Shown here one piece after another: positions 1 through 64,000 of a stretch of 64,000 nt of DNA. Location of the stretch: positions 182,402 to 246,401 of the forward strand of contig CAVXXB010000005.1 in the NCBI GenBank assembly GCA_963765585.1, read 5' to 3'. Numbering within the stretch: position 1 is the stretch's first letter; every line of letters starts with the position of its first letter. The DNA is from Calditrichia bacterium (GTDB lineage Bacteria; Calditrichota; Calditrichia; JAJRVZ01). Position numbers and translations under genes: made by a program. The notes beneath the pieces were generated by a model that was not told the DNA's origin, searched no databases, and saw nothing but the letters and a program-made list of their open reading frames with translations.

Positions 1-274
1 CCCGGACACTGGTTTTAATTTTGCTGTTATATCCTATATGGCTGGCTTTGACCTGGTACTCTCCGGCAAACAAGTTTTCAATTTGGAAATAACCCCGGTC
101 ATCGGTTGCGGCACCATATCCTGTGCCGACCACAGATATATTTACACCTGCGAGCGGAATACCATTCTCACTGAACACTTGTCCTTCAATTTTTGAGAGC
201 GATTGCGATCTGGCGGCAACCACAATTAAAAACAGGAAAAGCAAACCAATAGCAAATCGTAGTGGTTTTGACAT
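1..274 (-). CDS. TonB-dependent receptor, N-terminal part (signal peptide plus CarboxypepD_reg-like domain); BtuB-like candidate; continues beyond window start
   Basis: Minus-strand ORF starts at ATG 274 and runs off the window edge. The translation MSKPLRFAIGLLFLFLIVVAARSQ...GQVFSENGIPLAGVNISVVGTGYGAATDDRGYFQIENLFAGEYQVKASHIGY has the beta-sandwich motif that heads the TonB-dependent receptors of this lineage (compare the ORFs at 28692 and 51810). A cobalamin riboswitch lies in its 5' leader. It is not in the ORF track because it is partial. Confidence 0.6.
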   Translation of the reverse strand, partial: MSKPLRFAIGLLFLFLIVVAARSQSLSKIEGQVFSENGIPLAGVNISVVGTGYGAATDDRGYFQIENLFAGEYQVKASHIGYNSKIKTSVR

Positions 275-323
275 TTCGTAAAAAAGATTTTTAAGTGTTT
301 AACTCTTCGCAGGTAATTGAGGA

Positions 324-372
324 GGATTGGCAAAAAAATACCCGATCGTTTACATTTTGTAAATAACCGGGT
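324..372 (-). terminator. Intrinsic terminator hairpin forming the riboswitch expression platform
   Basis: On the minus strand, ACCCGGUU...GAUCGGGU forms an ~8-bp stem (two G-U pairs) followed by AUUUUUUU. It sits between the cobalamin aptamer and the receptor start codon at 274. Confidence 0.5.
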
Positions 373-437
373 GCAGTGTTCAAATTTGATAACATAATCC
401 TACCTTCCCGCGAAGGTGTAACGGGTTATGAATTTCA

Positions 438-590
438 GCCGGTCTCCTGACTTAAGCGTCACTCTACTCACCAGGCCTTCCCATTCTATATCTTAGAAAA
501 GTGGCCACCACAGGTTTTCGTCAGCTATTACAGTTGCGGGGCAGTGGCGGAATCTCACCGCGCTTCCCGAGCACTAAAACTCAGTCAATT
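438..590 (-). ncRNA. Cobalamin (AdoCbl/B12) riboswitch aptamer
   Basis: The reverse complement contains, in canonical order, GGGAAGCGCGGUGAGAUUCCGCCACUGCCCCGCAACUGUAA, the B12-box-like GGCCACU, GGGAAGGC, and the 3' element AAGUCAGGAGACCGGC. It lies in the 5' leader of a TonB-dependent receptor gene. Confidence 0.8.
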
Positions 591-666
591 AATTAACGCT
601 AAGTTACACGATTAAAAATAGTTTGGCAAAGGAAAATTTGATAAAAAGAAGATATCAAAGAGATTT

Positions 667-706
667 ACTCGGTACTCGGTACTGGGCTCTCGCCATCCGG
701 TACTTG
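667..706. repeat. Degenerate heptamer tandem array, family H2 (CTCGGTA-like)
   Basis: The array reads ctcggta ctcggta ctgggct ctcgcca tccggta with period 7. The same motif family occurs at 57129-57192. Confidence 0.6.
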
Positions 707-848
707 TTTATAAGGCATCTGAGTTTGACGATCAATCAAAATTAAATAATTGAGAAACCAGGATCAGCTTTTCGACAGGCAAAAATAAAATTACTAATTT
801 TATCCTGTTATCCTGTCAAAAAACAAAATTACCTGGTAGCATATCATA

Positions 849-2225
849 CTATTTTAGAAGTATAGCCCGGATTATTTTTTGATGCGTCTCATTCCTGAGC
901 ACGATAAAGTAATTGCCGGATGGTAATTCTGATGCATCCCAGGATATTTGATAATTTCCGGCTTGCTGTGTTTTGTTAACCAATATTGCAACTTGCTGAC
1001 CCAGCGAATTATATACGTTTAATTCTATGTAACTTGTAATTGGTAATTTGTAATTAACTATGGTTACAGGATTAAACGGATTTGGATAGTTTTGCAGCAA
1101 TTGAAAATCTGATATTACTGCCTCTTGAATATTGTTTTGATTTTCGATCAGTGCCGCCGGACTATCCGTGGGATAAAATGTATATGCCACGCCGCCTTTA
1201 TTGAACCATGATTGTGACAGGCTGCGTTTATCATGAACATATGCATAGCCGTTAGAACGCGCCGGATCGTGGGCAATTGGATCTCCATTACTGTTAAAAC
1301 CGGCCAGCATGATAAGGTGACCCTCATATAAGGGCAGGCCGACTGACATTACTACCCGTCCCCCATTGGCCAGGACTTCCCGAGCTTCACTCCATGATAC
1401 GATAACGCGTTACTGCGCCATCAAGTCGGGCATATTCCGAGGCAAATTGCACAACACGCGGCCAGATACCAAATATATGATAATAAGGATCGTAGGTATC
1501 TTTGGCAAATTGCAATGGATCCACATCGATGTCCAGTGATCTCAGAACCATGGAAACCGAAGTGGGGGAACATATACTACCTCCGATGTCATCATCCAGG
1601 GCATATTGATAGAAAAATTCGGTGTCGACAAAAATTTCTGCTGGTTTGTCGTTTATAATCGCATCCATATCCACACTAGTGGTTGTGCGCGAATCGCTGA
1701 CAAAAAAACTGAGTTTGTGCAATGTGGGAGAAGGTTGGTCAACTTTTTCGCGACCCATGTGAATCTTAAACTGCCAGCGATTCTGATATTCATTTAACTT
1801 AACATAGTCATAATCAATCAAACCTCCGGCATAACTGGTTGGGCCATACGAATTCCAGATATAGGCTTTCCAAAATCCAACCGTGAGCCAGGGTGACCAC
1901 CCGCCATTATATGGGAAACGCATTTGAATCAAAAAACCACCATTTTCATCCGGTGCGGTTCCGTTCCAGGAGGGTAGTCCGCGGTTGAATGGTTCAGCAG
2001 ATTCAGACGATTAAGAATCATGTAACCATAAGTCTGATCGTCTGCCAATTGAAAACAACTGCTATCAGCATTGTAAATGATACCTGCACTCGATTCAATT
2101 TGAGTTTGCATGCTATCGGTATACCAGGTAAAATGCTGATCAGGATAGTTGCGGGCTGATACCGGATTAATGTATAACAACAAAAAGAAGAAAACGGCGC
2201 ACGATATTTGTAAAATATATTTCAT
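849..2225 (-). CDS. Secreted peptidase C39-like (PF13529-like) protein with T9SS C-terminal sorting domain; reading frame interrupted twice (near 1385 and 1930)
   Basis: Three consecutive minus-strand ORFs (1929-2225, 1387-1932, 849-1349) form one protein. It has a signal peptide MKYILQISCAVFFFLLLYINPVSA, then a catalytic-Cys motif GGSICSPTSVSMVL, His in EGHLIMLAGF, Asp in AHDP. The C-terminus carries the TIGR04183-like CTD LLQNYPNPFNPVTIVNYKLP... Confidence 0.5.
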
Positions 2226-2390
2226 AAGTAATGGTACCTTTCAAGACTGCTATTTATTCCAAAATCTAAAATAATTTCTGTCATCTCGAAGAGATCCTCT
2301 CGTCATCTGAGCACATTATATCCCATAAAAAGATGATGACTAATGCCCACACTGCGGGAAGACCCTTACGGTATGACAGATGGGCACTCC

Positions 2391-2470
2391 AGTATCCTGG
2401 ATCCTGCATCTTGTAACTTGTATCTTGTATCTTGAATCCAGCATCCAGCATCGCTCAGCATCCTACGTAT
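2391..2470. repeat. Degenerate heptamer tandem array, family H1 (GYATCCT / GCATCCA)
   Basis: The array reads gtatcct ggatcct gcatctt gtaactt gtatctt gtatctt gaatcca gcatcca gcatcgc, with period 7 over ~70 nt. It lies between the response-regulator stop and the peptidase start, and is homologous to the arrays at 12366 and 57386. Confidence 0.6.
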
Positions 2471-3173
2471 CAAACTGGTACCCCACACTGCGGATACTTT
2501 TAATATATTTTGGATTTGCGGGATCTTTCTCAAAATATTTCCGCAGGCGTGCGATAAAATTGTCAACAGTCCGCGTCTCGATGTCAGACGAGATCCCCCA
2601 GACATTTTCAAGCAGCACTTTGCGGGACACAATCTTACCTTTATGATCCACCAGATACTTTAAAACCATGGCTTCCCGGGGGGTCAGACGAAGTTCTTCA
2701 TGTTCGCCTTTGCATTGCAGATTCTCAAAATTGATCTCATTCTTTCCGAATATATACAGTGGGAGATCAACTGTTGCTTCCCGGTACCAGGCCTTTCGCT
2801 TCAACATCCCTTTAAGCCGTAATAACAATTCCTCAAGGTTGAATGGTTTTGTTATATAGTCATCTGCACCCGATTCCAATCCCTTTATTTTATCTTCGAC
2901 CCGGGTTCTGGCGGTTAGCATTAATATAGGCATTTGAGGATTGTTGATTCGCACCTGTCTGGCTACCTCAAATCCATCAAAATGAGGCAACATCACATCG
3001 AGGATGATCAGGTCAAATACTTCATTCTGGACGGCTTCAATGGCCTGTTTACCGTCTTGCACCCAGTGAACAGTGTACCCTTCTTCTCTCAGATTGTATT
3101 CAAGGCCGACTGCCAAAGATTCTTCATCTTCAACCAGCAGAATTTTGTGTTGCTCAATATTTTTACTGCTCAT
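2463..3173 (-). CDS. Two-component response regulator, OmpR family (receiver plus winged-helix)
   Basis: The receiver domain reads LLVEDEESLAVGL...DLIILDVMLP. The C-terminal trans_reg_C domain reads RLTPREAMVLKYL...IRSVGYQFDT. It overlaps the upstream kinase gene by 11 nt. Confidence 0.9.
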   Translation of the reverse strand: MSSKNIEQHKILLVEDEESLAVGLEYNLREEGYTVHWVQDGKQAIEAVQNEVFDLIILDVMLPHFDGFEVARQVRINNPQMPILMLTARTRVEDKIKGLESGADDYITKPFNLEELLLRLKGMLKRKAWYREATVDLPLYIFGKNEINFENLQCKGEHEELRLTPREAMVLKYLVDHKGKIVSRKVLLENVWGISSDIETRTVDNFIARLRKYFEKDPANPKYIKSIRSVGYQFDT

Positions 3174-4188
3174 CGGATTCGGTCAGCTCCTTATTTCTAC
3201 GATTGGTCAGTTTTAGTAGCCTGTTTGTCAATCGTCTTTTGGACGTTTGATAAATTGGAAGTTCAATTTTAAAGGTTGTACCGCGGTCGCGTCCAGCGCT
3301 GGACACCTCAATATTCCCCCCGTGTGATTTGATGATTTCTTTCACCCAATAAAGTCCCAGACCGGTTCCTTTTACAGTAGGACTATTCGGTTTATAAATG
3401 CGCTCAAACTTTTTGAAGATCAATTTTTGATCTTTAGTATTGAGGCCAATACCCTGGTCCTGAAACTCAAGGATATACTTTTTTGAATTTTGAGAAAGGA
3501 AGACTGAAATATAAGCCTTCTCCTGAGTATATTTAATTGCATTGTCAACCAGATTATTAATAACGATTTTAATCGCACGTTTATCAATCACGATTTCACC
3601 GCTGAGCTTTCCCTTTACTTCAATCGAATCCGATCCAAGTTTAAAGGCTTTTATAGTTTCACCGAGAAGGTTTTGGATGATTTCATTGGCAGAATATACA
3701 TCAAAGTCATAGGCCAGTTTCTTTTGTTCCAGTCCCGCAATATCAAGGATCGATGAAATAAGATTATTTAGTCGTTCGGTATCCTGAAGCATCATGGAAA
3801 TAAATTCATGTTGCGTTTTTTGCGGCACATCCCGTTTTCGCAATGTCTCCAAATATAATTGAATAGAGGATAATGGTGATTTTAATTCATGGGTGACATT
3901 TGAGATGAAATTATCATAAAACCGGTTCAAATTAACCTGACGTGTAAGATAAACGAAAATAAGAGACATACCCACCGAAATCGCAATCAATAGTATGAGA
4001 CCGCTGACCAGTGCGGCGATGTGTGTATTTTGTAGAATATCTTGTGTTGAAAAGTTCTCACCCAATTCGGAGAGAAGTATATAGTTGGAGACGTACCAGT
4101 AAATCCAGAGTGTTAACAGGCTGAACCAGGCAATCTGGGCCAGGATAAACACAAAAACGTGATATATTATTAAGTTTGGTTTTCTCAT
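3163..4188 (-). CDS. Sensor histidine kinase with membrane-embedded N-terminus
   Basis: There are two to three N-terminal TM helices with only a short external loop. The HisKA phospho-acceptor reads HELKSPLSSIQLYLETL. The HATPase_c G-boxes read DQGIGL and GTGLGLYWVKEI. Confidence 0.85.
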   Translation of the reverse strand: MRKPNLIIYHVFVFILAQIAWFSLLTLWIYWYVSNYILLSELGENFSTQDILQNTHIAALVSGLILLIAISVGMSLIFVYLTRQVNLNRFYDNFISNVTHELKSPLSSIQLYLETLRKRDVPQKTQHEFISMMLQDTERLNNLISSILDIAGLEQKKLAYDFDVYSANEIIQNLLGETIKAFKLGSDSIEVKGKLSGEIVIDKRAIKIVINNLVDNAIKYTQEKAYISVFLSQNSKKYILEFQDQGIGLNTKDQKLIFKKFERIYKPNSPTVKGTGLGLYWVKEIIKSHGGNIEVSSAGRDRGTTFKIELPIYQTSKRRLTNRLLKLTNRRNKELTESDEQ

Positions 4189-4444
4189 AAATTCAGATGG
4201 TGGTGTTTATAATAGTTCAATGTTTCCATATAAGAATAAATATTTGCTGTAAATCTAATAATATGTTGTATTTAAAGACAAAGAAATCTCAATTATTACA
4301 CTTCTTTTACAAAAACGCATCTTAAATTTTCATAATATTATAAAGAATACAGAGAATCATTCGTAGGGACCACCTGCACCTCGGTGTTAGCGGCGTTTGG
4401 GTCTCCTACAAACCAAATATAAGCTGAAATAAAGGTAAAGGGAT

Positions 4445-5923
4445 ATGAAAATATTATTGGTAAATCCAATAACACCGGATACGTTCTGGAGTTTTCGCCA
4501 TGCCTTACGGTTTATATCAAAAAAATCATCAGAGCCGCCACTGGGATTACTTACTGTCGCCGCGCTTTTGCCGAATGACTGGGATCTGCAACTAGTTGAT
4601 ATGAATATCGAACCGTTACTGGATGATCAAATCACATCTGCTGATTATATATTTCTTACCGGAATGCATGTTCAAAAACAGTCTTTTATGGATGTCGTAA
4701 ACCGCAGTTATCAGCTTGGGACACCGGTTGTTGCCGGGGGGCCTATGTGCACAATGGAACGTGAATTGTTTCCGATGTTGGATTGCATGATTTTGGATGA
4801 AGCCGAATTGACGTTACCGGCCTGGTTGAAAGATCTGGAAAAAGGTAATACCAAAAAAGTATATAGTTCGGATGAATTTCCGGATATTGCCGAGTCTCCT
4901 TTACCCCGCTGGGAACTACTGGATATGAATAAATACGCCTCCATGAGTATGCAGTATTCACGTGGATGTCCCTTTAATTGTGAGTTTTGCAGTATCACAC
5001 TGCTAAATGGACACAAGCCGCGAACCAAGACCACAGATCAGTTTCTCAGCGAATTGAATGCCTTGTATCAGTCAGGGTGGCGGGGCAGAATTTTTATCGT
5101 CGATGATAATTTTATTGGCAATAAGAAAAAGTTAAAAACAGAATTACTTCCGCAACTTATTAACTGGTCGCAACAACGATCATATCCATTCCGGTTTATG
5201 ACTGAAACATCAATAAATCTGGCTGATGATGAAGTGCTGTTAGATATGATGGTCAAAGCCGGTTTTAATTCGGCTTTTATAGGTATCGAAACGCCGAATT
5301 TAGAGAGCCTGGAAGAATGTGGTAAATCACAGAATAAAGACAGAGATATGATCGGTGCAGTAAAAAAAATGCAGAAGCATGGCCTGGTGGTTTCAGGTGG
5401 ATTTATTGTTGGCTTTGATAGTGATCCGAAAAATATATTTGAACAACAAATTGGTTTTATCCAGAAGAGCGGAATTGTAACCGCAATGGTTGGATTATTA
5501 AATGCGCAGCCGGGGACCCGGTTATTCGATCGCCTGAATTCTGAAAATCGGATCATTCGCGGCTTTGATGGTGACAATATGGATGGCAAACTCAATTTTA
5601 TCCCGAGGATGACTTACGCACAGTTGAGAACAGGTTATCGCAGTATATTAGAGACTATTTATTCGCATAAAAATTATTATAAACGAGTTATAACTTTCTT
5701 ACGGGAATACCGAATACCCGTAAAGGGTTCACTGGATTTATCCAGAGACCAGATTATGGCTCTGCTGAGATCATTTTGGGTATTAGGGGTTATTGAGAAG
5801 GGAAGAAGATACTTTTGGAAATTTGTTATTTTTAGTCTGATCCGATTCCCAAATAAATTTGATCTGGCAATTACTATGGCTATTTATGGCTTGCATTTTC
5901 GACGAATTGTACACGCGGTATGA
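4445..5923 (+). CDS. B12-binding radical SAM protein (class B, DUF4070-type C-terminus)
   Basis: The N-terminus is a cobalamin-binding Rossmann-like region (MKILLVNP...LGLLTVAA...FLTGMH). The radical-SAM motif is CPFNCEFC. The total length is 492 aa. A TGA stop at 5921-5923 confirms the standard genetic code. Confidence 0.85.
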   Translation: MKILLVNPITPDTFWSFRHALRFISKKSSEPPLGLLTVAALLPNDWDLQLVDMNIEPLLDDQITSADYIFLTGMHVQKQSFMDVVNRSYQLGTPVVAGGPMCTMERELFPMLDCMILDEAELTLPAWLKDLEKGNTKKVYSSDEFPDIAESPLPRWELLDMNKYASMSMQYSRGCPFNCEFCSITLLNGHKPRTKTTDQFLSELNALYQSGWRGRIFIVDDNFIGNKKKLKTELLPQLINWSQQRSYPFRFMTETSINLADDEVLLDMMVKAGFNSAFIGIETPNLESLEECGKSQNKDRDMIGAVKKMQKHGLVVSGGFIVGFDSDPKNIFEQQIGFIQKSGIVTAMVGLLNAQPGTRLFDRLNSENRIIRGFDGDNMDGKLNFIPRMTYAQLRTGYRSILETIYSHKNYYKRVITFLREYRIPVKGSLDLSRDQIMALLRSFWVLGVIEKGRRYFWKFVIFSLIRFPNKFDLAITMAIYGLHFRRIVHAV

Positions 5924-5952
5924 AAAATAATTGATAATTATAAGGAAGAATA

Positions 5953-6972
5953 TTGGATATGGTTCAGACAAATAAAATAAAAATATCAACCAGGGACTTA
6001 AAGGAATTTTCAAAATCAGATTGGCGTAAAAGTACATGGCAGATAGTAAATTCCGTCATTCCATTTTTAATCTTGATGACAGCCATGTATTTTAGTCTGG
6101 AATATTCGTACTGGCTAACTCTGCTTTTGGCAATTCCAACCGCCGGTTTTGCAATACGTATATTTATTATTTTTCATGATTGTGGTCATGGTTCGTTTTT
6201 TAAATCAACTACAATTAGTTCAATCGTTGGCTATATAACAGGACTCCTGTTATTTGTGCCATATCATGACTGGCGTCATAGTCATGCGCAACATCATGCT
6301 ACCTGCTCCGACCTGGATCGCAGAGGCATTGGTGATGTCTGGACCCTCACAGTGAAAGAATATAAAGCATCATCCGCCAGGGATCAGTTTTTATATCGCC
6401 TGTATCGAAATCCTATAGTCCTTTTCATTTTGGGACCATTTTATATGGCCTTGATAAATAATCGCTTTCCCACCAAGGGCGCAAAAACCAGAGAAAAAAC
6501 GAGCGTGCATATGACAAATATTGGTCTATTGCTTGTCATCGTTATTATGAGTCTAACCATTGGAATTAAATCATACCTACTGATACAAATACCTGTTATT
6601 TTAATAGCCTGGACCAGCGGAATCTGGCTTTTTTATGTGCAACATCAGTTTGAAGAAGTGTATTGGGAAAATCATGAAAATTGGGATTATAATGATGCGG
6701 CATTGCTGGGGAGTTCTTTTTATAAATTGCCACGGATTTTACAATGGTTTACGGGCAATATCGGATTCCATCATGTGCATCATCTAAGTGCCCGAATCCC
6801 AAACTATAATTTGCAGAAATGTCATGAGCAAATTGGGGGTTTCCAATCGATAAAACCGCTGACATTTTTCGCCAGTCTGAAATTGCTTAAGATGCGATTG
6901 TATGATGAAGAGAGTAGATGTATGATTGATTTTAGCGGCTTTCGTGATCAACATATGGCAATGAATTCTTAG
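5953..6972 (+). CDS. Membrane fatty-acid desaturase, DesA-like (acyl-lipid desaturase family)
   Basis: The three histidine boxes are HDCGHGSF, WRHSHAQHH and HHVHH. There are four or more TM segments. It lies 29 nt downstream of the radical SAM gene. Confidence 0.85.
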   Translation: MDMVQTNKIKISTRDLKEFSKSDWRKSTWQIVNSVIPFLILMTAMYFSLEYSYWLTLLLAIPTAGFAIRIFIIFHDCGHGSFFKSTTISSIVGYITGLLLFVPYHDWRHSHAQHHATCSDLDRRGIGDVWTLTVKEYKASSARDQFLYRLYRNPIVLFILGPFYMALINNRFPTKGAKTREKTSVHMTNIGLLLVIVIMSLTIGIKSYLLIQIPVILIAWTSGIWLFYVQHQFEEVYWENHENWDYNDAALLGSSFYKLPRILQWFTGNIGFHHVHHLSARIPNYNLQKCHEQIGGFQSIKPLTFFASLKLLKMRLYDEESRCMIDFSGFRDQHMAMNS

Positions 6973-7207
6973 TGATAAAAATTGCATTTAGATTTTCAAT
7001 AATGTACATTATACACGATTTAATTAATGTACGCTGTTTTACCTGTAATCCGCTTTTGATTATAGGGCTTTTTTAAAAGGTCTTATATTCGCAAAAAATC
7101 GAGAAGAAATGGTAAACATGCCAGTCAACTCGATTTTTCTTTTGCCCGGAAGTCAGGGTAAAATCTTAGCTGTACGCGGTATTTATATTTTTTTGAGGAA
7201 TGATTTA

Positions 7208-7408
7208 ATGGAAACAGGAACTGTGAAGTGGTTCAACGGATCAAAGGGTTATGGATTCATCACCAGAGAAAATGGTGAAGATGTATTTGTTCACTACCGT
7301 TCAATTAGTGGAGAAGGCTACAAAACCCTAGAAGAAGGTGATCAAGTTCAATTCGAAGTTGCTGAAAGCCCAAAAGGATTGCAGGCTACAGATGTATCTA
7401 AGGTGTAA
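7208..7408 (+). CDS. Cold-shock protein, CspA family
   Basis: The protein reads [33 protein letters not shown] (RNP1 motif KGYGFI and RNP2 motif VFVHY). An RBS GAGGAA lies upstream. The ORF-track upstream extension was rejected. Confidence 0.9.
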
Positions 7409-7428
7409 TTGTTAGTTTTTTTACTCAA

Positions 7429-7460
7429 GCCCCGGACAGGATGTGCGGGGCTTTTTTTTT
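7429..7460 (+). terminator. Rho-independent terminator after csp
   Basis: GCCCCG gacaggatgtg CGGGGC followed by T9. Confidence 0.65.
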
Positions 7461-7500
7461 GTCTTAAAAGTTGTTTTTCTACTGAAGTACATGCCCTGGC

Positions 7501-8751
7501 CTAAACTGCAATTTTATTTTGAAAATCTAAAGAGTTTATTGTCTCAACTGATTCGGCGTATTCCTGATTTAATTTATCAAATAACTCCCTGACAGAAATA
7601 ATTTCATTAACCCGGTAGGCATTTGCCCCTGCGAAGGTATATCCTTCATCCACATTACCTTTTTGCGCGTTGGTCAGTGCTTTGGCAATACAATATGGCG
7701 CCTCTCTAAAGTTACAGGTTTTTAAGCATTTCCATGGACATTGGAACGGTTTCCTGCCCCCGGCAGTGACTTCATCTATGAATTTATTACGAATTGCTCT
7801 GCCAGGCAGACCAACGGGGCTATCAATGATGGCCAGATCCTTTTCTTCGCAATCAATATATGCCTGTTTAAAATTGAGTGAAGCATCACATTCGTGGGTT
7901 GCCACAAACCGGGTGCCCATTTGTACGCCCTGTACACCTAATTCCATAATCCTATGAATATCAGCGCCTGTGTAAATTCCACCGGCAGCAATAACCGGTA
8001 TATTTTTCCCGTTTTGTATTTCAAATGGTTTTATTACCGAAAGTACATCCGGTAGTATCTGTTCAAGTGAAAAATCAGGATTAAATATTTGTTCTTTTTT
8101 AAAACCCAAATGTCCGCCGGCCTTTGGACCTTCTACCACAACAAGGTCAGGCACATGATTAAATTTCTTTTGCCAAGTCTGAAATATCAACTGGGCAGCT
8201 CTGCCGGAAGAAACAATAACCCCCACCTTTGTTACGCCACTTTTCAGACGATCCAACGTAACTGATTCGGGAAGTTTTAACGGTAAACCTGCGCCGAGGA
8301 AGATTATATCGATTTTTTCATCAAATGCAAGTGTTACCATTTCGTCGTAATCCGATATGGCAACCATGATATTTATGCCCAGCACTCCTTTTGTAAGAGA
8401 CCGTGCTTTTCGAATTTCTTCTCTAAGCAACCGCTGTGTGCTGTCCTTAAAACTTGTATTTGGATTTTCTGCCAAAAGGCCCAATGCCACCGATGATATC
8501 ACACCGATTCCACCCTCATTTGCAACAGCGGAAGCCAGGCCTGACATTGAGATTCCCACTCCCATGCCACCCTGAATAATAGGCATTTTTACAATTAGAT
8601 CATTTATTTTTAACTCGGGCATTATTTTTGTATTCATGGTCTTTATCTTTCTGATTACATGTTTTGTGAACAAATATTCAGGTACTGATGATGGCTCTTT
8701 TACTGAGGCTGAAAAAATTTTACTTTCGTATGCCTTATGCAGAGTATACAC
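7501..8751 (-). CDS. NAD(P)H-dependent flavin oxidoreductase of the nitronate monooxygenase / FabK-like (NMO) family with a Cys-rich C-terminal extension
   Basis: The FMN/TIM-barrel signature is GGMGVGISMSGLASAVANEGGIGVISS with ...GGHLG. The C-terminus carries an extra ~60 aa with FQCPWKCLKTCNF...YC. Confidence 0.75.
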   Translation of the reverse strand: MYTLHKAYESKIFSASVKEPSSVPEYLFTKHVIRKIKTMNTKIMPELKINDLIVKMPIIQGGMGVGISMSGLASAVANEGGIGVISSVALGLLAENPNTSFKDSTQRLLREEIRKARSLTKGVLGINIMVAISDYDEMVTLAFDEKIDIIFLGAGLPLKLPESVTLDRLKSGVTKVGVIVSSGRAAQLIFQTWQKKFNHVPDLVVVEGPKAGGHLGFKKEQIFNPDFSLEQILPDVLSVIKPFEIQNGKNIPVIAAGGIYTGADIHRIMELGVQGVQMGTRFVATHECDASLNFKQAYIDCEEKDLAIIDSPVGLPGRAIRNKFIDEVTAGGRKPFQCPWKCLKTCNFREAPYCIAKALTNAQKGNVDEGYTFAGANAYRVNEIISVRELFDKLNQEYAESVETINSLDFQNKIAV

Positions 8752-8906
8752 ATTCTTTAGAGCATCCGTACTAATAGAAATGTAAAAGTAATGTAATTAA
8801 AATATTTGGGTGGATTTATTTTTGGTTGGAATAAATGATGGTGATTTCTTTTAGGGGATGAGAAATTGTAATTTTATTCAGTTTCCTAACATGCACGTAT
8901 TTTGGG

Positions 8907-9380
8907 TTATGTTTCTTCCTCGCTTAGATAGACACGATAATATTTTCCATTATTATCCCGGCCAATACCATCACCTGATTTAAGCTCACCCTGGATATCA
9001 TAGAATATTATTTCTATCACAGTTCCTTTATCACCGATTATAATCCCGGTTCCGACCGGTTTGGCATCAGAGTTCTTGCCAAAGCCATATTCTTCCGCAA
9101 CCGATTTGGCTTCATTCATGAAAGTCTGATATCTGGGATCCGGTTGATATTTTTTCCCATGGATGTGATATTCCCCGTCAAATATTTCACTTTCCTGATC
9201 AACGGAGGCCTGAGGTGTGTAGATCGTTCCTTGGTTATATTTGGGTTTGGTCAGCACTAAATGGATGGTTAGACCACTGTCACGTTCATATAATCTTAAT
9301 GATTTAACGGTCGTTGGCAGACAGGATAAGTGTAGAATTAAGAAAGACAAATAAAGTAATATTGTGAGTCTATTAGTCAT
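8907..9380 (-). CDS. Hypothetical secreted protein
   Basis: The start was moved to ATG 9380 (MTNRLTILLYLSFLILHLSC, a signal peptide). The longer ORF-track start overlaps the SDR gene. No recognisable domain was found. Confidence 0.35.
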   Translation of the reverse strand: MTNRLTILLYLSFLILHLSCLPTTVKSLRLYERDSGLTIHLVLTKPKYNQGTIYTPQASVDQESEIFDGEYHIHGKKYQPDPRYQTFMNEAKSVAEEYGFGKNSDAKPVGTGIIIGDKGTVIEIIFYDIQGELKSGDGIGRDNNGKYYRVYLSEEET

Positions 9381-9468
9381 ATTTCCACGTCCTTCACGGC
9401 CATGTTCCTCGTGTTCGTCACCATGCTCTGCGTTCTCCCCACTAACTTCAGGATGGGCATTCCAGTGC

Positions 9469-10254
9469 TCAAATCCCACCTTTCCAACCCATGCGCAATA
9501 TTTTACCCGTAATTCCAGGTGCGATGGAGTTGAAGAAGAACAGGGGCCTGAGAATTTTTGGTTCAATAACAAGTTGCCTGTTTCTATTAATGGCCTTGAC
9601 GATTGCAGACGCGACTTTCTGGGGTGTTAGTGTGGGAAGATATGTATTAACTTTTGGCATCTGATCTTCGCTGCCCGGATTATGTTGCCAGTAGCTACTG
9701 GCAACCTTTCCGAATACGGCCAGAGTAACATTTATCCCTGATGGATGGGTTTCATGTTGCAAAGATTTGCTGAATGAAGCCATGGCAGCACGCGCAGCCG
9801 CGTACCCGGCTGCACCAGGCCAGACAAGAAATGATGCAGGAGAAGTCACATTTATGATATGACCGCTTCCACGATTTTGCATGTGAGGAAGCAATTCACG
9901 GGTGAGGTTAAATGCGGCAAAGTAGGGCATCATCATCATTTGTTCTAATTCAGATGCTTCTGTTTGTTCAATAGTTAGCCATCGTCCGGCACCGGCATTA
10001 TTTATCAAAATATCAGGAACTCCTAAATCAGCAATAATTTTCTGCGCGACATCAGTCACCGCAGCCGGCTGTGAGAGATCCACTGTATAATATTCTGCCT
10101 TTGCCTCCCGATTGACAGATCTCTTCTGAAATCGTTTTTAATCTTGATTCCGATCTGGCAAGCAGGATAACATGTCCTCCATTTCGACCAACTTCCCTGG
10201 CAGTTGCTTCACCCATTCCATAGGATGCACCGCTAATGAGTACTAATTTTCCAT
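9469..10254 (-). CDS. Short-chain dehydrogenase/reductase (SDR); frame interrupted near 10247 (A5 to A4 homopolymer) and near 10085
   Basis: The ORF track shows only the C-terminal 204 aa. The N-terminal Rossmann part M(E)KLVLISGASYGMGEATAREVGRNGGHVILLARSESRLKTISEE is readable upstream in shifted frames. The active-site region reads NVTSPA...YAAARAAM. Confidence 0.6.
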
Positions 10255-12108
10255 ATTATTTTCATTATTGTATTATCTTTTTCCAATTTTTTTAACGCCG
10301 CAACTGCGTTACTATTGTTTGGATTTAATTTTAGTGATTTATTGTAATTTACTATCGCCGCTTCTTTATTGCCATTCTTCATAAATGCCTCACCAAGGCT
10401 ATCGTAACAATTTGCCGATTCGGGATAAAACTCGACATTCAATTTGAAGATGACCAACGCTTTTTCAAGTTCATTTTTCTGAAGATAGTCATATCCCAAC
10501 CGGTTAAACCGGTCCTCCGATACCGTGAAATCGGTTGGATTTTCTAATTTTAATTTCCGGTACATATTTACAGCTTCAGATATTTTACCTTCATTTAATA
10601 ATTCCACAGGGAGTTTTACATCCGGTGCTATCCTGGAGCATGTAAGTGGTTCACGTAAAAAGCGACCGAGTTCATCGGAGAAGTAATATATCACAGATGT
10701 ACTCTTTTCGTTCGGATCTTTTATAAACTGGAGATATCCTTTTCTAAATTTTGTGACAAATTTTCCATCGCCCACATGATATAACTGGGCATTGTCAAAT
10801 CGGTTTATATGCAGTTGATTGTTCTGAACTTTTATTTCAAAAGAATTGTCTGTGCCGAGAAAATAACGACCGGAATACTGTAACAACTGTTTATTATCCA
10901 ACATGACGGTATTAATTTCTGCGGGCAGATATTTTTTCCATTCATACACATTGGCAATGCCATTAAATATTTCGCGAATCAAAGGTGCGCCATTCTGAGA
11001 ATTTGTAAAAACCACTGCACCGTACCCATCTGTTAAATGGGAAATAAAACCGGCAAAGAACCCTCGGTTGTCACCCATATGACCAAAATAATTTATTTCT
11101 CCTTCATTCTCGCGCATGAATACACCGAGACCGTATTGCTTTGAAACGTGTGGTGATAACATCTGTTGCGCAAGTTCCCGGGAGATGATCTTATCTGATT
11201 GTCCATTGTATGCCTTTTGAAGTTCAATGATGTATTTTGCATAGTCGGAACTTGTTGTCCACAGCCCGCCCGCTGACATATGAGGATATACAAATCTTTT
11301 AACCGCCAGCGCTCGCCCGTCCGATGAATGGCCGGCACATGCAACCGGTAGCCATTCTGATGGTAGAGGTTGTGCAAATGTACTGGAAAACATCTCGAGC
11401 GGTTGGAATACTATTTTATTGGTGAGATCAGGGTAGGTTACACCGGTAACATCGATCGATAATTGCTGTAAAATTGAATAACCTGCATTTGAATATTGAT
11501 AAACTGTTCCAGGAATTTTGTCAGCCACAGCAGGTCTTGACCGTGCCGGGTTTTCACCATTTAAAACCTGAAGCAGGGTTGGTAAATTTTCCGGTAAATA
11601 AGAATATGGTGGGCTATACATGATCCCCCCGCTATGGTTCATTAACAGCAGTGGTGTTACTTTGGCTTCTTTTGTAAAATCATTCTCAGGCAATTTCCAT
11701 GATACCAATTGTTCATTAATGTCTGCATTTAAATCTATTTTTCCCTGGCGGACTAAATTTAAAACAGTCAAAGCAGCCACACCCTTGCTGAGGGAACCGA
11801 CATTAAAAATGGTGTTATTTGTAACTGGATTCTGTTCTTCAGAATCCATCACACCATAATCTTTACACCACTCAAGTTTGATAATCTTTGATTACTGATA
11901 CACTGATTCCTGGTACTTTGTAATAGGCCATTCTGTCTTCTAAATTGAGCGCCGGTTCACCTGCAATCAGAACCGCAGGCAATAATCCATTCTCAACTTT
12001 GGAGATTTGTGGATTCTCTGGCTGCAAGTAATTGCATGAATGGATGAAAGACAGAATTAGGATGATACTGATAGCGAATGATAATTTCAGAAGTTTGTCC
12101 TTAAACAT
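10233..12108 (-). CDS. Serine hydrolase of the beta-lactamase (class C / PBP4-like) family with C-terminal TPR repeats; frame break near 11870
   Basis: The SxxK motif is FNVGSLSKGV. The C-terminus has TPR-like repeats (...GNKEAAIVNYNKSLKLNPNN...). The true N-terminus, MFKDKLLKLSFAISIILILSF...YKVPGISVSVIKDYQ, lies in the upstream ORF 11872-12258. It starts at ATG 12108 with an AAGGAG RBS. Confidence 0.7.
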
Positions 12109-12365
12109 ATGAATCTCCTTCGTTATAAAAAATGTGGAAGCATTAATGATTGAGAATAATTCGGAACTTGGAACTGGGTAATGGGCACATGGTTTTATTG
12201 CTTGGTCCAAAAAGTTCTCAGATAACAGGCCCAAGGCTCCAAATTTTTGACGAGTCATTCTGTCCCGGAACGGGATCCCATGGACAAAGACCTTTTTCCA
12301 AGAAGTACCTTTTAATCTCTATAGGGCCAAACCATGGTTCAGATAAAAGATACTGACAGAATGAC

Positions 12366-12475
12366 TTATCTCTATCCTGCATCCTGTATCCTGTAGCCTG
12401 CAACTTGTATCTGCATCCAGACTATCCAGTATCCAGCATCAAGTACCCAGCAACGAGTACCAACCTCACAGAGAG
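12366..12475. repeat. Degenerate heptamer tandem array, family H1
   Basis: The array reads tatcctg catcctg tatcctg tagcctg caacttg ... tatccag tatccag catcaag tacccag caacgag taccaac. Period 7 holds over ~110 nt in a divergent promoter region. Confidence 0.6.
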
Positions 12476-12620
12476 TGAATTTACCTATTTGAAAATTAAT
12501 TTAAAAAAATATTTCTAACAGTAAAAATCTGTGCTGCAATGCTCGAAATTGCCCAAGACTTGAGGATATGCTATATTTGAGATATATATATTTAGCTAAA
12601 AAAGTTGGAGGAATTTGAAT

Positions 12621-13706
12621 ATGAAACCGGGTATGGCGATGATCCATATTTACCGTTTCTTAAAAATTTTGTTGGGATTCATATTGGTTTTTTTGTTCAT
12701 TATGTTCATTCCATACTCTGTTCTCCCGGCGGCTGATAATGCGTTTAGTATAGAAGAGCGAAAACAGGTGCTAACAAAAGCAGGGGAATTATTAGCAAAT
12801 AACTACGTAGATCAATCTATTGGCGCGGCGTGTAAAATTATTCTTGAAGATGAAAGCGTTATGACACAATTGCTTGAAAATGCGCATCCGCGTTCCTTTA
12901 TAAAAGAATTGAACTCAAAATTACAAAGCGTTCACAATGATAAACATGTGCGTGTGACGTTTATTCCTCCGGAGGAACAAAGACTGGATGAAACCCAACC
13001 AGCAGTGTCACTCTTATTGCAGACAGCCGAAAAGCAAAGCAAAAATTTCGGATTTGAACGGGTAAAAGTTCAAACTGATAATGTAGGATATTTAAATCTA
13101 ACTTCTTTTCCACCGGCGGATCTTGCCCGTGGGACGCTCCGAAATACACTTGATTTTTTACAATTTTGCGATGCATTAATTATTGATTTGCGTGAAAATC
13201 GCGGCGGCAGTTTGGATATGGTGAAACTGCTGGCCGGATTTTTCTTTCCGGATTCCACTTTGTTCTCTTCCTACTATTGGCGCCGTGGTGATTATATTGA
13301 AAATTACTGGACTGCACCGGATTCATCAAGAACTAATTTTTGGCATGTTCCTGTCTTTATATTATTGAGTAATAAAACTTTTTCAGCAGCCGAGGATTTT
13401 GCATTTGGTATGCAAAGTAGAAAGCGGGCAACACTGATTGGTGAACAAACCGGCGGTGGTGCGAACCCGGGATACACATTTTCGCTAAACGAACAATTTA
13501 GTATTTTTATACCCACAGGGAGAGCGATTAGTCCGGTTACTGGTAATAACTGGGAAGCAAAAGGAATTGAGCCGGATATAAAAACGAGCGCCGGAAATGC
13601 CCTCTCCCTTGCTCTGGAACAGGCTGGACTAAAAGCCCGGACATACCGCCAAAAACGAAATATAGAATATATCGATAGACTATCAGAATATAGTCCACTA
13701 TCTTGA
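12621..13706 (+). CDS. S41-family peptidase (C-terminal processing / tail-specific protease-like), membrane-anchored
   Basis: The motifs are LIIDLRENRGGS and SNKTFSAAEDFAFGMQ, with an N-terminal TM helix. The start ATG is at 12621, with RBS GGAGGA at 12607-12612. Confidence 0.8.
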   Translation: MKPGMAMIHIYRFLKILLGFILVFLFIMFIPYSVLPAADNAFSIEERKQVLTKAGELLANNYVDQSIGAACKIILEDESVMTQLLENAHPRSFIKELNSKLQSVHNDKHVRVTFIPPEEQRLDETQPAVSLLLQTAEKQSKNFGFERVKVQTDNVGYLNLTSFPPADLARGTLRNTLDFLQFCDALIIDLRENRGGSLDMVKLLAGFFFPDSTLFSSYYWRRGDYIENYWTAPDSSRTNFWHVPVFILLSNKTFSAAEDFAFGMQSRKRATLIGEQTGGGANPGYTFSLNEQFSIFIPTGRAISPVTGNNWEAKGIEPDIKTSAGNALSLALEQAGLKARTYRQKRNIEYIDRLSEYSPLS

Positions 13707-13752
13707 GTTAGCTGATTCTACTTGCGGATCTGAGACGATAATTATAGAGGCG

Positions 13753-14049
13753 ATGTTAAATAAGATGCTTGTCGATAAAAAACTCGATGAATGGACGATT
13801 AACCGGTTGGCTTATCACTATCTTGCCAATAAAAAATTAAAATCAGCATATACATTATTTAAATTTAACCAGGGTCTTTTTTCAAGTTCAGCCAACGCGA
13901 ATGACAGCCTGGCAGAGTACTATTATAAACAAAATGCCCTTGATAGTGCAATGGTGTATTATAACAAAGTTCTGAAGATTGATTCAAAGAACCAGAATGC
14001 TAGGTATATGCTGGATAATATTTATAATCAGATTCACCCAAAGCGGTGA
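13753..14049 (+). CDS. Small TPR-repeat protein (hypothetical)
   Basis: TPR-like helices are present (AEYYYKQNALDSAMVYYNKVLKIDSKN). It overlaps the Dps remnant on the opposite strand. Confidence 0.35.
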   Translation: MLNKMLVDKKLDEWTINRLAYHYLANKKLKSAYTLFKFNQGLFSSSANANDSLAEYYYKQNALDSAMVYYNKVLKIDSKNQNARYMLDNIYNQIHPKR

Positions 14050-14287
14050 TGCGTTCTGCCGTCATATCAGCAAAATCGGATAATTCGGCAGCCAATTTGT
14101 CAAACAACTCATGCAGAGCGATAAAATTTGCTTCTTTTATGTTCCAGTGGGCCTGTTTGGTTTGACTCTGTAAATCGGCCAGATCGGCTAACTGCGCATT
14201 AAGCACCGGAATAACCTTTTCACGACTTTCTGCCGGGATATCGATTCAAGTGTCCATTAATGTTTCTATGTACATAATTCCATCCAT
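14000..14287 (-). pseudogene. dps: Dps (DNA-protection-during-starvation, ferritin-like) gene remnant: in-frame TGA plus C-terminal truncation
   Basis: The translation MDGIMYIETLMDT*IDIPAESREKVIPVLNAQLADLADLQSQTKQAHWNIKEANFIALHELFDKLAAELSDFADMTAERITALGE matches the Dps core (compare E. coli ...[20 protein letters not shown]...MAERAVQLGG). There is an in-frame TGA at 14246-14248. Similarity ends after ~95 codons in all frames. Confidence 0.6.
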
Positions 14288-14448
14288 TTTTTATAAATAT
14301 AGCACACGAAATTAGAAATTATTCGGATTATTCTAGTAGTGGTAAGTTTTTGGATATGAAGATTCTGGTAGGTTAATGAATTAAAATACCTGATATATAT
14401 GTCAATTCAGAAAATACATATTATATTGAAACCTTGGCAAAATAAAGG

Positions 14449-15360
14449 TCAGCGAATGGCTGATATCCATTCACGATAACGATGATATAACTGATGTGCG
14501 GCAGGATAAATTGAATTTGGGCTCATGAAGTGTGGAAACTCAAATGTTATTAGTTTTTCAATTTTACTCTCATTGGCCATCTCCATTTTATATCTGAGTT
14601 TGCGGAAATCGATAGGAGGAAATTTTATAGGCATGTCTCGGTCAAATGATTCCACATTACTCCAACTGATGATGTGATGTTTATTACACAATTTTTGATT
14701 TATTTCCAGGTAATCGCCCAGGACTTCGAGAGGAACATTGCCATCCTGAAAAGCTACGATATCGACGAAACCATCAATTCGTGAAAATACAGCCTGCCAT
14801 TCCTGCTCGTGCTGTTCAATTGAGATTGCTGATTCGCCAAATTGTTTAATCCCTTTTATATAGGGAGAAATAAGAATCGGCACTTTCTTTAAATTGTTCA
14901 AATGTCTGGCTAATGTTTCATATACTTTCATCATACCGTCATCATAGACACTTATTTCGTGACTGATATACCAGCCACAAAATGAGGTATGATGTCCGTA
15001 TTTCTCGATAAATTCATCACAGAGCAACTTGTTCAGGGATGCTTCGCGTTCGTACTTACCTTCGTGCCAATACTGTCCTGAATCATAGGTTCCGAAAAAA
15101 AATGACATACCACAGCGGTCTGCCTGACTCAAAAACAACTCTACCAGATCCAAATGTACCGGAAATATTTGCATGTGGTTGGCGAGTACCTGGGAAGCAA
15201 AAGTAGCAGTTTTTTTATATCCGGCACGAATCAGTATGACGGTATCGATACCCGCTGCTTTCATAGCGTCAAAATCACGCGACCACTCAGCCGGACCCCA
15301 ATTTTGCGAAGGAATGTCGTGTGTTATTTCGTCGAGAAATGTACCCGTGATACCTATCAT
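14449..15360 (-). CDS. TIM-barrel glycoside-hydrolase-like protein (DUF4434-like)
   Basis: The N-terminus reads MIGITGTFLDEI...WGPAEWSRDFDAMKAAGIDTVILI. This is an architecture assignment from memory and has not been verified. Confidence 0.45.
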   Translation of the reverse strand: MIGITGTFLDEITHDIPSQNWGPAEWSRDFDAMKAAGIDTVILIRAGYKKTATFASQVLANHMQIFPVHLDLVELFLSQADRCGMSFFFGTYDSGQYWHEGKYEREASLNKLLCDEFIEKYGHHTSFCGWYISHEISVYDDGMMKVYETLARHLNNLKKVPILISPYIKGIKQFGESAISIEQHEQEWQAVFSRIDGFVDIVAFQDGNVPLEVLGDYLEINQKLCNKHHIISWSNVESFDRDMPIKFPPIDFRKLRYKMEMANESKIEKLITFEFPHFMSPNSIYPAAHQLYHRYREWISAIR

Positions 15361-15406
15361 ACCAACTCCAATAAATTTATTAATTTAGAATACCCATTGT
15401 TAATTA

Positions 15407-16579
15407 TTATTTTGCCACATTTGGTTCAAACTGGCGCATACATTGATATAGTGCGCGTGGCACGTGGAAACATCCTTTCCATTTTCCACCTTTTAACGGA
15501 AGCAAAATTTCGCCTCTGCGGTTCAGATAGCCATACCATTCGCCATATTTCTTATCCGGAAAATGTTGCCAGGTATACTCATGAACTTTATGATACCAAT
15601 TCCGGCAGTCTTTGCGCTCTGTCAATCGCCAGCTCATAGCCAGGGCAACAAGTGTCTCAAGATGAACCCACCACAATTTCTGATCCCACTCTAATTGTTG
15701 CGGCGGATTGTCTTTTATATCCATGAAATAATAGATCCCGCCATATTCTTCATCCCAGGCAAAATTGAGTGTGTTGATAATTATATCAACACATTGTTCA
15801 ATGCGCTCGTTATTGCCTTCTTGTTCGGCAATATCGATTATAAATGCCATGGCCTCAATACCATGTCCGGGATTGATCAGTCGTCCTTCAAAACAATCTA
15901 TAAATTTACCTTCGGGGGAAACATGCTCATGTAAAATTTGTTTTTCAGAATTAAGAAACAGATCAAACAATTCTGCGATGCTGTTGTCTATTGTATCACT
16001 CACCAAATCATCCTCCAGCATCCACGCCAGTTCTGTAGTCAGATTCGCCAGTATCATCGGCATTGCCAGTGATTTAACTGGTCGCGAATCGCTTACTGTT
16101 TTGTCATATTTTCCTTTGGGATTATCGCGGCGTCTGAGAATATTTTTAAATGTTTTCTCTGCAATGCGTCTCGCCTGATCATCATCAGCGGCCAATGCAT
16201 ATTGACTGAAAGCCATAGCTGCAAAGCAATCTGAGAATATATTATAGGGTTGTATTAACGGATTCCCATCTCTTGTGAGGGAAAAATACCAGTTACCATA
16301 CTGATCCCTACCATGCTGCTCAAGAAATTTGATGCCATGCTGCGCCAGGTCGAGCCATGATTTTTTCTTTTCCAAACGATTATACAACATCGAGAACAAC
16401 CATACCTGCCTCGCCTGCAACCAGACAAATTTATCAGTATCATACACCTTCCCGGTGCGATTGAGACAAGTAAAATATCCGCCGGACTTTTTATCGGGAG
16501 ATAATTTTTCCCAGAAAGGAATCACATTGTTTAATAATTCCTGGCGATATTTTGCAGCTAAATTTAGATTATTCCGCAT
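15407..16579 (-). CDS. N-acylglucosamine 2-epimerase (AGE) family protein (GlcNAc / cellobiose / mannose 2-epimerase-like)
   Basis: It has an (alpha/alpha)6 fold signature, 390 aa, with [33 protein letters not shown]...[15 protein letters not shown]. Confidence 0.8.
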
Positions 16580-16744
16580 ATATTTTATTCTCTATATTAT
16601 TAAATTACCCTGTTATTTATTTTAATGGAACATAGAAACAACAATAATTTTGAGATAAAAATTATCCTATGATACCTGGATATTCAGAACAATTATACCC
16701 TGAAAAGACCAGATCTTATATCAAGAGGATCAGCATCTCTGATC

Positions 16745-16875
16745 TATAAATGGCCCGCTGATTTCGCGGATTTAGCAGATTCACGCCGATTTAATTTTAA
16801 TGATTACTAGTTCCGCGTAAATCCGTACTGTCCCGTCTCACGGGCGTAATCAGTGTAATCAGTTTGCTATTTTTC
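16745..16875 (+). repeat. Dispersed intergenic repeat element, copy A (core plus 9-mer array)
   Basis: The core aaatggcccgctgatttcgcggatttagcagattcacgccgatttaa is followed by a ccgcgtaaatccgt...gtaatcagtgtaatcag array ending tttgctattt. It is homologous to copies at 40413, 43684 and 63330. Confidence 0.7.
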
Positions 16876-16895
16876 CTTAAACGTTGTAATTGATA

Positions 16896-18788
16896 CTATC
16901 TGACTAAAATCATCTTCTTTACAGCCTGTCCGTAGGCGGTTTTTATGCAACAAATATATACACCACTGGCGTATCCGGCTGCATTCCATTCTAATATATA
17001 ATTTCCTGCAGTTTGAGCAGAACTTACGAGTGTGACCACTTTTTCGCCCAGCACATTGTATATACTCAGATCGACATCACTATATGCCGGGAGTTCATAA
17101 TCGATAGTCGTAACAGGATTAAACGGATTGGGATAATTCTGTTGCAGACTGAATTCGCCGGGTATAGTATGTGTCATAATTGTATTGTCCTGAATGTCGG
17201 AAATAATAACATCCGGAGATTTTTTACGGTTGATCATAATCATAGCGGCATCGGCCACCAGTTTTTCTCCGGCTAACAGGCCGGCATTTGACATTTTGAC
17301 GACAGTTTGCATACCCGGATCCAGATGAATACTGCCAACTGCCTGCCAGCCCGCTTTTGACCCGTCTTTTTGATTTAGATAATAAACAATGCTGTCAGAA
17401 CCAGAGTAGAGTTTTACCGGAACATTTGACCCCGCCAGCGCACCGGTAACATTATAAATAAACACATCAAACCAGGCAGAAAAAGGCACGTTAAATTGAT
17501 ATTGGATGCTGGCTGGATTTGAATCAGAATTAACCAGGATGCCGTTATCATAACCAGCAATATCCGATGCCGCCCATTCTCCGGTGATTAACGCTCCGGC
17601 GTCATTCTCATTAACAATATTTGCTTTTGGCCGCCAGATATTACCCTTGCGGTCCGGAATCAGGGCCGGCTCTGCATACCAGGTCGCCTTCAACGTATCA
17701 CCCAATAAATTACCATTTGCCCGAAGTCCTTCATAAAAGAAAAATGCCTCACCGTTTACCTGTTTACTCCGGTTGGTTTTAATAGATTCTAATAAAAATC
17801 CGGGATCTATAAGATATGAGCCGCTTTTTACCAACATTCCGGCATAGTAAATGTCATTAAATCCGGGGAAGTTATTTAATGATTTATTTAGTTCAAACGC
17901 GTAATCCTCATAGTTATACCGGTATAATTGCGGAATAATATTATCGGCAATACCATCCAATACCCAGGTCTTTGAATCTTGCAAGTACTCCTGATAGGAC
18001 CATGGGTAAAGACTGGGGCTTGCGGATATGATCATATTTTTATTCCGGCTTTTAATCGAATCACGTACCTCCCTAAAAAAGCCACTTAGTTTATCTGCCC
18101 TCCAGCGCATCCAATCTGAATTTTTATTTTCCAGAGGGGGTAGATTACCATCATGCTCCTGTTTATAAACAGATACCGTCACCGAATCGTAGCCACCTTC
18201 AACCGGCATGGCCGGGATACGGTCGGAGTATTCGATACCATCTACATCATATTGTTCAATTACTTCAATTGCCAGCGCATGCATAAATTCCTGTACTTCC
18301 GGATTAACGGCTGACATCCAGTCAAAACCATTCTTTACAACCAGATTTCCATTCACATCTTTTAGTGCCCAGTGCGGATATTTACTAAGAATGTGACCAC
18401 CGTTCTGTGAATAGGAAGTAGAAAATCCCATTTCGAACCATGGCAGAACCTCCATGCCGTTGCGGTGTGCTTCAATGATTATTCGTTGCAGGGGATCGCG
18501 ATTAGTAAATGAAGGATGGATTTTTTGACCAAAGTATTTTTCCATTACCTGGCTTGGGTAGAGCGTATAATCACCATCGGCTCCATTGCTGTTCCAAACT
18601 ACAACTAATATTGTATTGATACCGATATCAGACAGATAATCCATGGCTTCCGCTATCTTATGGTCAGAGAACATTACATCACTGTCCACATTGGTAATTT
18701 TTACGGCTCTGAATTCCTGCAGATTCTGACCATACAGGTTCAAAATAAAACAAATGACTAATGCAGGCCAAAATTTAGTGCGCATCAT
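16896..18788 (-). CDS. Glycosyl hydrolase-like 10 (GHL10, PF02638/DUF187) protein with T9SS C-terminal sorting domain
   Basis: The GHL10 core reads RAVKITNVDS...EAHRNGMEVLPWFEMGF...YDVDGIEYSDRIP. The CTD reads LQQNYPNPFNPVTTIDYELP.... Confidence 0.8.
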   Translation of the reverse strand: MMRTKFWPALVICFILNLYGQNLQEFRAVKITNVDSDVMFSDHKIAEAMDYLSDIGINTILVVVWNSNGADGDYTLYPSQVMEKYFGQKIHPSFTNRDPLQRIIIEAHRNGMEVLPWFEMGFSTSYSQNGGHILSKYPHWALKDVNGNLVVKNGFDWMSAVNPEVQEFMHALAIEVIEQYDVDGIEYSDRIPAMPVEGGYDSVTVSVYKQEHDGNLPPLENKNSDWMRWRADKLSGFFREVRDSIKSRNKNMIISASPSLYPWSYQEYLQDSKTWVLDGIADNIIPQLYRYNYEDYAFELNKSLNNFPGFNDIYYAGMLVKSGSYLIDPGFLLESIKTNRSKQVNGEAFFFYEGLRANGNLLGDTLKATWYAEPALIPDRKGNIWRPKANIVNENDAGALITGEWAASDIAGYDNGILVNSDSNPASIQYQFNVPFSAWFDVFIYNVTGALAGSNVPVKLYSGSDSIVYYLNQKDGSKAGWQAVGSIHLDPGMQTVVKMSNAGLLAGEKLVADAAMIMINRKKSPDVIISDIQDNTIMTHTIPGEFSLQQNYPNPFNPVTTIDYELPAYSDVDLSIYNVLGEKVVTLVSSAQTAGNYILEWNAAGYASGVYICCIKTAYGQAVKKMILVR

Positions 18789-20188
18789 GTTCTCCAGAAA
18801 ATCCGCTTACGCGTACAAAAACCGACACCCAGCGCAAGCAATACCGTGTAAAGTACACCACGCAAAAATCCCAGCCAGGGTGAAGGCGTAAGTGCGATAA
18901 AATTATCTTCTAATCCGGTGATAGCCAGAATAGGCCAGATAAAATTTGCAAAACCCACATAAGCCATCATCGGGTTTTGTCCATTTTCAATAAGAATCCT
19001 GAAGTATCTATGTTGTTTAAATACTTCTATCAAATTAAAGAAAATGATAAGGATATAGACCGAGAGGGCAGTGGTAATAAAATAGTAACTTAGTGTTGAC
19101 GGATCTTTTTTTATACCGCCTTCAAATGGCTCGAAACAATGTCCGATTATCAAAAATACCGTACCCCAGGAGATGAATTTCCTGAGTAATCTTTCTGTTT
19201 CATTAACCGGATTAATTACCAGTAAATTCAAGTAAACAGACAAAATCATTGCCATCATCCAGGTCAGCCATAGCCAGCGTGCCTGTAAGCCAAACAGATG
19301 ACCTGCGACGAGTAAAGCAGATAGCAATGTAATCAGACCCAGATTTGATGCTGGCCAGGAATTACGGGCACCTTTTCCTGTATTCTGCTGAATCCAGACA
19401 ACCATCATATCACCGATTATGCTTCCCGGAATGACAATAAATAAATATTGCAGGTAGTAAAGTTTATACAACCAGGGAATGGGTGAAAATTCCCAAAGCC
19501 AGTTTGTCCAGCCGATTTCTGAGTGCGAAAGACGCAAAGCCAGCAGAATAAAAAGAATAGCGATTCTGATTAACAGATTTTTACGAGTCAGCAGCCAGAT
19601 CAGTGATACGAAAAAATAAGAATTAGCCAGAACGATAATAATGATATCACTGCGATAAAGCGAAAAACCGGTATTATCTTTATATCTAATGAGTGCCATC
19701 ATGACAAGTGCTAAAATCCAGGCACATATTTTTATCGCGAAACGAATTTTTGTATTCCAGTTTTGTGGCAACCTGGCAAAAATTCCAAACATTAATATAA
19801 ATCCACAGATCGCTAAAAGCCACGTAAGTGTCGCAGGTTCACTTTGAATCTGATGCGGGCGAATATGATGCAAAAACAAGGCGAAAAAAGAGAGAAGAAA
19901 TGTGCGTTCAACTATATATTTTAATAATGAGAATTCCGAATCTCCTTTTTCTATTCGTCTGCCCAGCGCAAAAGGAACGGCGGCACCAAGTGCAAATAAA
20001 AAAAGGGGAAAGACGAGGTCGACCCAGGTTAAACCGGGTAAGCCAGCATTCAATTGATGGCCGGGTGGTGGTAATTGCGCATGATACATCCAGGCTGGTA
20101 GTACCTTGTAAGGAATAACTCCGGAAAGCACCATGGTAAGGATTGCAAATCCGCGTAACGCATCGAGACTCTTAGCCCGTTGATTCAT
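18785..20188 (-). CDS. Multi-pass membrane acyltransferase of the HGSNAT-like family (heparan-alpha-glucosaminide N-acetyltransferase homolog, DUF5009/COG4299-like)
   Basis: The N-terminal motif is SLDALRGFAILTMVLSGVIPYKVLPAWMYHAQ, followed by ~10 TM helices. It overlaps the GHL10 gene by 4 nt, so the two form an operon. Confidence 0.6.
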   Translation of the reverse strand: MNQRAKSLDALRGFAILTMVLSGVIPYKVLPAWMYHAQLPPPGHQLNAGLPGLTWVDLVFPLFLFALGAAVPFALGRRIEKGDSEFSLLKYIVERTFLLSFFALFLHHIRPHQIQSEPATLTWLLAICGFILMFGIFARLPQNWNTKIRFAIKICAWILALVMMALIRYKDNTGFSLYRSDIIIIVLANSYFFVSLIWLLTRKNLLIRIAILFILLALRLSHSEIGWTNWLWEFSPIPWLYKLYYLQYLFIVIPGSIIGDMMVVWIQQNTGKGARNSWPASNLGLITLLSALLVAGHLFGLQARWLWLTWMMAMILSVYLNLLVINPVNETERLLRKFISWGTVFLIIGHCFEPFEGGIKKDPSTLSYYFITTALSVYILIIFFNLIEVFKQHRYFRILIENGQNPMMAYVGFANFIWPILAITGLEDNFIALTPSPWLGFLRGVLYTVLLALGVGFCTRKRIFWRT

Positions 20189-20220
20189 TTACTATTTTCC
20201 GTATAAAAATCCATGCGGAT

Positions 20221-22383
20221 CTACTTTTTTTTCGCGGCAATGATCACCAAAGGATCATCGGGACCGGTTTTTTTTATTTCCACATCCAGCAAGGCCATAA
20301 TTTGCGAGGACTGAACCAATCCTGTCATGTCAATGATTCGGGCTGAAGAAAGTAAAAACAGATCTGGAATCAGTGCACCCGCGTCCCCATAAACGGTTAG
20401 CTCGTCTAACATGGTGTTGATCTGACTTCCCGCCAATGACGCTGTAGTTTGAGCAACAGAAGCGTCACGCAACTGAAGTCGGATCACACCCTCCCGGTCG
20501 ATTACTCTGATTGGCTGTTCTTCAATGCTGAATAAACCAAAGAACCGTTTTCGGACTTTTTTTGCACAAATCACGGATAAAAATGTGGTTTTTGCAGGTA
20601 TCGCGAGTTGATCTATTCCGACATTCATCGATTTGTCGGCAATTTGCATTATTTGCTTGTCAGTTAAAGTTTGGATTTGAACATCTCTGGCGCGCATCTC
20701 ACTGGATCCGGTAGCGACAGCAATTACACGCTTGTTGCGATTATCAACTTCCACGCTTACTTCGATGCTTTCAGGTGCCGCTCCCATCGCCTGAACAGAG
20801 TCTGACGCCTCCTGACGGATTTTTAACAGGTCATTTTCAGTGGGATCTATAATGGTGCGCTCAACTGAGTCGCGAATAATGCCCAGGGCGGCTCCAATTG
20901 CCGATACTACTTCGGTATTCTCAGCAATCATATATTTGTAATCCAGGTACTCGGCAGCAAACGGAACTAATGCAGGCGCACCACCGCCACCACCAATAAA
21001 TTGTATCAAACCCGGATCCAGCTTATACTCACGGATCAACTGACGAATTGTTGGTTTAATTTTTTCGGCCGCAATTTGCATAATGCGTCGGGCCAGCTGG
21101 TCCGCCGCACGATCCAGAAGTTTGGCAAAAGCAGCAAAAAAGGAATCCACTGCTGCCTTGTGCGCTGATCCGTGGCCGCTTGATATGTCGTATCCCAGAA
21201 ATGTGGCCGCACCCGATGGAGTGATTGTCAATTTACTTCCGGGCCTTTTACTATTTTCTATATATAAATAATCCTGCGGATCACCGGGTACCGGCTGAAA
21301 AGTATGCAGTTCAATATCAGTCAAATCTGATTCTTCAGAAAAGGCAATGTATTCCAGGTTAGCAATATGTGCGCTACGCGGGCCAACATCAATAAGTTGA
21401 TTACCGTTAAGACGTGGAATAGATCCTCCGGCAATGCCCAATGTTCTAACATCCAGCGTTCTTAAAAATAGCCGGTTACCACCGATTTGCGCCGTTTTAA
21501 CCTGAGGTTTTCCATTTTTGATAACCGATATATCGGTAGATGTACCTCCAACTTCAATAAATATGCCATCTGAAATTTTCACATACATTAACGCGGCCGC
21601 CAGACCGGCCGCCGGTCCGGAAAGCATTGTCAGAATCGGGCGTTTGCGCATTTCATCAATATGCATTATGCCGCCATCAGAACGCATAATCATTAACGGT
21701 GCAGTTATGCCGCTTTCGCGCACCGATTTTTCGGTCATATCGGCAGTCTGTAACATTTTAGGCAGCATACTGGCATTAATCACAGCTGTCCGGGTCCGGA
21801 TACGCAGGCCGTACAGTTTTGATATTTCACTGGCCGCCGTTGCCAGAAACCCTTTATCCCGTGCAATATTTTTTACCATTATTTCATTTGAAGGATTATC
21901 CACGCCAAAAGCTTCGGACGCAACAATTACCTCCGCACCTTGCCCTGCCAGTTGATCAATCGCCGATGCAATATTCTCTTCATTTAAGTGCGTTGCGGTG
22001 TCGAGAAAGATGTGATTACAGGGTAAATATTTTGCCAGTGCCAGCTGAATGTTTTGTGGATTGGTCTCACGTGCAGCAATGCGGCCTTCTAATCCGGTTC
22101 CCATACCAATAACGCCTACCCTGGCAATATCCCCCTCTAATAATGCGTTGGTGGCCTGAGTAGTGGAGTGGGCTATCAGCACAATCTCATTTTTATTTAT
22201 TTTGCCCTGATCAAGTATATCATTCAGAGATTGTACAACGCCCAGGGCAACACCTTCCCGGGCAGTGTGTGTGGTCGGCACACAGGCTTTGCACAAAATC
22301 GAGTAATCTGCAATATCCACGGCAACAGCGTGCGTAAATGTGCCGCCGACATCAATGCCGACTTTTATTTTTCGAGTTTCCAA
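20221..22383 (-). CDS. Hydantoinase/oxoprolinase-family protein (HyuA-like, ASKHA fold)
   Basis: The N-terminal Hydant_A_N signature is [17 protein letters not shown]. The second nucleotide-binding block is [14 protein letters not shown], with ...[12 protein letters not shown]. The length is 720 aa. Confidence 0.7.
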
Positions 22384-22442
22384 TTTTTCAGTTTTCTATA
22401 AAAAGATACATTTGGCGATATCAATCTTTTAAATCTTACACT

Positions 22443-23906
22443 TTAATAAAACATGGCAGCCGCAATCATTAACCCGAAAATTGCCGTTGCCCAGGTATAG
22501 GGAATTGTATTCCACAGTACCTTTTGTACATCTACTTGCATTTCATTGGCCAGCCACACATTATGTGTATTGGTCGGATCACTAATACCCTGAATCTGAC
22601 CAACTGCCATCAGGAGTCCCATAACGGCTCCCGGATTCATACCGCTGGCCAGAAATACGGCTGCCAAACCATAGCCCATTCCCCAAACGTTCAGCGGACC
22701 GCGGTACAGGGCCAAAGGTGCTAACAGACTAAATAATAGTACAAACATATATCCGTTAACCGGCATGATTTGCTTCATGATCGGCTGCAGTAAATTCAGC
22801 ACCGGCCAACCGCCTGGCCAGTCACCGGATGGTCCCATGATTGCATTAAGCAGCATGCCGATACCGAACATCAATACCACCGCCGGCATTACGACACCAC
22901 CACCCTCTAAAGCAGCTTGTATAAATGTATTTAATCCGCCTTTACGATAAGTCGCGAGGAACCCATAAAACAGGCCGCAGATGAAAGCGGCGATAAAATT
23001 CATATTGAAGAATAAGATTAATAGCAAGGGGATCACCGGAGAAAAATATGCGGTCCAGTAAATAGAATTTGTTCTGCTTTTTCGCCGCGCAAAGGCATGC
23101 CTGAGGCTAAGTAAAAATAGAAATAATATCGTTACTGCAGTAACCCATTTGATAGCCAGTATAGCGGCGTCAATCATCTCAGATATTTGCTTTAGCCACA
23201 GATCTGGTAAATTCATAATTGCGACAGTAATAATTGCAACCACAAAAATGAATCCTGAAAACAGATAAACAATGCGTTTAAAATTGATATCATGGCCATC
23301 GCGATAAATTTGAATCGTTACATATGACAGTGCGGTAATAAAGGTTAGTCCGAACATAGTGAGTGCAAAGGGACGAATCTGATCAACGGTTAATCCCATT
23401 ACATCAACATAGACTGCCCAGTTTCCGGCATTTAGAATTCCACCCATGCTCAGGCCAAATAAAAATATGCCTACGATCGTCAAAGACCCGATGCCGATGG
23501 AAGACATGATGGGCAGCACAATTGTGGCGACCATTATAATGGCACCCAGACCGCCAAGTGTGGTAAAGAGGACAGTTATCAAAGAGAGCATGATAATGGC
23601 AATCATGACCGGATTATCGCCAGCCAGCTCGGCACCCTTTTTTATAAAATTTTCTGCAACCCCTGTTTTTTGTAATAAGATGCTGAGCATGCTGCCGAAA
23701 ATGGCGACAGTATAAGCATTATGTAATTTGATTGCACCCTGTCCTATGACGTATTGAATGGTATCATTCAGTGGAACGCCGGCGCATAGCGGGATAAGAA
23801 ATGCCATAACAGGCAGGGCCAGCAGGGCCGGAATCAGCCGGAAGAACATGGCGGCCGCTGCAGCGAAGAATATGATCAGGAATAAGATGATCTGAAAATT
23901 TTCCAT
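22443..23906 (-). CDS. Permease of the ion-transporter (IT) superfamily, GntP-like
   Basis: It is 487 aa with 12 or more TM segments and a GntP-like hairpin organisation. The family call is approximate. Confidence 0.45.
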   Translation of the reverse strand: MENFQIILFLIIFFAAAAAMFFRLIPALLALPVMAFLIPLCAGVPLNDTIQYVIGQGAIKLHNAYTVAIFGSMLSILLQKTGVAENFIKKGAELAGDNPVMIAIIMLSLITVLFTTLGGLGAIIMVATIVLPIMSSIGIGSLTIVGIFLFGLSMGGILNAGNWAVYVDVMGLTVDQIRPFALTMFGLTFITALSYVTIQIYRDGHDINFKRIVYLFSGFIFVVAIITVAIMNLPDLWLKQISEMIDAAILAIKWVTAVTILFLFLLSLRHAFARRKSRTNSIYWTAYFSPVIPLLLILFFNMNFIAAFICGLFYGFLATYRKGGLNTFIQAALEGGGVVMPAVVLMFGIGMLLNAIMGPSGDWPGGWPVLNLLQPIMKQIMPVNGYMFVLLFSLLAPLALYRGPLNVWGMGYGLAAVFLASGMNPGAVMGLLMAVGQIQGISDPTNTHNVWLANEMQVDVQKVLWNTIPYTWATAIFGLMIAAAMFY

Positions 23907-24128
23907 AAATAAGCGGATCCCGGTCTCATAATTTTAATTTTATTTTATCAAATTTGGTTTTATATTTCAAATAAATTTGTTATTTAACTTAACTAACTTT
24001 CAAATAAAATGCAGGTTTTGCCTTCTTCCGGTAAATTATTATTACCCGTTGCCAACGGCTTTCTGCCCGCGGACGCATACAATTGACTAAAATTAAATTC
24101 TGCAACATTATGGGATACTCTGCTTAAA

Positions 24129-25325
24129 ATGATCCAAAAGGCCGACTCACAATTTATAAAACGTTTGAATGAAATACAGATATTGCGTTTGATTCGCAAT
24201 CTGGGACCGGTATCACGAATTGAACTGGCAAAAAAAACCAGAATGTCAAAAGTGGCGGTTTTTGAAATTGTCAACCGGCTGATTGACCAGCGCTATGTCA
24301 TAGATGTCGGAAAAGGAAAATCGACCAACCGCGGCGGTAAACGTCCCTCATTAGTCAAACTCGATGCCAGTCACCATTTTGTTATCGGAATTGAACTGCG
24401 GCGTAATAAAACCTTTATTGCCATTGCTGATCTTGAAGCAAATATTCTCAGGATAAAAAGTTTTAACTTTGATGTATCAAGCGATCCTTGTGCTAACATC
24501 CGTAAAATGTTTGCCCGCATTGAAGTTCTGTTGCAGGCAGAAAATGCTGAAATGGATCAATTGATCAGTATCGGCATCGGTTTACCCGGAGTCGTGGATT
24601 ATGAGAAGGGGACTTTGAGGTTTGCCGACACGTTGCCGGGGTGGGATAAAATCGAAATTCGCAAAATGTTTGCAGATAAATTCAATGTTCCGGTGACTAT
24701 TGAAAATGATGTCAATACGATTGCGCTGGGTGAAAGTATTCTAGGCGCTGGCAAGGATGTACGTGATATGCTCTGTCTCTGGATCGGTTCTGGGATTGGG
24801 GCCGGATTGATTATGGATAGAAAATTGATCAGTGGATATGGGGGGGCTACCGGAGAAATTGGATATTTGGAAGTGGGCCGGCATCCGGGCAGGGAAAAGA
24901 CGTTTAGATATTTTAAAAATCAATTTAAATATTTTGGTGACTTGCTGTCAGAATCAAATTTAGTCGAAATTATTACGCAAGAAATAAGCAAAAAAAGTGG
25001 TATCAATCCGGAAGTAAAATCCCTTTCCGCTTTGCTAAAGGCAAGAAAATTTAAAGAACTGATAAAGCCCATCCTTGATGAGTATGCATATTTTTTAGGT
25101 GTATTGTGTCTGGATATAATAAAAATAATCGATCCGGGTCTGATTGTTCTAAGTGGCACAGTGGTTGAAAACTCGGATTTTCTTGTTTCGCGGATCAGGG
25201 ATTTTATTAAGGAAAATACCCGCCGGATCCCACTGAAAACCGGTGAAATTACCGTGGGAACGCTAAAAGAGGAAGCGGGTCTTAGTGGAGCCATTGCCCT
25301 GGCACTACAGGTTGTCTTCGATTAG
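24129..25325 (+). CDS. ROK-family transcriptional regulator (NagC/XylR-like)
   Basis: The N-terminal wHTH reads ILRLIRNLGPVSRIELAKKTRMSKVAVFEIVNRL. The sugar-kinase-like domain reads GIELRRN...GIGLPGVVD...NDVNTIALGE. It is divergent from the permease/hydantoinase/HGSNAT/GHL10 operon. Confidence 0.85.
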   Translation: MIQKADSQFIKRLNEIQILRLIRNLGPVSRIELAKKTRMSKVAVFEIVNRLIDQRYVIDVGKGKSTNRGGKRPSLVKLDASHHFVIGIELRRNKTFIAIADLEANILRIKSFNFDVSSDPCANIRKMFARIEVLLQAENAEMDQLISIGIGLPGVVDYEKGTLRFADTLPGWDKIEIRKMFADKFNVPVTIENDVNTIALGESILGAGKDVRDMLCLWIGSGIGAGLIMDRKLISGYGGATGEIGYLEVGRHPGREKTFRYFKNQFKYFGDLLSESNLVEIITQEISKKSGINPEVKSLSALLKARKFKELIKPILDEYAYFLGVLCLDIIKIIDPGLIVLSGTVVENSDFLVSRIRDFIKENTRRIPLKTGEITVGTLKEEAGLSGAIALALQVVFD

Positions 25326-25351
25326 CAGTAACAAACTATCAGAAATAAATT

Positions 25352-25561
25352 ATGCACATCATTGACATAGTTATTGTTGCCGTCTATCTAATCTTAATGG
25401 CCGCGCCGTGGCAACTAACATTATTTTTAACTATGATGACAGTTATATTGCAAAACTGGCATACTCTTATCTATCTGCTGGTCATTTTACTGATTTTATC
25501 AGTCATTCTATATTATATGTGGTTCAGACATCTGGAGAAAGAAATTAAAGTTGCAAAGTAA
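25352..25561 (+). CDS. Small two-TM membrane protein (hypothetical)
   Basis: It is 69 aa and hydrophobic. It overlaps the start of the FAD oxidoreductase by 11 nt. Confidence 0.3.
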   Translation: MHIIDIVIVAVYLILMAAPWQLTLFLTMMTVILQNWHTLIYLLVILLILSVILYYMWFRHLEKEIKVAK

Positions 25562-27392
25562 AAAAAAATACAAGACAGAAGTATTGATCATCGGCGCAGG
25601 TGCTGCCGGTATATGCGCTGCGCTTCAGGCGGCCCGAATGGGTGTAAAAGTGATGCTGGTTGAAGAAACAGAATGGCTTGGCGGAATGCTCAGTGCCGCA
25701 GGGGTCAGCGCTATTGATGGCAATCATCAGCTGCCATCCGGATTGTGGGGTGAATTTCGTGATAAGCTCTATCAGCACTATGGCGGACCAAATGCGGTCG
25801 AGACCGGATGGGTAAGTAATACCTTGTTTGAGCCAAAAATTGCTAATCGTATTTTCCACGAAATGGTATTGGAAGTTGAAAATGTAGCCCTGATCAAAGG
25901 ATACTGGCCGGTTTCAGCACGAAAACAAAATGACGCCATAGTTGGTGCTGTGTTTACAAATGAAGCCGGTAATGAAATAAATATAAATGCAATCATAACC
26001 ATTGAGGCTACCGAATACGGTGATTTTTTACCTCTGGCTGGAGTAGAATATCGCATTGGAAGGGAAAGTCGCTCAGAAACCGATGAGGATTATGCTCCGG
26101 AAGAACCGGACCAGGCGGTACAGGATCTGACATATGTAGCGATTCTCAGAGATTATGGTTCAGATATACGCGGGCAATTCAATCAACCGAAGAATTATGA
26201 TCCTGAGGTTTTTAGAGGATGCTGCCAGGAGTGGGGCCTTGCCGGTCAGGAAAACATGTCTTCGGCGGCCAAAATGCTGGAATATGGAAGATTGCCCAGC
26301 GACCGGTTTATGATTAACTGGCCGATTAAAGGGAATGATTATGCGGGTGATTTGCTCAAATCGGACCGCACTCAGCGCCGGCAAATATTGCATCATGCGA
26401 AACAGAAAACATTAGCCTTTGTATATTTTATTCAAAATCAACTGGGATTCACTAACCTTGGATTGGATGAAAAACAATTCCCAACCGATGATCATTTGCC
26501 ATTAATCCCATATATTCGTGAGAGCCGCCGTATTAAGGGTAAATACACTTTGACAGTTTCAGATATTCTAAATCCATCAAAAAACTCAATTGACAGTGAT
26601 TATATAGCGGTTGGGAATTACCCGCTGGATCATCATCATTTGGATACAAATATCCTGACCAGTGAAAAGTATCCCGCTATCCCTGCTTTTGGTGTGCCAC
26701 TGGGCTGTTTAATTCCTGAAAATACAGATGGATTACTGGTGGCCGAAAAAAGTATTTCGGTGTCTCATATTGTCAATGGCTGCACGCGATTACAACCGGT
26801 GGTTATGCAAATCGGACAGGCAGCCGGAGCCGCTGCTGCCTTATGTATTCAATCCGGAAAGCAACCGGCAAATTTAGCAGTCCGCGATGTACAGAGACAA
26901 CTATTGGCTGACGGCATGTGGCTAATTCCATTTAGTGATATCACAGAAGATGATCCGGCGTTTGATGCCATGCAGCGCACAGTTGTTTGTGGATTGATTA
27001 AAGGAGAAGGCCGGCCCTCGGGCTGGGAAAATAAGTTCCTGATCCATCCCGGTCAGCATATGACCGAGCAGGATGTGTATGATGTGTTAAATTTGATCGG
27101 AGTAAAGAATTCCAACATAATAGCGTTAAAAGATAGTTTAGAAAAATGTCACTTGGATAAATTTCTGATCTTAATCTGGCAAGCGAAAGAAGGAGAGAGA
27201 TATACTGATAAAATTTCAAAGCCGGTTTTTGATAAGCATCTTCTATCTCAGGCGATTCATTATTTTTCTACCAATAATCTGATAGCGGACTGGATAAAAA
27301 CAGATGAGGCGTCCTTGCGGCAAGCGGTTAATCGCAAGACCGCGATGTATCTGGTAGATTCAGTATTTAATCCTTTTGAGAATCTGATGTAA
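25551..27392 (+). CDS. FAD-dependent oxidoreductase (PF12831-like)
   Basis: The GxGxxG dinucleotide fold is VLIIGAGAAGICAALQAARMGVKVMLVEE...GGM. The length is 613 aa. Confidence 0.75.
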   Translation: MQSKKKYKTEVLIIGAGAAGICAALQAARMGVKVMLVEETEWLGGMLSAAGVSAIDGNHQLPSGLWGEFRDKLYQHYGGPNAVETGWVSNTLFEPKIANRIFHEMVLEVENVALIKGYWPVSARKQNDAIVGAVFTNEAGNEININAIITIEATEYGDFLPLAGVEYRIGRESRSETDEDYAPEEPDQAVQDLTYVAILRDYGSDIRGQFNQPKNYDPEVFRGCCQEWGLAGQENMSSAAKMLEYGRLPSDRFMINWPIKGNDYAGDLLKSDRTQRRQILHHAKQKTLAFVYFIQNQLGFTNLGLDEKQFPTDDHLPLIPYIRESRRIKGKYTLTVSDILNPSKNSIDSDYIAVGNYPLDHHHLDTNILTSEKYPAIPAFGVPLGCLIPENTDGLLVAEKSISVSHIVNGCTRLQPVVMQIGQAAGAAAALCIQSGKQPANLAVRDVQRQLLADGMWLIPFSDITEDDPAFDAMQRTVVCGLIKGEGRPSGWENKFLIHPGQHMTEQDVYDVLNLIGVKNSNIIALKDSLEKCHLDKFLILIWQAKEGERYTDKISKPVFDKHLLSQAIHYFSTNNLIADWIKTDEASLRQAVNRKTAMYLVDSVFNPFENLM

Positions 27393-27417
27393 TGATGCTC
27401 TGTTAGAGACAAACAAC

Positions 27418-28572
27418 ATGAAACAGCTTATGTCCAAAATAGTTTTAATGTCGATGTTATTATTGATATCGTGTATCTACAGTCAAAACCGCGAGATTAG
27501 AGGTGTATGGTTAACAAATGTTGACAGTCGGGTATTGGAGAGTCGGGAGAGAATAAGTGAGGCTATGCAATTTTTAGCAGATCATAATTTTAATCTGGTT
27601 TGCCCTGTGGTCTGGAATAAAGGGTTGACTCAATACCGCAGCCAGGTGATGGATAGTTTATTCGCTATACCCATCGATCCGCTGTTTGATGAGCGGGATC
27701 CTCTCGCTGAGCTCATTGCTGAAGCACATAAACGAAATATAGCGGTGATAGCCTGGTTTGAATTTGGTTTTGCATCTTCATATGAAGATGGCGGTGGACA
27801 TCTGCTGGACAGGTTTCCGGAGTGGGCAGCCAGGGATATCGAGGGAAAATTACTGGAGAAAAATGGTTTTGAATGGATGAATGCCTATCATCCGGATGTA
27901 CAGAAATTTATTCTGAGTTTGATCAATGAAGTGGCAGAGAATTATGCGGTTGATGGGGTACAAGGCGATGATCGATTACCGGCACAACCGGTTCAGGGTG
28001 GATACTCGAAATATACTGTAAATTTGTATCAATCTCAGCACGGTGGAACTCATCCGCCAAAAGAATATACAGATCCGGACTGGATGCGCTGGCGTGGAGA
28101 CATTTTAAACCGATTTGCCGGTACCATTTACACGACAGTAAAAAATGTAAATCCCGACATTCTGGTCACCTGGGCGCCAAGTATTTTTCCCTGGTCCTTT
28201 GAAGAGTATCTTCAGGATTGGCCGGCCTGGCTGAATGAAGGTCATGCCGATCTGGTATTTCCGCAAAATTATCGTTATTCATTGAACGAATATAAAGCCG
28301 TCTGTGATGAGCAAAACCGGATTGCACACAGCCTTGATAAGGCTAGGGATAAGGTCTATTCAGGTGTATTGATCAATGTTGGAGACTACGTGATCTCAGA
28401 GGAATTATTAGTTTCCAGCATAATGCATAATCGGTATCAGGGAATTCATGGCGAAGTTTTCTTTTTTTACGAAGGTTTACGCAAGAATGATAATGCCCTG
28501 GCCCGGCTGCTTCTGGAAAATGTATACCAGGAAAGGGTTGAATTACCATTTATACCCCGATTCAGGAGATAA
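27418..28572 (+). CDS. GHL10-family (PF02638) lipoprotein, no CTD
   Basis: The lipoprotein signal peptide reads ...LLISC. The GHL10 core reads REIRGVWLTNVDS...EAHKRNIAVIAWFEFGF...YAVDGVQGDDRLP. Confidence 0.8.
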   Translation: MKQLMSKIVLMSMLLLISCIYSQNREIRGVWLTNVDSRVLESRERISEAMQFLADHNFNLVCPVVWNKGLTQYRSQVMDSLFAIPIDPLFDERDPLAELIAEAHKRNIAVIAWFEFGFASSYEDGGGHLLDRFPEWAARDIEGKLLEKNGFEWMNAYHPDVQKFILSLINEVAENYAVDGVQGDDRLPAQPVQGGYSKYTVNLYQSQHGGTHPPKEYTDPDWMRWRGDILNRFAGTIYTTVKNVNPDILVTWAPSIFPWSFEEYLQDWPAWLNEGHADLVFPQNYRYSLNEYKAVCDEQNRIAHSLDKARDKVYSGVLINVGDYVISEELLVSSIMHNRYQGIHGEVFFFYEGLRKNDNALARLLLENVYQERVELPFIPRFRR

Positions 28573-28691
28573 ATAATTAATATGAGACATCTGAAAAAGA
28601 GAATTAAATATTTAAAAAATGAATTGTTTTTTGCTGGTGTTTATATTTATATTAAGTTAGTTGACCTTAAGAACAAACAGGGATCAGCAGT

Positions 28692-31607
28692 TTGTATAAA
28701 TCTATCATTATCCTAATATTTTCAATAGTTTACTTCCATTTATCCTTAGGTGTAATCAATGCCCAGTCTACGGGCAAAATCGCCGGTTTTGTGAGCGATG
28801 ACCAGACCGGTGAACCACTGGTTGGAGTAAATGTGGTTGTCGTAGGTCAGTTTCTTGGTGCCGCGACTGATATTGACGGCCAGTATGTTATCCTGAATGT
28901 GCCGCCGGGCGAACATACCATTCAGTTTGAATATATTGGTTATCAAGGCAAAAATGTAACAGGTACACTGGTTAGGATTGACCGGACAACAGTGGTTGAT
29001 GCAGAGTTGTCAACCCAGACACTGGAACTGGATGATGTGGTGACCGTCACTGCGGAGCGACCGATTGTTGAGAATGATAAAACATTCTCATCGGTACATA
29101 TTGACGGTGCCGATGTAATGCCATTACCGGTGGAAGGTGTCAGAAATATTCTTGAATTATCCCCGGGAATCAATAAAAATGCAGATGGTACCATGAGTAT
29201 TCGTGGGGGCGGTCCGTATGAAATCAATTATAGTATTAATGGTATTACCAGTATGAATACCAACACCGGTGTGCCTGCATACGGCACTGGCAGCAAATCC
29301 GAAAACAGCTGGAAATATGACATCAATCCGCTGGCCATTTCTCAGATGGAAGTGATATCCGGTGGATTTAATGCCGAATACGGCAATGCCCAGTCCGGTG
29401 TTGTTAATGTGGTTACCAAAGATGGCGGACAGGATTTCAATGGTGCATTTTTCTTTGAATTCCGCCCGGCCGGGCAATATCACTGGGGAGACTACGTTTA
29501 CTCACAGAATCAGTTTGAATGGCAGAAGTGGGGAGATGTGGCCGCATGGTATCCATATTTTTTAAATGATTCTACGGGTATTGTCGATACCTCGGAAGCG
29601 AACCGCAATTATAATTTATGGAAGAAAAACCGAACGCCATCCGATGATAATATTTTTGGTGTGTATGATTACCGCAAACTAGCCTATACGCGATATTTGT
29701 TTAGTTTTGGTGGACCGCTTGGCCGTGATGGCCGGACATTAAATTTCTTCTTTAGTGGCGAGATAAAGAATACGCCTACGCGCCTACCTACCCGTGAAAA
29801 AATTCAGGAACTTACAAATTTATCTCTGGTACTTTCATTTAAACCCTCTGCCGAAAACAATTTTCGAATAACCGGATTGTATCAAAAGTACCTTTCCGGA
29901 ATGGGCTCCGGTTCAAATGATGTCCGTTGGGCAGGACTATGGGGGCAGGAAGGTGCCAAGCGAAAGTATACGCTTGTCTATGATTCGCCGCGTGAAGAAA
30001 CTGTTTTTGCCCAGAGTCTATCATATAAACATATTTTTTCTTCAATATCTTTTCTTGAGGCCACGCTTACACACCAAAGCGAAGTATTATTTGCCCTGCA
30101 AACACCGACACCGGCAACGGAAACCGATATTCAGGATCATCCGACCGATCTCGAAAATCGCCAGATTGAAAACAAAGGACCGTGGTTTGAAGACTACCGG
30201 CAATATTTTACCTGGTCCAGTTTGTATAATCAGGCGTCAGAGACAGAGTTCTACGAAGGGCGGGTCATCTTTACCGGACAATTATCAAAAACCAACCTGC
30301 TCAAGATTGGTGCCGAAGGTTATTTAATGGATCAAAATTATAATGCGTCATCTTCGTTATCCGTTTCGGCATTTATCTGGCGTACAGGATTTGCGACAAA
30401 TTATAAAGCCAAAACATGGTATGTCGGCTCATTTGTTCAGGATAAGCTTGAATTTGCCGGAATGGTGGGTAATTTTGGTTTACGTTTTGATGCCTATAAT
30501 TTTGGCGCGGATGCACCCGCTGATATATACAATGTCTTTTATCCGGCTGAAGGCAGTACAAGTTTTGGAATACCGGAATGGCAACCATCAGAAACATATA
30601 CCTCATTTTCACCACGTATTGGAATCTCATTTCCAATTGGTGACCGGACGGCATTCCGGTTGCAGTATGGACATTTCCGTTCCATGCCGATCATAAACCG
30701 GGCTCTGGATAATCAAACCAGTTTTGGTTGGGGAAGCTATGGTAATCCTAATCTCAAACCCAAACTAAGTATTAACTATGAAGTAGGGGTTCAGCAAAAT
30801 CTTTGGGGTACACATCAGCTGGATATTGTGACGTATTATAATGACCTGAAGGATCAGATATCCACCGTATATGTGCAGTCATCGACCGGTAAACGGCGCG
30901 GCGAGGGACTGGATTATACCTATATCAACTATAATAACCAGGGATACGGTACGTCCCGGGGAATTGAAGTCACTTTTGCCAATAAAACAGCTGATCGTCT
31001 GAAATACCGAATGAGTTATTCATACAGCCAAACCACTTTTGGCAATTATGGTACGTATGTTAATTTTCCGGAACTCAGTGAAACTCAGGAAGAACGATTT
31101 TCGTACTCTGCCAGTGATTTTCTGGCACCGGAAGATCGCAGTCACCGTTTCAATGCCACGTTTACTTATGCGATACCTGAGGGTGAAGGTCTAAGTATGA
31201 TGGGCTTGAGACCCTTCTCCAATTTCACAGCCAGCGTGATTTATCGTGTACAAAGCGGTGCTGCTTATTTCTTTTCACCCGAATATCAAACCAGTTTCCA
31301 GGTCGAGCCAAACCGACGTTACCCAATGGAATCGACAACCGATATACGTCTTGAAAAAGGATTCACAATTCTTGGCCTCAATTTTAAAGCCGGAATTCGG
31401 GTACTAAATTTATTTGATAATAAACATTTAACCCCGATTTATACCACTGAAGAACTGGAGCGCTGGGTATTACGCAGTGTCACATACGCCGATGCGGATT
31501 ATACCAGTACGGCAGATGCTAACCGCCCATTTAGATTATATAATTATTTTCAGACGTACCGGAATATTCCGCGCCAGGTATTCTTCTCATTAGGTTTTAC
31601 CTTTTAA
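28692..31607 (+). CDS. TonB-dependent outer-membrane receptor (CarboxypepD_reg-like N-domain, plug, beta-barrel); no adjacent SusD
   Basis: The N-domain reads GKIAGFVSDDQTGEPLVGVNVVVVG...GEHTIQFEYIGY. The plug reads ISGGFNAEYGNAQSGVVNVVTKDG. It ends with a C-terminal ...GFTF. Confidence 0.8.
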   Translation: MYKSIIILIFSIVYFHLSLGVINAQSTGKIAGFVSDDQTGEPLVGVNVVVVGQFLGAATDIDGQYVILNVPPGEHTIQFEYIGYQGKNVTGTLVRIDRTTVVDAELSTQTLELDDVVTVTAERPIVENDKTFSSVHIDGADVMPLPVEGVRNILELSPGINKNADGTMSIRGGGPYEINYSINGITSMNTNTGVPAYGTGSKSENSWKYDINPLAISQMEVISGGFNAEYGNAQSGVVNVVTKDGGQDFNGAFFFEFRPAGQYHWGDYVYSQNQFEWQKWGDVAAWYPYFLNDSTGIVDTSEANRNYNLWKKNRTPSDDNIFGVYDYRKLAYTRYLFSFGGPLGRDGRTLNFFFSGEIKNTPTRLPTREKIQELTNLSLVLSFKPSAENNFRITGLYQKYLSGMGSGSNDVRWAGLWGQEGAKRKYTLVYDSPREETVFAQSLSYKHIFSSISFLEATLTHQSEVLFALQTPTPATETDIQDHPTDLENRQIENKGPWFEDYRQYFTWSSLYNQASETEFYEGRVIFTGQLSKTNLLKIGAEGYLMDQNYNASSSLSVSAFIWRTGFATNYKAKTWYVGSFVQDKLEFAGMVGNFGLRFDAYNFGADAPADIYNVFYPAEGSTSFGIPEWQPSETYTSFSPRIGISFPIGDRTAFRLQYGHFRSMPIINRALDNQTSFGWGSYGNPNLKPKLSINYEVGVQQNLWGTHQLDIVTYYNDLKDQISTVYVQSSTGKRRGEGLDYTYINYNNQGYGTSRGIEVTFANKTADRLKYRMSYSYSQTTFGNYGTYVNFPELSETQEERFSYSASDFLAPEDRSHRFNATFTYAIPEGEGLSMMGLRPFSNFTASVIYRVQSGAAYFFSPEYQTSFQVEPNRRYPMESTTDIRLEKGFTILGLNFKAGIRVLNLFDNKHLTPIYTTEELERWVLRSVTYADADYTSTADANRPFRLYNYFQTYRNIPRQVFFSLGFTF

Positions 31608-31673
31608 ATGTGGCAATAATCTAACAGCGAAGGGCGTGAAGAAAATTAATTTCGGAATTTTGATTTTAGATTA

Positions 31674-33698
31674 ATGCTCAATTCGATGAAAAATGTGCTT
31701 GTTATGAATACTATTTTACAAAAAATTATTTTTATGCTGCTTATTACGACATTAGTATTTGGGCAGGAAAAGAATTATACCGTTTCGTTAACCCGTGGTA
31801 AATTGTGGCATTCCTTTTACCTTACACAGGATTGCGGCCCGATGGGCGACTGGGGTCGCCTTACCTATGGTTTAGATTGGCCCGGTTATGATCCGGACTC
31901 TTTGGCACAAAGCATCGGTGGTGCGAATAGTTATATAGTGTCAGGAGGATTCTATATTGCGGCCTTAAATGATACAGGAAAAGTATTGGGTTGGGCGGAT
32001 TTTTCAACCAAGAATATTGATACTAAGGTAGACTGGGCTGGCGCATCAAATAAATATCTTGTTTCACTGCACGAAAGGCGCTGGAAAAATGGTGAAAACT
32101 ACTGGCTTCAAAAAGACAATAGCGAAGCGGAAGAAATTATTGAAACTAAATGGGCCATAAACGGAGAGTGGTTTGAGCCCACCGACAATCCACCATTGCC
32201 CATCGCAGTAAAACGAACCGTGCGTCAATGGTCAGGATCTCAAGCAGATGAAGACTATATTATAATAGAGTATGTTATCGAAAATACGCAGCGTCGCAAC
32301 GACCTTTATGATGTGTACTTGCTGTTTACGCATGCCATTTCACCAAACTATCGTGGCTGGAATCTGCTGTTTCCTAACCTGAATCAGGGTGCCCGGAATA
32401 CGCAAAGTCGTTATTACCCCGATGAAAAAATGGCAGTGTCTTGGGCCGGTGACTATAAAGCCACACCGGGATTGGATGAAAGTTATGATTTTTTTAACTA
32501 TTTATCGTTTGATCCAATTCTGAATGAAAATATAAGCATTCCTGAGTTTATTGCGCCCGGAGCAGTTGGTATAAAAATCTTATATGCTCCTGCCGATAAA
32601 GATGGCATTGAAAATAAAATTAACGGATTCGCCTGGTCCGCCGGCGCACCGTCTCAGGATTCAGGCCCATTTCAGGAGGTACAAGGTATAAATGCCAAAT
32701 ATGAGGCCACTGCAAATCCGCTATTGCTTACTCGCGCCTTTGACGATGCAAATAATTCTGCGATGGGGGAGAGTCGGCTTTATACGAACTTTTCGCTGGG
32801 TCCGTTTGATATACCAGCCCGTGATTCAATCCGGCTAGTCATAGCTGAATTTGTCGGAGGTATGTCCTATACGCAAGCCAGAGATCCCAATACAACCAGA
32901 GAACTGGTAAAAATAAAAATAGATTCGGCCGTAAATTATCTCAGTCAACGCATACAATATAATTATGACAATGGTTTTCGTGTTCCAATGCCGCCCCATG
33001 CACCTGTATTTAGTATTAGCGCAGATACAGATCCCGGTGCACTGGGAAACGTAATCCGCTTTACAAATGAAATCGAATCTATACCTGATCCGCATCAGGG
33101 AATTGTCGATATTGCCGGATATAGAATCTATCGTTCACGCGAATTACCATTTGGGCGTTGGGAAAAGATTGCTGAATTTGCGGTCGGGGATGAAACATAT
33201 TTCAATTCGGTTGATGCAGTATATACCTTTACTGATGACAAAGTAGCGTTAGGCTATAGCTATTATTATTCTATTACCAGTTTTGATACCGGCCATGATA
33301 GTTGGGTAGTGAATGGTGATCCTGTGGTATCGCTTGAATCAAGTTTGTTCAGCAATCGCAAAGGTCCGTTCAGCACTACATTGCGTCCCACTGATGGCAG
33401 TGTTGACCAGGTAACGGTCGTACCTAATCCGTTTTATCGAAGTTCGGTTGCAACCGGTGTCACAGGTACAGAAAGAGATATCCTGTTTTTAAATTTACCG
33501 GCAAAGTGTACATTGCGGATTTTTACTGTTCGTGGTGATTTGGTAAAAACCATTCATCATAATAATCCATTATCGGGCAAAATTGTCTGGAATCAAATCA
33601 GTGATTTTGGTCAGTTTGTTAAGAGCGGAATGTATTTCTTTCATGTGGAAAGTGAAAATGGAGATGTAAACCGAGGAAAGTTTGCAATTATTAAGTAA
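31674..33698 (+). CDS. Hypothetical secreted protein with T9SS-type C-terminal domain
   Basis: It has a signal peptide and no recognisable catalytic domain. The C-terminus reads VTVVPNPFYRSS...CTLRIFTVRGDLVKTI...GMYFFHVESENGDVNRGKFAIIK. Confidence 0.5.
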   Translation: MLNSMKNVLVMNTILQKIIFMLLITTLVFGQEKNYTVSLTRGKLWHSFYLTQDCGPMGDWGRLTYGLDWPGYDPDSLAQSIGGANSYIVSGGFYIAALNDTGKVLGWADFSTKNIDTKVDWAGASNKYLVSLHERRWKNGENYWLQKDNSEAEEIIETKWAINGEWFEPTDNPPLPIAVKRTVRQWSGSQADEDYIIIEYVIENTQRRNDLYDVYLLFTHAISPNYRGWNLLFPNLNQGARNTQSRYYPDEKMAVSWAGDYKATPGLDESYDFFNYLSFDPILNENISIPEFIAPGAVGIKILYAPADKDGIENKINGFAWSAGAPSQDSGPFQEVQGINAKYEATANPLLLTRAFDDANNSAMGESRLYTNFSLGPFDIPARDSIRLVIAEFVGGMSYTQARDPNTTRELVKIKIDSAVNYLSQRIQYNYDNGFRVPMPPHAPVFSISADTDPGALGNVIRFTNEIESIPDPHQGIVDIAGYRIYRSRELPFGRWEKIAEFAVGDETYFNSVDAVYTFTDDKVALGYSYYYSITSFDTGHDSWVVNGDPVVSLESSLFSNRKGPFSTTLRPTDGSVDQVTVVPNPFYRSSVATGVTGTERDILFLNLPAKCTLRIFTVRGDLVKTIHHNNPLSGKIVWNQISDFGQFVKSGMYFFHVESENGDVNRGKFAIIK

Positions 33699-33728
33699 TC
33701 TTACTAATACCCGGATTGGTCAGAAAAA

Positions 33729-34734
33729 GTGAATTTAAAGCCAACTATGTGCTGCATAATTAAAAATAAATTCAAATTACTGAGTACTTTGTTCCTGACC
33801 GGAATGATACTACTCGGTTCACAAGCCCGGGGTCAGGAATTTCGTAAAGCCGGTACGGCTGGGTTTGTCTTTCTGGAGATTCCGGTTTCAGCTCGATCCC
33901 AGGCGATGGCCGAAACTGGCATCACTATGTCTGATATGTATTCGGAAGGCTTATATGTGAATCCAGACTTTGATCGCGCTCTCGCAGAATCCCCTATCGG
34001 TAAATGCCACCTATTCAAACTGGTATGTAGATACAAAACATATGGCCGCTGGTGTTACATATAAGATTCCCGTCATCGGCATGATTGGATTTTCGATTGT
34101 CAGTTTTGATTTTGGGACGATGAAAAAAACACGTGTCATTTTACAGGATCGCGGTGAAGAAGGAAAATATTTTGATCTGGGCAGTTTTTCAGCTCAGGCT
34201 TATGCCGTCGGACTGACCTATGCGCGTTCACTAACTGAAAGATTCTCCATGGGTATTTCGGTCAGGTATGTACGCGAGACTATCGACCAATTCTATGCCG
34301 ATAATTTTGTCTTTGATTTGGGTTTTATTTATCTAACGGGTTTTGAATCTCTAAGAATCGGTGCATTTTTGCAAAGTTTTGGTCTTGAAACCGCTTATGC
34401 AAATGAGAAATTTCGTATGCCGCAGATTCTCAAAATGGGTCTTTCTTACGATTTCCTTGGAACCATCGGCGATCGCGAGCGATTAACCTTGCTGGCGGAG
34501 GCGATTCATCCCAGTGATGCCAGTGAACGTGTACATCTGGGTATGGAGGGCGTGCTTCTGGGATCAGTTATATTAAGAGCCGGCTACAAATTTGCGTATG
34601 ACAATGAAGATCTTACTATTGGCCTCGGATTAAAGTTTGATTACCACATGCATTCTTTCCGGGCTGATTTTTCATACCAGCGTCACAACTATCTCGAAGA
34701 TACGTTTCGATATTCGCTGGTTGTAGATTTATAG
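33729..34734 (+). CDS. PorV-like / FadL-like outer-membrane beta-barrel protein; frame break near 33990
   Basis: Two overlapping ORFs are involved. The N-terminus reads AGTAGFVFLEIPVSARSQAMAETGI, which resembles the PorV N-terminal motif. The rest is a beta-barrel with alternating amphipathic strands. The family call is tentative. Confidence 0.45.
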
Positions 34735-34743
34735 GAATGTAGA

Positions 34744-35565
34744 ATGAAACAGACAGCTGTATTAATTATTATAATTTGTTCTCTTGCATTGCCAGTGTCT
34801 GGCCAGCAATTATTACCATTAGAGATCAAAATATCCGGCGGGTATCAACAGCCAACAGGTCTAAAGCAGGTTGAAAGCGCAAATGGATTTACCCTGGCTG
34901 GTCAATTGGCCTATACAGCAACAGAAAATCTGAATTTTCATTTTGATATCGGTTTTGACCAAACATCATTATCACAGCAGAATGTGCTGGATGAATGGAA
35001 TTGGGGTTATTGGGAAGAGACATATGTACCATTTCTGCCCGCTGTAGATGTCGAAGAAGTAAATAGGACATTACGCTATGATGATGGCGAGCGGTCGGCT
35101 GTTTTTGAACCGGAACAAAGTTTAAAAGAATTGCGTCTGGCGATTGGATCTGCCTATCAATTAAAATTATCCCAAAATATAACGGGCTTTATTCAATTTG
35201 ATTTTGGTGCATCCAGCTATAGTCGGGAACTGCGTATGACTGAACATTGGACACGACGATTTGAGTTAACAGAATCCAACCCAGATGGTGGTATTGATAC
35301 AACAAACTATAATTATAATTATGATTTACTGCATTTTGCACCGGCAAAGACCGGTTGGCGATTATTTATTGCGCCGGCGATTGGTGCATCTTATAATATC
35401 TCTGAGAGTATTGATTTGGTTGCAGAGACTAAATATCTATATTATTTGAAACGCAGTCAGGTGGAATGGCTGGAAGAATTGCTTTCTATACCGGCTGAGA
35501 GTGAACAATTTTTTCCGTTTGAGGCAAAATGGCTGATTGCGCTTGGTGTCAGATTTAACTATTAA
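34744..35565 (+). CDS. Outer-membrane beta-barrel protein (hypothetical)
   Basis: It has a signal peptide and the C-terminus ...GVRFNY. Confidence 0.45.
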   Translation: MKQTAVLIIIICSLALPVSGQQLLPLEIKISGGYQQPTGLKQVESANGFTLAGQLAYTATENLNFHFDIGFDQTSLSQQNVLDEWNWGYWEETYVPFLPAVDVEEVNRTLRYDDGERSAVFEPEQSLKELRLAIGSAYQLKLSQNITGFIQFDFGASSYSRELRMTEHWTRRFELTESNPDGGIDTTNYNYNYDLLHFAPAKTGWRLFIAPAIGASYNISESIDLVAETKYLYYLKRSQVEWLEELLSIPAESEQFFPFEAKWLIALGVRFNY

Positions 35566-35572
35566 AAATATT

Positions 35573-36217
35573 ATGAGACAATTTCAAAAAATACTTATTA
35601 TTATAATTATTATGGTCAGTGCCAGACTAACTTTTGGCCAGGAGGCCGGGCAGATTGGTGTGGCGGTTTACGGTAATTATTCACAGCCGGTAGCTGGTTT
35701 GGCAGACTGGTTTAAGCCAGCTACTAATATATCAGCAGCTGTTGGTCGTCAAAATGATCCGGATTGGTATTATGCCGGCGAACTGGAATACACGGAGTTT
35801 TCCAAAGAAAATCTGAGTGGATACCCGGCTGGCCGGCTCGCACTAAAATTGGAACATATTGGGATTCTATTCAACGCACGATACCGGTTTGTCAATCAGG
35901 GTGCCTTTAAGCCTTATCTTTCTTTTGCGGTAGGTCCTTTTTATTGGAAAGGAATCAGGGGGGCTATTGCTAAGGATTCAACCCGCAATATTCCTTTTAT
36001 CGATGAAAAATCCCTGGAAGAATGGAACTGGGGTTTCAAAACCGGTGTAGGATTTGAATTGCAGCTTTTACAGGGTTTGCATCTTGACTTCTTGATTTCA
36101 TTTCGTTTTATTGTCGGTGATTTGTGGCCAACTTTACAGCAGTATATTGAACTGGATGGCGTTTCGGGGTTCCAGACTATAAATTACGCAATGGGTGTAA
36201 AATATTATTTTGAGTGA
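35573..36217 (+). CDS. Outer-membrane beta-barrel protein (OMP_b-brl-like, hypothetical)
   Basis: The ATG is at 35573 (MRQFQKILIIIIIMVSARLTFGQE). The C-terminus is ...GVKYYFE. Confidence 0.45.
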   Translation: MRQFQKILIIIIIMVSARLTFGQEAGQIGVAVYGNYSQPVAGLADWFKPATNISAAVGRQNDPDWYYAGELEYTEFSKENLSGYPAGRLALKLEHIGILFNARYRFVNQGAFKPYLSFAVGPFYWKGIRGAIAKDSTRNIPFIDEKSLEEWNWGFKTGVGFELQLLQGLHLDFLISFRFIVGDLWPTLQQYIELDGVSGFQTINYAMGVKYYFE

Positions 36218-36379
36218 ATTATGGCTGGTTGCTACATTTACCAGGATAATTATTAACCACAGAGAACACTGAGATTTATGAATTTTAGAGCCACATTGAG
36301 AATGAGTAATTAGTAATTACATATAACTAACTTTTCCATCCCCGGCTCATTAAAATGTAATATATATACAGGAGGAAAT

Positions 36380-38342
36380 ATGTTTAAATTATTGTTACTG
36401 TTAGTAATAGTGATCACACTTTTAAATCCGGTTAGTGCGCAATATTCGCTGAACTGGAAAAATGATCAGGTTGTCACACCGGGCAATGATGTTACACGTA
36501 GTGCAGTATATAACCGGGCGACGGACCATGTTTTAGTCAGCTACCCGCAAATATGGTACTGATGTAATTATTCTCAACGCAGCTAGTGGTGATTCGGTTG
36601 GCAGGATGGATACAGCTAATTTAAGTGGTGGTACATATCCAATTAATATGATTGCCATAGCCGATGATGGTACCATATATGTCAGTAATTTGTCTGCACC
36701 ACAATTTACCACGGGTTCAACATTTAAGGTGTATCGATATGCAGATGAACAGGCAGCTCCGGAACTGGTTTTTGATGATGCCCTGGGTGATAATCGTTAT
36801 GGTGATGCACTGGCAGCAATTGGCAGCGGTAATAATAAATACATTTATTCATCAGGACAGGGCAACGAAAAAATGGTCGCGCTGCGCGATGATGGATCGT
36901 CCAGCCTGATTAAGGTCGCCGAAGTAACGTTGCCACAGGCGGGTAATGCCCGGCATGGTATTGGTCCGGTCACTCCGGGCGGAAATGTCTGGGTGAACGG
37001 AGCAGATACCGGCGCACCACCGCCCAGCCTGTTGACCAAGGATGGTGTTTTGATAAGTGTAATTCCGGATTCCCTGGCTTCAGCGGGAGGCACATCTTTT
37101 ATCGGAAATTTAAAACTTGGTACTTATAATATTCTAACACTTGTGAATGGTTTTTCAGGTACCATTCGGTCCGTGGAGTATTCTGAAGATGAAATCGGCA
37201 ATATAGCATATGGATATTTTGGTGAAAACTCAGATTCGACGCTGCTGTTTCATCCCACAGGACAGATAGGAAATGCAAATGCCAGCGGAACAATTAGTTA
37301 TGATTCCAAGCGTAATGCCTTAGTCACCGTGATTGGACAAAATAGCGTTAGTTCGGTTAGCTTTGAGGGTATGTTAAAAACCAGCACACCACGCGATAGT
37401 AATCTGGTAATTAATATCGATGGTGTAAATGATTTTTTCCCTACTGATCATGTTGGTACCAGTAATGGTCGCGACATGTTTCTGACCTGGTCAGCAGGTA
37501 AATTCTTCGTAGGTATTACCGGCCAGACCCTGGTTGATCCGTCGGAAACTAATTTTATGTATGTTGCATTTGATCTGGATCCTGCGGGGGGGCAAGGCTC
37601 ATCCACACCACCGGAAGTATCCGGCGGGGTAATTGCACTACCTTTTCTGGCTGATGTGGTCTTTGCTATCGAACCCTGGAAAGAACCGGAATTTATGTTA
37701 GGCACCATTTATAAGTGGAGCGGATCGGCATGGACTTCAACTCTGTTTGATGGGAACCTGGCCAGCGAAGGTGCCCTGGCTTTTGCAGATACAGGGAACG
37801 GCAAACTGGCTGAATTTTCGGCCATAATGAACGAACCCGGTATTGGTACCGATTATACCGATCTGGCGGTGATGGCCTATGTGGCTGAAAAAGAAGCCTC
37901 CGGTGCCGTGCTCTCTGCATTTCCAACAGATAATCCGACTCAGACCGGCGCTGCATTTACTCATTATTTTTATATGGAAAGTCTGGCCGACGGCTTGTTT
38001 CCGACCAATACGGATCATGTACAAATTAAATCTGATCCCTCGGCGATTGACCGGAATTTTACCGGAGTGATCGAGTCATTTGAATTAGAACAAAATTATC
38101 CCAATCCGTTTAATCCTGTTACAACCATCACATACCGGGTTCCGGTTGCATCTCAAATTGATTTGCAAGTTTATGATATTACGGGGCGGCTGGTTAAGAC
38201 ACTGGTAAACAGGCCACAAAAAGCAGCAGGTAAGCATAATGTTTCTTTCGATGCTTCAACGCTTAGCTCCGGGATCTATTTTTATCAGTTGCAGGCTGAT
38301 GGCAAGCAAATACAAACACGAAAAATGATTTTGATTAAATAA
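36380..38342 (+). CDS. Secreted beta-propeller-like protein with T9SS CTD; frame break near 36540
   Basis: ORFs 36380-36562 (signal peptide) and 36606-38342 join in-frame-shifted as ...NRATDHVLVS/ATRKYGTDVIILNAASGD.... The CTD reads FELEQNYPNPFNPVTTITYRVP.... An AGGAGG RBS lies at 36371. Confidence 0.5.
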
Positions 38343-38542
38343 CGGTATCTATTTAGATATTTCAAATTGTATTAGTCTGTGAGGATTTGAATAAATAAAT
38401 TAAAAATGTCCAAATCCAAATGACACAATTTCAATACACTTTATATTACTTAGCAGTATTACGATTGAAAATTGGGATTTGGGAGTTGATTTGTAATTTG
38501 TGCCTGGACATTAATCATTAAGCAGTTTCTGGTAGATAAAAT

Positions 38543-40396
38543 ATGAATAAATTGTTGTCTTTAATCATACTGATTTTCACAATTGCAACACTTACTTCAG
38601 CCCAGCAAAAGGAACTGCGCGGCACCTGGGTGGCCTGGGCCGGAAGCAATTATCCGCAAAAAGAACAGATCGCCGATTGGATGGACCAGCTGGCGGCGGG
38701 TAATATCAATGTGGTTTACGTTGATGTATGGCGATTTGGCTATCCATATTTTCGCAGTGAAGTATTCCACGATCTGACCGGCAAATGGACCGATCCGGGA
38801 TTAGTCGAAGGCCGTGATATCCTGCAGGAAATGATTGCCGAAGGGCACCGGGTGGGTATTGAAGTGGATGCATGGTTCGAAGCCGGGTTTGCAGCTTCTC
38901 AACTGGAAAACCGCGATTTATACTTTAGTAAACCACAGTGGTTTGCTAAAAAACAAAATGGCTCAGTCGATTTCTTTTCAAATGGGGGTCTGCGCTATAA
39001 CTGGCTAAGTCACTGTAATGAAGAAGCACAACAATTCCTGATTGATCTGGCACAGGAAGTGGCGGAAAAGTATGATGTGGATGGGATAGAGTTTGACCGC
39101 ATACGTTATCCCGAATTGGATTGCGGTTATGATTCTGCAACAGTTGAATTATATAAATCCGAGCATGATGGCCAGAGTCCGCCAACCAGTGTTGCAAATG
39201 CCGGTTGGATTCGCTGGCGCGCTGATAAATTGAATGACTTTGTCAACAGGCTTGCAGACTCGATTAAATCTGTCAATCCCGGTCTGACAGTGAGTAATGC
39301 CCCATTGTGGTACGGTTATGAACAATTTTGTCAGGACTGGCCACCCTGGATAAATAATAATTATTTAGATTTGGCAAGTACACAAATGTATTTTGCCAGC
39401 AATTCCCAATTTGAGTACCGCCTGGATATCGAATTACAAAAAGTAACAAATGATGGTGATTTATATCCAGGAATATCAACGGTGGCCAATGGTGAGGTGA
39501 CACCAGAAGCAGAGTTGATAGCCATGATAGAGACGACGCGGTCACGCGGATTACAGGGCAATGTGATCTGGTATCATTTAAACCTGTTAAATTATCTTGA
39601 TGGATTAAAAAATTCGGTATATGCAGAATCGGTGGAATTACCATATCGTGAAGCCGGATGGCGTAAACCGGCGATTATCATCAATGAATCAGATAGTGTT
39701 GTAAAAAAATCTACCGGTTGGGTCGATTATAATGGTATCCCTGGTTATGATAATGGTTGTCTTTATGCCAGCAACGTGGATAGCCAATGGATTGAGTATT
39801 ACGCTTCAATCCCGGATGAGGGGTGGTATGAAGTTTATGCGTATATCATACAATTTTTTAATGCTACCGGATCGGCGACCTATTACATTGCCGACTTGAA
39901 AGGCACACAACGAGTGCAGATTGATCAGACCAAACCAGCGAATGCGCGCTGGACAAAACTGGGCGATGTGTACCTGAACAAGGGGGATTCCCAGCGAATT
40001 GTATGGTTAAACAATGAAAATGTTGGCGATAAGTTTGTTTTTGCTGATGCAATTATGATTTTGAATACCAATCGTGTTCTTGGTCCGACCAGTCATGTAA
40101 ATAATCCGGATAATTATCTTGAGAATATTCCCGATGAATATATTTTAGGTCAAAATTATCCCAATCCGTTCAACAATAGAACAGTTATACCATTTACTTT
40201 AAATGATTCACAGTGGGTGGAAATCCAACTATACAATGTCAACGGTGAACAAGTCCAGACCCTTTATAGCGGCCAGACCAGACCGGGAGAAAATAAAATC
40301 CGGGTTGATCTAAGCCATATGGCCAGCGGGATTTATCTATATGGCATTCACAGTCGGAATTATAACCAATACCGCAAATTGATCTTATTAAAATAA
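38543..40396 (+). CDS. GHL10-family (PF02638) protein with T9SS C-terminal sorting domain
   Basis: The GHL10 core reads ELRGTWVAWAGS...EGHRVGIEVDAWFEAGF...YDVDGIEFDRIRYP. The CTD reads YILGQNYPNPFNNRTVIPF.... Confidence 0.8.
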   Translation: MNKLLSLIILIFTIATLTSAQQKELRGTWVAWAGSNYPQKEQIADWMDQLAAGNINVVYVDVWRFGYPYFRSEVFHDLTGKWTDPGLVEGRDILQEMIAEGHRVGIEVDAWFEAGFAASQLENRDLYFSKPQWFAKKQNGSVDFFSNGGLRYNWLSHCNEEAQQFLIDLAQEVAEKYDVDGIEFDRIRYPELDCGYDSATVELYKSEHDGQSPPTSVANAGWIRWRADKLNDFVNRLADSIKSVNPGLTVSNAPLWYGYEQFCQDWPPWINNNYLDLASTQMYFASNSQFEYRLDIELQKVTNDGDLYPGISTVANGEVTPEAELIAMIETTRSRGLQGNVIWYHLNLLNYLDGLKNSVYAESVELPYREAGWRKPAIIINESDSVVKKSTGWVDYNGIPGYDNGCLYASNVDSQWIEYYASIPDEGWYEVYAYIIQFFNATGSATYYIADLKGTQRVQIDQTKPANARWTKLGDVYLNKGDSQRIVWLNNENVGDKFVFADAIMILNTNRVLGPTSHVNNPDNYLENIPDEYILGQNYPNPFNNRTVIPFTLNDSQWVEIQLYNVNGEQVQTLYSGQTRPGENKIRVDLSHMASGIYLYGIHSRNYNQYRKLILLK

Positions 40397-40412
40397 GACA
40401 ATCAATTATAAG

Positions 40413-40500
40413 TAAATCAGTGTAAAACCGCACCTATCCGCGTAATCCGTGTGCAATGGGCGAGTAATGAATGGCCCAGCGGGTCTCGCTGAATTAAAGA
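40413..40500 (+). repeat. Dispersed intergenic repeat element, copy C (9-mer array plus core); the core supplies the start codon of the next gene
   Basis: It reads taaatcagtgtaaaaccgcacctatccgcgtaatccgtgtgcaatgggcgagtaATGAATGGCCCagcgggtctcgctga. Compare copy B at 43684. Confidence 0.65.
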
Positions 40501-41822
40501 CAATATTATCAAAACATAGTGCCGTTGAAAAAAAGGATAAAGATATTAATAAATTCCTTTTAAGATTTCTGTTATTATTCATTTCATTTTTGAATATTAC
40601 CTGTCAAAACAATACAGATTTAATAAGTGAATCGGATCTTTTTTCTGAGCGCACCAGGTTAAGCAAACGATCCGAATTCAAAAGCCGGCTGATACATCAC
40701 ACGATTGAGTTCGCGCTGTCAAAGAACCTATCCGATAGCACCGAGTCGGATTGGCAGGGGGCATTTTGGGCCATGGGACTTGCCCGTTATCGTTCGCAAA
40801 AAACCGATGTGGCTATGAATCAGGCGCTGGCTGACTTTGATAATCGATCGGATAGTTTTAAAAGGTCGTTGCTGGAAATATTATATACTTTATATGAAGA
40901 TGAATACATCACAGATATCATCAATATTTCTATGCGTACAACAAGTAATAAATTATTTGCTATGTGTGCCATTTATTTAAAGGGATATGACAATGATTTG
41001 ATTGCAAGGATGGTCGCAAAATTTCCAGATTGGCAAAGCGATCCTATCCTTTATTCCTTATACCAGGATTTATCTGGCAATGTATATGAGCGGCCGCCCT
41101 TAGCAGATTTATTGCGACACGATTTTTCGACCAAATCGCCGGTGGTCTTTAGCATTCAGCGACCGGATCGCCGATATCCAGGACTTTTGTTAATCAGGTT
41201 GGCAAATGGTCAGTTTCTCAAGACTGAGAATGATAGTATGTTTTACATCCGGCAATTGGCACTGTCCAGTTCAAATCTTCCTGGCTATCTGGCCAATGGT
41301 AATACACCACAGGGTGTTTTTTCGATGCAGGGAGAATTAATTTCTCAAAATGTTTTTATTGGACCAACACCGACACTGCAGACGGTAATGCCATTCGAAG
41401 TATCTGTGTCCGAATTTTTTCACTCAACCGATACTAAAGGCCAGGAATGGGAAATCAGCAGATATAGCGATTTGCTCCCGGATTCCTGGAAGGAGTATAC
41501 ACCCATCTACGAGGCGTATTATGCCGGTCAGGCCGGGAGAACAGAAATAATTGCGCATGGCAGCACTATCGATCCCGAATTTTATAGGAACGAACCGTTT
41601 TATCCCCTAACACCATCTTTAGGCTGCATGACAGCATATGAAAGATGGAACGATCAAACTGGTGTATGTGAACAAAGTAGACAACTGCAATTGGTTAATC
41701 GACTAAAGAAATCTGGGGATTTGAACGGGTTCTTAATCGTGGTTGAGATAAATGATATAAAAAAGCCGGTCAGCATGGCGGATCTTAGTATCATCGCCGC
41801 AAACAAAAAAATGCAAAAATAA
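40467..41822 (+). CDS. Hypothetical (lipo)protein
   Basis: The ATG at 40467 (MNGPAGLAELK...) lies inside the repeat core. A hydrophobic stretch FLLRFLLLFISFLNITC follows. There is no recognisable domain and the start is uncertain. Confidence 0.4.
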   Translation: MNGPAGLAELKTILSKHSAVEKKDKDINKFLLRFLLLFISFLNITCQNNTDLISESDLFSERTRLSKRSEFKSRLIHHTIEFALSKNLSDSTESDWQGAFWAMGLARYRSQKTDVAMNQALADFDNRSDSFKRSLLEILYTLYEDEYITDIINISMRTTSNKLFAMCAIYLKGYDNDLIARMVAKFPDWQSDPILYSLYQDLSGNVYERPPLADLLRHDFSTKSPVVFSIQRPDRRYPGLLLIRLANGQFLKTENDSMFYIRQLALSSSNLPGYLANGNTPQGVFSMQGELISQNVFIGPTPTLQTVMPFEVSVSEFFHSTDTKGQEWEISRYSDLLPDSWKEYTPIYEAYYAGQAGRTEIIAHGSTIDPEFYRNEPFYPLTPSLGCMTAYERWNDQTGVCEQSRQLQLVNRLKKSGDLNGFLIVVEINDIKKPVSMADLSIIAANKKMQK

Positions 41823-41991
41823 ATGAGATCATGTTCCCAGTATACCACCTCGGACACGGTGACGTTTAAACAATTAAATGTCATTGCGAGAAGCGAAGCG
41901 ACGAAGCAATCTATGGCAAAAGTTCTGAATGGCATATACTTATAACCGATTGAAGAATGTTATAAACATTTATAATAAAGGTGAAATTGAG

Positions 41992-43647
41992 ATGCAAAAG
42001 AAGATATGTAGTATATTGTTTGTTCTGATTTTTATTTTTTCCGGATATGCTGAAGATATTATCTGGACTGAAGACACGACGGTTTCATTGCCTGATAGTA
42101 TTAAACTTTATAAAGGAACCCGCACATCGCCCAAGTTGCAGGCTTTTTATCTGGATGTAAATTTGAAAAATGCAGAAATCGCTGTACGTCCATATTTTGG
42201 AGTTCAGACTGCCACCCTGCCAGTATTCACCTCGGCAGCCGGCGCATATGTTGCAATAAATGCCGGTTTTTTTGGTGGTAGTACATCGTATTCCACAATT
42301 ATTAGTCCCGGCGAATTAAAAGCCGCAAACGTGCAATCCTTAGCACGCAATAACCTCACATTTCCTGTCATCCGAAGCATGTTTAGTATAGATACTGACG
42401 GCACAATGGCAGTAGACTGGATGTACCATTTTGATAATACTTTGGAAGGTGTATATTCATTTTCGCAACCATTGTCATATATCAACAACGACCCGGTGCC
42501 GAAAAGTACACCAAAAAAGGAAGACGGAACACCTTTGACAGATTTGCTGGTGGCTGTCGGTGGGGCACCAGTGCTGATAAAAAATGGCGTTATCAATATT
42601 ACTTACGATGAAGAAATTATGTGGGGATCGGGTGTCGGTTTGGACAATAGGGATCCAAGAACCGCTGTTGGTTATACACTGGATAATCACGTGATATTAT
42701 TTGTCGCGGATGGCCGGCAGACGATTAGTGAGGGCGTCAGCTTGCCGGAACTGGCACAAATATTATCGGACCTGGGGTGTAACGAAGCAATCAACCTGGA
42801 TGGCGGTGGTTCCACGCAGATGGCTTTGCCCGGACAATATATAAATTCGCCATCGGAACAGCGGCCGGTGCCAACCATTTTTGCAGTAGTACATAAAGAT
42901 TCTCTGGGCGTACCGGATGAGCCCCAGATTGAAAAGATTATTGATAGCGGAGATTCTGAATGCGAGTTAATTGGGCCAGGATGGTTTCCTACAGCGAATT
43001 CGGGTTTTTGGGGCGAAACACCTTCCATGCTGCATTCGAAGGGAGATGGATCGAGTTATGCACAATATCAGGTGAATGTGGCCGCCGATGCTATTTATGA
43101 TGTTTATGCCTGGTGGGTCGCTTCAACAAACAGATGCACGGATACACCTTTTATTATTCACCATAAGCATGGCATCGATACAGTTTATAAAGATCAGGCT
43201 ACGAATGGCTCCAGCTGGGTACCAATTGGTACGTATACATTTCGTGGAGATTCGAGTGAAAAAATTATTGTTTCTGATAAGGCGACCAATGGCACATATG
43301 TGGTCGTGGATGCGATCCGTCTGGTCACTTATGATACTACCGTTACAGCATTAACGAATTCAGAGGTACGGCATGTACCTGAAAATTTTGTTTTGCATCA
43401 AAATTATCCCAATCCGTTTAATCCTGTCACCACGATTCAATATCAGCTGGCGAAACCAGGCCATGTGGATATAAGTATCTATAATTTACTTGGCGAAAAA
43501 ATGACTACTTTAGTTAATACAATTCAGGCTGAGGGATATTATTCTACTGAATGGCATGCGGACGGGTTTGGAAGTGGTGTATATTTTTATCGCATGTTGA
43601 CCGCGGACGGTCAAATGCAAACAAGAAAACTAATCCTGCTAAAATAA
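41992..43647 (+). CDS. Phosphodiester glycosidase family protein (PF09992/DUF2233, NAGPA 'uncovering enzyme'-like) with T9SS CTD
   Basis: The motifs are YVAINAGFFGG and AVGYTLDNHVILFVADGRQ...NLDGGGSTQMAL. The CTD reads VLHQNYPNPFNPVTTIQYQL.... The ATG is at 41992. Confidence 0.75.
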   Translation: MQKKICSILFVLIFIFSGYAEDIIWTEDTTVSLPDSIKLYKGTRTSPKLQAFYLDVNLKNAEIAVRPYFGVQTATLPVFTSAAGAYVAINAGFFGGSTSYSTIISPGELKAANVQSLARNNLTFPVIRSMFSIDTDGTMAVDWMYHFDNTLEGVYSFSQPLSYINNDPVPKSTPKKEDGTPLTDLLVAVGGAPVLIKNGVINITYDEEIMWGSGVGLDNRDPRTAVGYTLDNHVILFVADGRQTISEGVSLPELAQILSDLGCNEAINLDGGGSTQMALPGQYINSPSEQRPVPTIFAVVHKDSLGVPDEPQIEKIIDSGDSECELIGPGWFPTANSGFWGETPSMLHSKGDGSSYAQYQVNVAADAIYDVYAWWVASTNRCTDTPFIIHHKHGIDTVYKDQATNGSSWVPIGTYTFRGDSSEKIIVSDKATNGTYVVVDAIRLVTYDTTVTALTNSEVRHVPENFVLHQNYPNPFNPVTTIQYQLAKPGHVDISIYNLLGEKMTTLVNTIQAEGYYSTEWHADGFGSGVYFYRMLTADGQMQTRKLILLK

Positions 43648-43683
43648 ATATATCCTTGAAGAAAATAATAATCAAATTAGCGC

Positions 43684-43836
43684 AAATCCTCAGCAATCCG
43701 CGTAATCCGCGTGCTATGGTAAAGTGATGAATGGCCCGCTGATCTCGCTGATTGAGCAGATTCTCGCCGATCTAAAAAATTAATTATACTTAAATCAGCG
43801 TAAATCCGTCTGATCTGTGTAATCTGCGTGCTAGTG
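43684..43836 (+). repeat. Dispersed intergenic repeat element, copy B (array, core with 18-codon mini-ORF, array)
   Basis: It reads ...caatccgcgtaatccgcgtgctatgg taaagtg ATGAATGGCCCGCTGATCTCGCTGATTGAGCAGATTCTCGCCGATCTAAAAAATTAA ... taaatcagcgtaaatccgtctgatctgtgtaatctgcgtgctagtgg. The mini-ORF 43727-43783 encodes MNGPLISLIEQILADLKN. Confidence 0.7.
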
Positions 43837-43840
43837 GAAT

Positions 43841-46011
43841 TTATGCTAAGGCGCTTTCTTTTCCTGAGTCTCGGATAAATAAGCAGGAGGACTTGGTCAA
43901 TTCCGGTGCTTCACGCATAAATTTGAACGGCAACTCATCTGCCAGGCCAAATACATTAATATCTGCTCCCGGTGCAGAGGCCATGGTGTCTGCAAATTTA
44001 CCTACCAGCACATGGAATTCGGTTTCTGCAGGCAGACGTGCGCGATCGGTCAGCCGATCCAGAAATGCGCTGAGACGTTTTTTGTCATCTTTGTCGGTGG
44101 TGGCCGTAATCAGATTTAATTGGCCTTCCCAGTTTAATTGCAGTTGCAGGGCAATGAGCATGCTAAGGTGCCAGTTGGGACTTTTATCGCGAATCCAGAA
44201 GTTGACATTTTTTTGCATACCAAATGCCAGCCTGGGGTGTTGACGCAAAATAATGGCCCCCATTTCATGACGAATGGCCTGATTAACGATTTCACTAATC
44301 GTTTTATCCATCTTCGAATCATTGCCCAATGTTAAAAATAATGTATTGGGACGAAATGCACCGCCTTTCAAAGTTTGGATAACCAATTTAGTGCCATGAA
44401 TAAAATTAGAATCTTCTATTACCGTCGAATTTACAATAATGCCTTGTTTATCCAGAGGGGTTAGAAGGCTGGATAATTGGTTTTCTGTTTCCTCAGAATC
44501 CTCCTCTTTAACTGTAAAGGCAAATATGCTTCCCGTCGGGTAGGTTATATTTCGGATAAATTGCAGTGAACCGGACCACACATTCGGATCGTCAATTGGT
44601 AAGAGCAGATCGGGCTTCCAGGTGACCTGGTGGCGCGGAAATTTTGCCGCCAGCCTGGAGGCACGTTCGGCAATTACAAGTATCATTCCACCGCGAATAT
44701 CACCGCCTTCAGTGGATAACCCGCGTCGTCCCAGCCAAAAGTATAATGCTATAATAATTAAAATCGCTAACACACTAAAAACCGGATTGATCAGCATCAT
44801 AATAAAACCACAGCCCAGAGCGCCGGTCAGTGAGACAAAACGTGGAATTTTGAATGACGGCCGAAAACTGATAATATGCATACTTTGTTGAATAAACACT
44901 ACCAGATTTAACATACCATAAGTGATCAGGAAAAACATGGTAATCAAAGAAGCCAGTGCATCCAGATTGCCAAAAACAAGCGCTAAAACGATGATTCCTG
45001 ATGTAAAGATGAGGGCATTGCGGGGTTCGTTACTTTCAGTTTTTGCAGCAAAAAATTTACTGTATGGAATTGTTTTTTGCGCCGCCAGAGCCTGCAGGAT
45101 TCTTGGCGCCCCTATAATACTTCCTAATGCCGAAGAGAATGTGGCCGCAAGGATTCCCATTAACACGATTGGACCCCACCAGGCATAGTCCACCATTACC
45201 ATTTGGTTCGTTCTTAATTCGGATTCAGGGATAAATTTTGCCAGAACATAAGCCATGGCGACATATATGATTAAGGTGACGCCAATAGCTGCAAGTGTTC
45301 CCAGGGGAATGGCCTTTCTGGGATCTTCAAGATCACCTGATAGATTTGCGCCAGCCATAATTCCTGTTACCGCGGGGAAAAATATGGCAAATACAACCCA
45401 GAAACCGGCGTCTTCAAATTGGCCAATCTGTACCATCTGCGTGCTCGCGGCTGCCGGGGTAAAAAAGAAGGAAAATAACGAAAGGCCGATGATACCCATG
45501 ATAAAATATTGAATTTTAATGGCAAAATGCGCACTGATATAAGATATGGAAATCAAAACAATCCACACGCTGAATGAAATGACTATTGGTGAATGATCAG
45601 GAAATATGCGAATCCAGCCTTCGGTAAAACCAACTATATAAAGTGCAGCGGAGAGCGTTTGTGATATATAAAATGGAATTCCCACACTGCCGCCCGCTTC
45701 CAGACCCAGGGATTTTGAGATAATTGAATATGCTCCGCCGGCACCAATCTTTATATTTGTAGTGATTGATGACATGGATAATGCGGTGCAGATTGTAATT
45801 AACTTGGCCAGCAGAATGATAGCAACGGCACCGATAAAACCGGCATTACCAACCACCCAGCCCAAACGCAGGTACATGATGACACCAAGGATGGTCAGCA
45901 CATCCGGTGTAAATACACCCCAAAGGTACCAAACTTCTTTTTTCCGGATTCAGAATTGCCCAGAGAAGTGAAAGTACTTTTTAAATTAGTTAACAGTGAT
46001 GAAACATTCAT
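43841..46011 (-). CDS. Cation-chloride cotransporter (SLC12/CCC) homolog of the APC superfamily with C-terminal cytoplasmic domain; frame break at G-run 45918-45921
   Basis: The core reads FTPDVLTILGVIMYLRLGWVVGNAG, typical of CCC transporters. The N-terminal piece MNVSS...SGKKKFGTFG lies in ORF 45895-46077. The two pieces join if G4 is read as G5. Confidence 0.7.
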
Positions 46012-46070
46012 AATCCGTGTGACCGTTTTATCTATAGTGAATAATACTATTTTGTTAGATAATACCTGGA

Positions 46071-46123
46071 TTCCCAAACTGAGTTTGGGAACCCAATTGT
46101 GTTCCCAAGTTCAACTTGGGAAC
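46071..46123. promoter_or_regulatory. Two perfect palindromes sharing TTCCCAA / TTGGGAA half-sites (candidate operator) upstream of the CCC transporter gene
   Basis: The first, ttcccaaactGagtttgggaa (46071-46091), is a perfect 21-bp palindrome. The second, tgttcccaagttCaacttgggaaca (46099-46123), is a perfect 25-bp palindrome. They lie 60 to 110 nt upstream of the start at 46011. Confidence 0.5.
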
Positions 46124-46244
46124 AAGAATCTGGACATGGCACAAAAAATATCTTTTACAAAAATCTAATCAGATATAATGAAAAAACAAAATATTAATAT
46201 TGTATTATCTTAAGTAGAATAGGACACACAATGGGGAGAGGGAT

Positions 46245-46278
46245 GTAAAAAAAAGCCCGGATCATATGATCCGGGCTA
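46245..46278 (-). terminator. Rho-independent terminator of the DUF4397 repeat-protein gene
   Basis: The perfect palindrome gcccggatcatatgatccgggc is flanked by an A8/T8 run, immediately 3' of the stop codon at 46288-46290. Confidence 0.7.
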
Positions 46279-46287
46279 TAAGGGTGA

Positions 46288-49200
46288 CTATTTAATGAGT
46301 GTCATTCGTTTGATCTGCGAGTAGCTTCCTGCTTGCAATACATACATATAGATTCCTGATGCCAGATCATTGGCATTAAAATCAACTTCATATTGACCGG
46401 CATTCTGCATACCGTCAACCAGATTAGCCACAAGACGTCCGGTTAAATCATATATCTTAAGTGATACATTTGCTGCTTCCGGAATCGAAAACTGAATCTT
46501 TGTGCTTGGATTAAATGGATTCGGGTAGTTCTGCTGCAACTGATATTCAGTTACTATCTGATTTTCGCCAAATTCGGCGATACTTGTTACCTGTTCAAAA
46601 CCATTGGAAATCATAATATCGTTCATGATATCTGTTTTATCATCAGAAAATAATTCAGGTAACTCAACCACATCACCATTCGCAAGTGCTGCAAAAAGCC
46701 CAAATCCTGCACCATTATTATTGGCGTCAGGATTAACAAATCCTGAGGCGAATACAAACGCAGCGCCGCCACCCAGACCGCTCAAATCAGCTTTATAAAT
46801 ACCAACCAGGCTGAACGAGGGTTTTGGTACATACACAACTATCCAATTCTTACGTGCTTTAAGCGATTTATATTCAGTAATATCGCCGTACTTTGCATTT
46901 TTTATGGCAAGACCATATGCAAGAATATTGACACCTGGTGCATCTGTTGCACCATGCATTACTTTTAGATCAACCTGATCATCTTCCATGGCGGCTTCAC
47001 GTGCGCCATCAGTGGCAAACAGGGTAAAGGCAATATCTTTGCCATCGGGATTTGGTGCAAAACCATCACCCAGCACACCATTGGCCACGACAACATAGGA
47101 ACCACCGTCGGCTAAGGTGACCGGAAACGTTGCGATGATATCACCGGCATCATTACTGCTGCCCGGTGCGACACCAATCTTAAGTTCTGTTTCTGCAGGC
47201 ACGTCAACAAATGGCGTTGCTTTGCGGAACATAAAATCATCAAGGAATTTTTCACCATTGACATACACATCAACTACTTTGGCAGCCGGATCGGCAGCAT
47301 TGTGAATTACCTGCAGACGGGCCATCGGTTTGGGCATTTCGATCATCGGCAGTTCAACCACATCACCTGTAGGAAGAGCGGCAAACAAACCAAAGGCAGC
47401 ACCACCATTATTATTATCAGGAGATAAGAAACCGGAAGCAAACACAGTGGCTGCGCCACCGCCTAAACCAGACAGATCGGCTTTAAAAGAAGCAACAATC
47501 GTTTCATTATCATTTCCTGGTGTTACATCAAGAATGTAATCACCGGCCGGTACGGATAAATAACCGGTAAACATGCCATACATGGCATCCTCAACCAACT
47601 TCGCTACATCACGTGCAATTACATCCACAGTCGGTGCGTCAGTTGAACCATGAAATACATTTAAATCAACTTTATCTGCTTCCATGGCGGCTTCACGTGC
47701 GCCATCAGTAGCAAACAGGGTAAAGGCAATATCTTTGCCATCGGGATTTGGTGCAAAACCATCACCCAGCACACCATTGGCCACGACAACATAGGAACCA
47801 CCGTCGGCTAAGGTGACCGGAAACGTTGCGATGATATCACCGGCATCATTACTGCTGCCCGGTGCGACACCAATCTTAAGTTCTGTTTCTGCAGGCACGT
47901 CAACAAATGGCGTTGCTTTGCGGAACATAAAATCATCAAGGAATTTTTCACCATTGACATATACATCAACTACTTTGGCAGCCGGATCGGCAGCATTGTG
48001 AATTACCTGCAGACGGGCCATCGGTTTGGGCATTTCGATCATCGGCAGTTCAACCACATCACCTGTAGGAAGAGCGGCAAACAAACCAAAGGCAGCACCA
48101 CCATTATTATCATCAGGAGATAAGAAACCGGAAGCAAACACAGTGGCTGCGCCACCGCCTAAACCAGACAGATCGGCTTTAAAAGAAGCAACGATGGTTT
48201 CATTATCATTTCCTGGTGTTACATCAAGAATGTAATCACCGGCCGGTACGGATAAATAACCGGTAAACATGCCATACATGGCATCCTCAACCAACTTCGC
48301 TACATCACGTGCAATTACATCCACAGTCGGTGCGTCAGTTGAACCATGAAATACATTTAAATCAACTTTATCTGCTTCCATGGCGGCTTCACGTGCGCCA
48401 TCAGTAGCAAACAGGGTAAAGGCAATATCTTTGCCATCGGGATTTGGTGCAAAACCATCACCCAGCACACCATTGGCCACGACAACATAGGAACCACCGT
48501 CGGCTAAGGTGACCGGAAACGTTGCGATGATATCACCGGCATCATTACTGCTGCCCGGTGCGACACCAATCTTAAGTTCTGTTTCTGCAGGCACGTCAAC
48601 AAATGGCGTTGCTTTGCGGAACATAAAATCATCAAGGAATTTTTCACCATTGACATAGACATCAACTACTTTGGCAGCCGGATCGGCAGCATTGTGAATT
48701 ACCTGCAGACGGGCCATCGGTTTGGGCATCTCGATCATCGGCAGTTCAACCACATCACCTGTAGGAAGAGCGGCAAACAAACCAAAGGCAGCACCACCAT
48801 TATTATTATCAGGAGATAAGAAACCGGAAGCAAACACAGTGGCTGCGCCACCGCCTAAACCAGACAGATCGGCTTTAAAAGAAGCAACATTGGTTAAATT
48901 ATCATTAGCGGGTGTTACATCAAGAATTACTTTCGTTGGAAGAATTCTTCTATAACCTTTATAATCACCATATGACAAATCATTTGCCAGTAACCATTTC
49001 CAGTTTCCCCAACCGGTATCGACCTTCGGCAAGTCCATATTGTTTGCAGCAAGTGAGGCATCGTTATTCTTATAGGATTTATCAAAACTTAAGAGAATAT
49101 CAACAGCAGGGGCATCAGTTGCACCATGGAGAATTAAAGCGTCTACTAAGAAAGGAAATAATCCTTTTTCTTTCACTTTATCGCGGGCAAACAGGGTAAA

Positions 49201-49563
49201 AGAAATATCTTTGCCATCGGGGTTCGGTGCAAAACCATCACCCAGCACACCATTGGCCACAACTACATAGGAACCACCATCGGCTAAGGTGACCGGAAAC
49301 GTTGCGATGATATCACCGGCATCATTACTACTTCCCGGTGCGACACCAATCTTAAGTTCTGTTTCTGCCGGCACGTCAACAAATGGCGTTGCTTTGCGGA
49401 ACATAAAATCATCAAGGAATTTTTCACCATTGACATACACATCAACCACTTTGGCAGCCGGATCAGCCGCATTGTGAATTACCTGCAATCGTGCGGATTT
49501 ATCTTGAGCCAATAAAACGCCGGATGCAAGAACCAGTAAAAATAATGAGTAAAGAAAACGCAT
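46288..49563 (-). CDS. Large secreted tandem-repeat protein: 4 x ~232-aa units each holding two DUF4397-like (PF14344-like) modules, plus T9SS CTD
   Basis: The signal peptide is MRFLYSLFLLVLASGVLLAQ. The unit RLQVIHNAADPAAKVVDVYVNGEKF...MIEMPKP occurs 4 times. The CTD reads LQQNYPNPFNPSTKIQFSIP.... Confidence 0.8.
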   Translation of the reverse strand: MRFLYSLFLLVLASGVLLAQDKSARLQVIHNAADPAAKVVDVYVNGEKFLDDFMFRKATPFVDVPAETELKIGVAPGSSNDAGDIIATFPVTLADGGSYVVVANGVLGDGFAPNPDGKDISFTLFARDKVKEKGLFPFLVDALILHGATDAPAVDILLSFDKSYKNNDASLAANNMDLPKVDTGWGNWKWLLANDLSYGDYKGYRRILPTKVILDVTPANDNLTNVASFKADLSGLGGGAATVFASGFLSPDNNNGGAAFGLFAALPTGDVVELPMIEMPKPMARLQVIHNAADPAAKVVDVYVNGEKFLDDFMFRKATPFVDVPAETELKIGVAPGSSNDAGDIIATFPVTLADGGSYVVVANGVLGDGFAPNPDGKDIAFTLFATDGAREAAMEADKVDLNVFHGSTDAPTVDVIARDVAKLVEDAMYGMFTGYLSVPAGDYILDVTPGNDNETIVASFKADLSGLGGGAATVFASGFLSPDDNNGGAAFGLFAALPTGDVVELPMIEMPKPMARLQVIHNAADPAAKVVDVYVNGEKFLDDFMFRKATPFVDVPAETELKIGVAPGSSNDAGDIIATFPVTLADGGSYVVVANGVLGDGFAPNPDGKDIAFTLFATDGAREAAMEADKVDLNVFHGSTDAPTVDVIARDVAKLVEDAMYGMFTGYLSVPAGDYILDVTPGNDNETIVASFKADLSGLGGGAATVFASGFLSPDNNNGGAAFGLFAALPTGDVVELPMIEMPKPMARLQVIHNAADPAAKVVDVYVNGEKFLDDFMFRKATPFVDVPAETELKIGVAPGSSNDAGDIIATFPVTLADGGSYVVVANGVLGDGFAPNPDGKDIAFTLFATDGAREAAMEDDQVDLKVMHGATDAPGVNILAYGLAIKNAKYGDITEYKSLKARKNWIVVYVPKPSFSLVGIYKADLSGLGGGAAFVFASGFVNPDANNNGAGFGLFAALANGDVVELPELFSDDKTDIMNDIMISNGFEQVTSIAEFGENQIVTEYQLQQNYPNPFNPSTKIQFSIPEAANVSLKIYDLTGRLVANLVDGMQNAGQYEVDFNANDLASGIYMYVLQAGSYSQIKRMTLIK
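46990..49480. repeat. Tandem 696-bp DNA repeats inside the DUF4397 gene (three near-identical copies plus diverged flanking copies)
   Basis: Identical antisense ORFs at 47117, 47813 and 49289, and at 47330, 48026 and 48722, are offset by exactly 696 nt. The string at 47101, accaccgtcggctaaggtgaccgg, recurs at 47797. Confidence 0.85.
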
Positions 49564-49859
49564 AATAACCTCCGAGATTAAATAAATAAATTAGTTAGAT
49601 GAAAATTGTAATTATTTGATTCAATCATAGGAACAAGCATAAATATAAAAATATTCCAATAAACTAAAAAAATTACGCTCAAAACGCTTATATCATATTA
49701 AGCGTTAAAATTGTGGTTGTTAACTGTATTATAAACATATAATTAGAATGCCTATCATTAAGAGTAAATAGTTTAAAAAATATAAGGAGTGATTATATGG
49801 GTATTATTTAATTGTACAAGGAATCTAATAATGAAAATACAAAATGATTATATTATTTT

Positions 49860-50339
49860 CTAATCAGACCTCTGCAGAGATAATCCGCCGCGAACGGTTC
49901 CACCTAATACTATACCTGCGCCAATCAGTACCAAATTCTTAAATATGTATTGACCTTCCAGTGTTAGTCCAAAGGGGAAGGTCTTCCAGACTACATCCGG
50001 TAAAATAAATACTGGCAATACCGTACCCGGCATTTGTAAAAAAAGCAATAGCAGAGTGAGCCTCATGAATTTCCCTGTAATCAAACCAAGTCCAATCAGT
50101 GTTTCCCATGCTGCGAGAATAGGTATAAATAAATCCGGATTCATGAAGTAAACTGTGTTTCGCACCAGGTTCTCAGCCGGACTAAGTCCTGGAAAAAACT
50201 TAAGCATGCCAAACCAGAAAAATATGATCCCGAGACCTATGCGTAATATTTGCAGACCTGAATTTGCCATCCAGCGAGTGAGAAATTGATCGAATTCATT
50301 AAAGTATTTTTTTATAAATTTTTCTTCAATTGTTTGCAT
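49860..50339 (-). CDS. DoxX-family membrane protein
   Basis: It is 159 aa with 4 TM helices and reads [17 protein letters not shown]. Confidence 0.65.
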
Positions 50340-50362
50340 TACAATCCTCGATTATCTTGGTC

Positions 50363-50593
50363 CTACCATTTCTTGTCATGACAACTGTGACAGGAAGGTG
50401 CTTTGTCAGTTCCCTGCAAATTTTCTCCATGGCAACTGGTGCAATTTTCATCAGGTTTATTTAGACCGGGCTTATGCATGATGCCATCTTCATTAATTGT
50501 ATGATCAGCAGGTGCGTTATTTTCTGATTCCATAGTCGTTTCACAGGCAACTATCAGCAGCAGTATAACAATTAAGGCAAATATAAATTTCAT
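50363..50593 (-). CDS. Small diheme c-type cytochrome-like lipoprotein
   Basis: The start was moved to ATG 50593 (MKFIFALIVILLLIVAC). It has two CxxCH motifs, CTSCH and CHSCH, in 76 aa. Confidence 0.45.
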   Translation of the reverse strand: MKFIFALIVILLLIVACETTMESENNAPADHTINEDGIMHKPGLNKPDENCTSCHGENLQGTDKAPSCHSCHDKKW

Positions 50594-50888
50594 ATTATGA
50601 TTCTCCGTAATTCCTTGTTTATTTAGGTTTATGAATTTCATGTTGCAGCTCCCGGCTGCAATCAAAAAATAAAAGATTATACAAATCACATGAATTATTT
50701 AACCGCAATGACGCGAAGGAAATGCAAAGCGCACAAAGTTTTTTATTAATTTGAAGAATTATGAATTTTATCTTTGCGAATCTTGTGTTTTCTTTGCGGC
50801 TTAGCGGTAAATTTTTAAAGTCTTGGCTATAAACTTTTAACTAGCCGATAGCCTATTGCCAACTGCCAATAGCCACAAACTTACATCT

Positions 50889-51800
50889 TCAGCACATTAA
50901 TAGTATCGTATCCGTTACCGCCGATCCAAACACGCCAATCCCATCTCCCTCGATATCAAATAGCGGTTCATGGAGATTACCGTCCGGTTCCTGTACATTG
51001 GCCTGGGTATTATAAAAATGATAAAAATTTTTGTCTCCGGCATAAAGTATCAACCGATAATTGCCATAAAACCAGAATTGAAACCATGTTAATTCAATAA
51101 CAGAATTTCCGTCAATTTCATTTTCGGGCCGCGTCCACCTGGCTGAATATTGAAAGTCCTCAACCTTGGCGCCCTCATCCAATGCTTCCTGTATTTCAAA
51201 GCCAAATGGATTTTCATAGATAAATGATTCCACACTGGCTTCCAGAGAAGCGATTGAAAGCAGGAAAAAAGCAGAGTTTGGCGACTGGCTGTAATTAACA
51301 CGTGGGGAGATCAGTTGTCCGTTGTCATCCGTCTGGCGATAAAAAAGATCACCATAGATTGAATTTACCAGGTCTATTTCCAATCCCGCATCCGGTACTG
51401 TGGTTACTGATGATGCCTGTAACTGATTGCCGTCGATAACTGCACTAATGTTTATACGGTAACTGACGCCATTTGCAATGATCAGATCAGTCCCGGGATA
51501 TTCAAAACTTCCTTTGCCAGGATTATAAGATAATGGATAGATGTCGCCGTTATCCAGCTCAGTAATAGTTACTTCCGCTGTCCTGAGCGCAATTTCATCT
51601 TTTTTAATTTCCTGACCGATAGCAAAATTTCTGGTTATACGGATGTCATTCACCGGCCGATTTGGATATATATAGCCCTCTATTACTATTTTAGGTTCGT
51701 AGGTGCGTTCATCAACCGATACCGATGTTTTTCCACAGGCAAACAAGTAAAAACCCAGGGCTGCAATTAGCAGGTATTTGCAATCAAAGTATTTATTCAT
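50889..51800 (-). CDS. Hypothetical lipoprotein encoded downstream of a TonB-dependent receptor (DUF4249-like by context)
   Basis: The lipoprotein signal reads MNKYFDCKYLLIAALGFYLFACGK. The DUF4249 call is from gene context only. Confidence 0.4.
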   Translation of the reverse strand: MNKYFDCKYLLIAALGFYLFACGKTSVSVDERTYEPKIVIEGYIYPNRPVNDIRITRNFAIGQEIKKDEIALRTAEVTITELDNGDIYPLSYNPGKGSFEYPGTDLIIANGVSYRINISAVIDGNQLQASSVTTVPDAGLEIDLVNSIYGDLFYRQTDDNGQLISPRVNYSQSPNSAFFLLSIASLEASVESFIYENPFGFEIQEALDEGAKVEDFQYSARWTRPENEIDGNSVIELTWFQFWFYGNYRLILYAGDKNFYHFYNTQANVQEPDGNLHEPLFDIEGDGIGVFGSAVTDTILLMC

Positions 51801-51809
51801 AATACACCT

Positions 51810-54146
51810 CTAAAAATCTGCTTTTACGCCAATGGTCGGTAAAATGGGAAACATATTCGTTGTTTCCACGGTCTGAATGACTCTGTCATCCAGTTCTTCA
51901 TTTTCGTATTCAATAAACCACACATTTTCACGATTACCGATATTAAAAATTTGGATATATGGTGACAATACCCAGGAATCATAGTGATGTTCATATGTCA
52001 GACTCAGATCGAGACGTATATAATCAGGCAATCGAAAATTATTGATTGCTGTAGGGAATAGGTAAAGCTGGTTGTAGTCTCTGTCTGGTATCCTTGATGA
52101 ATAATATGTCGAGCTGGTGAGAGTGATGGGCTGCCCGGACGAATAAACAAAGTTGGCGCCGAACCTCCAACGTGTTTTATCATTTTTATAGGGTTTATTC
52201 TTTAACGATCGCCACACATTTTTGATATCCATATTGAAAACAAAATTGACCACATGGGTTCGGTCATGTCGCGGTTCGTACGAATTTCCCTGATTTATGC
52301 CCTCAACCACATACTGGGTTTGCGCCAGGGAGTAAGCCAACCAGCCATTGATTGCGCCATATCTTTTTCTCAGTAAAATTTCTAAGCCGAGTGAATTACC
52401 GTCCCCGCGATTGAAAAGACCTTCAGTCTCGGTAAAGATGGGTCTGCCCCTTGAATCATACCCTGTGGGTGTAAAATCAATAAAATAATTTGTAAGCGAA
52501 TAAAGATTATCATATTCTTTGTAATAGGTTTCGATTTCCAGACTGACATTATCACCTACCTCTCTTTGAAATCCCAAAATATAATGAACAGCCTGTGACC
52601 GGTCATAATTTTCATCAGATGTGAGCCAGATGTCCGCCACAAATGGACGCGGTACTTTGTGCAGGTATTGATAATAGATTCCAATTGATCCATTTATATT
52701 TATGGTCTCGGTCAGACGGTGTTTTATTGCCAGTCGGGGTGCCAGGTCATGAAAATTCTTTTCAGCGGAAAAGAAATTATATCTGAGCCCTGGTTCTATA
52801 TACCAGTCAGGGGTTGGCGTGTAAGGAACTGAAACATAACCGGTAAGGGAAGTCCTTTTTCGTTCAATATCTATTATGCCATTTGGGGAGTTTTGCTGAT
52901 ATGAATTGTCGATATTCTTTTGTTCAAACCCGAATTTTGCACTTATTTCCTGAGAAAACAGATATTCAAACTGTCCTTTAAATCCAATATCGGAAATTTC
53001 ATTTTCCTCCCGAACATTGACCTGAGTAAAACTGAACTCAGATGAGAAATTGCTTGCAGTGAACCAGATATTTGAGAAAAAGTTTGGATTAAATACATGG
53101 GTCCAGCGAATACTGCCGGTGGTGTTACCCCAGTTATAGTCAAGTTCCGGTGCATCCGGCTCTTCTGAGTCGAAATTATAATTTAGAAAATCTGTTCCGC
53201 TGAAAAAACTGAATGTTAATTTGTTATCGGCGTCTATATCGAAAAATGCTTTGAGATGACCATCATAAAAGTAATAATCCGGTATATCATCAACAAACAG
53301 CTTTCCAGTTTCGCCAATATAGGTTCGACGAAATGATCCGGAAATGGACCCGATATCTCCCAATGGCATTTGCAGTGTTGTTTTTGCCGATAGCAGGCTG
53401 ATTTCTGCCGTTCCTTGAAAGAATTTTCGATTACCATCCAGGTTGGTCACATCCAGAACCGATGACAATCTTCCGCCATAATCTGCGGTAAACCCACCCT
53501 TGGATATGGACACATCTTTTATGGCATCGGTATTAAACGTTGAGAAAAGGCCAAAGGCGTGCTCCGGGTTATATACATCGGCACCATCAATTAAAAAGAG
53601 ATTTTGATCTGACGTACCACCACGTACATATATCTCAGAGGAATAATCTGAAATGGGCAAGATCCCAGGAAGACTTTGCAATGTTCTGAGCAGATCCGTT
53701 TCGGCAACGGCAGGTACATTTTTAATTTCGAGAGGATTAATTTCTATGGTGGACACTTTTTGCCGGAATAATTTGAGCGAAGTGCGAACCGAGTCGGCTG
53801 TGACTGATACAACATCGGTTTCTAAATATGCCGGCTGCAATACAATATTTAGTTTCAATGGTTGATCTTGATTTAAACTGATTTTTTTCTGAAAATCTAA
53901 AAAGCCAATATAACTGCAAATGACGGTATAGCTGCCGGATGGCAAGCCAGATATGACATAATACCCGGAATGATTACTTACTGCGCCATAACTATCATCT
54001 TCGAGGTATATATTTGCACCAATCAGAGACTCACCACTGGATTCATCAATAACAAATCCACTGATACTGGAAGTCTGGCTAAACACATTCGTGAATCTGA
54101 GTAGTAGAATGATCGATAAAAACAATATTTTTCGGTTCAAAAACAC
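51810..54146 (-). CDS. TonB-dependent outer-membrane receptor (CarboxypepD_reg-like N-domain)
   Basis: The N-domain reads SGFVIDESSGESLIGANIYLEDDSYGAVSNHSGYYVISGLPSGSYTVICSYIGF. It has plug and barrel domains and the C-terminus ...IGVKADF. Confidence 0.85.
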   Translation of the reverse strand: MFLNRKILFLSIILLLRFTNVFSQTSSISGFVIDESSGESLIGANIYLEDDSYGAVSNHSGYYVISGLPSGSYTVICSYIGFLDFQKKISLNQDQPLKLNIVLQPAYLETDVVSVTADSVRTSLKLFRQKVSTIEINPLEIKNVPAVAETDLLRTLQSLPGILPISDYSSEIYVRGGTSDQNLFLIDGADVYNPEHAFGLFSTFNTDAIKDVSISKGGFTADYGGRLSSVLDVTNLDGNRKFFQGTAEISLLSAKTTLQMPLGDIGSISGSFRRTYIGETGKLFVDDIPDYYFYDGHLKAFFDIDADNKLTFSFFSGTDFLNYNFDSEEPDAPELDYNWGNTTGSIRWTHVFNPNFFSNIWFTASNFSSEFSFTQVNVREENEISDIGFKGQFEYLFSQEISAKFGFEQKNIDNSYQQNSPNGIIDIERKRTSLTGYVSVPYTPTPDWYIEPGLRYNFFSAEKNFHDLAPRLAIKHRLTETININGSIGIYYQYLHKVPRPFVADIWLTSDENYDRSQAVHYILGFQREVGDNVSLEIETYYKEYDNLYSLTNYFIDFTPTGYDSRGRPIFTETEGLFNRGDGNSLGLEILLRKRYGAINGWLAYSLAQTQYVVEGINQGNSYEPRHDRTHVVNFVFNMDIKNVWRSLKNKPYKNDKTRWRFGANFVYSSGQPITLTSSTYYSSRIPDRDYNQLYLFPTAINNFRLPDYIRLDLSLTYEHHYDSWVLSPYIQIFNIGNRENVWFIEYENEELDDRVIQTVETTNMFPILPTIGVKADF

Positions 54147-54566
54147 TCCCGGCTGATCTCGTTTTCATAGTTGGATATTGGAAAAACTATCTAATACTCC
54201 AGACTACTAAATTATAGTCAGAACTATAATAACAACATTAGTCATGAACGATACATGAGTGAACAATAAGTATGACAACTCTATTCCATTAAAAGATCAT
54301 AATATAGCAATTCATAATTTACAGAACCACGGCTTTTATCAAAAGGTTATGCGAGTGTGAATTTTAAAAAAACCGCTAAATATTGGAATTTTGATGTGAT
54401 ACTCAACTAATATTATAAGTAACAATTGACAAAAAGTTTCTATTCGGGAATTTCTAACACAATTCTAACAAACATTCTTGGAAAGATTCTATATTTTTAG
54501 AAATATGTTTGTAATGTAATGCAGCTTTGTTAATTTATTCGCAATCTATATTTCGAGGATTTATCT

Positions 54567-55988
54567 ATGGTGAAAAATAATATATTACATCAGTCTAATT
54601 GGCTGTTAATTCTCATCGTATGTGTATTCATGCAAAAAAGTGGGTATGCACAATCTCCCGATCCGTCTGAGACTGTTTATCTGACAATGGAAGAAGCCAT
54701 CTCCATGGCATTGACGCAAAATAATCAGGTTAAGGCCAGTGAATACGGTGTGCTTCAGGCGAAATGGAATTACCGGGCGGCCTGGACCCGGATGTTACCG
54801 TCAGTAAATTTGACATCGCGTTATACCTGGATTGATGACAGCACATTTGCCCTGCGTGATTTTAGCAGATATTTTCAGGATCCTACTTCTCCATTTGGCT
54901 TCAATATTCCACAGACAGTCTTTCAGGAATCTTTTTATACCTCCATTGATGTAAATCTGCAGCTTTTTAATGCAAATTTATTTTATAACCTTTTTGTCTC
55001 AGAAGCCCAGGAAGAGGCAGCCGAATTCCAGGATGAAAGTACCCGCAGAAATATAATATTTCTGGCACTCAGTACTTATCTCAGTGTTTTGAAAAATGAG
55101 GAAATATTAAAATTACAAAGGGAATATCTGGATCTTTCTTTGCTCAATTATGAAAAAGCAGAGCGTATGCAGTCTGCCGGCCGGTACTCAAAATCAGAAG
55201 CGCTGCGCTGGAAAGTAGATTACCAACGGCAAAAGGGAATTGTGGTAGATAGCGAAAATCAGGTGCGCAGTGCCCATGCCCGGCTTTGTCGTGTAGTAAA
55301 TCTGGATATGAGAACGGCTTTAAAAATTGATCCGCAGATTCCTGAGCGTATTCTGGATGAAGGCAAACGTGTGGCCGCATTGTCTGATGAAGAAGTGATT
55401 AAAATGATTGATATTGATCAGGAAACACTTATTGCGGCAAATGCCGCATTATCGGCTGCCAGGAAGAATGAAGACATAAGCCGTTTGATGTATCAAAGCT
55501 CGCGGGCCAATTTTATGCCAAATCTGTCTCTGAATTATTCCTACGGATGGCGTGAAAATGAAACGGCAAATCTGGATGACTATTCACCGCAGTTATTAAT
55601 GGTTAATTTTAGTATCCCGTTATTTACCAGTTTTAATAACGTCTCAAAACTAAAATCCAGCTATTATGGGTATCAGCAGAGTCAGGAAAATTTCCAGGAT
55701 CAATTACAAAATGTGAGATTTATTTTGACCGAGACGGTTAATAAAATAATCAACCAGAAAACGCAATTGGAAATTTCAAAAGTAAATATTGAATACAATG
55801 ATCGGAATTACCGGATTGTTGAACAGCAAAAAGAACAGGGCCTGGTTTCCAATATTGATTTTATCGATGCCAAACTAAATCTACAGGATGCCAAACTTCA
55901 GGATATCAATACAAATTATGATTTTATCTCAGGAATCATTGAATTGTACTATTTGCTTGGTAAAATTAATGAAACGGTGCTCGAATAG
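54567..55988 (+). CDS. Outer-membrane efflux protein (TolC/OEP family)
   Basis: It has a signal peptide and two OEP repeats (LTMEEAISMALTQNNQVKASEYGVLQAKWNYRAAW...). Confidence 0.85.
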   Translation: MVKNNILHQSNWLLILIVCVFMQKSGYAQSPDPSETVYLTMEEAISMALTQNNQVKASEYGVLQAKWNYRAAWTRMLPSVNLTSRYTWIDDSTFALRDFSRYFQDPTSPFGFNIPQTVFQESFYTSIDVNLQLFNANLFYNLFVSEAQEEAAEFQDESTRRNIIFLALSTYLSVLKNEEILKLQREYLDLSLLNYEKAERMQSAGRYSKSEALRWKVDYQRQKGIVVDSENQVRSAHARLCRVVNLDMRTALKIDPQIPERILDEGKRVAALSDEEVIKMIDIDQETLIAANAALSAARKNEDISRLMYQSSRANFMPNLSLNYSYGWRENETANLDDYSPQLLMVNFSIPLFTSFNNVSKLKSSYYGYQQSQENFQDQLQNVRFILTETVNKIINQKTQLEISKVNIEYNDRNYRIVEQQKEQGLVSNIDFIDAKLNLQDAKLQDINTNYDFISGIIELYYLLGKINETVLE

Positions 55989-56006
55989 CATGAAAAATTT
56001 TTAGTT

Positions 56007-57128
56007 ATGAGGTTTTATAAAATGAAAAATATTATTCAACGCTTTCTATTTCCCGTATTGATGGTTGCCATATATTATTCGTGTGCACCTTCGGAATCAG
56101 AGTCCGACTCGACCGATTCGGCCCCAGCGATTAAAAATTCAATTTCGGTTGAAGCCAGGGTCGTGCGTGCAAAATTCGTGGAGCAAAATCTGTCTCTCAC
56201 TGGTGTATTAAAACCACTTAGAGCCGTCGATCTGGTCGCCGAAGTTTCAGGTAAAATTACACGGGTAAATAAACGGGTTGGCGATACGGTCTCAAAAACC
56301 GATATCATTGCCCGGATAGATGACAAGGTTCCCCTGAGCAATTATCAACATGCCCAGGCACAGGTATTGTCTGCTGAGGCAAATTTGCAAATTGCCAAAT
56401 TGAATTTAAAAAGTGATGAAGACTTATTTAATAACGGCGATATCTCAGAATTAGAACATCAGAATTCAATGTTGACGGTTAAAACGGCGGAAGCAAATCA
56501 TCAATCGGCTCTAGCCAGTCTCAGTCAATTTGAAAAGGCCTGGCAGGATACGCGAATTATTTCCCCAATTGCCGGTGTCATATCACGTAAACATATAAAT
56601 GCCGGAACGATGGTAATGATCAACATGCCCTTATTTCGCGTAGTAGATCTGAGTACCCTTAAACTGGAAGTGGGTGTTCCCCAGGAAATAATCAGCCGGG
56701 TAAGGAAAGGTAACCAGGCGCAGATCGAAATTTCAGGTCTTGCCGGTCGGAAATTTCCAGGTACAGTTGAAAGAATTTCACCGGAAGCCGATGAGAAGAC
56801 CGGCGCATTTAATGTTGAGATCCTGGTAAAAAATACCAGGGATAATCTCATCAAAGCCGGAATGACAGCAAAGTTGGACGTCACGATACGCACAGACAAT
56901 AACCAGATTGTAGTTCCCGATCATGCGATCGTTTTCAGGAAAAATGAAAAATTTGTGTATAAAATAAAAAATAAAATCGCGTTTCTGGAGCAAATCGATA
57001 CGGGTGAAACCATAGGTGGCCAGGTAGTGATTGCCGGAGGAGTGAGTGAAGGTGATACCATCGTCGTCGTCGGAATGAAAAATCTGGGCGTCGAAACCCC
57101 TGTGTGGATCGAGGAGTTGTATGAGTAG
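56007..57128 (+). CDS. RND efflux periplasmic adaptor (membrane-fusion protein, HlyD-like)
   Basis: It has a biotin-lipoyl-like hairpin and beta-barrel regions (SLTGVLKPLRAVDLVAEVSGKITRVNKRVGDTVSKTDIIARID). An alternative start lies at 56022. Confidence 0.85.
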   Translation: MRFYKMKNIIQRFLFPVLMVAIYYSCAPSESESDSTDSAPAIKNSISVEARVVRAKFVEQNLSLTGVLKPLRAVDLVAEVSGKITRVNKRVGDTVSKTDIIARIDDKVPLSNYQHAQAQVLSAEANLQIAKLNLKSDEDLFNNGDISELEHQNSMLTVKTAEANHQSALASLSQFEKAWQDTRIISPIAGVISRKHINAGTMVMINMPLFRVVDLSTLKLEVGVPQEIISRVRKGNQAQIEISGLAGRKFPGTVERISPEADEKTGAFNVEILVKNTRDNLIKAGMTAKLDVTIRTDNNQIVVPDHAIVFRKNEKFVYKIKNKIAFLEQIDTGETIGGQVVIAGGVSEGDTIVVVGMKNLGVETPVWIEELYE

Positions 57129-57260
57129 GGCTCGGCACTAGGCACTGGGTACTCGGTACTCGGTGCTCGTCGCTAGGCACTCGGCACTGGGATAAATAAT
57201 TTGAGATGAGAGATTAGAGATTAGAGATTAGAAATAGGCAATAGGCGATGGGTGATTGTC
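57129..57260. repeat. Degenerate heptamer arrays directly after the MFP stop: family H2 (CTCGGCA/CTAGGCA/CTGGGTA, x8) then a GAGATTA-type array
   Basis: The first array reads ctcggca ctaggca ctgggta ctcggta ctcggtg ctcgtcg ctaggca ctcggca ctgggat. The second reads gagatta gagatta gagatta gaaatag gcaatag gcgatgg gtgattg. Confidence 0.65.
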
Positions 57261-57385
57261 GCGTCGCAAATCATTTCAATATATAATCCCTAATTAATTC
57301 TGCGTCTTTGCCAGAAATAAACGATATTGGCTTCATGTCTCGGCTTAAAGGTCTATACAAGATGACTTTAAATTTATCAACTTAC

Positions 57386-57465
57386 ATCCTGTGTCCTGTA
57401 TCTTGCATCAAGCATCCAGGATCCAGAAACCAGCGCCGAGTGCCCGGTACCGAGAAACAAGAACT
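57386..57465. repeat. Heptamer array of family H1, followed by an inverted partial copy of the H2 motif
   Basis: The H1 part reads acatcct gtgtcct gtatctt gcatcaa gcatcca ggatcca gaaacca. The tail gcgccgagtgcccggtaccgag is the reverse complement of the ctcggtaccgggcactcggcgc-like H2 motif. Confidence 0.6.
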
Positions 57466-57502
57466 ATAATTTTTAGCACGATCAAACTTCAAGGACAACA
57501 CC

Positions 57503-60500
57503 ATGTCAATCGCTGAATTTTCGGTAAAAAAACCGGTTTTGGTAAACTTGTTAATGATTGGATTGTTTATTGCCGGTGGCATCTCTCTTTTTCAATTACC
57601 GACAGAGTTAAATCCCGAGATAAATTTCAACTGGGTATTCATCACGGTGATTTACCCGGGAGCCGCACCCCATGACACAGAAAGTCTGATTGTCGATCCC
57701 ATTGAAGCAGAAGTCAAGGATATTGATGATATAGAAGAAATTCAGTCCAATGCCGGTGAAGGTTTTGGCTTTATAATGGTAAAGTTCAAGGACATGTCGG
57801 ATGCTGAGTTTCGCGAGCATTTTCTTGATCTCAAGGCGGAAATTGATAAAGTAAAACTTCCCGATGAAGCCGAGGATCCGTTGATTGAAGCTTTTGACAG
57901 CGGTGATTTTCTTCCGGTTATCACCATCAACATGTCCTACTCCATCCCTGACAATAATGCACAAAAAATTGCGGATGAGTTGGAAGAGGACCTGACAGAT
58001 CTTACCGGAGTTGCTAAAGTGCAGGTTTCCGGTCTGGCTGAACGTGAGATCTGGATTGAAGTGGACCCGGTAAGAATGAATGCCCTTGGGGTCACATTTG
58101 ATGAAATTGTGATGGCGTTAAAAGTCCGGAATTTAAATGTTCCCGGGGGTAATATTACATTTGGCAAAACGGAGTATTTAATACGCTCATTGGGCGAATA
58201 TCAATCGCTTTCTGAGATCGGACAAACAATTGTCCGGACATCCGGAGGTAACGAATTTATAAAGATTAAAGATGTCGCCGAAGTAAAAGACCGGCGGAAG
58301 GAAATGGTGATTTTATCCCGTCTGAATGGCGAGCGATCCATAACATTTTCAATATCAAAACAAAGTGATGTTAATTCCATTGATGTGATTGACCGTATTA
58401 AAGCCCTGGTAGATGAATATCAACGTGAAAGTCCCGATGGCATTGAGATTAGTTATTCCAATGACAATTCTACCATGATTACCCGTAGCATTAATGTTTT
58501 GCGGAACAATGCCCTAACCGGTATGATACTTATTGTACTTGTCCTGTATTTTTTCCTTGGTAAAGCCAATGCCGGACTGGCATTGCTGGGAATACCTATA
58601 TCATTCTTCATCACATTTATACTGATGAATATGTTAGGGTACAGTCTAAACGGCACCACATTATTTGCCCTGGTTATGGTGCTGGGTATCATTGTGGATG
58701 ATGCGATTATTGTGATTGAAAATTGTCACAGATATCGCATGATGGGTTTTAATTCTTTTGAATCAGCCATTCAAGGCACCCGGGAAGTAGTGGCACCAAT
58801 TCTATCCTCGATCGGAACGAATATTGCCGCATTTCTGCCATTGATTCTGCTTCCGGGAATCATGGGTAAGTTTATGCGCATTATCCCGATTGTCTTTTCG
58901 CTGGCATTAGTCGCCTCATTGTTTGAGGCATTTTTTCTCTTGCCTTCACATTATGCCGACTGGACGATCAAATCAAAAATATACAAAAAGGGTGAAAAGC
59001 CGTTCTATAAAAACTTACGCAGACACTATAGTCATCTATTAATTAGAATATTACGATTTCGCTATGTGGTATTAGGTGCTATGATTATTATATTTCTCGG
59101 ATCGTTTATGATTATTCCACTGGTTGGGGTTGAGCTGTTTGGCGAGGAAGATTTTGATCAGTTTAGAGTGCTGATCCGGCTTCCTGAAGGCAGCAGCCTG
59201 GATGAGACGGATCGTGTTATTAAAAAATTTGAAGCCGTTGCCAGGGAATTACCTCAATCTCAGATCCGGGCGATTATCACAAATGTGGGTTTATTACAAG
59301 GCAATGAGGAATGGCTTACACGAAAAAGTGTTGGCCAGCTGAATATTTGAGCTGGAACCGGTTGAAAAGCGGGATGTGAGCACCGACGAGATAATTACGC
59401 TTATGCGTGAATATACAAAGAATATCAGCGGACCAATTGCCATCGAGTTTGAAAAAATATCAGGTGGCCCTCCTGTGGGGAAGCCCATAGCCGTAAAGGT
59501 GCAGGGTAAATATCTTACGGATATCAAACAGGCATCTCTGGCGTTACAGGATTCATTGCGATCCATGTTGGGAACGTTTGATATTAGCGATGATTTTCCA
59601 CCCGGTAAACAGGAAATCAGAATAAAAGTCGATGAAGATAAAGCAGCCATGTATGGTTTCAATACTCAATATGTTGCATTGAATGTTCGCTACGCGTTTG
59701 ACGGGGTCGAAGCGACTGAATTCCGCGAAGGGGATGATGAAATAGATGTGATCGTGAAGTATAACAAGGAGTATCGTTCATCGGTGGATGATGTGTTAAA
59801 TCTGAGATTAACAAATCAGACCGGACAAACCGTGGCATTACGGGATATGGTGACTTTCTCAATCGAAGCCGGTCCCGATGAAATAAGACGTTTTGACCAG
59901 AAACGAACCATCATTGTATCGGGTCAGATAGATGACCAGAAGACAACTCTTGATGCCATTAACGATAGATTAACAGATATCTTTCCCGAAATGGAGAATA
60001 AATTTCCTGGTATTAAGTTTAAGATTGGCGGACAATATGAAGAATTTGTAAATATCTTTTCCAACATCGGCCCGTTGTTTCTTTTAAGTTTAATTTTAAT
60101 ATTTTTGATTTTGGGTACACAATTCAATTCATACTCACAGCCATTGGTTATCTTAACCACGGTGCCATTTGCTCTGATTGGCGCGCTGTTTGGATTATTG
60201 ATATCCAACAATCCGTTCAGTGTGATTGCCCTGTACGGGTTTGTAGCTCTGGCGGGAATTGTGGTAAATGATGCCATTGTGATGATGACTTTTATAAATA
60301 ATAGACGCAAGGACAGTCCACTGAGTGTATTTAAAATATGGCGCAGTATTGTCAATAGCGGGCGTTTGCGACTGAGACCGATCATACTGACCTCTTTAAC
60401 CACCATATCCGGTCTGATCCCCATGGCATTTGGTATTGGCGGGTCATCAGCCATGTGGTCGCCTCTGGCCAATGTGATCCTGTTTGGATTGCTGTTTGCC

Positions 60501-60602
60501 ACGGTGCTAACATTGCTGGTGATACCCAGTTTCATGGCCATTCTGGATGATATTAAGGGAAGCCGGAAGAAGATACGCCGTAGTTTAATGGCGGAAATGT
60601 AG
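57503..60602 (+). CDS. RND-family efflux permease (AcrB/HAE1-like); frame break at T-run 59346-59348
   Basis: ORFs 57503-59350 and 59376-60602 are contiguous AcrB-like halves. The second frame is open from 59343 as IFELEPVEKRDVSTDEIITL.... Removing one T at 59346-59348 joins the two into ~1030 aa. Confidence 0.8.
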
Positions 60603-60741
60603 GGACATGGCATGTTGAATACTACGTTAACTGGGCTGTGTACTCTGTTAAGCACCTGATTCCCTTAGTCCCTGAGAGATGCAAAAAAGTGATAAATATA
60701 AAGAATCTTTTATCCGTATTGTAAATGATCAATAATAATAA

Positions 60742-62459
60742 TTACTTCTGTGTTACCATAAAATCCCGCAGTCGGTTTAAAGTAAAGGCAAACTCGTGAG
60801 ATCTGAATCCGGCAAAATTTGGTGAAATTTTTTGGTCAATTATATCAATTCCAAATTCATCAATATCATTTGATATGTGCTCAGATATTTCCCTCAACGT
60901 GTTTTTTCCGTTCATATACTTTTTTGCATAATTAATGGCAAAGCCCAGGGCCTCTTGTTTGAGAAAGTTCAATTAACTGCTCCAGATCTGTCAGATCAAT
61001 TTCATGCTGCCCAAAATGTATTCTGTTTGTTTCTTTGGCATAAATCCCGATCTTACCATACTGATTCTCTGGATTTATTGATTCGGCCAGTGGAATTCGT
61101 GCTGTTATGTTTACAGATTCTCCGGTATTTTCTGTTTCGCGGTTTAGTGGAGAATTTTGCACAATTATTTTTACTTGTTCAGTCACATCAATGGCCTGAT
61201 AATTTTTCAGTTGAATCACATGATCTGCTACATCAAAATAATCGCCAATGCCCCCCAATACCAAGACAGTGCTGACACCCTGATTTTCATAGAGTTGACG
61301 GACATTATCTATGTAGCTTGAAATCGGTTCATCACACTTCCGGACGAGTTGTTGCATCTTTTGATCTCTGATCATAAAGTTTGTTGCACAGGTATCTTCA
61401 TCCATTAATAAGACCTTTGCCCCGCTTTCCAGCGCTTCAATAATTCCGGCAGCCTGGGAGGTACTGCCACTGGCATTTTCTGTTGAAAAATTAACTGTGT
61501 TTTTTAAGAACGGAAGATTATTTATAAATGATGATATGTTTGTATTCGTGATGTATCTTCCACTGTAATGCTCTGATCTTGACTGTATCAGGATCTGAAA
61601 CACAATATTCCCTGCCATCTCCGGGAATATGGTTATATATACCCATAGAGATCGAGTCGAGTAAAGTAGATTTGCCATGATATCCACCGCCAGTTATTAA
61701 TGTAACACCGGCCGGTATGCCCATACCGGTTATCCTTCCTGCGTGCGGCAGTGAAAGTTCAACCTGATATTTTTCAGGTGAGATAAAAGGTACTGCAGAT
61801 GCAGAATCGAGAGGCTGATGGTTGGCCCCACTTTTGCGGGGTAATATGGCCTGGTTTTTTATAAATGCCACTAATCCATGATCATGAAGTTGATGTCTAA
61901 GATCTTCAGTATCCTCAGCTACATCCAGGTGCAAGTCCAGTTCCTTCTGACTAATGTTTTTTGCAAGTAAAGTGTGATTCACAATTAGTGGTAATTCCTT
62001 AAAAAGCATATCCTTTGCAATTTCAGCATTGATTGATCTGCCTGAAGCCGGCAAGCCGATAAAACAACGTAGTTCAATCATGTTTTTACTTAATATCACA
62101 CTACTGCGCTCTAAAACCGCCTGACCCGGTTGGTTGATTGTGATGACTCCGCTAAAACCAGTGCCTCTGAGGCCCTTACCATGTTTTTGACAAGCGGTAT
62201 AAAATCTCCTGGTGAGATAATCCCTAAATGCGATTTTCCTTATTTTTGAATTTATGTCTGCCGATAAAATATCTTTTTCATTGCGGTTGACATGTATCCG
62301 GTAAATTCCGGTATGGGGAGGGGCATAGGGATCCTTGGGGATTTGTTCAAAAACGAGGCCATAATACTCGAGTTTGTAAGTTCCTTTTAGGTCCTGATAG
62401 GAACCATAGTCTTTACCATTAATCGAATCTAGTTTTTTTAAAATGATATCGCTATCCAT
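60742..62459 (-). CDS. P-loop ATPase of the 'ABC-ATPase' (PF09818-like) family; two frame breaks (near 61600 and 60950)
   Basis: Three overlapping minus-strand ORFs carry the Walker A motif ITGGGYHGKSTLLDSI. The combined length is ~560 aa, which matches that family. The family call is from memory. Confidence 0.45.
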
Positions 62460-62766
62460 TATAAGTTCTCTAATATGTAAGTAATATTATATTTTCTATT
62501 TATTTCGTTAACTAATATGAAAAATATTAAACGCGTTTACCTACAGTTTCTGAAGGTAATATTCAGAGAATGATTTTCTTAAATAGCAGGATCTTTGTGT
62601 AATAAATTTAGCGAATCACTTTGAAAGATCAAGAAATAATTATAATAATCAAAGGTGGAATAGAATTATACTTTTATAAAAAAATTATTGCTTTTAGTAA
62701 TTTAATGGTATACATTTGTACACCATTAAGTATTTATCTAATTAATATTATTCAGAGGGAGGATGT

Positions 62767-63154
62767 ATGGATGAGAAGTTAATGAAGCATGGTGCTTTTA
62801 GTCTGGTTTGAACTGATGACTAGTGATGTGGGTGCCGCCAAGAAGTTTTATTCGGAGTTGATGAAATGGGACATCAAAGACATGCCTATGGAAAATATGA
62901 ACTATTCTGTCGCCAGTGTTGATGGTGAAGATGTTGGCGGTCTTATGTCCATGCCTCCGGACTCAGAAGAAATGCCTCCGGCCTGGGGTCTATATATTAC
63001 AGTAGATGATGTGGATGCGACCGCAGCAAAGGCAAAAGAATTAGGCGGAAAAGTATTGGTTGAACCACAGGATATTCCCCAGGTTGGACGATTTTGCGTT
63101 ATTCAGGATCCGCAAGGTGCCTGGTTTTCCGCAATTACTTACGTCCAGTCATAA
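62767..63154 (+). CDS. VOC-family (glyoxalase/bleomycin-resistance/PhnB-like) protein; frame break near 62806
   Basis: There is an AGGGAGG RBS and an ATG at 62767 (MDEKLMKHGAFS). The frame then shifts to ...VWFELMTSDVGAAKKFY...GLYITVDDVDATAAKAKELGGKVLVEPQDIP. Confidence 0.65.
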
Positions 63155-63223
63155 CCCCGCCGGCAAATGCAGCGCCGGGATCTGATCCCGTAAATTCTGC
63201 ATTTCCTTCCCAAGCCCCGGAAA

Positions 63224-63261
63224 GCCTGAGGTGATTATCTTAATCCCTCAGGTTTTTTTTT
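63224..63261 (+). terminator. Rho-independent terminator after the VOC gene
   Basis: CCTGAGG tgattatcttaatc CCTCAGG followed by T9. Confidence 0.7.
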
Positions 63262-63278
63262 GATGGCATGCTTTTATT

Positions 63279-63600
63279 TTTAAAGATTAACCACAGAGAG
63301 CACTGAGAAGACACAGAGTTCGCTAAGAAAGAATAAAATAATATAAAATCCGCGTAAATCCGTGTTATCCGTGTAATCCGCGTTCTATTGACAAACTAGC
63401 ATAACCCAGTTGAATTTTTAAAGATTAATCACAGAGAGCACTGAGAAGGCACAGAGTCCGCAGAGAATACATATTTAATTCTTTATAAAACTGCAATGCG
63501 CGGAATGGTCTCAGACCGTTCCCTGCATTAGGTGATTATAAAAATTACTTAAATTATACCGCGAGAATCCGTGTAATCCGTGTAATCCGCGTTCTATTGG
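63279..63600. repeat. Tandemly duplicated composite repeat: CACAGAGAGCACTGAGAAG module plus 9-mer (AATCCGCGT) array ending TTCTATTGG
   Basis: Unit 1 spans 63279-63390 and unit 2 spans 63413-63600, with a ~100-nt insertion. The CACAGAGARCACTGAGA module also occurs at 36252-36274. Confidence 0.7.
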
Positions 63601-63604
63601 AAAG

Positions 63605-64000
63605 TTAAATAAACCGCTTTTTCAGATCACCGGTAGGAATGAGACAACTATCTTTTTTCCCAAACCAGTTATATCTGTTCCTGGCTACAAAATCATAGAT
63701 CGAATCTCTGACAAATCGGGGAAGAATTACTCCTGTCTTTAATAAACACCACGGAAATTTGAGATATTTCGAGATTTTTATAACAGCTTCTGACTTTATA
63801 TAACTTTGGTCATCCTCAATAAATATGATTGTATCCATCTTATCTACCGGCAAATTATGTAATTTAAGTAAATCCTTTGCTTCTTCAGATTGAATCCAGC
63901 CAAAACGCAACACCGGATTTTTTTCGTATAAGTACACAAAACTAAAAAAAGCGGAACACAGATTACACACTCCGTCAAACAAGATTATCTTTTGATCGTT
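63605..64000 (-). CDS. Thiol-disulfide oxidoreductase DCC family (DUF393), partial; N-terminus beyond window end
   Basis: The active-site motif reads ...IILFDGVCNLCSAFFSF. The ORF stays open to the window edge. Confidence 0.7.
   Translation of the reverse strand, partial: NDQKIILFDGVCNLCSAFFSFVYLYEKNPVLRFGWIQSEEAKDLLKLHNLPVDKMDTIIFIEDDQSYIKSEAVIKISKYLKFPWCLLKTGVILPRFVRDSIYDFVARNRYNWFGKKDSCLIPTGDLKKRFI

Follow-up and report, generated by a model that had tools for sequence, protein, structure and literature searches.

A putative two-component regulon for membrane acyl-chain remodelling that includes a B12-binding radical SAM enzyme in a Calditrichia bacterium

In Bacillus subtilis, the two-component system (TCS) DesK-DesR acts as a membrane thermosensor and controls des, the gene for a Delta5 acyl-lipid desaturase. 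In Mg-protoporphyrin cyclase, one reaction is carried out by two isoenzymes, the aerobic di-iron enzyme AcsF and the anaerobic B12-dependent radical SAM (rSAM) enzyme BchE. The hopanoid C-2 methylase HpnP, which modifies a membrane lipid at an unactivated carbon, and the "HpnP-like" proteins consist of B12-binding, rSAM and DUF4070 domains (PMC10697835), and in archaea B12-rSAMs methylate the tails of lipids and desaturate them anaerobically (bioRxiv 10.1101/2025.10.20.683597). These archaeal class B enzymes, the GDGT methylases, the ring synthases GrsA/B and the tetraether desaturase Ted, work on inert lipid hydrocarbon tails without O2; Ted is a precedent for desaturation by a class B rSAM, and the archaeal methylation is stress-induced (bioRxiv 10.1101/2025.10.20.683597). 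FabX (Helicobacter pylori HP0773) and UfaA (Neisseria gonorrhoeae NGO1024) homologues make unsaturated fatty acids, and these papers describe no two-component regulation of FabX (PMC8626469; PMC11300592).

The window, a stretch of 64,000 nucleotides from a Calditrichia bacterium, carries the five genes listed in an initial annotation, with the domains given there and with small corrections. An OmpR/PhoB-family response regulator (2463..3173, minus strand; Pfam Response_reg receiver and winged-helix Trans_reg_C domains) and a histidine kinase (3163..4188, minus strand; HisKA PF00512 and HATPase_c) are encoded divergently from a 492-residue B12-binding rSAM protein with DUF4070 (4445..5923, plus strand; CxxxCxxC at residues 175-182). 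A membrane fatty-acid desaturase (FA_desaturase, 115 bits) follows on the plus strand and ends at 6972, starting from a TTG at 5953 or from a better-placed ATG at 5959; the previously reported 29-nt gap between the two genes holds for the TTG start and becomes 35 nt with the ATG. No terminator is present in this gap, and a terminator-like hairpin followed by a T-run (7042..7066, plus strand), detected by consensus scan only, would end the rSAM-desaturase operon. Next come a 66-residue CspA-family cold-shock protein with a CSD domain (7208..7408, plus strand), the coding sequence of which had been set too long at 7109-7408, and, on the minus strand, a gene that the initial annotation missed (7501..8637, its start moved from GTG 8751 to ATG 8637) for a putative 378-residue FabX/UfaA-like FMN/[4Fe-4S] acyl-ACP dehydrogenase-isomerase.

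The divergent arrangement of the TCS and the rSAM gene recurs in 18 distinct contexts, found via the rSAM gene or via the kinase and carrying at least five phylum-level labels (Calditrichota-like, KSB1, Marinimicrobia, Spirochaetota, Aminicenantes and Bacteroidota among them); many of these loci belong to related MAGs and should not be counted as independent events. A regulator orthologue adjoins the kinase in these contexts, and when sampling was reversed to start from the kinase, the rSAM gene was next door in 3/3 orthologues; at least 17 further kinase matches lie on contigs of the same size as those of the rSAM matches. Furthermore, the regulator-kinase/rSAM-desaturase block recurs in relatives amid unrelated flanking genes, and the arrangement is therefore above chance. 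The conserved core is the TCS together with the rSAM gene, not the pairing of rSAM and desaturase.

The kinase consists of a first transmembrane (TM) helix, a loop of ~20 residues and a second TM helix, followed directly by HisKA (H100) and HATPase domains (Pfam and hydropathy), and no HAMP or PAS domain, nor any other sensor domain beyond the two helices, was detected in it with Pfam. Residues W28, I29, G63, L66, G73 and F78 of the hairpin are invariant in an alignment of 15 kinase orthologues, as is H100, and the protein has the predicted architecture of an intramembrane-sensing kinase. The earlier description of it as almost entirely membrane-embedded is right in that the hairpin is the sole input region, but the two helices and loop make up only ~85 of 341 residues, and the remainder is a normal DHp/CA core. 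Like DesK-DesR, this is a TCS whose kinase would sense via TM segments and control the gene for a Delta5-Des-like phospholipid desaturase, and in both the proposed logic is that unsaturation rises as the membrane becomes more ordered. However, the assignment to the DesK type does not hold, as there is no signalling homology: HisKA, two TM helices and an OmpR-type partner are found here, versus HisKA_3, 4-5 TM helices and a NarL-type partner in DesK-DesR, and the likeness is therefore a functional analogy only. The locus also differs in its TTTACA direct-repeat operator, its invariant B12-rSAM target, its second target fabX and its optional desaturase.

Comparative genomics showed a putative regulator site, an operator common to the rSAM-desaturase and fabX-like transcription units. 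Operator 1, the direct repeat ATTACActtctTTTACA (4295..4311, plus strand), has one mismatch to the exact box; its family consensus is TTTACA-WTWST-TTTACA, with an 11-bp period. A -10-like hexamer, TAATAT (4333..4338, plus strand), lies 21 nt downstream of the proximal repeat, so that a 5' UTR of ~100 nt would precede the rSAM start, counted from an inferred transcription start; a TAnAnT hexamer is found at the same 21-nt spacing in 14/14 rSAM promoter sequences listed. Of the 18 TCS contexts, 17 have the TTTACA-N5-TTTACA box between the kinase and rSAM genes: 15 carry it exactly, and the window and L065 deviate from it by one mismatch; an exact scan found no copy in the intergenic region of L176. 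No exact copy was found in 154 loci without the TCS or fabX, and the background for boxes with up to one mismatch was 16 matches in 1.53 Mb.

Operator 2, the TTTACA-type box ATTACAttactTTTACA (8781..8797, minus strand), faces the fabX-like gene and is accompanied by a third, degenerate repeat, TATTAGT (8776-8770, minus strand), and, 21 nt after that, by the extended -10 element TGTGTATACT of the fabX-like promoter (8743..8752, minus strand). The TGTGTATACT motif also occurs in L170 and L171, and L173 has a TGTATAAT-type -10. Exact TTTACA-N5-TTTACA boxes stand 90-150 nt upstream of unlinked fabX orthologues on three other contigs (L170, L171/L172 and L173/L174), and in L001 a fabX orthologue is located between the box and the rSAM gene, with fabX and rSAM in one operon. 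The response regulator is the proposed binder of the TTTACA repeats, and the fabX-like gene is probably the second target of the operator. The best PDB sequence matches of its product are the H. pylori FabX entries 7e1q, 9lt5 and 9jsy (235 bits, full length, 42% identity), compared with 105 bits to FabK; the four [4Fe-4S] cysteine ligands (C301/305/309/317) and the catalytic histidine, in GGH, are conserved, although the cysteines are spaced C-x3-C-x3-C-x7-C and the last gap in FabX is x11. The gene thus encodes a putative FabX-like enzyme of unsaturated fatty acid synthesis. The proposal that these genes form a functional and conserved membrane-lipid module is supported, and the case is stronger than it was in the initial annotation, because the operator links the rSAM-desaturase operon to this gene.

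The rSAM protein, uncharacterised and highly conserved, appears to be the core target of the TCS. Its Pfam scores are 36 bits for B12-binding, a marginal cobalamin-binding match (36.2 vs a threshold of 32.1), 47 bits for Radical_SAM and 126 bits for DUF4070, and it has no predicted TM segment. The family is 52-82% identical across phyla and forms one cluster at 50% identity (622 bits; next cluster 511), in which the only invariant cysteines are those of the CxxxCxxC motif and C292. In the AF2 model (mean pLDDT 90.6), the closest solved folds are AprD4, MgmA, TsrM, OxsB and CysS, and the fold search also returned MiaB and RimO; AprD4, the nearest of them, has the same domain but is not known to use B12. 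Scores against all curated NCBIfam families are equally low, the best being to the PhpK P-methyltransferase family (71 vs a cutoff of 600). Membership of the BchE or HpnJ clade had been named beforehand as the outcome counting against a lipid role, and the protein falls in neither: it scores 61 bits to BchE (cutoff 481), and is not a BchE orthologue, and 61 bits to HpnJ (cutoff 578). It has the same three-domain architecture as HpnP, but it is below all HpnP, HpnR (42 bits) and HpnJ cutoffs, its family is a tight cluster of its own, and no hopanoid gene was found in any rSAM neighbourhood looked at; as far as we know, the family is common in lineages not known for making hopanoids. The archaeal B12-rSAMs differ in having isoprenoid substrates and are likened to this protein by description, not sequence, and we know of no dedicated two-component control described for them.

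The desaturase is a putative co-transcribed accessory gene. Its closest curated family is the Bacillus Delta5 DesA (NCBIfam NF052548; 442 bits, under the cutoff of 500), and it carries the His boxes HDCGH, HDWRH/HAQHH and HHVHH. It lies downstream of the rSAM gene in the window, L081, L082, L084, L166 and L168, that is, in 6/7 close-clade contexts with rSAM identities of 66-100%, and also in L080, a Desulfobacterales MAG. The expectation that the pairing would be conserved in relatives is thus borne out within the close clade and in one Desulfobacterales MAG, but the pairing is missing from ~160 more distant loci. A desaturase accompanies 6 of the 18 TCS-linked contexts; it cannot be an obligatory partner, because the other 12 and almost all remaining rSAM loci lack it. 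Since the module can do without the desaturase, enzymes working in parallel are a better fit than an obligatory two-step "unusual acyl modification"; on this reading, the membrane would be made more fluid by two or three routes that do not depend on each other.

Taken together, these data favour, at a probability of roughly 0.55, a two-component regulon for membrane acyl-chain remodelling in which the rSAM enzyme modifies acyl chains without O2. Neighbours of the rSAM gene in other lineages agree with such a fluidity or cold regulon: genes of cold-shock type (Csp, RRM and DEAD-box) and, in Dehalococcoidia, an ACP/FabG/DegV cluster of fatty-acid synthesis, although the latter is convergent and not operonic and may reflect synteny within one lineage. 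The earlier interpretation is retained as regards a conserved lipid module, but not as regards rSAM-desaturase pairing as its core or a DesK-type kinase. We infer the kinase signal, the binding of the regulator to DNA and the rSAM substrate as follows. Since the two-helix hairpin is its only input, the kinase most likely responds to the physical state of the bilayer, and its anatomy suggests reduced fluidity on cooling as the likeliest signal; it would then phosphorylate the OmpR-type regulator, which would bind the TTTACA repeats 21 nt upstream of the -10 hexamers at two units, rSAM-desaturase and, convergently, fabX-like, and so activate the genes of all three enzymes. By homology, the FabX-like enzyme would take an acyl-ACP intermediate of mid-chain length, decanoyl-ACP in the case of H. 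pylori, and channel it towards unsaturated products during de novo synthesis, and the Delta5-Des-like desaturase would unsaturate existing phospholipid chains when O2 is available. The rSAM enzyme, the one invariant target, would act on unactivated carbons of the acyl chains independently of O2, by C-methylation of the HpnP kind or by desaturation of the kind known from archaeal Ted, and either reaction would fluidise the membrane; the adjacent csp, transcribed on its own, would be a companion for cold shock. Oxygen requirements within the regulon are mixed, since O2 is needed by H. pylori FabX and by the desaturase, whereas rSAM enzymes are generally O2-labile. As in AcsF/BchE, a di-iron O2-dependent enzyme and a B12-rSAM could do the same job under different oxygen regimes, an analogy in which the equivalence of the reactions is purely hypothetical. 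If the proposed remodelling regulon is real, it offers bacteria a possible oxygen-independent way to adjust membrane fluidity.

It is unlikely that the rSAM protein is instead a cold-shock enzyme for RNA or a ribosomal component, linked to the desaturase and FabX by shared cold regulation and not by substrate class. The rimO-crhR operon of Synechocystis is a precedent, and MiaB and RimO are among the fold matches. Csp (L058 and L073), RRM (L059, L061, L080, L138, L144, L162 and L175) and DEAD-box helicase genes (L040, L061, L124 and L138) adjoin the rSAM gene in several phyla, directly so in, for example, L061 (DEAD-rSAM-RRM, 15-nt gap), L144 and L138 (RRM 136 nt upstream), L040, L058, L073 and L175, and such neighbours would suit an enzyme acting on RNA or the ribosome in the cold just as well. 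However, the protein is devoid of the hallmarks of methylthiotransferases, as it has neither the N-terminal three-Cys cluster nor a TRAM domain, and we know of no B12/DUF4070 rSAM that acts on RNA; moreover, the dedicated kinase has a membrane hairpin as its only input, and the regulon's remaining two targets both encode lipid enzymes. A sequential pathway, in which the desaturase or FabX gives a cis double bond where the rSAM enzyme then methylates, yielding a mid-chain methyl-branched or otherwise unusual fatty acid, is essentially the idea of the initial annotation, and we regard it as quite unlikely. It is consistent with the tight rSAM-desaturase operons (genes 22-44 nt apart in the window, L166 and L168), the fabX-rSAM operon of L001, the fact that class B rSAMs are mostly C-methylases, and the occurrence of the family in Dehalococcoidia, Desulfobacterales and Nitrospirota, which are known for 10- or 11-methyl-C16 fatty acids. 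The absence of the desaturase from most loci argues against it, and methylating an olefin requires no radical chemistry, as Cfa/BfaB-type SAM methyltransferases do so.

A Pho-like or general envelope-stress TCS, unconnected with fluidity and with the rSAM enzyme acting on a non-lipid substrate (e.g., P- or C-methylation of a small molecule), is very unlikely. In NCBIfam, the kinase matches PnpS/PhoR best, the regulator PhoB and the rSAM protein PhpK, but all these scores are far under the curated cutoffs (PhoR 160 vs 334, and 113 vs 500 for the Bacteroidota PhoR model; PhoB 197 vs 296, with every NCBIfam equivalog below cutoff for the regulator; PhpK 71 vs 600). The TTTACA box resembles the B. 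subtilis PhoP box, TT(A/T/C)ACA-N5, and in Firmicutes envelope stress is sensed by kinases of this two-TM type. The kinase is, however, without a PAS domain, pst or pho genes occur in 0 of the 18 TCS contexts, and the regulon members that can be identified encode enzymes for making unsaturated fatty acids, csp lying next to them. Induction by amphiphiles, as seen for archaeal lipid methylation, would also suit an envelope-stress signal (bioRxiv 10.1101/2025.10.20.683597). Lineage-specific synteny of rSAM and desaturase without functional coupling would agree with a pairing limited to one clade (66-100% rSAM identity) and a single distant locus; it is highly improbable, given that the block persists though flanking genes change completely (L081, L084, L166 and L168), that the pairing recurs in L080 at 54% rSAM and 47% desaturase identity, and that the desaturase sits inside the predicted operator-controlled operon, ahead of the terminator-like hairpin.

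A cobalamin riboswitch (420-593, minus strand; 96.8 bits) stands in front of a TonB-dependent receptor gene, of which only the N-terminal part falls inside the window before its left edge cuts it off. The B12 riboswitch and importer reported 4 kb upstream are thus present, 3.85 kb from the rSAM start, but on the opposite strand, and they are syntenic only in the nearest relatives (L081-L083) and not beside the module in L084 and L165-L169. The Rfam cspA match at csp is weak and below threshold (32.5 vs 78 bits). A GC hairpin and T-run follow csp at ~7425-7455; the gene looks like a separate transcription unit, and csp also adjoins the module in L082, L084, L165 and L166.

All five genes named in the initial annotation were found to be present, namely a response regulator (2463-3173, minus strand; receiver domain and OmpR-type winged helix, Trans_reg_C), a histidine kinase (3163-4188, minus strand; HisKA and HATPase, 341 residues), a divergently encoded radical SAM protein hereafter called rSAM (4445-5923, plus strand; 492 aa; B12-binding, Radical_SAM and DUF4070 domains), a fatty-acid desaturase with three His boxes (probable ATG start at 5959, end at 6972, plus strand), and the CspA-family cold-shock gene csp (7208-7408, plus strand; 66 aa). 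The 29-nt gap described between the rSAM and desaturase genes holds when the desaturase is read from a TTG at 5953, and becomes 35 nt from the likelier ATG; no terminator was found in this gap, and a terminator-like hairpin lies downstream of the desaturase at 7042-7066. The csp coding sequence matches the gene call in relatives, and its product has the features of the CspA family, consisting of a single cold-shock domain (CSD, 97 bits in Pfam) over 66 aa. A sub-threshold match to the Rfam cspA thermoregulator (7063-7457, plus strand; 32.5 bits versus a gathering threshold of 78, E = 6.5e-6) covers the csp leader and coding sequence, the 5' UTR being roughly 130 nt.

Comparison of loci from relatives (handles beginning with L) revealed that the two-component system and rSAM, rather than rSAM and the desaturase, form the conserved core. 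Kinase and regulator genes of matching architecture are found upstream of rSAM, and divergent from it, in L001 (an Aminicenantes bin), L003/L004 (Marinimicrobia), L006/L022/L065 (Spirochaetota), L086, L098 and every close relative, with the qualification that taxon labels of metagenome-assembled genome (MAG) records may be unreliable and that many of the loci are interrelated. In the reverse search, all three kinase orthologues selected for lying on contigs new to the analysis (L175-L177; 54-56% identity) have a DUF4070 rSAM as divergent neighbor. For at least 17 more kinase matches, the contig is of the same length as one with an rSAM match. These comparative data show that the two-component system and rSAM are strictly linked. 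The arrangement of regulator and kinase divergent from rSAM and desaturase is found in L081 (82% rSAM identity), L082 (79%), L084 (72%), L166 (67%) and L168 (66%), with csp also present in L082, L084 and L166; L165 (69%) has the two-component system, rSAM and csp without the desaturase. These closer relatives were retrieved by exact-protein look-ups; among the 160 matches listed from genome and metagenome scans, in which rSAM is 52-64% identical, a desaturase is located downstream of rSAM in one, the Desulfobacterales MAG L080. Within the loci compared, conservation of the rSAM-desaturase pairing is thus limited to one close clade and L080: it is a real, selected arrangement of one clade that recurs once far off, and it is not part of the core. 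Names on the homologues suggest that this clade is Calditrichota-like.

The kinase contains two hydrophobic segments (approximately residues 4-31 and 51-85) joined by a ~20-aa loop, with HisKA (PF00512, 56.8 bits) starting directly after the second of these. Pfam gave no match to HAMP or PAS domains in the kinase, and the transmembrane hairpin is therefore its only input module. Two transmembrane helices, a short loop (less than about 25-30 aa) and no further input domain are the hallmarks of an intramembrane-sensing kinase, and all are conserved in 15 orthologues. Alignment of the 15 kinases showed W28, I29, G63, L66, G73 and F78 of the hairpin to be invariant, along with the phospho-acceptor H100. 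The membrane part comprises only the first ~85 of 341 residues, and the earlier description of the kinase as almost entirely membrane-embedded is withdrawn.

The aligned kinase-rSAM intergenic regions contain a TTTACA-N5-TTTACA direct repeat with an 11-bp period (consensus TTTACAWTWSTTTTACA). This box is present at the kinase-rSAM position in 17 of 18 contexts linked to the two-component system, exactly in 15 and with one mismatch in the window (4295-4311, plus strand) and in L065; an exact-match scan found no copy in L176. No exact box occurred in 154 loci without the two-component system or the FabX-like gene described below, and the background at up to one mismatch was 16 matches per 1.53 Mb. 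A TAnAnT hexamer (TAATAT at 4333-4338 in the window) always starts 22 nt past the proximal repeat, that is, after a 21-nt spacer. Direct repeats of the hexamer-N5-hexamer type are the usual sites of OmpR/PhoB-family regulators, and for this reason we infer that the TTTACA repeats are a putative site for the adjacent regulator. A regulatory RNA in the rSAM leader was also considered and rejected, because the segment at 4363-4410 is not conserved and the leader folds no better than shuffled sequence (z = -0.36); a permissive Rfam search of the leader returned nothing. This segment (plus strand) is a GC-rich 48-nt insert in an otherwise AT-rich leader, unique in the window and without a significant fold; it is missing from relatives, L081 having an unrelated hairpin there.

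Only one further copy of the box was found in the window, at 8781-8797 on the minus strand, facing a gene at 7501-8637 (minus strand; ATG start at 8637) that was absent from the initially proposed module and that its box marks as a further regulon member. This copy has the identical A-for-T change and agrees with the extended consensus, and a degenerate third repeat on this side is followed, after 21 nt, by an extended -10 element, TGTGTATACT (8752-8743). A GTG at 8751 was rejected as the start of the gene, as it falls within that -10 element and as both the alignment and the gene's relatives favor the ATG at 8637. Although labeled 'nitronate monooxygenase' (NMO) by Pfam, the product has as its closest solved relatives the Helicobacter pylori FabX structures 7e1q, 9lt5 and 9jsy (42% identity, full-length). 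With its NMO/FMN fold, it was assigned to FabX and not to the enoyl-ACP reductase FabK on the basis of scores, namely 235.6 bits to FabX 7e1q versus 105 bits to FabK 7l00, and 138.6 versus a cutoff of 453 for the FabK model TIGR03151. The [4Fe-4S] ligands C300/304/308/320 and the catalytic His182 of H. pylori FabX (Zhou et al., PMC8626469) align with C301/305/309/317 and with the His of GPKAGGHLGFK, respectively, in the window protein. Like UfaA, its homologue in Neisseria, which works anaerobically, FabX places the cis double bond in unsaturated fatty acids (PMC8626469; PMC11300592). The reaction that defines the FabX/UfaA family is the conversion of decanoyl-ACP to cis-3-decenoyl-ACP.

Orthologues of fabX (74-78% identity) located on other contigs, away from the two-component system, each have an exact box 90-150 nt upstream (L170, L171/L172 and L173/L174), the repeat often being triple. 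In the Aminicenantes-labeled MAG locus L001 (2620-5238), a fabX orthologue (50% identical) lies between the box and rSAM on the same strand, in one operon. From the boxes at the unlinked orthologues and the L001 operon, the regulon therefore comprises rSAM, with or without the desaturase, and fabX; comparative genomics shows that fabX, and in one clade the desaturase, belong to it. Two of its three enzymes, the fabX product and the desaturase, make unsaturated acyl chains, as judged by homology. The L001 arrangement invites the speculation that FabX and rSAM might cooperate directly, for example through electron exchange between a surface [4Fe-4S] cluster of FabX and rSAM; according to PMC11300592, it is not known where FabX/UfaA passes its electrons under anaerobic conditions. 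In L173, about 3 kb downstream of the unlinked fabX orthologue, the stretch at 12236-14547 encodes an RRM protein, a LapA_dom protein and another B12-binding radical SAM protein (484 aa, no DUF4070 match), which is again a B12-binding radical SAM gene beside a cold-shock-type gene.

The rSAM family is very widespread and highly conserved, at 52-82% identity across many phyla. None of the best 120 matches fell below 60% identity, and all were about 492 aa in length; the listed matches at 52-64% identity came from Dehalococcoidia, Desulfobacterota, Bacillota, Bacteroidales, Nitrospirota, Spirochaetota and others. Cultured organisms that carry rSAM include Draconibacterium mangrovi, D. sediminis and Anaerobacterium chartisolvens (L068, L074 and L030). 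Clustering at 50% reduced the group to one representative (622 bits), followed by a continuum of other DUF4070 radical SAM proteins from 511 bits down; 1544 clusters of such proteins were counted at E <= 1e-30. The initial annotation held that membership of the BchE or HpnJ clade would speak against its lipid reading, and rSAM falls in neither: scores were far below the curated cutoffs for HpnJ (61.5 versus 577.6) and BchE (TIGR02026, 61.2 versus 481), as well as for PhpK (71 versus 600), the ladderane rSAM (56 versus 360) and HpnR (42.1 versus 650), and all five identities were rejected; no HpnP match was listed. A MiaB/RimO methylthiotransferase was likewise rejected, as rSAM has no invariant N-terminal Cys that could form the three-Cys auxiliary cluster, no match to the C-terminal TRAM domain, and a TIGR00089 score of 27.7 versus 251. 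The CxxxCxxC motif (CPFNCEFC, 175-182) is invariant in 51 sequences, in which C292 is the sole other invariant Cys; with one radical SAM motif and just C292 besides, an auxiliary cluster is unlikely and rSAM is not a methylthiotransferase.

With an N-terminal, Rossmann-like B12-binding domain (PF02310) at 36.2 bits versus a cutoff of 32.1, rSAM is a candidate class B enzyme that may use cobalamin. A PDB fold search with its AF2 model (mean pLDDT 90.6) returned AprD4, MgmA, TsrM, OxsB, CysS and TokK, followed by MiaB and RimO. AprD4 is not known to use cobalamin. The fold is a generic class B fold that does not indicate the substrate. rSAM shares its B12-binding, radical SAM and DUF4070 architecture with HpnP, the hopanoid C-2 methylase, and with 'HpnP-like' proteins (PMC10697835); in archaea, B12-rSAMs act on lipid tails by methylation, cyclization and anaerobic desaturation (Garcia et al., bioRxiv 10.1101/2025.10.20.683597). 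The nearest relatives of the module enzymes are HpnP-like rSAMs, Bacillus-type Des and FabX.

In the proposed mechanism, the kinase would read bilayer order, most likely on cooling, and the phosphorylated regulator would activate both the rSAM and fabX promoters. The FabX-like enzyme would then raise de novo synthesis of unsaturated fatty acids, the desaturase would unsaturate lipids already present when O2 is available, and rSAM would modify acyl chains without O2, with methylation and desaturation about equally likely as its reaction and not separable by sequence. The closest functional analogue is DesK-DesR/des; by homology the module does not belong to that family, and each defining feature that was compared in the signaling proteins fails here. 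DesK has a HisKA_3 DHp domain and four to five transmembrane segments, whereas the window kinase has HisKA PF00512, no Pfam match to HisKA_3 (PF07730) and two transmembrane segments, and DesR is of the NarL/LuxR type, whereas the window regulator is of the OmpR type; the DesK-type resemblance seen initially accordingly does not extend to the proteins themselves. DesK/DesR controls a Delta5 acyl-lipid desaturase in response to temperature, and here a Des-like gene sits in the operator-bearing operon, its product scoring 441.7 bits against an equivalog cutoff of 500 for the Bacillus-type Delta5 desaturase (NF052548; full-length match, model positions 3-326 of 328).

Other explanations of the module were weighed against lipid modification. 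It could be that rSAM is a cold-shock enzyme with RNA or the ribosome as its target, which would fit its chaperone neighbors. Genes within 4 kb of rSAM were clustered over 166 loci and representatives checked by Pfam. Counted within 3 kb, Csp was found near rSAM in the window clade as well as in L058 and L073; glycine-rich RRM proteins occurred in L059, L061, L080, L113, L138, L144, L162 and L175, and DEAD-box helicases in L040, L061, L113, L124 and L138, with the order DEAD-rSAM-RRM in L061 and RRM-rSAM-desaturase in L080. Cold-shock-type RNA chaperone genes make up, at a rough estimate, a few tenths of a percent of a genome, and their enrichment near rSAM is clear, with over a dozen cases among roughly 170 loci that are not phylogenetically independent. 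The domain content of rSAM, the membrane-only sensor and the lipid co-regulon are contrary to an RNA or ribosome target. Within the same 3 kb, the fatty-acid-type neighbors, chiefly in Dehalococcoidia, were ACP (12 loci), FabG-like SDR (9), DegV (7) and FabK/NMO-family proteins (5), and Band 7/SPFH proteins were near rSAM in 5 Desulfobacterota-type loci. Further membrane-related neighbors are HflK/C-like Band 7/SPFH pairs upstream of rSAM in L046, L048, L055, L064, L077 and others (Desulfobacterota) and, in L176, a Lipocalin_2 (Blc-like) gene at 7834-8388 directly behind the regulator gene.

The two-component system could instead be Pho-like or serve envelope stress, and the TTTACA box resembles the PhoP box of Bacillus subtilis; against this, the NCBIfam scores fall below cutoff (PhoR, 159.8 versus 334; Bacteroidota PhoR, 113 versus 500; PhoB, 197 versus 296), the kinase lacks a PAS domain and none of the 18 contexts contains pho genes, and an assignment as PhoBR was rejected. 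An obligatory pathway in which the desaturase acts first and rSAM second could also account for the gene pair, but the desaturase is dispensable. Adjacency of the two genes could be mere synteny; however, the flanking genes differ in each close relative (L081, L082, L084, L165, L166 and L168), and the pairing recurs in L080.

We read the module as a form of sensor-controlled lipid unsaturation, with a real chance that it hides a new bacterial enzyme activity. rSAM might be the first bacterial O2-independent acyl-lipid desaturase (functionally Ted-like), with the co-operonic di-iron desaturase as its aerobic isoenzyme in a pair analogous to AcsF and BchE, and might be switched on by an unrecognised family of intramembrane fluidity-sensing kinases that extends across at least five phylum-level labels; this full version is unlikely, at roughly one chance in five. 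If it were true, strict anaerobes that have rSAM alone (Dehalococcoidia, Desulfobacterales, Clostridia) would adjust membrane fluidity rapidly by means of rSAM. Most of what is well understood about rapid post-synthetic adjustment of fluidity concerns O2-dependent desaturases (Des, DesA-D), and how strict anaerobes re-fluidize existing lipids is much less clear. The analysis names a specific enzyme, sensor and DNA site as candidates, and the literature searched contained nothing on the rSAM family, its pairing with a desaturase, the two-component system or its operator. The regulon also suggests how FabX-type synthesis of unsaturated fatty acids may be controlled at transcription, of which the same literature gave no description. 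If rSAM yields methyl-branched or unsaturated chains, the reading of such lipids as biomarkers of anoxic sediments could be affected.

Several features flanking the module were also noted. A cobalamin riboswitch (420-593, minus strand; 96.8 bits) precedes a TonB-dependent receptor gene that is cut by the left window edge, so that its signal peptide and an N-terminus of the CarboxypepD_reg type are seen. The receptor (738 aa) occupies the same position in L081-L083 and is not beside the module in L084 or L165-L169; with synteny restricted to L081-L083, neither riboswitch nor receptor was retained as a module part. At 849-2225 (minus strand), a T9SS-sorted C39-like peptidase is split into three segments in frames -1, -3 and -1, the breaks falling close to 1398 and 2008; in L081 and L082 it is one gene of 457-458 aa, and the window copy is either a pseudogene or the product of two sequencing frameshifts. 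Just past the fabX promoter, a short-chain dehydrogenase ORF (9469-10083, minus strand) covers only positions 56-187 of its Pfam model, so that it is N-terminally truncated, and overlaps a 221-aa ORF (8907-9572, minus strand) without a Pfam match; it may be another disrupted gene.

Follow-up and report, generated by a model that had tools for sequence, protein, structure and literature searches.

A region of about 29 kb (positions 14449-43647 of the window, the 64,000 nucleotides of DNA that were analysed) comprises two divergent operons. These are tentatively interpreted, with slightly less than even confidence, as a single ROK-regulated catabolic locus for the T9SS- and TonB-dependent scavenging of a partly de-N-acetylated GlcNAc-type polymer. 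The favoured substrate, proposed with the same reserve, is the peptidoglycan of other bacteria, together with wall polymers joined via GlcNAc-1-phosphate. Domain content, signals and synteny were observed directly, and all enzymatic steps are inferred from the genome. Domain architecture and export signals were read for all 19 genes, with domain calls made through Pfam and NCBIfam scans and structural relatives found as PDB matches:

14449..15360, minus strand: DUF4434 TIM-barrel protein, putative glycosidase (PF14488, E 8.8e-72); last gene of the minus-strand operon
15407..16579, minus strand: AGE-family N-acyl-D-glucosamine 2-epimerase (GlcNAc to ManNAc and the reverse), cytoplasmic (PF07221, E 1.9e-76)
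16896..18788, minus strand: GHL10a, with signal peptide, GHL10 TIM barrel (PF02638, E 7.5e-52), Golvesin_C and T9SS type-A CTD
18785..20188, minus strand: DUF5009/HGSNAT-like polytopic membrane protein with 11 hydrophobic segments (PF16401, E 1.1e-79)
20221..22383, minus strand: hydantoinase-A/oxoprolinase-A-like ASKHA ATPase, 720 aa, cytoplasmic (Hydant_A_N and Hydantoinase_A, PF05378 and PF01968)
22443..23906, minus strand: polytopic inner-membrane permease, 487 aa, with about nine or more hydrophobic segments; first gene of the minus-strand operon
23978..23999, minus strand: conserved 22-nt block AAGTTAGTTAAGTTAAATAACA, between the divergent permease and ROK genes
24129..25325, plus strand: NagC/Mlc-type regulator with winged HTH (MarR-type) and ROK domain (PF00480, E 1.7e-40)
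25551..27392, plus strand: PF12831 FAD-dependent oxidoreductase, 613 aa, here without a signal peptide (FAD_oxidored, E 8e-108)
27418..28572, plus strand: GHL10b, 384 aa, with lipoprotein-type signal (LLISC), lacking CBM or CTD (PF02638, E 9.8e-57)
28692..31607, plus strand: TonB-dependent outer-membrane receptor with N-terminal CarboxypepD_reg domain (PF13715, PF07715, PF00593)
31674..33698, plus strand: 674-aa exported protein with a weak CTD-like end, a conserved receptor partner by its position after the receptor
33729..34734, plus strand: PorV/PorQ-family outer-membrane protein (NF033709, 136.5 bits against a cut-off of 90, from profile position 40)
34744..36217, plus strand: two small exported proteins of 273 and 226 aa, with signal peptides
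36380..38342, plus strand: T9SS cargo of unmatched fold (CTD PF18962, E 2.7e-13; signal peptide in the ORF 36380-36562)
38543..40396, plus strand: GHL10c, with signal peptide, GHL10 domain (PF02638, E 5.6e-53), Golvesin_C and CTD
40449..41822, plus strand: YkuD-fold lipoprotein, 450 aa, with N-terminal HEAT/ARM-like helical domain and C-terminal YkuD fold
41929..43647, plus strand: NAGPA-like phosphodiester glycosidase with Golvesin_C and CTD, predicted secreted (PF09992, E 5.5e-33; PF25275, E 1.9e-25; PF18962)

A preliminary description of this region proposed a secreted system that scavenges or remodels GlcNAc- or MurNAc-type polymers. Its calls of three GHL10 paralogs, two with T9SS CTDs, and of AGE, DUF4434, FAD oxidoreductase, hydantoinase-family and ROK proteins were all matched by the scans, as was that of a CTD-bearing NAGPA-like protein (PF09992, PF18962), for which the start it gave, 41992, is likely to be the true one. 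By contrast, searches against Pfam, NCBIfam and the PDB, including the use of a 7-sequence profile, gave nothing to back its placing of the permease in the 'IT-superfamily'. Absent from that description were the TonB-dependent receptor, its 674-aa partner, the PorV/PorQ-like protein, the two small outer-membrane proteins, the CTD cargo and the YkuD-fold lipoprotein; the receptor cassette and the YkuD-fold enzyme strengthen the scavenging interpretation, which the domain searches and the co-localisation of the genes support.

Conservation of the neighbourhood

Gene order is kept from 90% to about 45% protein identity across contigs of KSB1, Calditrichota and Zhuqueibacterota. In the two closest loci (L010 and L011, 78-90% identity), the genes from GHL10b to DUF4434 lie in identical order, while a Calditrichae MAG (L012) has the divergent halves receptor-ROK and permease-hydantoinase-DUF5009-GHL10/CTD, and a Zhuqueibacterota locus (L014) has GHL10-FAD and YkuD-like-permease-hydantoinase-DUF5009-GHL10/CTD. 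The entire plus-strand operon recurs in order in L019 and L101, running from the receptor, 674-aa partner, PorV-like and outer-membrane proteins through the CTD protein, GHL10c and YkuD-like gene to NAGPA. The YkuD-like gene also served as an anchor: of the 38 loci around it that span 6 kb or more, 17 held at least one further gene of the locus. As the neighbourhood recurs across many unrelated contigs, and the three GHL10 paralogs are 33-43% identical to one another (GHL10c and GHL10a 33%), the clustering is not the product of chance; the genes lie together in distant genomes as well as in related ones. The frameshifts in several genes may represent assembly errors or gene decay.

The ROK gene, transcribed divergently from the permease operon, holds its position in L010, L011, L012 and a Bacteroidia MAG (L008). 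The regulator's top NCBIfam match is NagC, below cut-off. Block AAGTTAGTTAAGTTAAATAACA, present once in the whole window, is nearly identical in L010, L011 and L012 whereas its flanks diverge, and is a candidate operator or promoter element. In six loci an ortholog of the permease (62-90% identical) precedes the hydantoinase-like gene, and that gene always adjoins the permease (L010, L012, L014, L015 and L018). The hydantoinase-like ATPase has no HyuB partner, and its match to N-methylhydantoinase and 5-oxoprolinase structures (E 1e-26 to 1e-24) is confined to residues 7-339; it may perform a putative ATP-dependent step on the imported product. Homology searches yielded no assignable reaction for this protein, the permease or the flavoenzyme. 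The epimerase exceeds the NCBIfam equivalog cut-off (NF052547, 640 against 600 bits) and has a 54% identical ortholog in the Bacteroidia locus. The DUF4434 protein, probably cytoplasmic since it is without a signal peptide, matches PDB 4h41, a 'putative alpha-L-fucosidase' (E 5e-84), and its gene holds the same position in L010 and L011, there followed by ferritin.

Uptake cassette and export

The receptor has no SusD partner and matches the SusC/RagA model N-terminally only, far below cut-off. The Bacteroidia version is a canonical SusC/SusD PUL with the order ROK-GHL10-DUF5009-FAD-AGE-SusC-SusD. Receptor orthologs (60-66% identical) adjoin the 674-aa partner in L018, L024 and L047, as also in L019 and L101, and the partner follows the receptor in L066 as well as in L018, L019, L024 and L101. 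The partner gave no match in the Pfam scan, and its C-terminus weakly matches PorZ, PorU and TIGR04183. The PorV/PorQ-family gene is split by a frameshift into 33729-34064, which bears the signal peptide and PorV-like N-terminus, and 33970-34734; intact 316-aa orthologs occur in L019 and L101. The two small exported proteins, of which the 226-aa one weakly matches OMP_b-brl_2, are probably outer-membrane beta-barrels, with orthologs in unchanged order in L019, L066 and L101. Similarly, repairing a frameshift near 36560-36606 gives a T9SS cargo of about 640 aa, with intact orthologs of 670 aa (L019) and 665 aa (L101).

This cassette bears on whether the locus instead remodels or builds the cell's own envelope or matrix, through peptidoglycan trimming, exopolysaccharide acetylation or a surface layer. 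YkuD-fold enzymes usually remodel the producer's peptidoglycan, and homologs of the YkuD-like protein further off (~40% identity) are found in housekeeping contexts. The producer's wall is likewise the target of DigH (PMC12288456) and Cwp19 (PMC6016235), and TmAT-type proteins often acylate surface glycans of the cell that makes them (PMC12423673). Such a non-nutritional role is nevertheless improbable: T9SS CTDs and CBM-like modules are present on four or five proteins, which should place the CTD proteins outside the outer membrane, off the cell's own sacculus; the combination of receptor, permease, AGE, DUF4434 and NagC-like repressor is the usual layout for uptake and catabolism; and the Bacteroidia version is a PUL. 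The presence of the TonB-dependent receptor cassette in the same operon favours scavenging over own-wall remodelling.

Identity of the glycan

GHL10a and GHL10c are predicted secreted glycan-cleaving enzymes, and GHL10b a predicted periplasmic or membrane-anchored glycosidase; Golvesin_C, a CBM6/35/36-like module, is present on both T9SS-exported GHL10 enzymes and on the NAGPA-like enzyme. Orthologs of GHL10a hold the same position in L010, L012 and L014, and GHL10c has one in L019. In alignments, GHL10a keeps the equivalents of the Cwp19 active site and GHL10b the DD, W and Q..Y positions, while GHL10c matches Cwp19 (E 5e-11) and, weakly, the C-terminal (GH153) region of PgaB. The equivalent of Cwp19 Asp196 is invariant across all three paralogs. 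DigH/YddW we take to be a PF02638 member, a term not used in the DigH paper. Denuded glycans are degraded by DigH (PMC12288456), and Cwp19, a GHL10 member, cuts peptidoglycan glycan strands (PMC6016235), although specificity in the family is not uniform, DogH having been reported to act on starch (PMC9967864). The closest structural relative of Cwp19 is PgaB, whose Asp466, the match of Cwp19 Asp196, is the proposed stabiliser of an oxazolinium intermediate (PMC5765458). GHL10 catalysis appears to be substrate-assisted.

The YkuD-fold lipoprotein, for which the Pfam scan gave no match, was recognised from a high-confidence structure model, in which the C-terminus adopts the L,D-carboxypeptidase/transpeptidase-like fold with an invariant His...Cys pair; since an intergenic repeat covers the first codons of the ORF, translation probably begins at 40467 or further on. 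To our knowledge, all characterised YkuD-fold enzymes act on peptidoglycan stem peptides, and a conserved, exported member favours peptidoglycan over chitin or host glycans as the substrate. The NAGPA-like gene follows the YkuD-fold gene in L019, L100 and L101, and its product matches NAGPA structures (E about 2e-9).

The same machinery could act on a different GlcN/GlcNAc glycan, a phosphodiester-bridged or alpha-linked amino-sugar polymer such as poly(GlcNAc-1-P)/teichoic-acid-type, partly deacetylated PNAG/Pel-like exopolysaccharide, N-sulfated heparosan-like or Man-6-P-GlcNAc-type phosphoglycans. In eukaryotes, alpha-GlcN(Ac) is the target of the relative HGSNAT as well as of the relative NAGPA. 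The PgaB resemblance of GHL10c and the structural closeness of PgaB to Cwp19 (PMC5765458) would fit such a substrate. Counting both against peptidoglycan and for this alternative are GH38 alpha-mannosidase-family and HAD-like genes between the YkuD-like and NAGPA genes (L100 and L101) and SGSH_C-domain sulfatases (L014 and L098). A GH2 (L012) likewise does not suit peptidoglycan, and the alternative also gains from 3-keto-disaccharide hydrolase genes that adjoin the FAD gene in L098. Among about 15 loci examined there were no recognised peptidoglycan-catabolic or MurNAc-specific genes (MurQ etherase, AnmK, NagZ, NamZ, MupG, Amidase_2/3, AmpG or lysozyme/lytic-transglycosylase families), nor were LysM, SPOR or other peptidoglycan-binding domains found in the locus. 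This alternative is rather unlikely, as it leaves the exported YkuD-fold Cys/His enzyme unexplained, the genetically supported characterised GHL10 members act on peptidoglycan, and the window itself contains no sulfatase or GH38 enzyme.

The proposed HGSNAT-like multi-pass acetyltransferase was borne out by the DUF5009 match and by human HGSNAT structures as the sole PDB matches (E 1.6e-4), making it a putative transmembrane acetyl-CoA:glucosaminide N-acetyltransferase. Its residues D9xxR12 and H36 do not vary among 21 diverse homologs. Counting against the proposed role, the HGSNAT catalytic His pairs with Asn47 in the sole local alignment obtained, though H36 may be its equivalent. The suggested translational coupling to GHL10a is evident as an ATGA overlap of stop and start codons (18785-18788), with GGAG upstream. 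Pointing to re-acetylation, an N-acetyltransferase of either of two unrelated families accompanies the YkuD-like gene in at least eight loci, through the DUF5009 operon or Antibiotic_NAT (L043, L073, L100 and L101). NagX, a DUF5009 relative, is required for the use of glucosamine but not GlcNAc, and its proposed task is the acetylation of GlcN in the periplasm (PMC9007349).

Chitin operons typically encode NagX-type proteins (PMC9007349), and chitin/chitosan utilisation, with GHL10 replacing GH18/GH19, DUF5009 acting as NagX and a NagC-like ROK repressor, would also accommodate the NagB/PIG-L fusion and ROK kinase genes adjoining the FAD and GHL10 genes in L098 and L099, and the GH94 (possibly a chitobiose phosphorylase) and NanE near the permease-hydantoinase-DUF5009 triad of L015. 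The window and related loci nonetheless hold no GH18, GH19, GH20, GH46, GH75, AA10 or chitin-binding modules, the DUF5009 protein falls far under the NagX cut-off (36.8 against 480 bits), and the NAGPA-like enzyme, YkuD-fold enzyme and epimerase are left unexplained; chitin is thus a distinctly improbable substrate. Still more improbable is a locus directed at host or animal glycans of the heparan-sulfate or mucin kind, as a parallel to the lysosomal pathway. HGSNAT- and NAGPA-like proteins, the sulfatases of two relatives and the binding of N-glycan motifs by Golvesin_C-type CBMs of two Bacteroides lectins (PMC9166713) would suit it, but the window is devoid of PL, GH88, GH89, GH20, GH33 and sulfatase genes, the YkuD-fold enzyme again has no role, and the relatives belong to environmental KSB1, Calditrichota, Ignavibacteria and cyanobacteria-associated lineages. 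The 'lysosomal-like' analogy drawn previously is one of family membership.

Proposed pathway

If peptidoglycan is the substrate, the T9SS would export two GHL10 glycosidases, the NAGPA-like enzyme and two proteins without an assigned fold. In the extracellular space, glycan strands would be cut by the GHL10 enzymes, and GlcNAc-alpha-1-phosphodiester links split by the NAGPA-like enzyme, a candidate target being the linkage unit by which teichoic acid or a secondary polymer is attached to MurNAc-6-OH. Fragments would cross the SusD-less receptor, aided by the 674-aa partner and PorV-like protein, to have their glycans shortened by the lipoprotein GHL10 and their stem peptides trimmed by the YkuD-fold lipoprotein in the periplasm. 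There, the DUF5009 protein would re-N-acetylate exposed glucosamine residues from cytoplasmic acetyl-CoA, rendering resistant bonds cleavable because GHL10 appears to use substrate-assisted catalysis; the lysosome follows the same logic when NAGLU acts after HGSNAT. Products would enter via the permease, and the hydantoinase-A-like ATPase, DUF4434, flavoenzyme and epimerase would yield central amino-sugar intermediates.

As the preliminary description had suspected, a search of open-access papers found no description of this locus type. It would belong to the theme of TonB-dependent glycan utilisation, in an uncultured FCB-group bacterium that is kin of KSB1 and Calditrichota, and consists almost wholly of uncharacterised enzyme families.

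Organisation and gene content of the locus

All long open reading frames (ORFs) between 12.6 and 45.9 kb of the window were scanned with Pfam and NCBIfam. The two divergent operons at 14449-43647 encode the following proteins, 'CTD' denoting a type IX secretion system (T9SS) C-terminal sorting domain and 'HyuA-like' a hydantoinase-A-like ATPase.

Genes of the locus (coordinates, strand, product)
14449-15360, minus: DUF4434 TIM barrel (PDB 4h41 match, E 5e-84)
15407-16579, minus: AGE epimerase, above the N-acyl-glucosamine 2-epimerase equivalog cut-off
16896-18788, minus: GHL10a, PF02638 with Golvesin_C and type-A CTD
18785-20188, minus: HGSNAT-like DUF5009 membrane protein
20221-22383, minus: HyuA-like protein
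22443-23906, minus: permease
24129-25325, plus: regulator with helix-turn-helix (HTH) and ROK domains
25551-27392, plus: PF12831 flavoenzyme
27418-28572, plus: GHL10b, PF02638
28692-31607, plus: TonB-dependent receptor
31674-33698, plus: 674-aa exported protein with a weak CTD-like end
33729-34734, plus: PorV/PorQ-family protein, split by a frameshift
34744-36217, plus: two small OMP-like proteins
36380-36562, then 36606-38342, plus: CTD protein, its signal peptide in a separate ORF
38543-40396, plus: GHL10c, PF02638 with Golvesin_C and type-A CTD
about 40467-41822, plus: 450-aa protein without family match
41929-43647, plus: NAGPA-like protein with Golvesin_C and CTD

The preliminary description had listed three GHL10 paralogs (two with a CTD), an HGSNAT-like protein, a NAGPA-like glycosidase with a CTD, an AGE epimerase, a DUF4434 barrel, an FAD oxidoreductase, a hydantoinase-family protein and a ROK (NagC-like) regulator, all of which were recovered in these searches, human HGSNAT structures being the only solved relatives of the DUF5009 protein. 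The proposed translational coupling of the HGSNAT-like gene to a GHL10 gene likewise holds, the DUF5009 stop and GHL10a start sharing the sequence ATGA with GGAG upstream. As the flanking genes, which encode an S41 peptidase on the upstream side and a cation-chloride cotransporter on the downstream side, are unrelated, the boundaries of the locus also agree with those originally assigned. From GHL10b, the plus-strand operon is unbroken through eight further genes (the two small OMPs being entered together), in the order receptor, 674-aa protein, PorV/PorQ-like protein, two OMP-like proteins, CTD protein, GHL10c, 450-aa protein and NAGPA-like protein; other than GHL10c and the NAGPA-like gene, these were absent from the preliminary description. 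No rRNA or tRNA genes were found in the window.

Signal peptides combined with a CTD (TIGR04183/PF18962), typical of T9SS type-A cargo, are found in GHL10a, GHL10c, the NAGPA-like protein and the CTD protein (36380-38342), which are consequently predicted to be secreted or surface-located, while the CTD of the 674-aa protein scores under the cut-off (16.4 versus 23 bits). Lipoprotein signals are present at the N-termini of GHL10b and the 450-aa protein. The DUF4434, AGE, HyuA-like, flavoenzyme and ROK proteins have N-termini without a signal and are therefore placed in the cytoplasm. The permease, assigned to the IT superfamily in the preliminary description, is clearly polytopic; neither its single sequence nor a seven-sequence profile matched anything, the IT superfamily included, in Pfam, NCBIfam or PDB at E <= 10. 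Similarly, the 674-aa protein, the two small OMPs and the CTD protein have no Pfam match at E <= 10.

A 22-nt block in the divergent permease/ROK promoter (23978-23999) is the only conserved block found across the promoters of the locus, and is a candidate operator. K-mers shared between other intergenic regions were ruled out as operators, being part of a dispersed repeat found at 16740-16870, 40410-40500, 43680-43840, 63367-63390 and 63576-63599. Its core, ATCCGCGTAATCCG[CT]GTGC[AT]ATGG ... TGAATGGCCC..CTGAT.TCGC, would not be expected by chance at all, and the element may be of REP or MITE type; one copy covers the position at which the gene for the 450-aa protein is annotated to start.

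Four genes in the window are each split into two ORFs, and the presence of intact orthologs elsewhere suggests assembly indel errors rather than four pseudogenes.

Split genes
33729-34734: PorV-like gene
36380-38342: CTD cargo
57503-60602: AcrB-type RND pump (ACR_tran 1-604 and 654-1020)
60932-62459: ABC_ATPase (PF09818)

Further T9SS/TonB surface systems adjoin the locus. At 46288-49563 (minus), a protein of 1091 aa carries six DUF4397 repeats along with a T9SS CTD, and at 50889-54146 (minus) there is a second TonB receptor, of the CarboxypepD_reg type, with a DUF4249 protein after it. Near the start of the window, a cobalamin riboswitch (420-593, minus; 96.8 bits), the controlled gene of which lies past the window start, is preceded on the same strand by genes for a CTD protein (849-1349) and a C39-like peptidase (1387-1932). 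A gene pair at 4445-6972 (plus) encodes a B12-binding radical-SAM protein carrying DUF4070 and, after it, a fatty-acid desaturase; these resemble lipid-modification genes, and are unrelated to the locus.

Modular conservation and the receptor cassette

Homolog contexts were mapped with tblastn and blastp. Named relatives at 45-60% identity belong to candidate division KSB1, Calditrichota, Zhuqueibacterota, Marinimicrobia, Fidelibacterota and Ignavibacteria, indicating that the host is an FCB-group bacterium outside Bacteroidota, which fits the combination of T9SS cargo with the lack of SusD.

Gene order in compared loci from other genomes
L010/L011: same gene order from receptor to DUF4434, 78-90% identity
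L012, Calditrichae MAG: receptor-ROK / permease-HyuA-like-DUF5009-GHL10/CTD, 54-73%
L014, Zhuqueibacterota: GHL10-FAD / 450-aa protein-permease-HyuA-like-DUF5009-GHL10/CTD
L015: permease-HyuA-like-DUF5009 triad only
L019, L101: entire plus-strand operon from receptor to NAGPA, order kept
L008, Bacteroidia MAG: ROK-GHL10-DUF5009-FAD-AGE, then directly SusC and SusD
L099, L098: FAD and GHL10 genes adjoining NagB/PIG-L fusions and a ROK kinase

The genes of the locus thus recur as conserved neighbours in related genomes, a point that the preliminary description had proposed to check, and do so in modules. These are the permease, HyuA-like and DUF5009 genes, sometimes with GHL10/CTD; the FAD gene with a short GHL10; the receptor with the 674-aa partner, PorV-like protein and OMPs; and GHL10/CTD with the 450-aa protein and NAGPA/CTD. 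Such synteny marks the cluster as a conserved functional unit built of modules, and rules out a chance assemblage of genes. When loci were collected around the 450-aa protein, 38 reached 6 kb or more, and 17 of these also contained one or more further genes of the locus. A contig search with the FAD protein returned mostly cyanobacterial homologs of 37-42% identity without synteny, L008 being the sole useful locus.

For the flavoenzyme itself (model pLDDT 88.9), the only resemblances are to generic fumarate/urocanate-reductase-type and ketosteroid-dehydrogenase-type flavoproteins. Its PF12831 homologs elsewhere are exported, with a lipoprotein signal in L008 (4111-5955), a Tat signal in another locus (L022, 149-1876, minus) and SLH domains in the homologous proteins P0260 and P0349, whereas the window protein lacks any signal peptide; from these sequences, the step seems to take place in different compartments in different phyla. 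In the complete genome of Calditrichota bacterium LG25 (L097, 10001-19182), the flavoenzyme gene is followed by those for a GDSL/SGNH esterase and a transglutaminase-core protein, and a GHL10 of 956 aa, showing a faint match of CTD type, is found 4.5 kb away. This arrangement is another variant of the module.

The receptor matches the SusC/RagA model TIGR04056 over the N-terminus only (69.6 bits versus a cut-off of 368), and no SusD domain (PF07980/PF14322) was found in the gene that follows it or anywhere in the window. The PorV/PorQ-family protein scores 136.5 bits against NF033709 (subfamily cut-off 90) and falls under the cut-offs of the PorV and PorQ equivalogs. A cassette of receptor, approximately 680-aa CTD-ended protein, PorV/PorQ-family protein and one or two OMPs recurs in six compared loci (L018, L019, L024, L047, L066 and L101). 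At 28692-36217, it may represent a SusD-less FCB arrangement coupling TonB uptake to T9SS-delivered surface proteins.

In its architecture, the locus is a TonB-dependent glycan-utilisation locus, a known kind. Like the SusC/SusD PULs of Bacteroidota, it unites secreted or surface glycoside hydrolases and a TonB transporter in one co-oriented cluster with enzymes for periplasmic trimming, a transporter of the inner membrane and a regulator of its own; the distant ROK-GHL10-DUF5009-FAD-AGE set of L008 actually adjoins a SusC-SusD pair. By contrast with those PULs, the window receptor is followed by the 674-aa CTD-ended protein, PorV/PorQ-like protein and two small OMPs, and the enzymes are surface-directed via T9SS CTDs rather than as SusE/F-type lipoproteins. 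To our knowledge, the catalytic families of the locus include none that CAZy classifies as a GH family with an established PUL substrate. Searches of open-access literature on the Pfam accessions, DUF names and 'peptidoglycan utilization locus' retrieved no description of such a locus type, and no paper was found describing the enzyme set, a SusD-less receptor cassette with a PorV-like protein or the YkuD-fold family discussed below.

Catalytic families and the candidate substrate

The locus probably serves the regulated degradation, by secreted enzymes, and TonB-dependent uptake of an amino-sugar polymer. In the proposed scheme, T9SS-secreted, CBM-bearing GHL10 and NAGPA-like enzymes would attack the extracellular polymer, and the fragments would enter through the TonB-dependent receptor cassette. 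In the periplasm, the short GHL10 and YkuD-like lipoproteins and the DUF5009 protein would trim and re-acetylate them, and the products would be imported by the permease. Cytoplasmic enzymes, including AGE, would then feed these to amino-sugar catabolism under the control of the NagC-like repressor. The evidence for this mechanism consists of the domains, export signals, predicted structures and conserved gene order, and what extends beyond them we infer.

The three GHL10 paralogs, sharing 33-43% identity, score 176.8, 192.8 and 180.5 bits against a gathering cut-off of 27.9. E. coli DigH (YddW) is presumably a member of the same family (PF02638). The closest solved structure to the three window paralogs, albeit at low identity (E 5e-11 to 2e-7), is C. 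difficile Cwp19, a PF02638 member (PMC5765458) and GHL10-family peptidoglycan lytic transglycosylase (PMC6016235, PMC5765458). Its active-site residues Asp196, Gln295, Tyr297 and Trp127, the roles of which are themselves proposals (PMC5765458), are kept in the window proteins: a pairwise GHL10b-Cwp19 alignment and a six-sequence alignment place them, in GHL10a numbering, at D189 (within D-R), Q287/Y289 (Q..Y) and W117, invariant across the three paralogs and their orthologs. The Cwp19 structure paper relates GHL10 to the PgaB C-terminal domain, and equates Asp196 with the PgaB Asp whose proposed role is the stabilisation of an oxazolinium intermediate (PMC5765458). Were GHL10 catalysis substrate-assisted in this manner, a de-N-acetylated residue at the -1 subsite would stop cleavage. 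DigH degrades denuded glycans (PMC12288456), and the starch activity reported for DogH (PMC9967864) means that specificity within the family is not uniform.

DigH and Cwp19 are both autolysins acting on the wall of their producer. By contrast, the window has three paralogs in a catabolic TonB-linked operon, two of them carrying a CBM6/35/36-like module and a T9SS signal. Remodelling of the organism's own envelope is quite unlikely as the function of the locus, since it agrees poorly with export by T9SS, uptake via TonB and the existence of a SusC/SusD version. Golvesin_C, the CBM-like module in question, has a match in the module at the C-terminus of a Paenibacillus xanthan lyase. It is apparently equivalent to CBM6/35/36-like_2, a glycan-binding domain of two Bacteroides lectins (PMC9166713).

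The DUF5009 protein (467 aa) was assigned to the HGSNAT-like branch of the TmAT superfamily on its PF16401 match (267.9 bits), polytopic topology (11 hydrophobic segments, about 10-11 TM being characteristic) and first-helix DxxR motif (PMC12423673). In 21 homologs D9-A-L-R12 is invariant, as is His36 (WMYHAQ), while His44 is frequent; both histidines lie just upstream of Asn47, with which the catalytic His297 of HGSNAT is paired at the start of the sole local (phmmer) alignment. Structure-based trees intermix DUF5009 proteins with HGSNAT (PMC12423673). Its score against the NagX equivalog NF046061 (36.8 bits; cut-off 480) indicates a NagX relative, not a NagX ortholog. NagX is needed for the use of glucosamine, not GlcNAc, according to fitness data, and has been proposed to acetylate periplasmic GlcN (PMC9007349). 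In four compared loci with no DUF5009 operon nearby, an Antibiotic_NAT gene, of the soluble and unrelated aminoglycoside 3-N-acetyltransferase family, directly precedes the YkuD-like homolog (L043, 9141-12998; L073, 8096-11209; L100, 9129-11329; L101, 9180-11344); in L100 and L101, the latter is followed by genes for a HAD-like 450-aa protein and a GH38 enzyme, then NAGPA. The recurrent grouping of an N-acetyltransferase, GHL10 and YkuD-like protein suggests that the substrate is partly de-N-acetylated.

Two known systems resemble this arrangement. The NagX chitin (nag) operons of Shewanella, Caulobacter, Echinicola and others also combine NagC/ROK-type control with a transmembrane HGSNAT-like protein proposed to N-acetylate periplasmic glucosamine before uptake, using cytoplasmic acetyl-CoA (PMC9007349). 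They differ in that the window protein is a DUF5009 member translationally coupled to a secreted GHL10, the permease is different and nagA, nagB, nagK and nagP are not in the locus; with all hallmark families absent, a chitin or chitosan locus is very unlikely. In the lysosomal HGSNAT/NAGLU/NAGPA/SGSH set, a free amine is similarly acetylated so that the next glycosidase can cut, and both DUF5009 and the NAGPA domain have family-level homology to its members. However, the window lacks GH89 (NAGLU), GHL10 being what would fill the glycosidase role, and the bacterial proteins add CBM and T9SS modules. A host-glycan locus of the heparan-sulfate type, again missing every hallmark family, is put lower still as a highly improbable reading, and heparan sulfate itself is almost certainly not the substrate.

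The clue most specific to the substrate comes from the 450-aa protein, one of an approximately 600-member family (584 homologs, all 'hypothetical' and without Pfam domains). Its AlphaFold model (pLDDT 92.5) assigns it to the YkuD fold as a new sequence family, although Foldseek detected the N-terminal helical repeat alone, and neither YkuD (PF03734) nor any other Pfam family matched even at E <= 10. In an alignment of 40 sequences the lipobox Cys is conserved and H335, G336, T338, G357 and C358 are invariant; this HGT...SLGC pattern fits, judged by motif, the YkuD catalytic His/Cys signature HG[TS]...GC. Every characterised YkuD-fold enzyme of which we are aware acts on peptidoglycan stem peptides, and the fold therefore points to peptidoglycan. 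Pgp2 of C. jejuni, Csd6 of H. pylori and Bd1075 of Bdellovibrio share an HG[TS]...[ST]xGC-like signature with invariant His and Cys, and the window protein is likewise exported. It differs from them in its longer His-Cys spacing (23 residues), the lack of a sequence-level Pfam YkuD match, a HEAT/ARM-like N-terminal helical repeat instead of an NTF2-like domain and a gene located in a glycan-utilisation operon, not a cell-shape locus.

A precedent for scavenging of exogenous peptidoglycan in the FCB group is the MurNAc/peptidoglycan cluster of Tannerella forsythia (AmpG, NamZ1, MurT-MurK-MurQ). There, TfMurT, reported to be distantly related to NagX/HGSNAT-type membrane proteins (PMC9007349), lies beside an ASKHA-fold kinase, as DUF5009 lies beside the hydantoinase-like (ASKHA) protein in the window. 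By contrast, the window has no NamZ (GH171), AmpG, BadF-type MurK or MurQ etherase, its ATPase is a 720-aa HyuA-like protein and not of a sugar kinase family, and it adds T9SS-secreted GHL10 and NAGPA enzymes and a TonB receptor. This ATPase contains HyuA domains, with similarity to PDB hydantoinases limited to residues 7-339, and no Hydantoinase_B (HyuB) partner was found in the window or beside its orthologs.

The NAGPA domain (PF09992) scores 115 bits versus a gathering cut-off of 25, covering only profile positions 59-168 of 169, and matches NAGPA (PDB 6pku/6pky, E about 2e-9) and DUF2233 (3ohg, E 4.8e-13). The AGE protein reaches 640 bits against the NF052547 equivalog (cut-off 600), and lies far under the cut-offs of the cellobiose 2-epimerase and mannose isomerase models; the solved relative of DUF4434 (PDB 4h41) is itself uncharacterised. 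Speculatively, the ManNAc-GlcNAc-1-P linkage unit found in Gram-positive walls would suit both the NAGPA chemistry and the ManNAc epimerase. Peptidoglycan with GlcNAc-1-P-linked wall polymers is tentatively favoured as the substrate, at not quite even chances. Counting against peptidoglycan are the absence from every locus examined of MurQ, AnmK, NagZ, NamZ, amidase, AmpG, lysozyme-type genes, LysM and SPOR, and the extra genes of relatives for GH38 and HAD-like proteins (L100, L101), sulfatases and GH2. Another GlcN/GlcNAc polymer, such as a teichoic-acid-like polymer, a dPNAG-like or Pel-like exopolysaccharide or a phosphoglycan, is a serious, though less likely, rival.

Possible implications for amino-sugar recycling

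Peptidoglycan and other amino-sugar polymers form a large, nitrogen-rich share of microbial necromass, and the organisms and enzymes that turn them over in sediments and soils are poorly known. The locus is a concrete, testable gene set recurring across phyla, and gives a physiological context to at least six families of no or almost no known function: GHL10, DUF5009, DUF4434, PF12831, bacterial NAGPA and the YkuD-fold family. Its cassette indicates how SusD-less FCB bacteria may join TonB-dependent uptake to T9SS cargo, and the whole suggests a general 're-acetylate, then cleave' strategy parallel to lysosomal heparan-sulfate breakdown. Were the substrate confirmed, the genes of the locus would serve as metagenome markers of cell-wall recycling.

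A bolder and unlikely proposal is that the locus encodes an unrecognised route for eating the lysozyme-resistant (N-deacetylated, polymer-decorated) walls of other bacteria without a classical muramidase, amidase or MurQ etherase. GHL10 endoglycosidases would depend on DUF5009 as a membrane 're-acetylase', phosphodiester-linked wall polymers would be stripped by the NAGPA-like enzyme and stem peptides would be trimmed by the new YkuD-fold family. The HyuA-like ATPase might open a muramic delta-lactam or phosphorylate a sugar, and for the PF12831 flavoenzyme, oxidative removal of the lactyl ether is conceivable, as is glycoside cleavage via a keto intermediate. If true, this would constitute a major sediment necromass-recycling pathway, conserved in Calditrichota, KSB1, Zhuqueibacterota, Ignavibacteriota and Bacteroidota.

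Follow-up and report, generated by a model that had tools for sequence, protein, structure and literature searches.

The genes between positions 28692 and 38342 belong to one instance of an outer-membrane cassette that is widespread and, as far as we could find, not described in any paper. Its core, in this order on the + strand and with near-zero spacing, comprises a TonB-dependent receptor (TBDR), a 674-aa protein (here U674), a PorV/PorQ-family barrel and two predicted small outer-membrane barrels (B273 and B226, 34744-36217; Table 1). We interpret the block as a SusD-independent, TonB-dependent glycan-uptake locus, in which the capture protein U674 would be tethered by a dedicated PorQ-like barrel, a reading about as probable as its negation. 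The cassette may serve many non-Bacteroidia bacteria as SusC/SusD serves Bacteroides.

The first-pass annotation had described a co-directional, SusD-less, PUL-like block with T9SS cargo. Both aspects hold: each gene listed there was recovered from the + strand, at its assigned position or close to it, and no ORF of at least 150 aa matched a SusD Pfam family across the window, i.e. the whole stretch of 64 kb analysed. What it had overlooked were two frameshifts, a divergent amino-sugar operon (14.4-23.9 kb) and the conservation of the TBDR/U674/PorVQ unit, which is found across hundreds of species and in thousands of paralogue clusters.

Table 1. Genes of the cassette and its surroundings. Counts out of 49 refer to the loci longer than 15 kb.
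Feature	Position	Strand	Evidence and remarks
N-acylglucosamine 2-epimerase family enzyme	15407..16579	-	Family assignment
Third GHL10-Golvesin_C-CTD enzyme	16896..18788	-	HMM
DUF5009 membrane protein, weakly similar to NagX glucosamine N-acetyltransferase	18785..20188	-	Family assignment
Hydantoinase/oxoprolinase-family protein (ASKHA ATPase)	20221..22383	-	21/49 loci, median 61% identity; also in locus L060
Polytopic inner-membrane protein, no family assignment	22443..23906	-	26/49 loci, median 63% identity
ROK-family regulator, winged-helix N-terminus, NagC/Mlc-like	24129..25325	+	20/49 loci
FAD-dependent oxidoreductase	25551..27392	+	PF12831; 15/49 loci
GHL10 protein without CTD	27418..28572	+	PF02638, 192.8 bits; N-terminal LLISC lipobox-like (sequence reading only)
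TBDR, 971 aa, N-terminal carboxypeptidase-regulatory-like domain	28692..31607	+	Pfam CarbopepD_reg_2, Plug, TonB_dep_Rec_b-barrel
U674, 674 aa	31674..33698	+	No Pfam match; weak C-terminal T9SS-type matches only
PorV/PorQ-family outer-membrane barrel, 328 aa after repair	33747..34734	+	NF033709; 1-nt insertion at about 33967
B273, predicted small outer-membrane beta-barrel, signal peptide, C-terminal aromatic residue	34744..35565	+	PF13505 matches of orthologues
B226, second predicted small outer-membrane beta-barrel	35570..36217	+	PF13505 matches of orthologues
U653, DUF4623 six-bladed beta-propeller, second beta domain, type-A T9SS CTD, ~653 aa repaired	36380..38342	+	1-nt insertion at about 36539
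Secreted GHL10 TIM-barrel glycosidase-like protein, Golvesin_C, type-A CTD	38543..40396	+	HMM
Putative lipoprotein, 457 aa or shorter	40449..41822	+	Orthologues in loci L012 and L065
NAGPA (phosphodiester glycosidase), Golvesin_C, type-A CTD	41929..43647	+	HMM

A conserved gene order

U674 has relatives in 337 species genomes, and 80 of their loci were fetched for synteny. These span Calditrichota, KSB1/Zhuqueibacterota, Neomarinimicrobiota, Kryptonia, Ignavibacteria and Melioribacteraceae, among others. The TBDR gene lies immediately 5' of U674 in 72/73 loci and a PorV/Q-like gene immediately 3' in 73/74, while B273 was found in 61/66 and B226 in 54/63. Median intergenic gaps within the cassette are -1, 10, 3 and 11 nt, the first being that between TBDR and U674. 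This arrangement, kept in the same order in 80 loci from several phyla, is far beyond chance. Because of the conserved synteny and the tight gaps, the slot expected for a SusD gene can be regarded as occupied by U674.

A U674 profile recovered 4110 cluster representatives at E<=1e-10, and U674 is a member of a much larger unannotated superfamily, whose distant paralogues include members labelled Gemmatimonadota, Latescibacteria and KSB1. The same TBDR family was present upstream in all seven distant paralogue loci examined, and the same barrel family downstream in all six where the contig continues. Among 63 metagenome loci a TBDR preceded the U674-like gene in 39/56 and a barrel followed it in 45/54, the exceptions being mostly additional U674-like copies adjoining a complete triad. 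Since one marine lineage carries additional U674-like genes without a barrel or TBDR of their own, the pairing is not strictly 1:1. Several paralogues can be present per genome, as indicated by the locus tags ONB07_01910/01965 and JXJ21_11675/12975/12980; each U674 copy examined was accompanied by its own TBDR.

The TonB-dependent receptor

The receptor matched Plug (PF07715, 32.7 bits) and the TonB-dependent receptor barrel (PF00593, 46.3 bits), both above the cutoff. With 69.6 bits it stays far below the cutoff of 368.25 for the SusC/RagA family TIGR04056, and this match is confined to profile positions 2-207, i.e. the N-terminal extension and the plug. Directly 3' of the receptor no SusD/RagB lipoprotein gene is present; this place is taken by U674, which has no SusD Pfam match.

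U674 and its C-terminal domain

U674 carries a Sec signal peptide without a lipobox Cys. A conserved N-terminal segment (residues about 31-88) was modelled with low confidence and is followed in the predicted model by a beta-supersandwich (about 89-400), a long helix and an FN3 domain (about 441-570). The ectodomain resembles supersandwich domains that occur, without a catalytic role, in glycoside hydrolases and phosphorylases; neither the Pfam search nor the predicted fold revealed a recognisable catalytic domain. Many polar and aromatic residues are invariant.

Residues about 600-674 form a divergent T9SS-type CTD. The first-pass annotation had assigned a T9SS CTD to this protein; the domain is there, but it looks atypical, scoring 16.4 bits against the type-A cutoff of 23 and giving no match to PF18962. 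Weak TIGR04183 similarity was detected in 22/24 U674 members. The C-terminus of PorZ was matched by 21/24 members (best 6.4e-10) and that of PorU by 23/24. The remaining CTD proteins in the window reach 41-52 bits with TIGR04183 and none of them matches PorZ; they too match the PorU tail weakly (E 1.5e-3 to 3.4e-5), so that the PorZ matches alone are distinctive for U674. Moreover, the CTD is the best-conserved region of U674, with a mean pairwise identity of 58% vs 42% for the sandwich. The ordinary cargo protein U653 displays the reverse, its CTD being less conserved than its body (45% vs 56%). In PorZ and PorU the CTDs are retained and anchor PorZ to PorQ and PorU to PorV (PMC10947112; PMC10202324). 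The conservation in U674 could have a cause other than docking to a barrel, and cleavage of the CTD with attachment to A-LPS may be compatible with the weak type-A similarity of the 22/24 members.

The three barrels

The PorV-like nature proposed earlier for the first barrel was corroborated: after repair of the reading frame it matches the PorV/PorQ family NF033709 with 171.9 bits (cutoff 90) over profile positions 2-325 of 326, the uninterrupted ORF at 33970-34734 still reaching 136.5 bits, and it adjoins a CTD-bearing protein. It falls short of both equivalogs, PorQ (NF033711, 98.5 bits vs cutoff 220) and PorV (NF033710, 69.9 bits vs cutoff 250), and is probably a paralogue and not a core T9SS component. 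The synteny marks it as the likely dedicated partner of U674, and its invariant adjacency (73/74) together with the hyper-conserved CTD suggests that it may bind this CTD at the cell surface. The 'shuttle' role suggested earlier for the barrel is putative.

For the other two barrels the earlier idea of dedicated, PorP/SprF- or PorV-like partners was not upheld. They seem to be of a generic OMP_b-brl type, without PorV signal, and PorP/SprF (TIGR03519) had no match at E<=0.1 in the NCBIfam search for any of the three barrels. PF13505 (OMP_b-brl) was matched by 10/26 orthologues of B273 (best E 1.2e-5) and 11/27 of B226 (best E 4.4e-11); the window copies themselves had no significant HMM match (B226 to PF13568 at 15 bits). 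Signal peptides and the C-termini ...RFNY and ...KYYFE were read from the sequence. B273 and B226 are distant paralogues of each other (hhalign probability 95.6%, E 1e-8), and in the paralogue loci L086 and L091 B226-like genes are also found upstream of the TBDR.

Surrounding genes and amino-sugar context

The DUF4623 gene downstream of the small barrels is a clade-specific accessory gene. Its product had been listed, together with U674, as a large protein without recognisable domains. This description fits U674 as far as Pfam is concerned, but the second protein matches DUF4623 (PF15416; PDB 4ftd) and ends in a type-A CTD (TIGR04183, 51.8 bits). The start at ATG 36380 proved correct, whereas the length of 578 aa belongs to a truncated form.

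All three GHL10 genes matched PF02638 (192.8, 180.5 and 176.8 bits), and type-A CTDs were detected in the GHL10-CTD (41.2 bits) and NAGPA-CTD (43.1 bits) proteins by TIGR04183. A GHL10 gene was located nearby in 45/49 loci. The characterised GHL10 activities that we found in the literature are limited to peptidoglycan cleavage (Cwp19) and starch degradation (DogH). An amino-sugar glycan as substrate is suggested by the three GHL10 genes, NAGPA, the NagX-like protein, the GlcNAc 2-epimerase family enzyme and the ROK regulator, and by NanE in locus L060. The polytopic inner-membrane protein, 63% identical to its counterpart in Melioribacteraceae, is likely to be the inner-membrane permease of the system. 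The putative lipoprotein gave no match in Pfam, NCBIfam or PDB.

Proposed mechanism and alternatives

In our model U674 would be exported in two steps, through Sec and subsequently the T9SS. Its PorZ/PorU-like CTD would stay uncleaved and dock on the PorV/PorQ-family barrel encoded directly downstream, as PorZ does on PorQ and PorU on PorV. This tether would hold the supersandwich and FN3 ectodomain on the surface beside the TBDR, where U674 would bind rather than convert the substrate, capturing it or passing it to the receptor in a role analogous to that of SusD or of a surface glycan-binding protein; B273 and B226 may be accessory subunits. Secreted enzymes with a CTD, namely three GHL10 proteins, one NAGPA and a DUF4623 propeller, would cleave an N-acetylhexosamine-containing polymer extracellularly. 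The products would enter through the TBDR and then the conserved inner-membrane protein, to be processed by the hydantoinase-like, NagX-like, AGE-epimerase and FAD-oxidoreductase proteins under control of the ROK/NagC-like regulator.

Adjacency of U674 and barrel in 73/74 loci would be expected equally if the barrel were a private T9SS adaptor for U674 only, in the manner of SprF/PorP-like proteins for SprB and other type-B cargo, with U674 acting as an enzyme or adhesin, either secreted or on the surface, and the TBDR merely an importer of the same operon. Substrate-specific cognate PorV-like barrels are established (PMC10202324; PMC9143113), and the many invariant polar and aromatic residues of U674 would fit such a role. 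We nevertheless consider this rather unlikely: the adjacency of TBDR and U674 is equally strict (72/73, median gap -1 nt) and is kept in distant paralogues with wholly different downstream genes, and U674 has no recognised catalytic domain. PorV/PorQ proteins are FadL homologues and precomputed Pfam data list faint Toluene_X or UPF0164 matches on paralogous barrels, so the barrel might instead be a diffusion channel of the FadL type through which a small or hydrophobic product passes, the small OMPs might be porins, and U674 an ordinary type-A cargo, cleaved and LPS-anchored, in keeping with the weak TIGR04183 similarity of 22/24 members. The full-length NF033709 match well above the cutoff argues against this, and the conserved PorZ-like CTD and the invariant barrel adjacency would be left unexplained, making such a channel quite improbable. 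That U674 and the barrel are the PorZ/PorQ attachment-complex orthologues of this lineage, only located in a glycan locus, is very improbable. The C-terminal HMM matches of U674 are indeed PorZ and PorU and the top score of the barrel is PorQ (98.5 bits), but the equivalog cutoffs are far off (PorZ 21.7 vs 260, PorQ 98.5 vs 220), PorZ proteins are beta-propellers whereas U674 combines supersandwich and FN3, and there are multiple paralogues per genome, every examined copy with its own TBDR.

It could further be argued that this genome carries a decaying copy of the cassette. A single extra A splits both the PorV-like gene (at about 33967) and the DUF4623 gene (at about 36539), two 1-nt insertions within 2.6 kb, and the public record (P0121) contains the truncated 578-aa product. 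If these frameshifts were real, the locus would be non-functional here. Orthologues are unbroken, with about 315-325 aa for the PorV-like and about 650-660 aa for the DUF4623 protein. However, since at least two further unrelated genes of the window are split likewise (PF09818 ABC_ATPase, 60932-62459; AcrB, 57503-60602), which fits indel errors of the assembly, the insertions are probably assembly errors. No other damage was seen in the locus and a ~84%-identical relative has an intact DUF4623 gene, so decay appears unlikely. Identical in sequence to the window, an independent Logan contig ends 78 nt before the first insertion site.

Relation to known systems

As in SusC/SusD (RagA/RagB), a TBDR with a carboxypeptidase-regulatory-like N-terminus is followed by the gene of a surface-exposed, non-catalytic partner (a role presumed for U674), and both systems are ringed by glycosidases (secreted or on the surface), a transporter of the inner membrane and a regulator that responds to sugars. 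The partner of SusC, however, is the TPR-fold lipoprotein SusD, whereas U674 is a supersandwich-FN3-CTD protein probably exported by Sec/T9SS. The cassette also includes, as fixed parts, a barrel of the PorV/PorQ family and two small OMPs, the receptor, except for its N-terminus, is below the SusC/RagA cutoff, and the lineages (Ignavibacteria, Calditrichota, KSB1, Marinimicrobia, Gemmatimonadota, Latescibacteria) are not typical Bacteroidia.

With PorQ-PorZ and PorV-PorU of the P. gingivalis attachment complex the cassette shares the pairing of a FadL-like PorV/PorQ-family barrel with an atypical-CTD surface protein. CTD retention for anchoring, known from these pairs (PMC10947112; PMC10202324), is predicted here, and the proteins here are not the PorQ, PorV, PorZ or PorU equivalogs and the pair lies, in multiple paralogues, within a TBDR nutrient-uptake operon. 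PorP/SprF proteins are likewise cargo-specific barrels encoded beside a T9SS substrate for its secretion and anchoring (SprF-SprB; PMC9143113), but our barrel belongs to the PorV/PorQ family and neither a TIGR03519 nor a type-B CTD signal was detected. In BamG-BamH of the Bacteroidota BAM complex a FadL-like barrel grips a surface-exposed protein by extracellular loops (PMC12578637), although this machinery is unrelated (OMP biogenesis) and has no CTD or TBDR. The same window contains on the minus strand (50889-54146) another SusD-less pair, a CarbopepD_reg-type TBDR with a small accessory protein, which belongs to a different partner family (DUF4249) and has neither a PorV-like barrel nor a CTD.

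Conservation of the cassette

For the 674-aa protein U674 there are 127 full-length homologues (about 670 aa), none of which carries a Pfam domain. When one genome per species was scanned, 337 species had relatives. Synteny was analysed in the 80 best loci by tblastn with the proteins of the window. The 80 loci are labelled as Calditrichota, KSB1/Zhuqueibacterota, Neomarinimicrobiota, Kryptonia, Ignavibacteria, Melioribacteraceae and Delongbacteria. A gene for a TonB-dependent receptor (TBDR) lies immediately upstream of U674 in 72 of 73 loci, and a PorV/Q-like gene immediately downstream in 73 of 74. The genes of the small outer-membrane barrels B273 and B226 follow downstream (61/66 and 54/63 loci, respectively), and GHL10 genes occur in 45 of the 49 loci longer than 15 kb. 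The DUF4623 protein is encoded in 26/51 loci and in none of the Ignavibacteria/Melioribacteraceae-type loci (L038 onward). Since the three-way linkage is strict while the rest of the locus varies, the gene order argues for TBDR, U674-like protein and PorV/Q-like barrel as a single outer-membrane unit. Searched to a distance of 10 kb, none of the 80 orthologous loci showed a second such triad. The median gaps across the five core genes (-1, 10, 3 and 11 nt) would fit one transcription unit; a scan for promoters and terminators gave counts close to chance expectation.

In the window, twelve co-directional genes occupy 24.1-43.6 kb of the plus strand. The divergent minus-strand operon is part of the same system. 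Its products are a DUF4434 protein, an enzyme of the GlcNAc 2-epimerase family, a third GHL10-Golvesin_C-CTD enzyme, a DUF5009/NagX-like membrane protein, a member of the hydantoinase family and a polytopic membrane protein of 487 aa. The latter accompanies the cassette in 26/49 loci, the hydantoinase-like protein in 21/49. Between Calditrichota/KSB1-like and Melioribacteraceae loci these two proteins share about 62% identity, the outer-membrane parts only 37-41%. They are candidates for an inner-membrane permease and an ATP-dependent enzyme that processes the imported product. The 487-aa protein gave noise only against PDB sequences.

Features of the locus and other features of the window (window coordinates)
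Feature	Position	Strand	Assigned by
ROK/NagC-like regulator	24129-25325	+	domain HMM
PF12831 FAD oxidoreductase	25551-27392	+	domain HMM
GHL10 enzyme without CTD	27418-28572	+	domain HMM
TBDR with carboxypeptidase-regulatory-like N-terminus	28692-31607	+	domain HMM
U674, 674 aa, without Pfam domain	31674-33698	+	
U674 residues 31-88	~31764-31937	+	
PorV/PorQ-family barrel	33747-34734	+	domain HMM
B273, small ORF	34744-35565	+	
B226, small ORF	35570-36217	+	
CTD protein (DUF4623)	36380-38342	+	
GHL10-Golvesin_C-CTD	38543-40396	+	domain HMM
Putative lipoprotein, 457 aa	40449-41822	+	
NAGPA-Golvesin_C-CTD	41929-43647	+	domain HMM
Hydantoinase/oxoprolinase	20221-22383	-	
487-aa membrane protein	22443-23906	-	
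Small CTD-bearing ORF	849-1349	-	
Peptidase_C39_2-like ORF	1387-1932	-	
1091-aa DUF4397 protein	46288-49563	-	
778-aa TBDR/DUF4249 pair	50889-54146	-	
AcrB, two ORFs	57503-60602	+	
PF09818 ABC_ATPase, two overlapping ORFs	60932-62459	-	

U674 and the DUF4623 protein

The first-pass annotation had described the products at 31674 and 36380 as lacking recognisable domains. This holds for U674 as far as Pfam is concerned; the product at 36380 is a DUF4623 protein, whose 653 aa form a six-bladed propeller, a second beta domain and a canonical type-A (TIGR04183/PF18962) T9SS C-terminal domain (CTD). The AF2 model of U674 (pLDDT 80.8, pTM 0.78) comprises a signal peptide, the segment 31-88, a long helix, an FN3 domain and a C-terminal beta-sandwich.

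A T9SS CTD had also been ascribed to U674. Its C-terminus stays below the type-A thresholds (TIGR04183 16.4 versus 23 bits, PF18962 no match). The PorZ C-terminus was matched by 21 of 24 family members (best E-value 6.4e-10) and the PorU C-terminus by 23 of 24. The ordinary cargo proteins of the window reach 41-52 bits with TIGR04183 and never match PorZ. With a mean pairwise identity of 58%, the CTD is the best conserved part of U674 (FN3 49%, sandwich 42%), whereas the DUF4623 cargo exhibits the opposite pattern (CTD 45%, body 56%). PorZ and PorU are T9SS substrates with uncleaved CTDs, held on PorQ and PorV (PMC10947112), and cognate PorV-like barrels have been proposed in a review to shield such CTDs from cleavage (PMC10202324).

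Residues 31-88 of U674 show 46% mean pairwise identity, on par with the folded domains. W60, D68, W69 and P70 are invariant, and an LTRGKLW motif is common to distant paralogues. Despite this conservation the AF2 pLDDT is below 50, and the segment may fold only against a partner.

Receptor and barrels

The TBDR passed the Plug and barrel HMMs. It matched the SusC/RagA model at the N-terminus only (69.6 bits, cutoff 368), and no ORF of 150 aa or more in the whole 64 kb gave a SusD-family match, in agreement with the absence of a SusD-like lipoprotein noted before. The PorV-like nature proposed for the first barrel was confirmed by a full-length match to the PorV/PorQ family (NF033709, 171.9 bits, cutoff 90); it stays below the equivalog cutoffs of PorQ (98.5 versus 220) and PorV (69.9 versus 250). 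The suggestion that B273 and B226 are PorP/SprF or PorV shuttles was not borne out; neither Pfam nor NCBIfam assigned them to PorP/SprF, OmpA or OmpW. The two are distantly paralogous (hhalign probability 95.6%), and the generic OMP beta-barrel family PF13505 was matched by 10/26 B273 and 11/27 B226 family members. Their profiles gave nothing or noise against PDB sequences.

A wider superfamily

The cassette forms a single branch within a wider superfamily. Among 1.84 billion cluster representatives, the U674 profile matched 10,846 at E<=1e-3, 4,110 at E<=1e-10 and 397 at E<=1e-30. Among the strongest matches listed, many are proteins of 600-850 aa that have the N-terminal LTRGKLW motif in common, along with the core motifs of the sandwich, the FN3 domain and the special CTD. 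Members with names belong to Gemmatimonadota, KSB1 and Latescibacteria, with several copies per genome according to locus tags.

The neighbours of seven paralogues were tested with HMMs built from the TBDR and barrel sets of the 80 loci. A TBDR match lies immediately upstream in all seven (E 1e-74 to 1e-127) and a barrel match immediately downstream in all six whose contig continues. The farther neighbours are wholly different (including GWxTD, DUF6785, a LacI regulator, PhyH and FGE-sulfatase). In L084, L087 and L091 the paralogous triads are followed by GWxTD-domain/TPR proteins, in L084 and L087 also by DUF6785 proteins; this accessory set differs from that of the window and is likewise uncharacterised.

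An additional 63 metagenome loci gave a TBDR-family gene as the next upstream neighbour in 39/56 and a barrel-family gene as the next downstream neighbour in 45/54. The exceptions are mostly extra U674-like genes of one marine lineage, either in tandem or 3-6 kb downstream of a full triad, so that several U674-like proteins may share a single TBDR and barrel. In this lineage (L095-L114), TBDR, U674-like and PorV/Q-like genes are followed by about 3.3 kb of other sequence and a further U674-like gene; L095 and L100 contain tandem pairs.

Possible function of the cassette

The most economical mechanism would be that U674 is exported via the T9SS, is kept on its own dedicated barrel by a CTD that is retained, and shows the TBDR an ectodomain of carbohydrate-binding type, in the role that SusD or a surface glycan-binding protein plays elsewhere. 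Alternatively, the barrel might be a cargo-specific shuttle and nothing more, or a FadL-type channel. A role of U674 and its barrel as core components of the T9SS is unlikely. Their identification as PorZ and PorQ proper was rejected, because the equivalog scores are far under the cutoff and the fold differs.

The three GHL10 enzymes, the NAGPA, the NagX-like protein, the AGE epimerase and the ROK regulator, together with NanE in L060, point to an N-acetylhexosamine-containing polymer as candidate substrate. Among characterised GHL10 proteins, Cwp19 cleaves peptidoglycan and DogH degrades starch.

SusC/SusD pairs are the glycan uptake route of Bacteroidota and the marker by which PULs are found. 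To our knowledge, the means by which SusD-less relatives do the same job are largely unannotated. The cassette is kin to known kinds, namely TBDR uptake loci and pairs of PorV-like barrel and cargo. The system would function much as a PUL centred on SusCD does, yet it falls outside that family, failing both the SusC HMM and the SusD requirement; from PorQ-PorZ it borrows the type of tether and uses neither equivalog. Our literature search found no published description of the cassette, the U674 family or DUF4623.

Tentatively, and with less than even confidence, we propose that TBDR, U674 superfamily and PorV/Q barrel form a general, independently evolved counterpart of SusCD, in which a T9SS-delivered capture subunit is tethered to a FadL-like barrel via its retained CTD and not by a lipid anchor, and thousands of paralogues with diversified ectodomains specify different nutrients. 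In view of the context data, such a T9SS-dependent alternative is plausible across non-Bacteroidia FCB-type phyla (Ignavibacteria, Calditrichota, KSB1, Marinimicrobia, Gemmatimonadota, Latescibacteria). If true, the triad would be a searchable marker of nutrient-uptake loci, reaching abundant uncultured lineages of sediment, marine and hot-spring habitats. PorV/PorQ-type barrels would gain a second, non-secretory use, and the T9SS would be functionally linked directly to TonB-dependent import. The cassette also supplies a context for a large family so far lacking any Pfam domain, of which about 4,100 representatives of clusters match at E<=1e-10.

Frame changes

The barrel gene contains a frame change at about 33967 (CCAG[A]CTTTG) and the DUF4623 gene one at about 36539 (GTC[A]GCTACC), both single A insertions outside homopolymers. 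Orthologues are intact across both sites (...YVNPALIAL... and ...DHVLVATRKYG..., respectively), and the DUF4623 gene is unbroken in a relative sharing about 84% nucleotide identity. The repaired products comprise 328 and 653 aa. Because AcrB (Pfam profile positions 1-604 and 654-1020) and the PF09818 ATPase (2-126 and 128-279) are also split, we read the splits as probable assembly indels and not decay; four split genes suggest about one indel per 10-15 kb of assembly. The rival explanation is genuine pseudogenisation of the locus in this genome, and the public record of a 289-kb contig carries the truncated 578-aa product (P0121). The sole near-identical independent contig (Logan, 99.9%) ends 78 nt before the first site, and exact look-ups of B273 and P0121 in independent assemblies returned nothing.

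Further genes of the window

At least eight CTD-bearing proteins, U674 included, are encoded in the window. One, of 1091 aa, combines six DUF4397 repeats with a type-A CTD. A small CTD-bearing ORF comes after a Peptidase_C39_2-like ORF, and the two may be another split gene.

The 457-aa putative lipoprotein gave noise only against PDB sequences. Around residues 375-400 its ORF contains ...IIAHGSTIDPEFY...TPSLGCMTAY..., which we take to resemble the HG[ST]...SxGC motif of L,D-transpeptidases of the YkuD type; neither HMM nor PDB matches supported this likeness.

A second SusD-less pair joins a TBDR of 778 aa, with CarbopepD_reg at its N-terminus, to a DUF4249 protein encoded after it. On the HMM of the cassette TBDR family this receptor scored 105.7 bits.

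Follow-up and report, generated by a model that had tools for sequence, protein, structure and literature searches.

What kind of protein is encoded by a gene built largely of 696-nt repeats that are almost the same letter for letter, and how did it come by its present number of repeats? We addressed this question in a 64,000-nt stretch of DNA (the window) in which a single open reading frame on the minus strand forms a complete coding sequence (46288..49563) for a protein of 1091 aa, the length given in the preliminary description. The protein opens with a putative Sec signal peptide, MRFLYSLFLLVLASGVLLA (49507..49563, minus strand), which on sequence has the usual n-h-c layout and a predicted cleavage site before QDK; the mature product (~112 kDa, pI 4.3) is rich in Ala, Gly, Asp and Val and contains eight His and no Cys. 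The start motif ARLQVIHNAADPAAKV, found at aa 24, 284, 516 and 748, marks off four units on this strand. Unit 1, the putative distal or 'tip' unit (aa 24-283, 260 aa, 780 nt; 48715..49494), consists of two DUF4397 beta-sandwiches, the second interrupted by a Trp-rich insertion of 32 aa (SFDKSYKNNDASLAANNMDLPKVDTGWGNWKW, aa 159-190; 48994..49089) that is modelled as a helix with an extra beta-hairpin and that has counterparts of variable sequence at the same position in relatives. Unit 2 (aa 284-515; 48019..48714) is a canonical double-DUF4397 unit of 232 aa, and unit 3 (aa 516-747, 232 aa; 47323..48018) is near-identical to it. Unit 4, the presumed proximal unit (aa 748-972, 225 aa; 46648..47322), has a first domain that matches its counterparts in units 2 and 3, followed by a divergent second domain whose position is conserved in orthologues. 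The proposal of four double-DUF4397 units of ~232 aa thus stands as to their number and double nature, although not as to their size, since the first and last depart from it. A 40-aa acidic linker (SDDKTDIMNDIMISNGFEQ..., 46528..46647, minus strand), kept in the closest relatives, leads from the last unit to a type A C-terminal sorting domain of the type IX secretion system (T9SS; PF18962/TIGR04183; 46291..46527, minus strand).

Both domain names had first been suggested from the letters of the sequence, and profile searches bear them out. PF14344 (DUF4397) matches the whole protein in six stretches (213.7 bits, E=1e-63); scored singly, the first and second domains of a central unit reach 37.4 and 45.2 bits, each above the gathering score of 30.6 bits, and the term double-DUF4397 unit is therefore correct. 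In units 1 and 4, the second domain stays below the gathering score, at 20-21 bits. At the extreme C-terminus (aa 1013-1087 of 1091), TIGR04183 matches with 43.3 bits (cutoff 23) and Por_Secre_tail, PF18962, with 42.2 bits (cutoff 27, E=1e-10). N-terminal to the array, Pfam gave no domain other than DUF4397, and no separate distal ligand-binding domain was found.

Modelling of one 232-aa unit (unit 2) by AlphaFold2 gave a pLDDT of 96 and a pTM of 0.90, with two separate beta-sandwiches predicted per unit. The nearest folds to this model are the extracellular domain (ECD) of PepT1/2 and AlgF, that is, protein-binding or adaptor modules, and on this predicted structure we confidently assign the DUF4397 unit to the PepT-ECD/AlgF fold class. 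The mammalian PepT1/PepT2 ECD (SLC15A1/2; PDB 5a9d, 5a9h), which binds trypsin (PMC4597091), likewise consists of two eight-stranded beta-sandwich lobes in tandem, but it shares only 11-13% sequence identity with the unit, with no match at the sequence level, and it is a single-copy insert in a eukaryotic MFS transporter rather than an array. AlgF, the Pseudomonas alginate acetylation adaptor (PDB 6d10), is a non-enzymatic mediator of protein-protein interactions (PMC10641220); it differs in being a periplasmic single pair encoded in an exopolysaccharide operon, without a T9SS domain or repeats. DUF4397 has itself been described as 'presented in AlgF' (PMC7349177). Searches of PDB sequences with a single unit and with a 30-sequence profile returned noise only (E at least 0.15), and hmmscan, with E values as high as 10 allowed, reported no match to the AlgF profile PF11182. 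An enzymatic role was considered and rejected, because no catalytic family matches the protein and its fold neighbours are binding modules.

At the level of DNA, the repetition takes the form of one near-identical tract of 1,906 nt (46983..48888, minus strand; gene nt 676-2581), spanning 2.74 periods of exactly 696 nt, or 232 codons, in frame. Its copies of 696, 696 and 514 nt agree at 691/696, 511/514 and 511/514 positions (99.3-99.4%) and differ in six columns, one of which has three alleles, with a single nonsynonymous change among them; exact repeats within the tract reach 461 nt. The tract ends sharply, identity dropping to ~57% less than 100 nt beyond each edge, and these edges do not coincide with those of the domains: the tract starts 58 aa before the end of unit 1, runs through the whole of units 2 and 3, and stops 113 aa into unit 4. 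What the preliminary description had called three essentially identical central units is accordingly near-identical as DNA, but is more precisely a single tract of two full copies and a shorter one. Identity above 99% over 1.2 kb cannot be due to chance. We mapped these repeats by a repeat search and an offset-identity script; Tandem Repeats Finder reported nothing, because its longest period, 500, falls short of 696. Short open reading frames of 41-69 aa do recur at 696-nt offsets as first noticed (for example 47117/47813, 47302/47998/48694 and 47330/48026/48722), in sense as well as antisense. Those in antisense were rejected as candidate genes: they recur because the DNA itself repeats, and are a trivial by-product of it.

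The amplification is recent. By the Nei-Gojobori method, comparison of the first domains of units 2-4 with one another gives a dS of 0.01-0.03, as against 1.0-1.9 between orthologues, in keeping with the very recent expansion or homogenisation originally proposed. The first domain of unit 1 encodes almost the same protein as those of units 2-4 in different DNA (19-21 differences in 312 nt, dS 0.25-0.28), a combination that led us to ask whether unusual selection keeps the units identical. This explanation was rejected, omega being 0.046-0.052 as compared with 0.06-0.07 between orthologues; such an ordinary value indicates that unit 1 begins, judged by its substitutions, with an older copy of the domain, subject to no more than the usual purifying selection.

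Because the 696-nt repeats are in frame and more than 99% identical, whole units can be gained or lost, and RecA-type unequal crossing-over or gene conversion would add or remove 232 aa at a time. The length of the repeats makes homologous unequal crossing-over between them the likely mechanism, for which the tract would be the substrate. The comparison with relatives fits. A syntenic orthologue at the locus that we call L001 (P0088, 631 aa) has two units and lies with genes for a cation-chloride (CCC) cotransporter, an NAGPA-T9SS protein, an unknown product and a GHL10-T9SS protein; a close relative of 857 aa (P0041) has three, with the same homogenised tract in 1.77 copies between the same boundaries, as expected if unequal crossing-over had operated on it. 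With the window protein these form a series of two, three and four units, drawn from organisms at ~75% aa identity rather than from strains. The suggestion that length varies by repeat slippage is thus upheld as regards the variation, whereas unequal crossing-over is a likelier cause than slippage of the microsatellite type. Some 15 relatives, of 843-848 aa, share the layout of first, central and last units; relatives examined carry 2-8 units per protein, with identical units in several, and P0001, P0018, P0036, P0039, P0076, P0085 and P0105 each contain units that are 100% identical or nearly so.

Could the count of four be a product of assembly? Only six variant columns separate the copies, and exact repeats extend to 461 nt in a tract of 1.9 kb, which makes worry over copy number legitimate: repeats at more than 99% identity might have been collapsed, expanded or mis-joined, leaving a four-unit architecture that is partly artefact and a true unit count that differs. 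The exact protein and two of its neighbours are absent from the public contig collection, so that no independent assembly is at hand; many metagenomic members of the family are fragments on contigs of 1-2.5 kb, as if broken at repeats; and an AcrB-family gene elsewhere in the window (57503-60602) is split into two open reading frames, which may indicate sequence errors. Against this, the six differing columns, one with three alleles, suggest that the copies were resolved separately, and the array is perfectly in frame inside a contiguous 64-kb window. An array of this type (3 x 774-nt units) is also present on a 652-kb contig of a different organism, and the two- and three-unit relatives share the tract boundaries, which makes the four-unit form the product that recombination would be expected to yield. 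We consider an artefact unlikely here. Unit counts of such genes in short-read assemblies are not to be trusted.

The signals that flank the gene suggest that it is expressed on its own. Upstream lies an AT-rich intergenic region of 296 nt (49564..49859, minus strand; ~30% GC), presumably holding the promoter, with a GGAGG Shine-Dalgarno sequence at 49569-49573 upstream of the start; a scan for sigma-70-like sites gave one weak match (49723-49695), and fewer matches than in shuffled sequence. Downstream, 11 nt past the stop codon, a strong predicted intrinsic terminator, AGCCCGGATCATATGATCCGGGCT (46254..46277, minus strand), combines a 10-bp stem with seven GC pairs and a following T7. With its own leader and its own terminator, the gene is, as far as these elements can be read from the DNA, monocistronic. 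Three further proteins in the window carry Por_Secre_tail, from which it follows that the organism very likely uses the T9SS; core T9SS genes (PorU/V, SprA, GldKLMN class) were not found among the window's open reading frames scanned against Pfam.

Taken together, these features point to a periscope-like stalk or adhesin, variable in length, that is exported by the T9SS and anchored at its C-terminus, and this we regard as the probable identity of the protein. Sec would carry it across the inner membrane, and the type A sorting domain would then direct its passage through the T9SS; by analogy, PorU would cleave off that domain, and the new C-terminus would be joined to anionic LPS, or the protein released. 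Release in place of anchoring does occur among type A T9SS cargo. Eight beta-sandwich domains of the AlgF/PepT-ECD type, paired in four units, would follow one another along the mature protein. The C-terminal unit and the linker would adjoin the anchor; the near-identical pair of central units would either provide spacing or act as repeated modules for binding; and the N-terminal unit with its Trp-rich variable insertion would stand furthest from the cell. From the 61 A reported for the PepT2 ECD, we estimate that such a stalk would lengthen by roughly 5-6 nm per unit. A binding partner would, by analogy, be a protein or a glycan. It is the unit with the insertion that has been amplified in P0085, which weakens a strict division into tip and stalk.

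The likeness is to the periscope proteins, exemplified by SasG, Rib/alpha C, Sgo_0707 and CdrA (Whelan et al. 2021, PMC8201768), and to the stalks of fibrillar adhesins: these too are secreted and targeted to the cell envelope, have long tandem repeats that are near-identical in DNA and each a folded module (here 696 nt, predicted with a pLDDT of 96), differ in repeat number among relatives (here at the level of species, at ~75% aa identity, not strains), and have a C-terminal anchor that leaves the N-terminus distal. The window protein differs in relying on a T9SS type A sorting domain where these use LPXTG/sortase or two-partner secretion, in having as its repeat a two-domain DUF4397 pair of 232 aa, and in having only a modified first unit in place of a separate N-terminal ligand-binding domain; its rod geometry is putative. 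In our literature search, no paper treated a T9SS cargo as a periscope protein, the one overlap of terms being an unrelated LPMO metagenome study. The preliminary description's 'surface or S-layer-like adhesin' goes further than these results: neither an adhesive domain nor a ligand was found, the fold neighbours are not S-layer proteins, and the literature mentions DUF4397 in passing only, with no experiment or proteomics that places such proteins on the cell surface.

The neighbourhood of the gene suggests a different role, that of a scaffold or binding partner for nearby T9SS-secreted glycosidases, scaffoldin-like or CBM-like rather than a passive stalk, which would recruit enzymes or their glycan substrate with each unit as a docking site. 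Genes for T9SS cargo lie beside it (GHL10+Golvesin_C, NAGPA+Golvesin_C and another protein bearing a sorting domain), with genes for TonB-dependent receptors nearby; this neighbourhood is conserved at L001, and the closest folds recruit partners, trypsin in the case of the PepT ECD and AlgJ/AlgX in that of AlgF. Yet the gene is on the strand opposite to the glycosidases, with a leader and terminator of its own, and is separated from them by a cation-chloride cotransporter gene; a related gene at another locus (L003) has quite different neighbours, namely TRAP transporter and arsenic-resistance genes; AlgF did not bind its polysaccharide in vitro (PMC10641220); and no partner motif was identified. 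On balance, we think such a role improbable. A bolder version, which we hold to be very improbable, would make the double-DUF4397 unit the bacterial counterpart of a PepT-ECD/AlgF partner-recruiting module and the T9SS-anchored arrays scaffoldins that hold one enzyme per unit. If it were true, a unit number driven by recombination would tune the quantity of enzyme held at the cell surface, in a cellulosome-like system of T9SS-bearing (FCB-group) bacteria with the neighbouring Golvesin_C glycosidases as candidate cargo. Least probable of all is an abundant, self-associating coat protein, S-layer-like or of the biofilm matrix, with homotypic lateral contacts between identical units: an acidic (pI 4.3), Cys-free, Ala/Gly/Asp/Val-rich protein made entirely of beta-sandwich repeats with no separate adhesive domain would suit it, but the top fold neighbours are other than S-layer proteins, and a lattice-forming protein is expected to hold a constant size, as opposed to the 2-8 units seen among the relatives examined.

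A presumably T9SS-exported array of this kind, a separate adhesive tip domain being absent and the whole built of the repeat module, has many counterparts. The gene is real and fairly ordinary, and does not overturn current understanding; it belongs to a very large, unstudied and presumably surface-exposed family that combines DUF4397 arrays with T9SS sorting domains in environmental Bacteroidota and related phyla and comprises at least 2,395 clusters. What the locus offers is a clean natural series of two, three and four units with identical recombination boundaries, which, with the fold assignment, extends the idea of the periscope protein to T9SS cargo and makes the domain amenable to testing. 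The multi-repeat PF14344 proteins that we compared (P0001-P0120), from Bacteroidota and related MAGs, share with the window protein the domain, its pairing into units of ~210-232 aa, the signal peptide and the sorting domain, at 36-76% aa identity; they contain 2-8 units, some of them identical in many members. Within this wider set, the window protein falls in a small subgroup in which the first unit bears an insertion and the last unit is divergent, together with P0088, P0041, P0085 and the proteins of ~845 aa. A scan of genome contigs gave a single, unrelated match to the C-terminal domain; searched with an alignment of the last unit and linker, metagenome contigs yielded one fragment at 53% identity, and protein sequences yielded short fragments only and no distribution of copy number. 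The contig that carries the three-unit relative P0041 is labelled 'Calditrichia', and the groups cited for PF14344 arrays are Lewinellaceae, Saprospiraceae, Chitinophagales and Aureisphaera.

The DUF4397-array gene is a single open reading frame (ORF) of 1091 aa (46288-49563, minus strand) and is a stand-alone unit, since it has its own terminator hairpin (10 bp, GC-rich, then T7; 46254-46277), 11 nt 3' of the stop codon, and its own AT-rich leader (296 nt, ~30% GC) with a GGAGG Shine-Dalgarno sequence, a motif not diagnostic of the organism, before the ATG. Profile matches make the protein, by its sequence, a clear member of both PF14344 and T9SS type A cargo, in line with the preliminary description: Pfam finds DUF4397 (PF14344, E=1e-63) and Por_Secre_tail (aa 1013-1087), and NCBIfam the type A sorting domain TIGR04183 (43.3 bits). 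The two halves of a central unit each exceed the PF14344 threshold alone (37.4 and 45.2 bits), agreeing with the double-domain unit proposed earlier; because in units 1 and 4 (numbered from the N-terminus) the second domain scores only about 20-21 bits, six DUF4397 stretches are reported, not eight. The N-terminus, MRFLYSLFLLVLASGVLLA with a break before QDK, reads as a probable Sec signal peptide. The mature protein (~112 kDa, pI 4.3) has 0 Cys and 8 His, as many His as domains (8), and in the unit alignment the first His is invariant in every half-unit.

Tandem 696-bp repeats within one ORF, as first described, were recovered: offset-identity analysis of the gene gives a period of exactly 696 nt (232 codons), and the motif ARLQVIHNAADPAAKV starts units at aa 24, 284, 516 and 748. 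Tandem Repeats Finder reported no repeat in the gene because its longest period is 500. Four units are present in the assembled gene, but their supposed uniform length of ~232 aa does not hold: an insertion of 32 aa (aa 159-190) extends unit 1 to 260 aa, and unit 4 has 225 aa and a divergent second domain. Similarly, the near-identity attributed to three central units is real at the DNA level but does not keep register with the protein units: it is a single tract of 2.74 periods (46983-48888, minus strand; gene nt 676-2581), made up of 696-, 696- and 514-nt copies, which spans the final 58 aa of unit 1, the whole of units 2 and 3, and the initial 113 aa of unit 4. Its copies match at 691/696, 511/514 and 511/514 positions, with six variable columns, one of three alleles and a single one nonsynonymous (N/D/N at aa 253/485/717); beyond the tract, identity falls to ~57% within 100 nt on both sides, and the longest exact repeat in the gene is 461 nt. 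The ORFs of 41-69 aa that reappear at 696-nt offsets, previously noted in antisense, occur on both strands as a mechanical consequence of the DNA repeat.

At E<=1e-5, a protein search gave no fewer than 2,395 clusters, nearly all with the PF14344 + PF18962 architecture, with sources including MAGs of Lewinellaceae, Saprospiraceae, Chitinophagales and Flavobacteriaceae as well as Aureisphaera. When split, 120 homologues gave 2-8 units each, of 210-232 aa, with a top within-protein unit identity of about 0.2 to 1.0; units at or near 100% identity occur in seven of the 120 (P0001, P0018, P0036, P0039, P0076, P0085 and P0105). The special first and last units of the window protein recur in its closest relatives: P0088 (631 aa, 76% identity), P0041 (857 aa, 75% identity, on a contig labelled 'Calditrichia') and some 15 proteins of 843-848 aa, which have a first/central/last layout with diverged units. 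Unit number differs among relatives with shared breakpoints, and the length variation first postulated is seen as 2, 3 and 4 units in P0088, P0041 and the window protein, relatives at ~75% identity. The locus of P0088 shows synteny with the window: after its DUF4397 gene come a cation-chloride cotransporter, NAGPA+Golvesin_C+CTD, an unknown gene and GHL10+Golvesin_C+CTD. In P0041 the homogenised tract recurs with identical edges ('...VASFKADLSG' to '...GARExAME') at 1.77 copies, and the P0088 gene lacks the tract repeat; unequal crossing-over inside the tract would predict copy numbers of 0.74, 1.74 and 2.74.

Nei-Gojobori estimates for the first domain of each unit fall into tiers. Among units 2, 3 and 4, dS is 0.01-0.03 (omega undefined, with 0 nonsynonymous changes), as expected of the very recent expansion originally suggested; between unit 1 and units 2-4 it is 0.25-0.28 (omega 0.046-0.052), and between the window and orthologues 1.0-1.9 (omega 0.06-0.07, reaching 0.115 against P0041 unit 1). 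These tiers and omega values therefore indicate a layered history, in which unit 1 was homogenised earlier and the duplication is very recent, with ordinary purifying selection throughout. The last-position domain lies at a dS of about 1.0 from its P0088 positional orthologue versus about 1.6 from the P0088 first domain. Unusual selection on unit 1, suspected from identical protein and divergent DNA, was dropped, the Nei-Gojobori numbers being ordinary.

A related array on a 652-kb contig from another organism (L003, 8001-12124), in an unrelated gene neighbourhood, comprises three 774-nt units followed by two more, the amplified unit being the insertion-bearing one of 258 aa. Two +1 frameshifts, where repeats lie 697 and 691 nt apart and not the expected 696 and 690, divide this gene into three called ORFs (911, 286 and 89 aa) and represent either sequencing (long-read indel) errors or a pseudogene. 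Many metagenome homologues are fragments of 120-290 aa on 1-2.5 kb contigs, consistent with short-read assemblies breaking inside the repeats; because they seem to do so, the numbers of DUF4397-array units read from public MAG proteins may be unreliable in many cases. For the window gene itself, we consider it unlikely that an assembly or copy-number artefact has made the specific unit count wrong.

The structure prediction of one 232-aa unit envisaged earlier gave a confident fold: AlphaFold2, supplied with an alignment of 30 unit sequences from diverse homologues, modelled unit 2 as all-beta, with two sandwiches (pLDDT 96, pTM 0.90). Foldseek matched this model to PepT1/PepT2 in the PDB (E about 1e-6), where sequence searches matched no entry. 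Unit 1 (pLDDT 87.9) has the same structural neighbours; the Trp-rich insertion confined to its second domain (…DTGWGNWKW; 48994-49089, minus strand) is modelled, at lower confidence, as a helix and an additional beta-hairpin. All ~845-aa relatives have an insertion of variable acidic and aromatic sequence at the matching position, and that of unit 1 may serve as a ligand-contact or antigenic loop at the predicted distal end. The PepT extracellular domain (ECD) comprises two Ig-like sandwiches and binds trypsin (PMC4597091); AlgF, whose authors name PepT2 as its closest fold, has two sandwiches of this class, is non-enzymatic and forms a bridge between AlgJ and AlgX (PMC10641220). Fold likeness to both places the DUF4397 pair in a class of binding or adaptor modules that are not catalytic; our literature search on DUF4397 found incidental mentions only.

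Taken by analogy, the protein is probably a T9SS-exported, periscope-like extended stalk of variable length. Following established T9SS biology, Sec export would precede T9SS translocation, PorU would cleave off the C-terminal domain, and the new C-terminus would be joined to anionic LPS or the protein released, the latter being the fate of some type A cargo. As in periscope proteins and fibrillar adhesins, the array would form an extended stalk (PMC8201768, PMC9210967), its distal end being the N-terminal unit that bears the variable Trp-rich insertion, and would grow with each added unit by perhaps 5-6 nm if extrapolated from the 61 Å of the PepT2 ECD (PMC4597091). Like periscope proteins, the window protein has high-identity folded repeats; unlike them, it has no separate distal functional domain, and repeat-number variation is seen only between relatives at ~75% identity. 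Since the defining features match only in part, we describe it as periscope-like, with a predicted rod geometry, and not as a confirmed member. Our literature search found no paper in which a type IX secretion cargo is treated as a periscope protein; both terms occur together in just one, an unrelated LPMO metagenome study. A role as scaffold for the adjacent secreted glycosidases seems doubtful to us, and a self-associating coat protein very improbable.

Those neighbours belong to a plus-strand cluster of likely glycan-processing genes (27418-43647), several with T9SS sorting domains, whose order is partly kept at the P0088 locus: GHL10 (27418-28572), a TonB-dependent receptor carrying CarboxypepD_reg (28692-31607), four ORFs without Pfam match (31674-36217), a 578-aa protein whose sole domain is the CTD (36606-38342), GHL10+Golvesin_C+CTD (38543-40396), a 457-aa ORF without Pfam match, and NAGPA+Golvesin_C+CTD (41929-43647). 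On the minus strand, a TonB-dependent receptor with CarboxypepD_reg and Plug domains and no detected barrel match (51810-54146) precedes a DUF4249 protein (50889-51800); next comes a 108-aa ORF with CxxCH and CHxCH motifs and no Pfam match (50363-50689), whose product may be a small lipoprotein of cytochrome-like or metal-binding type. An AcrB/AcrD/AcrF-family RND pump, preceded by OEP (54567-55988) and HlyD-like (56007-57128) genes, occupies two plus-strand ORFs 25 nt apart (57503-59350 and 59376-60602), covering Pfam ACR_tran positions 1-604 and 654-1020; the split may come from a frameshift or stop or from a sequencing error, or be genuine, and it bears on the sequence quality of the window. 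A full-length cobalamin riboswitch aptamer (RF00174; 420-593, minus strand) scores 96.8 bits, where the gathering score is 31.5.
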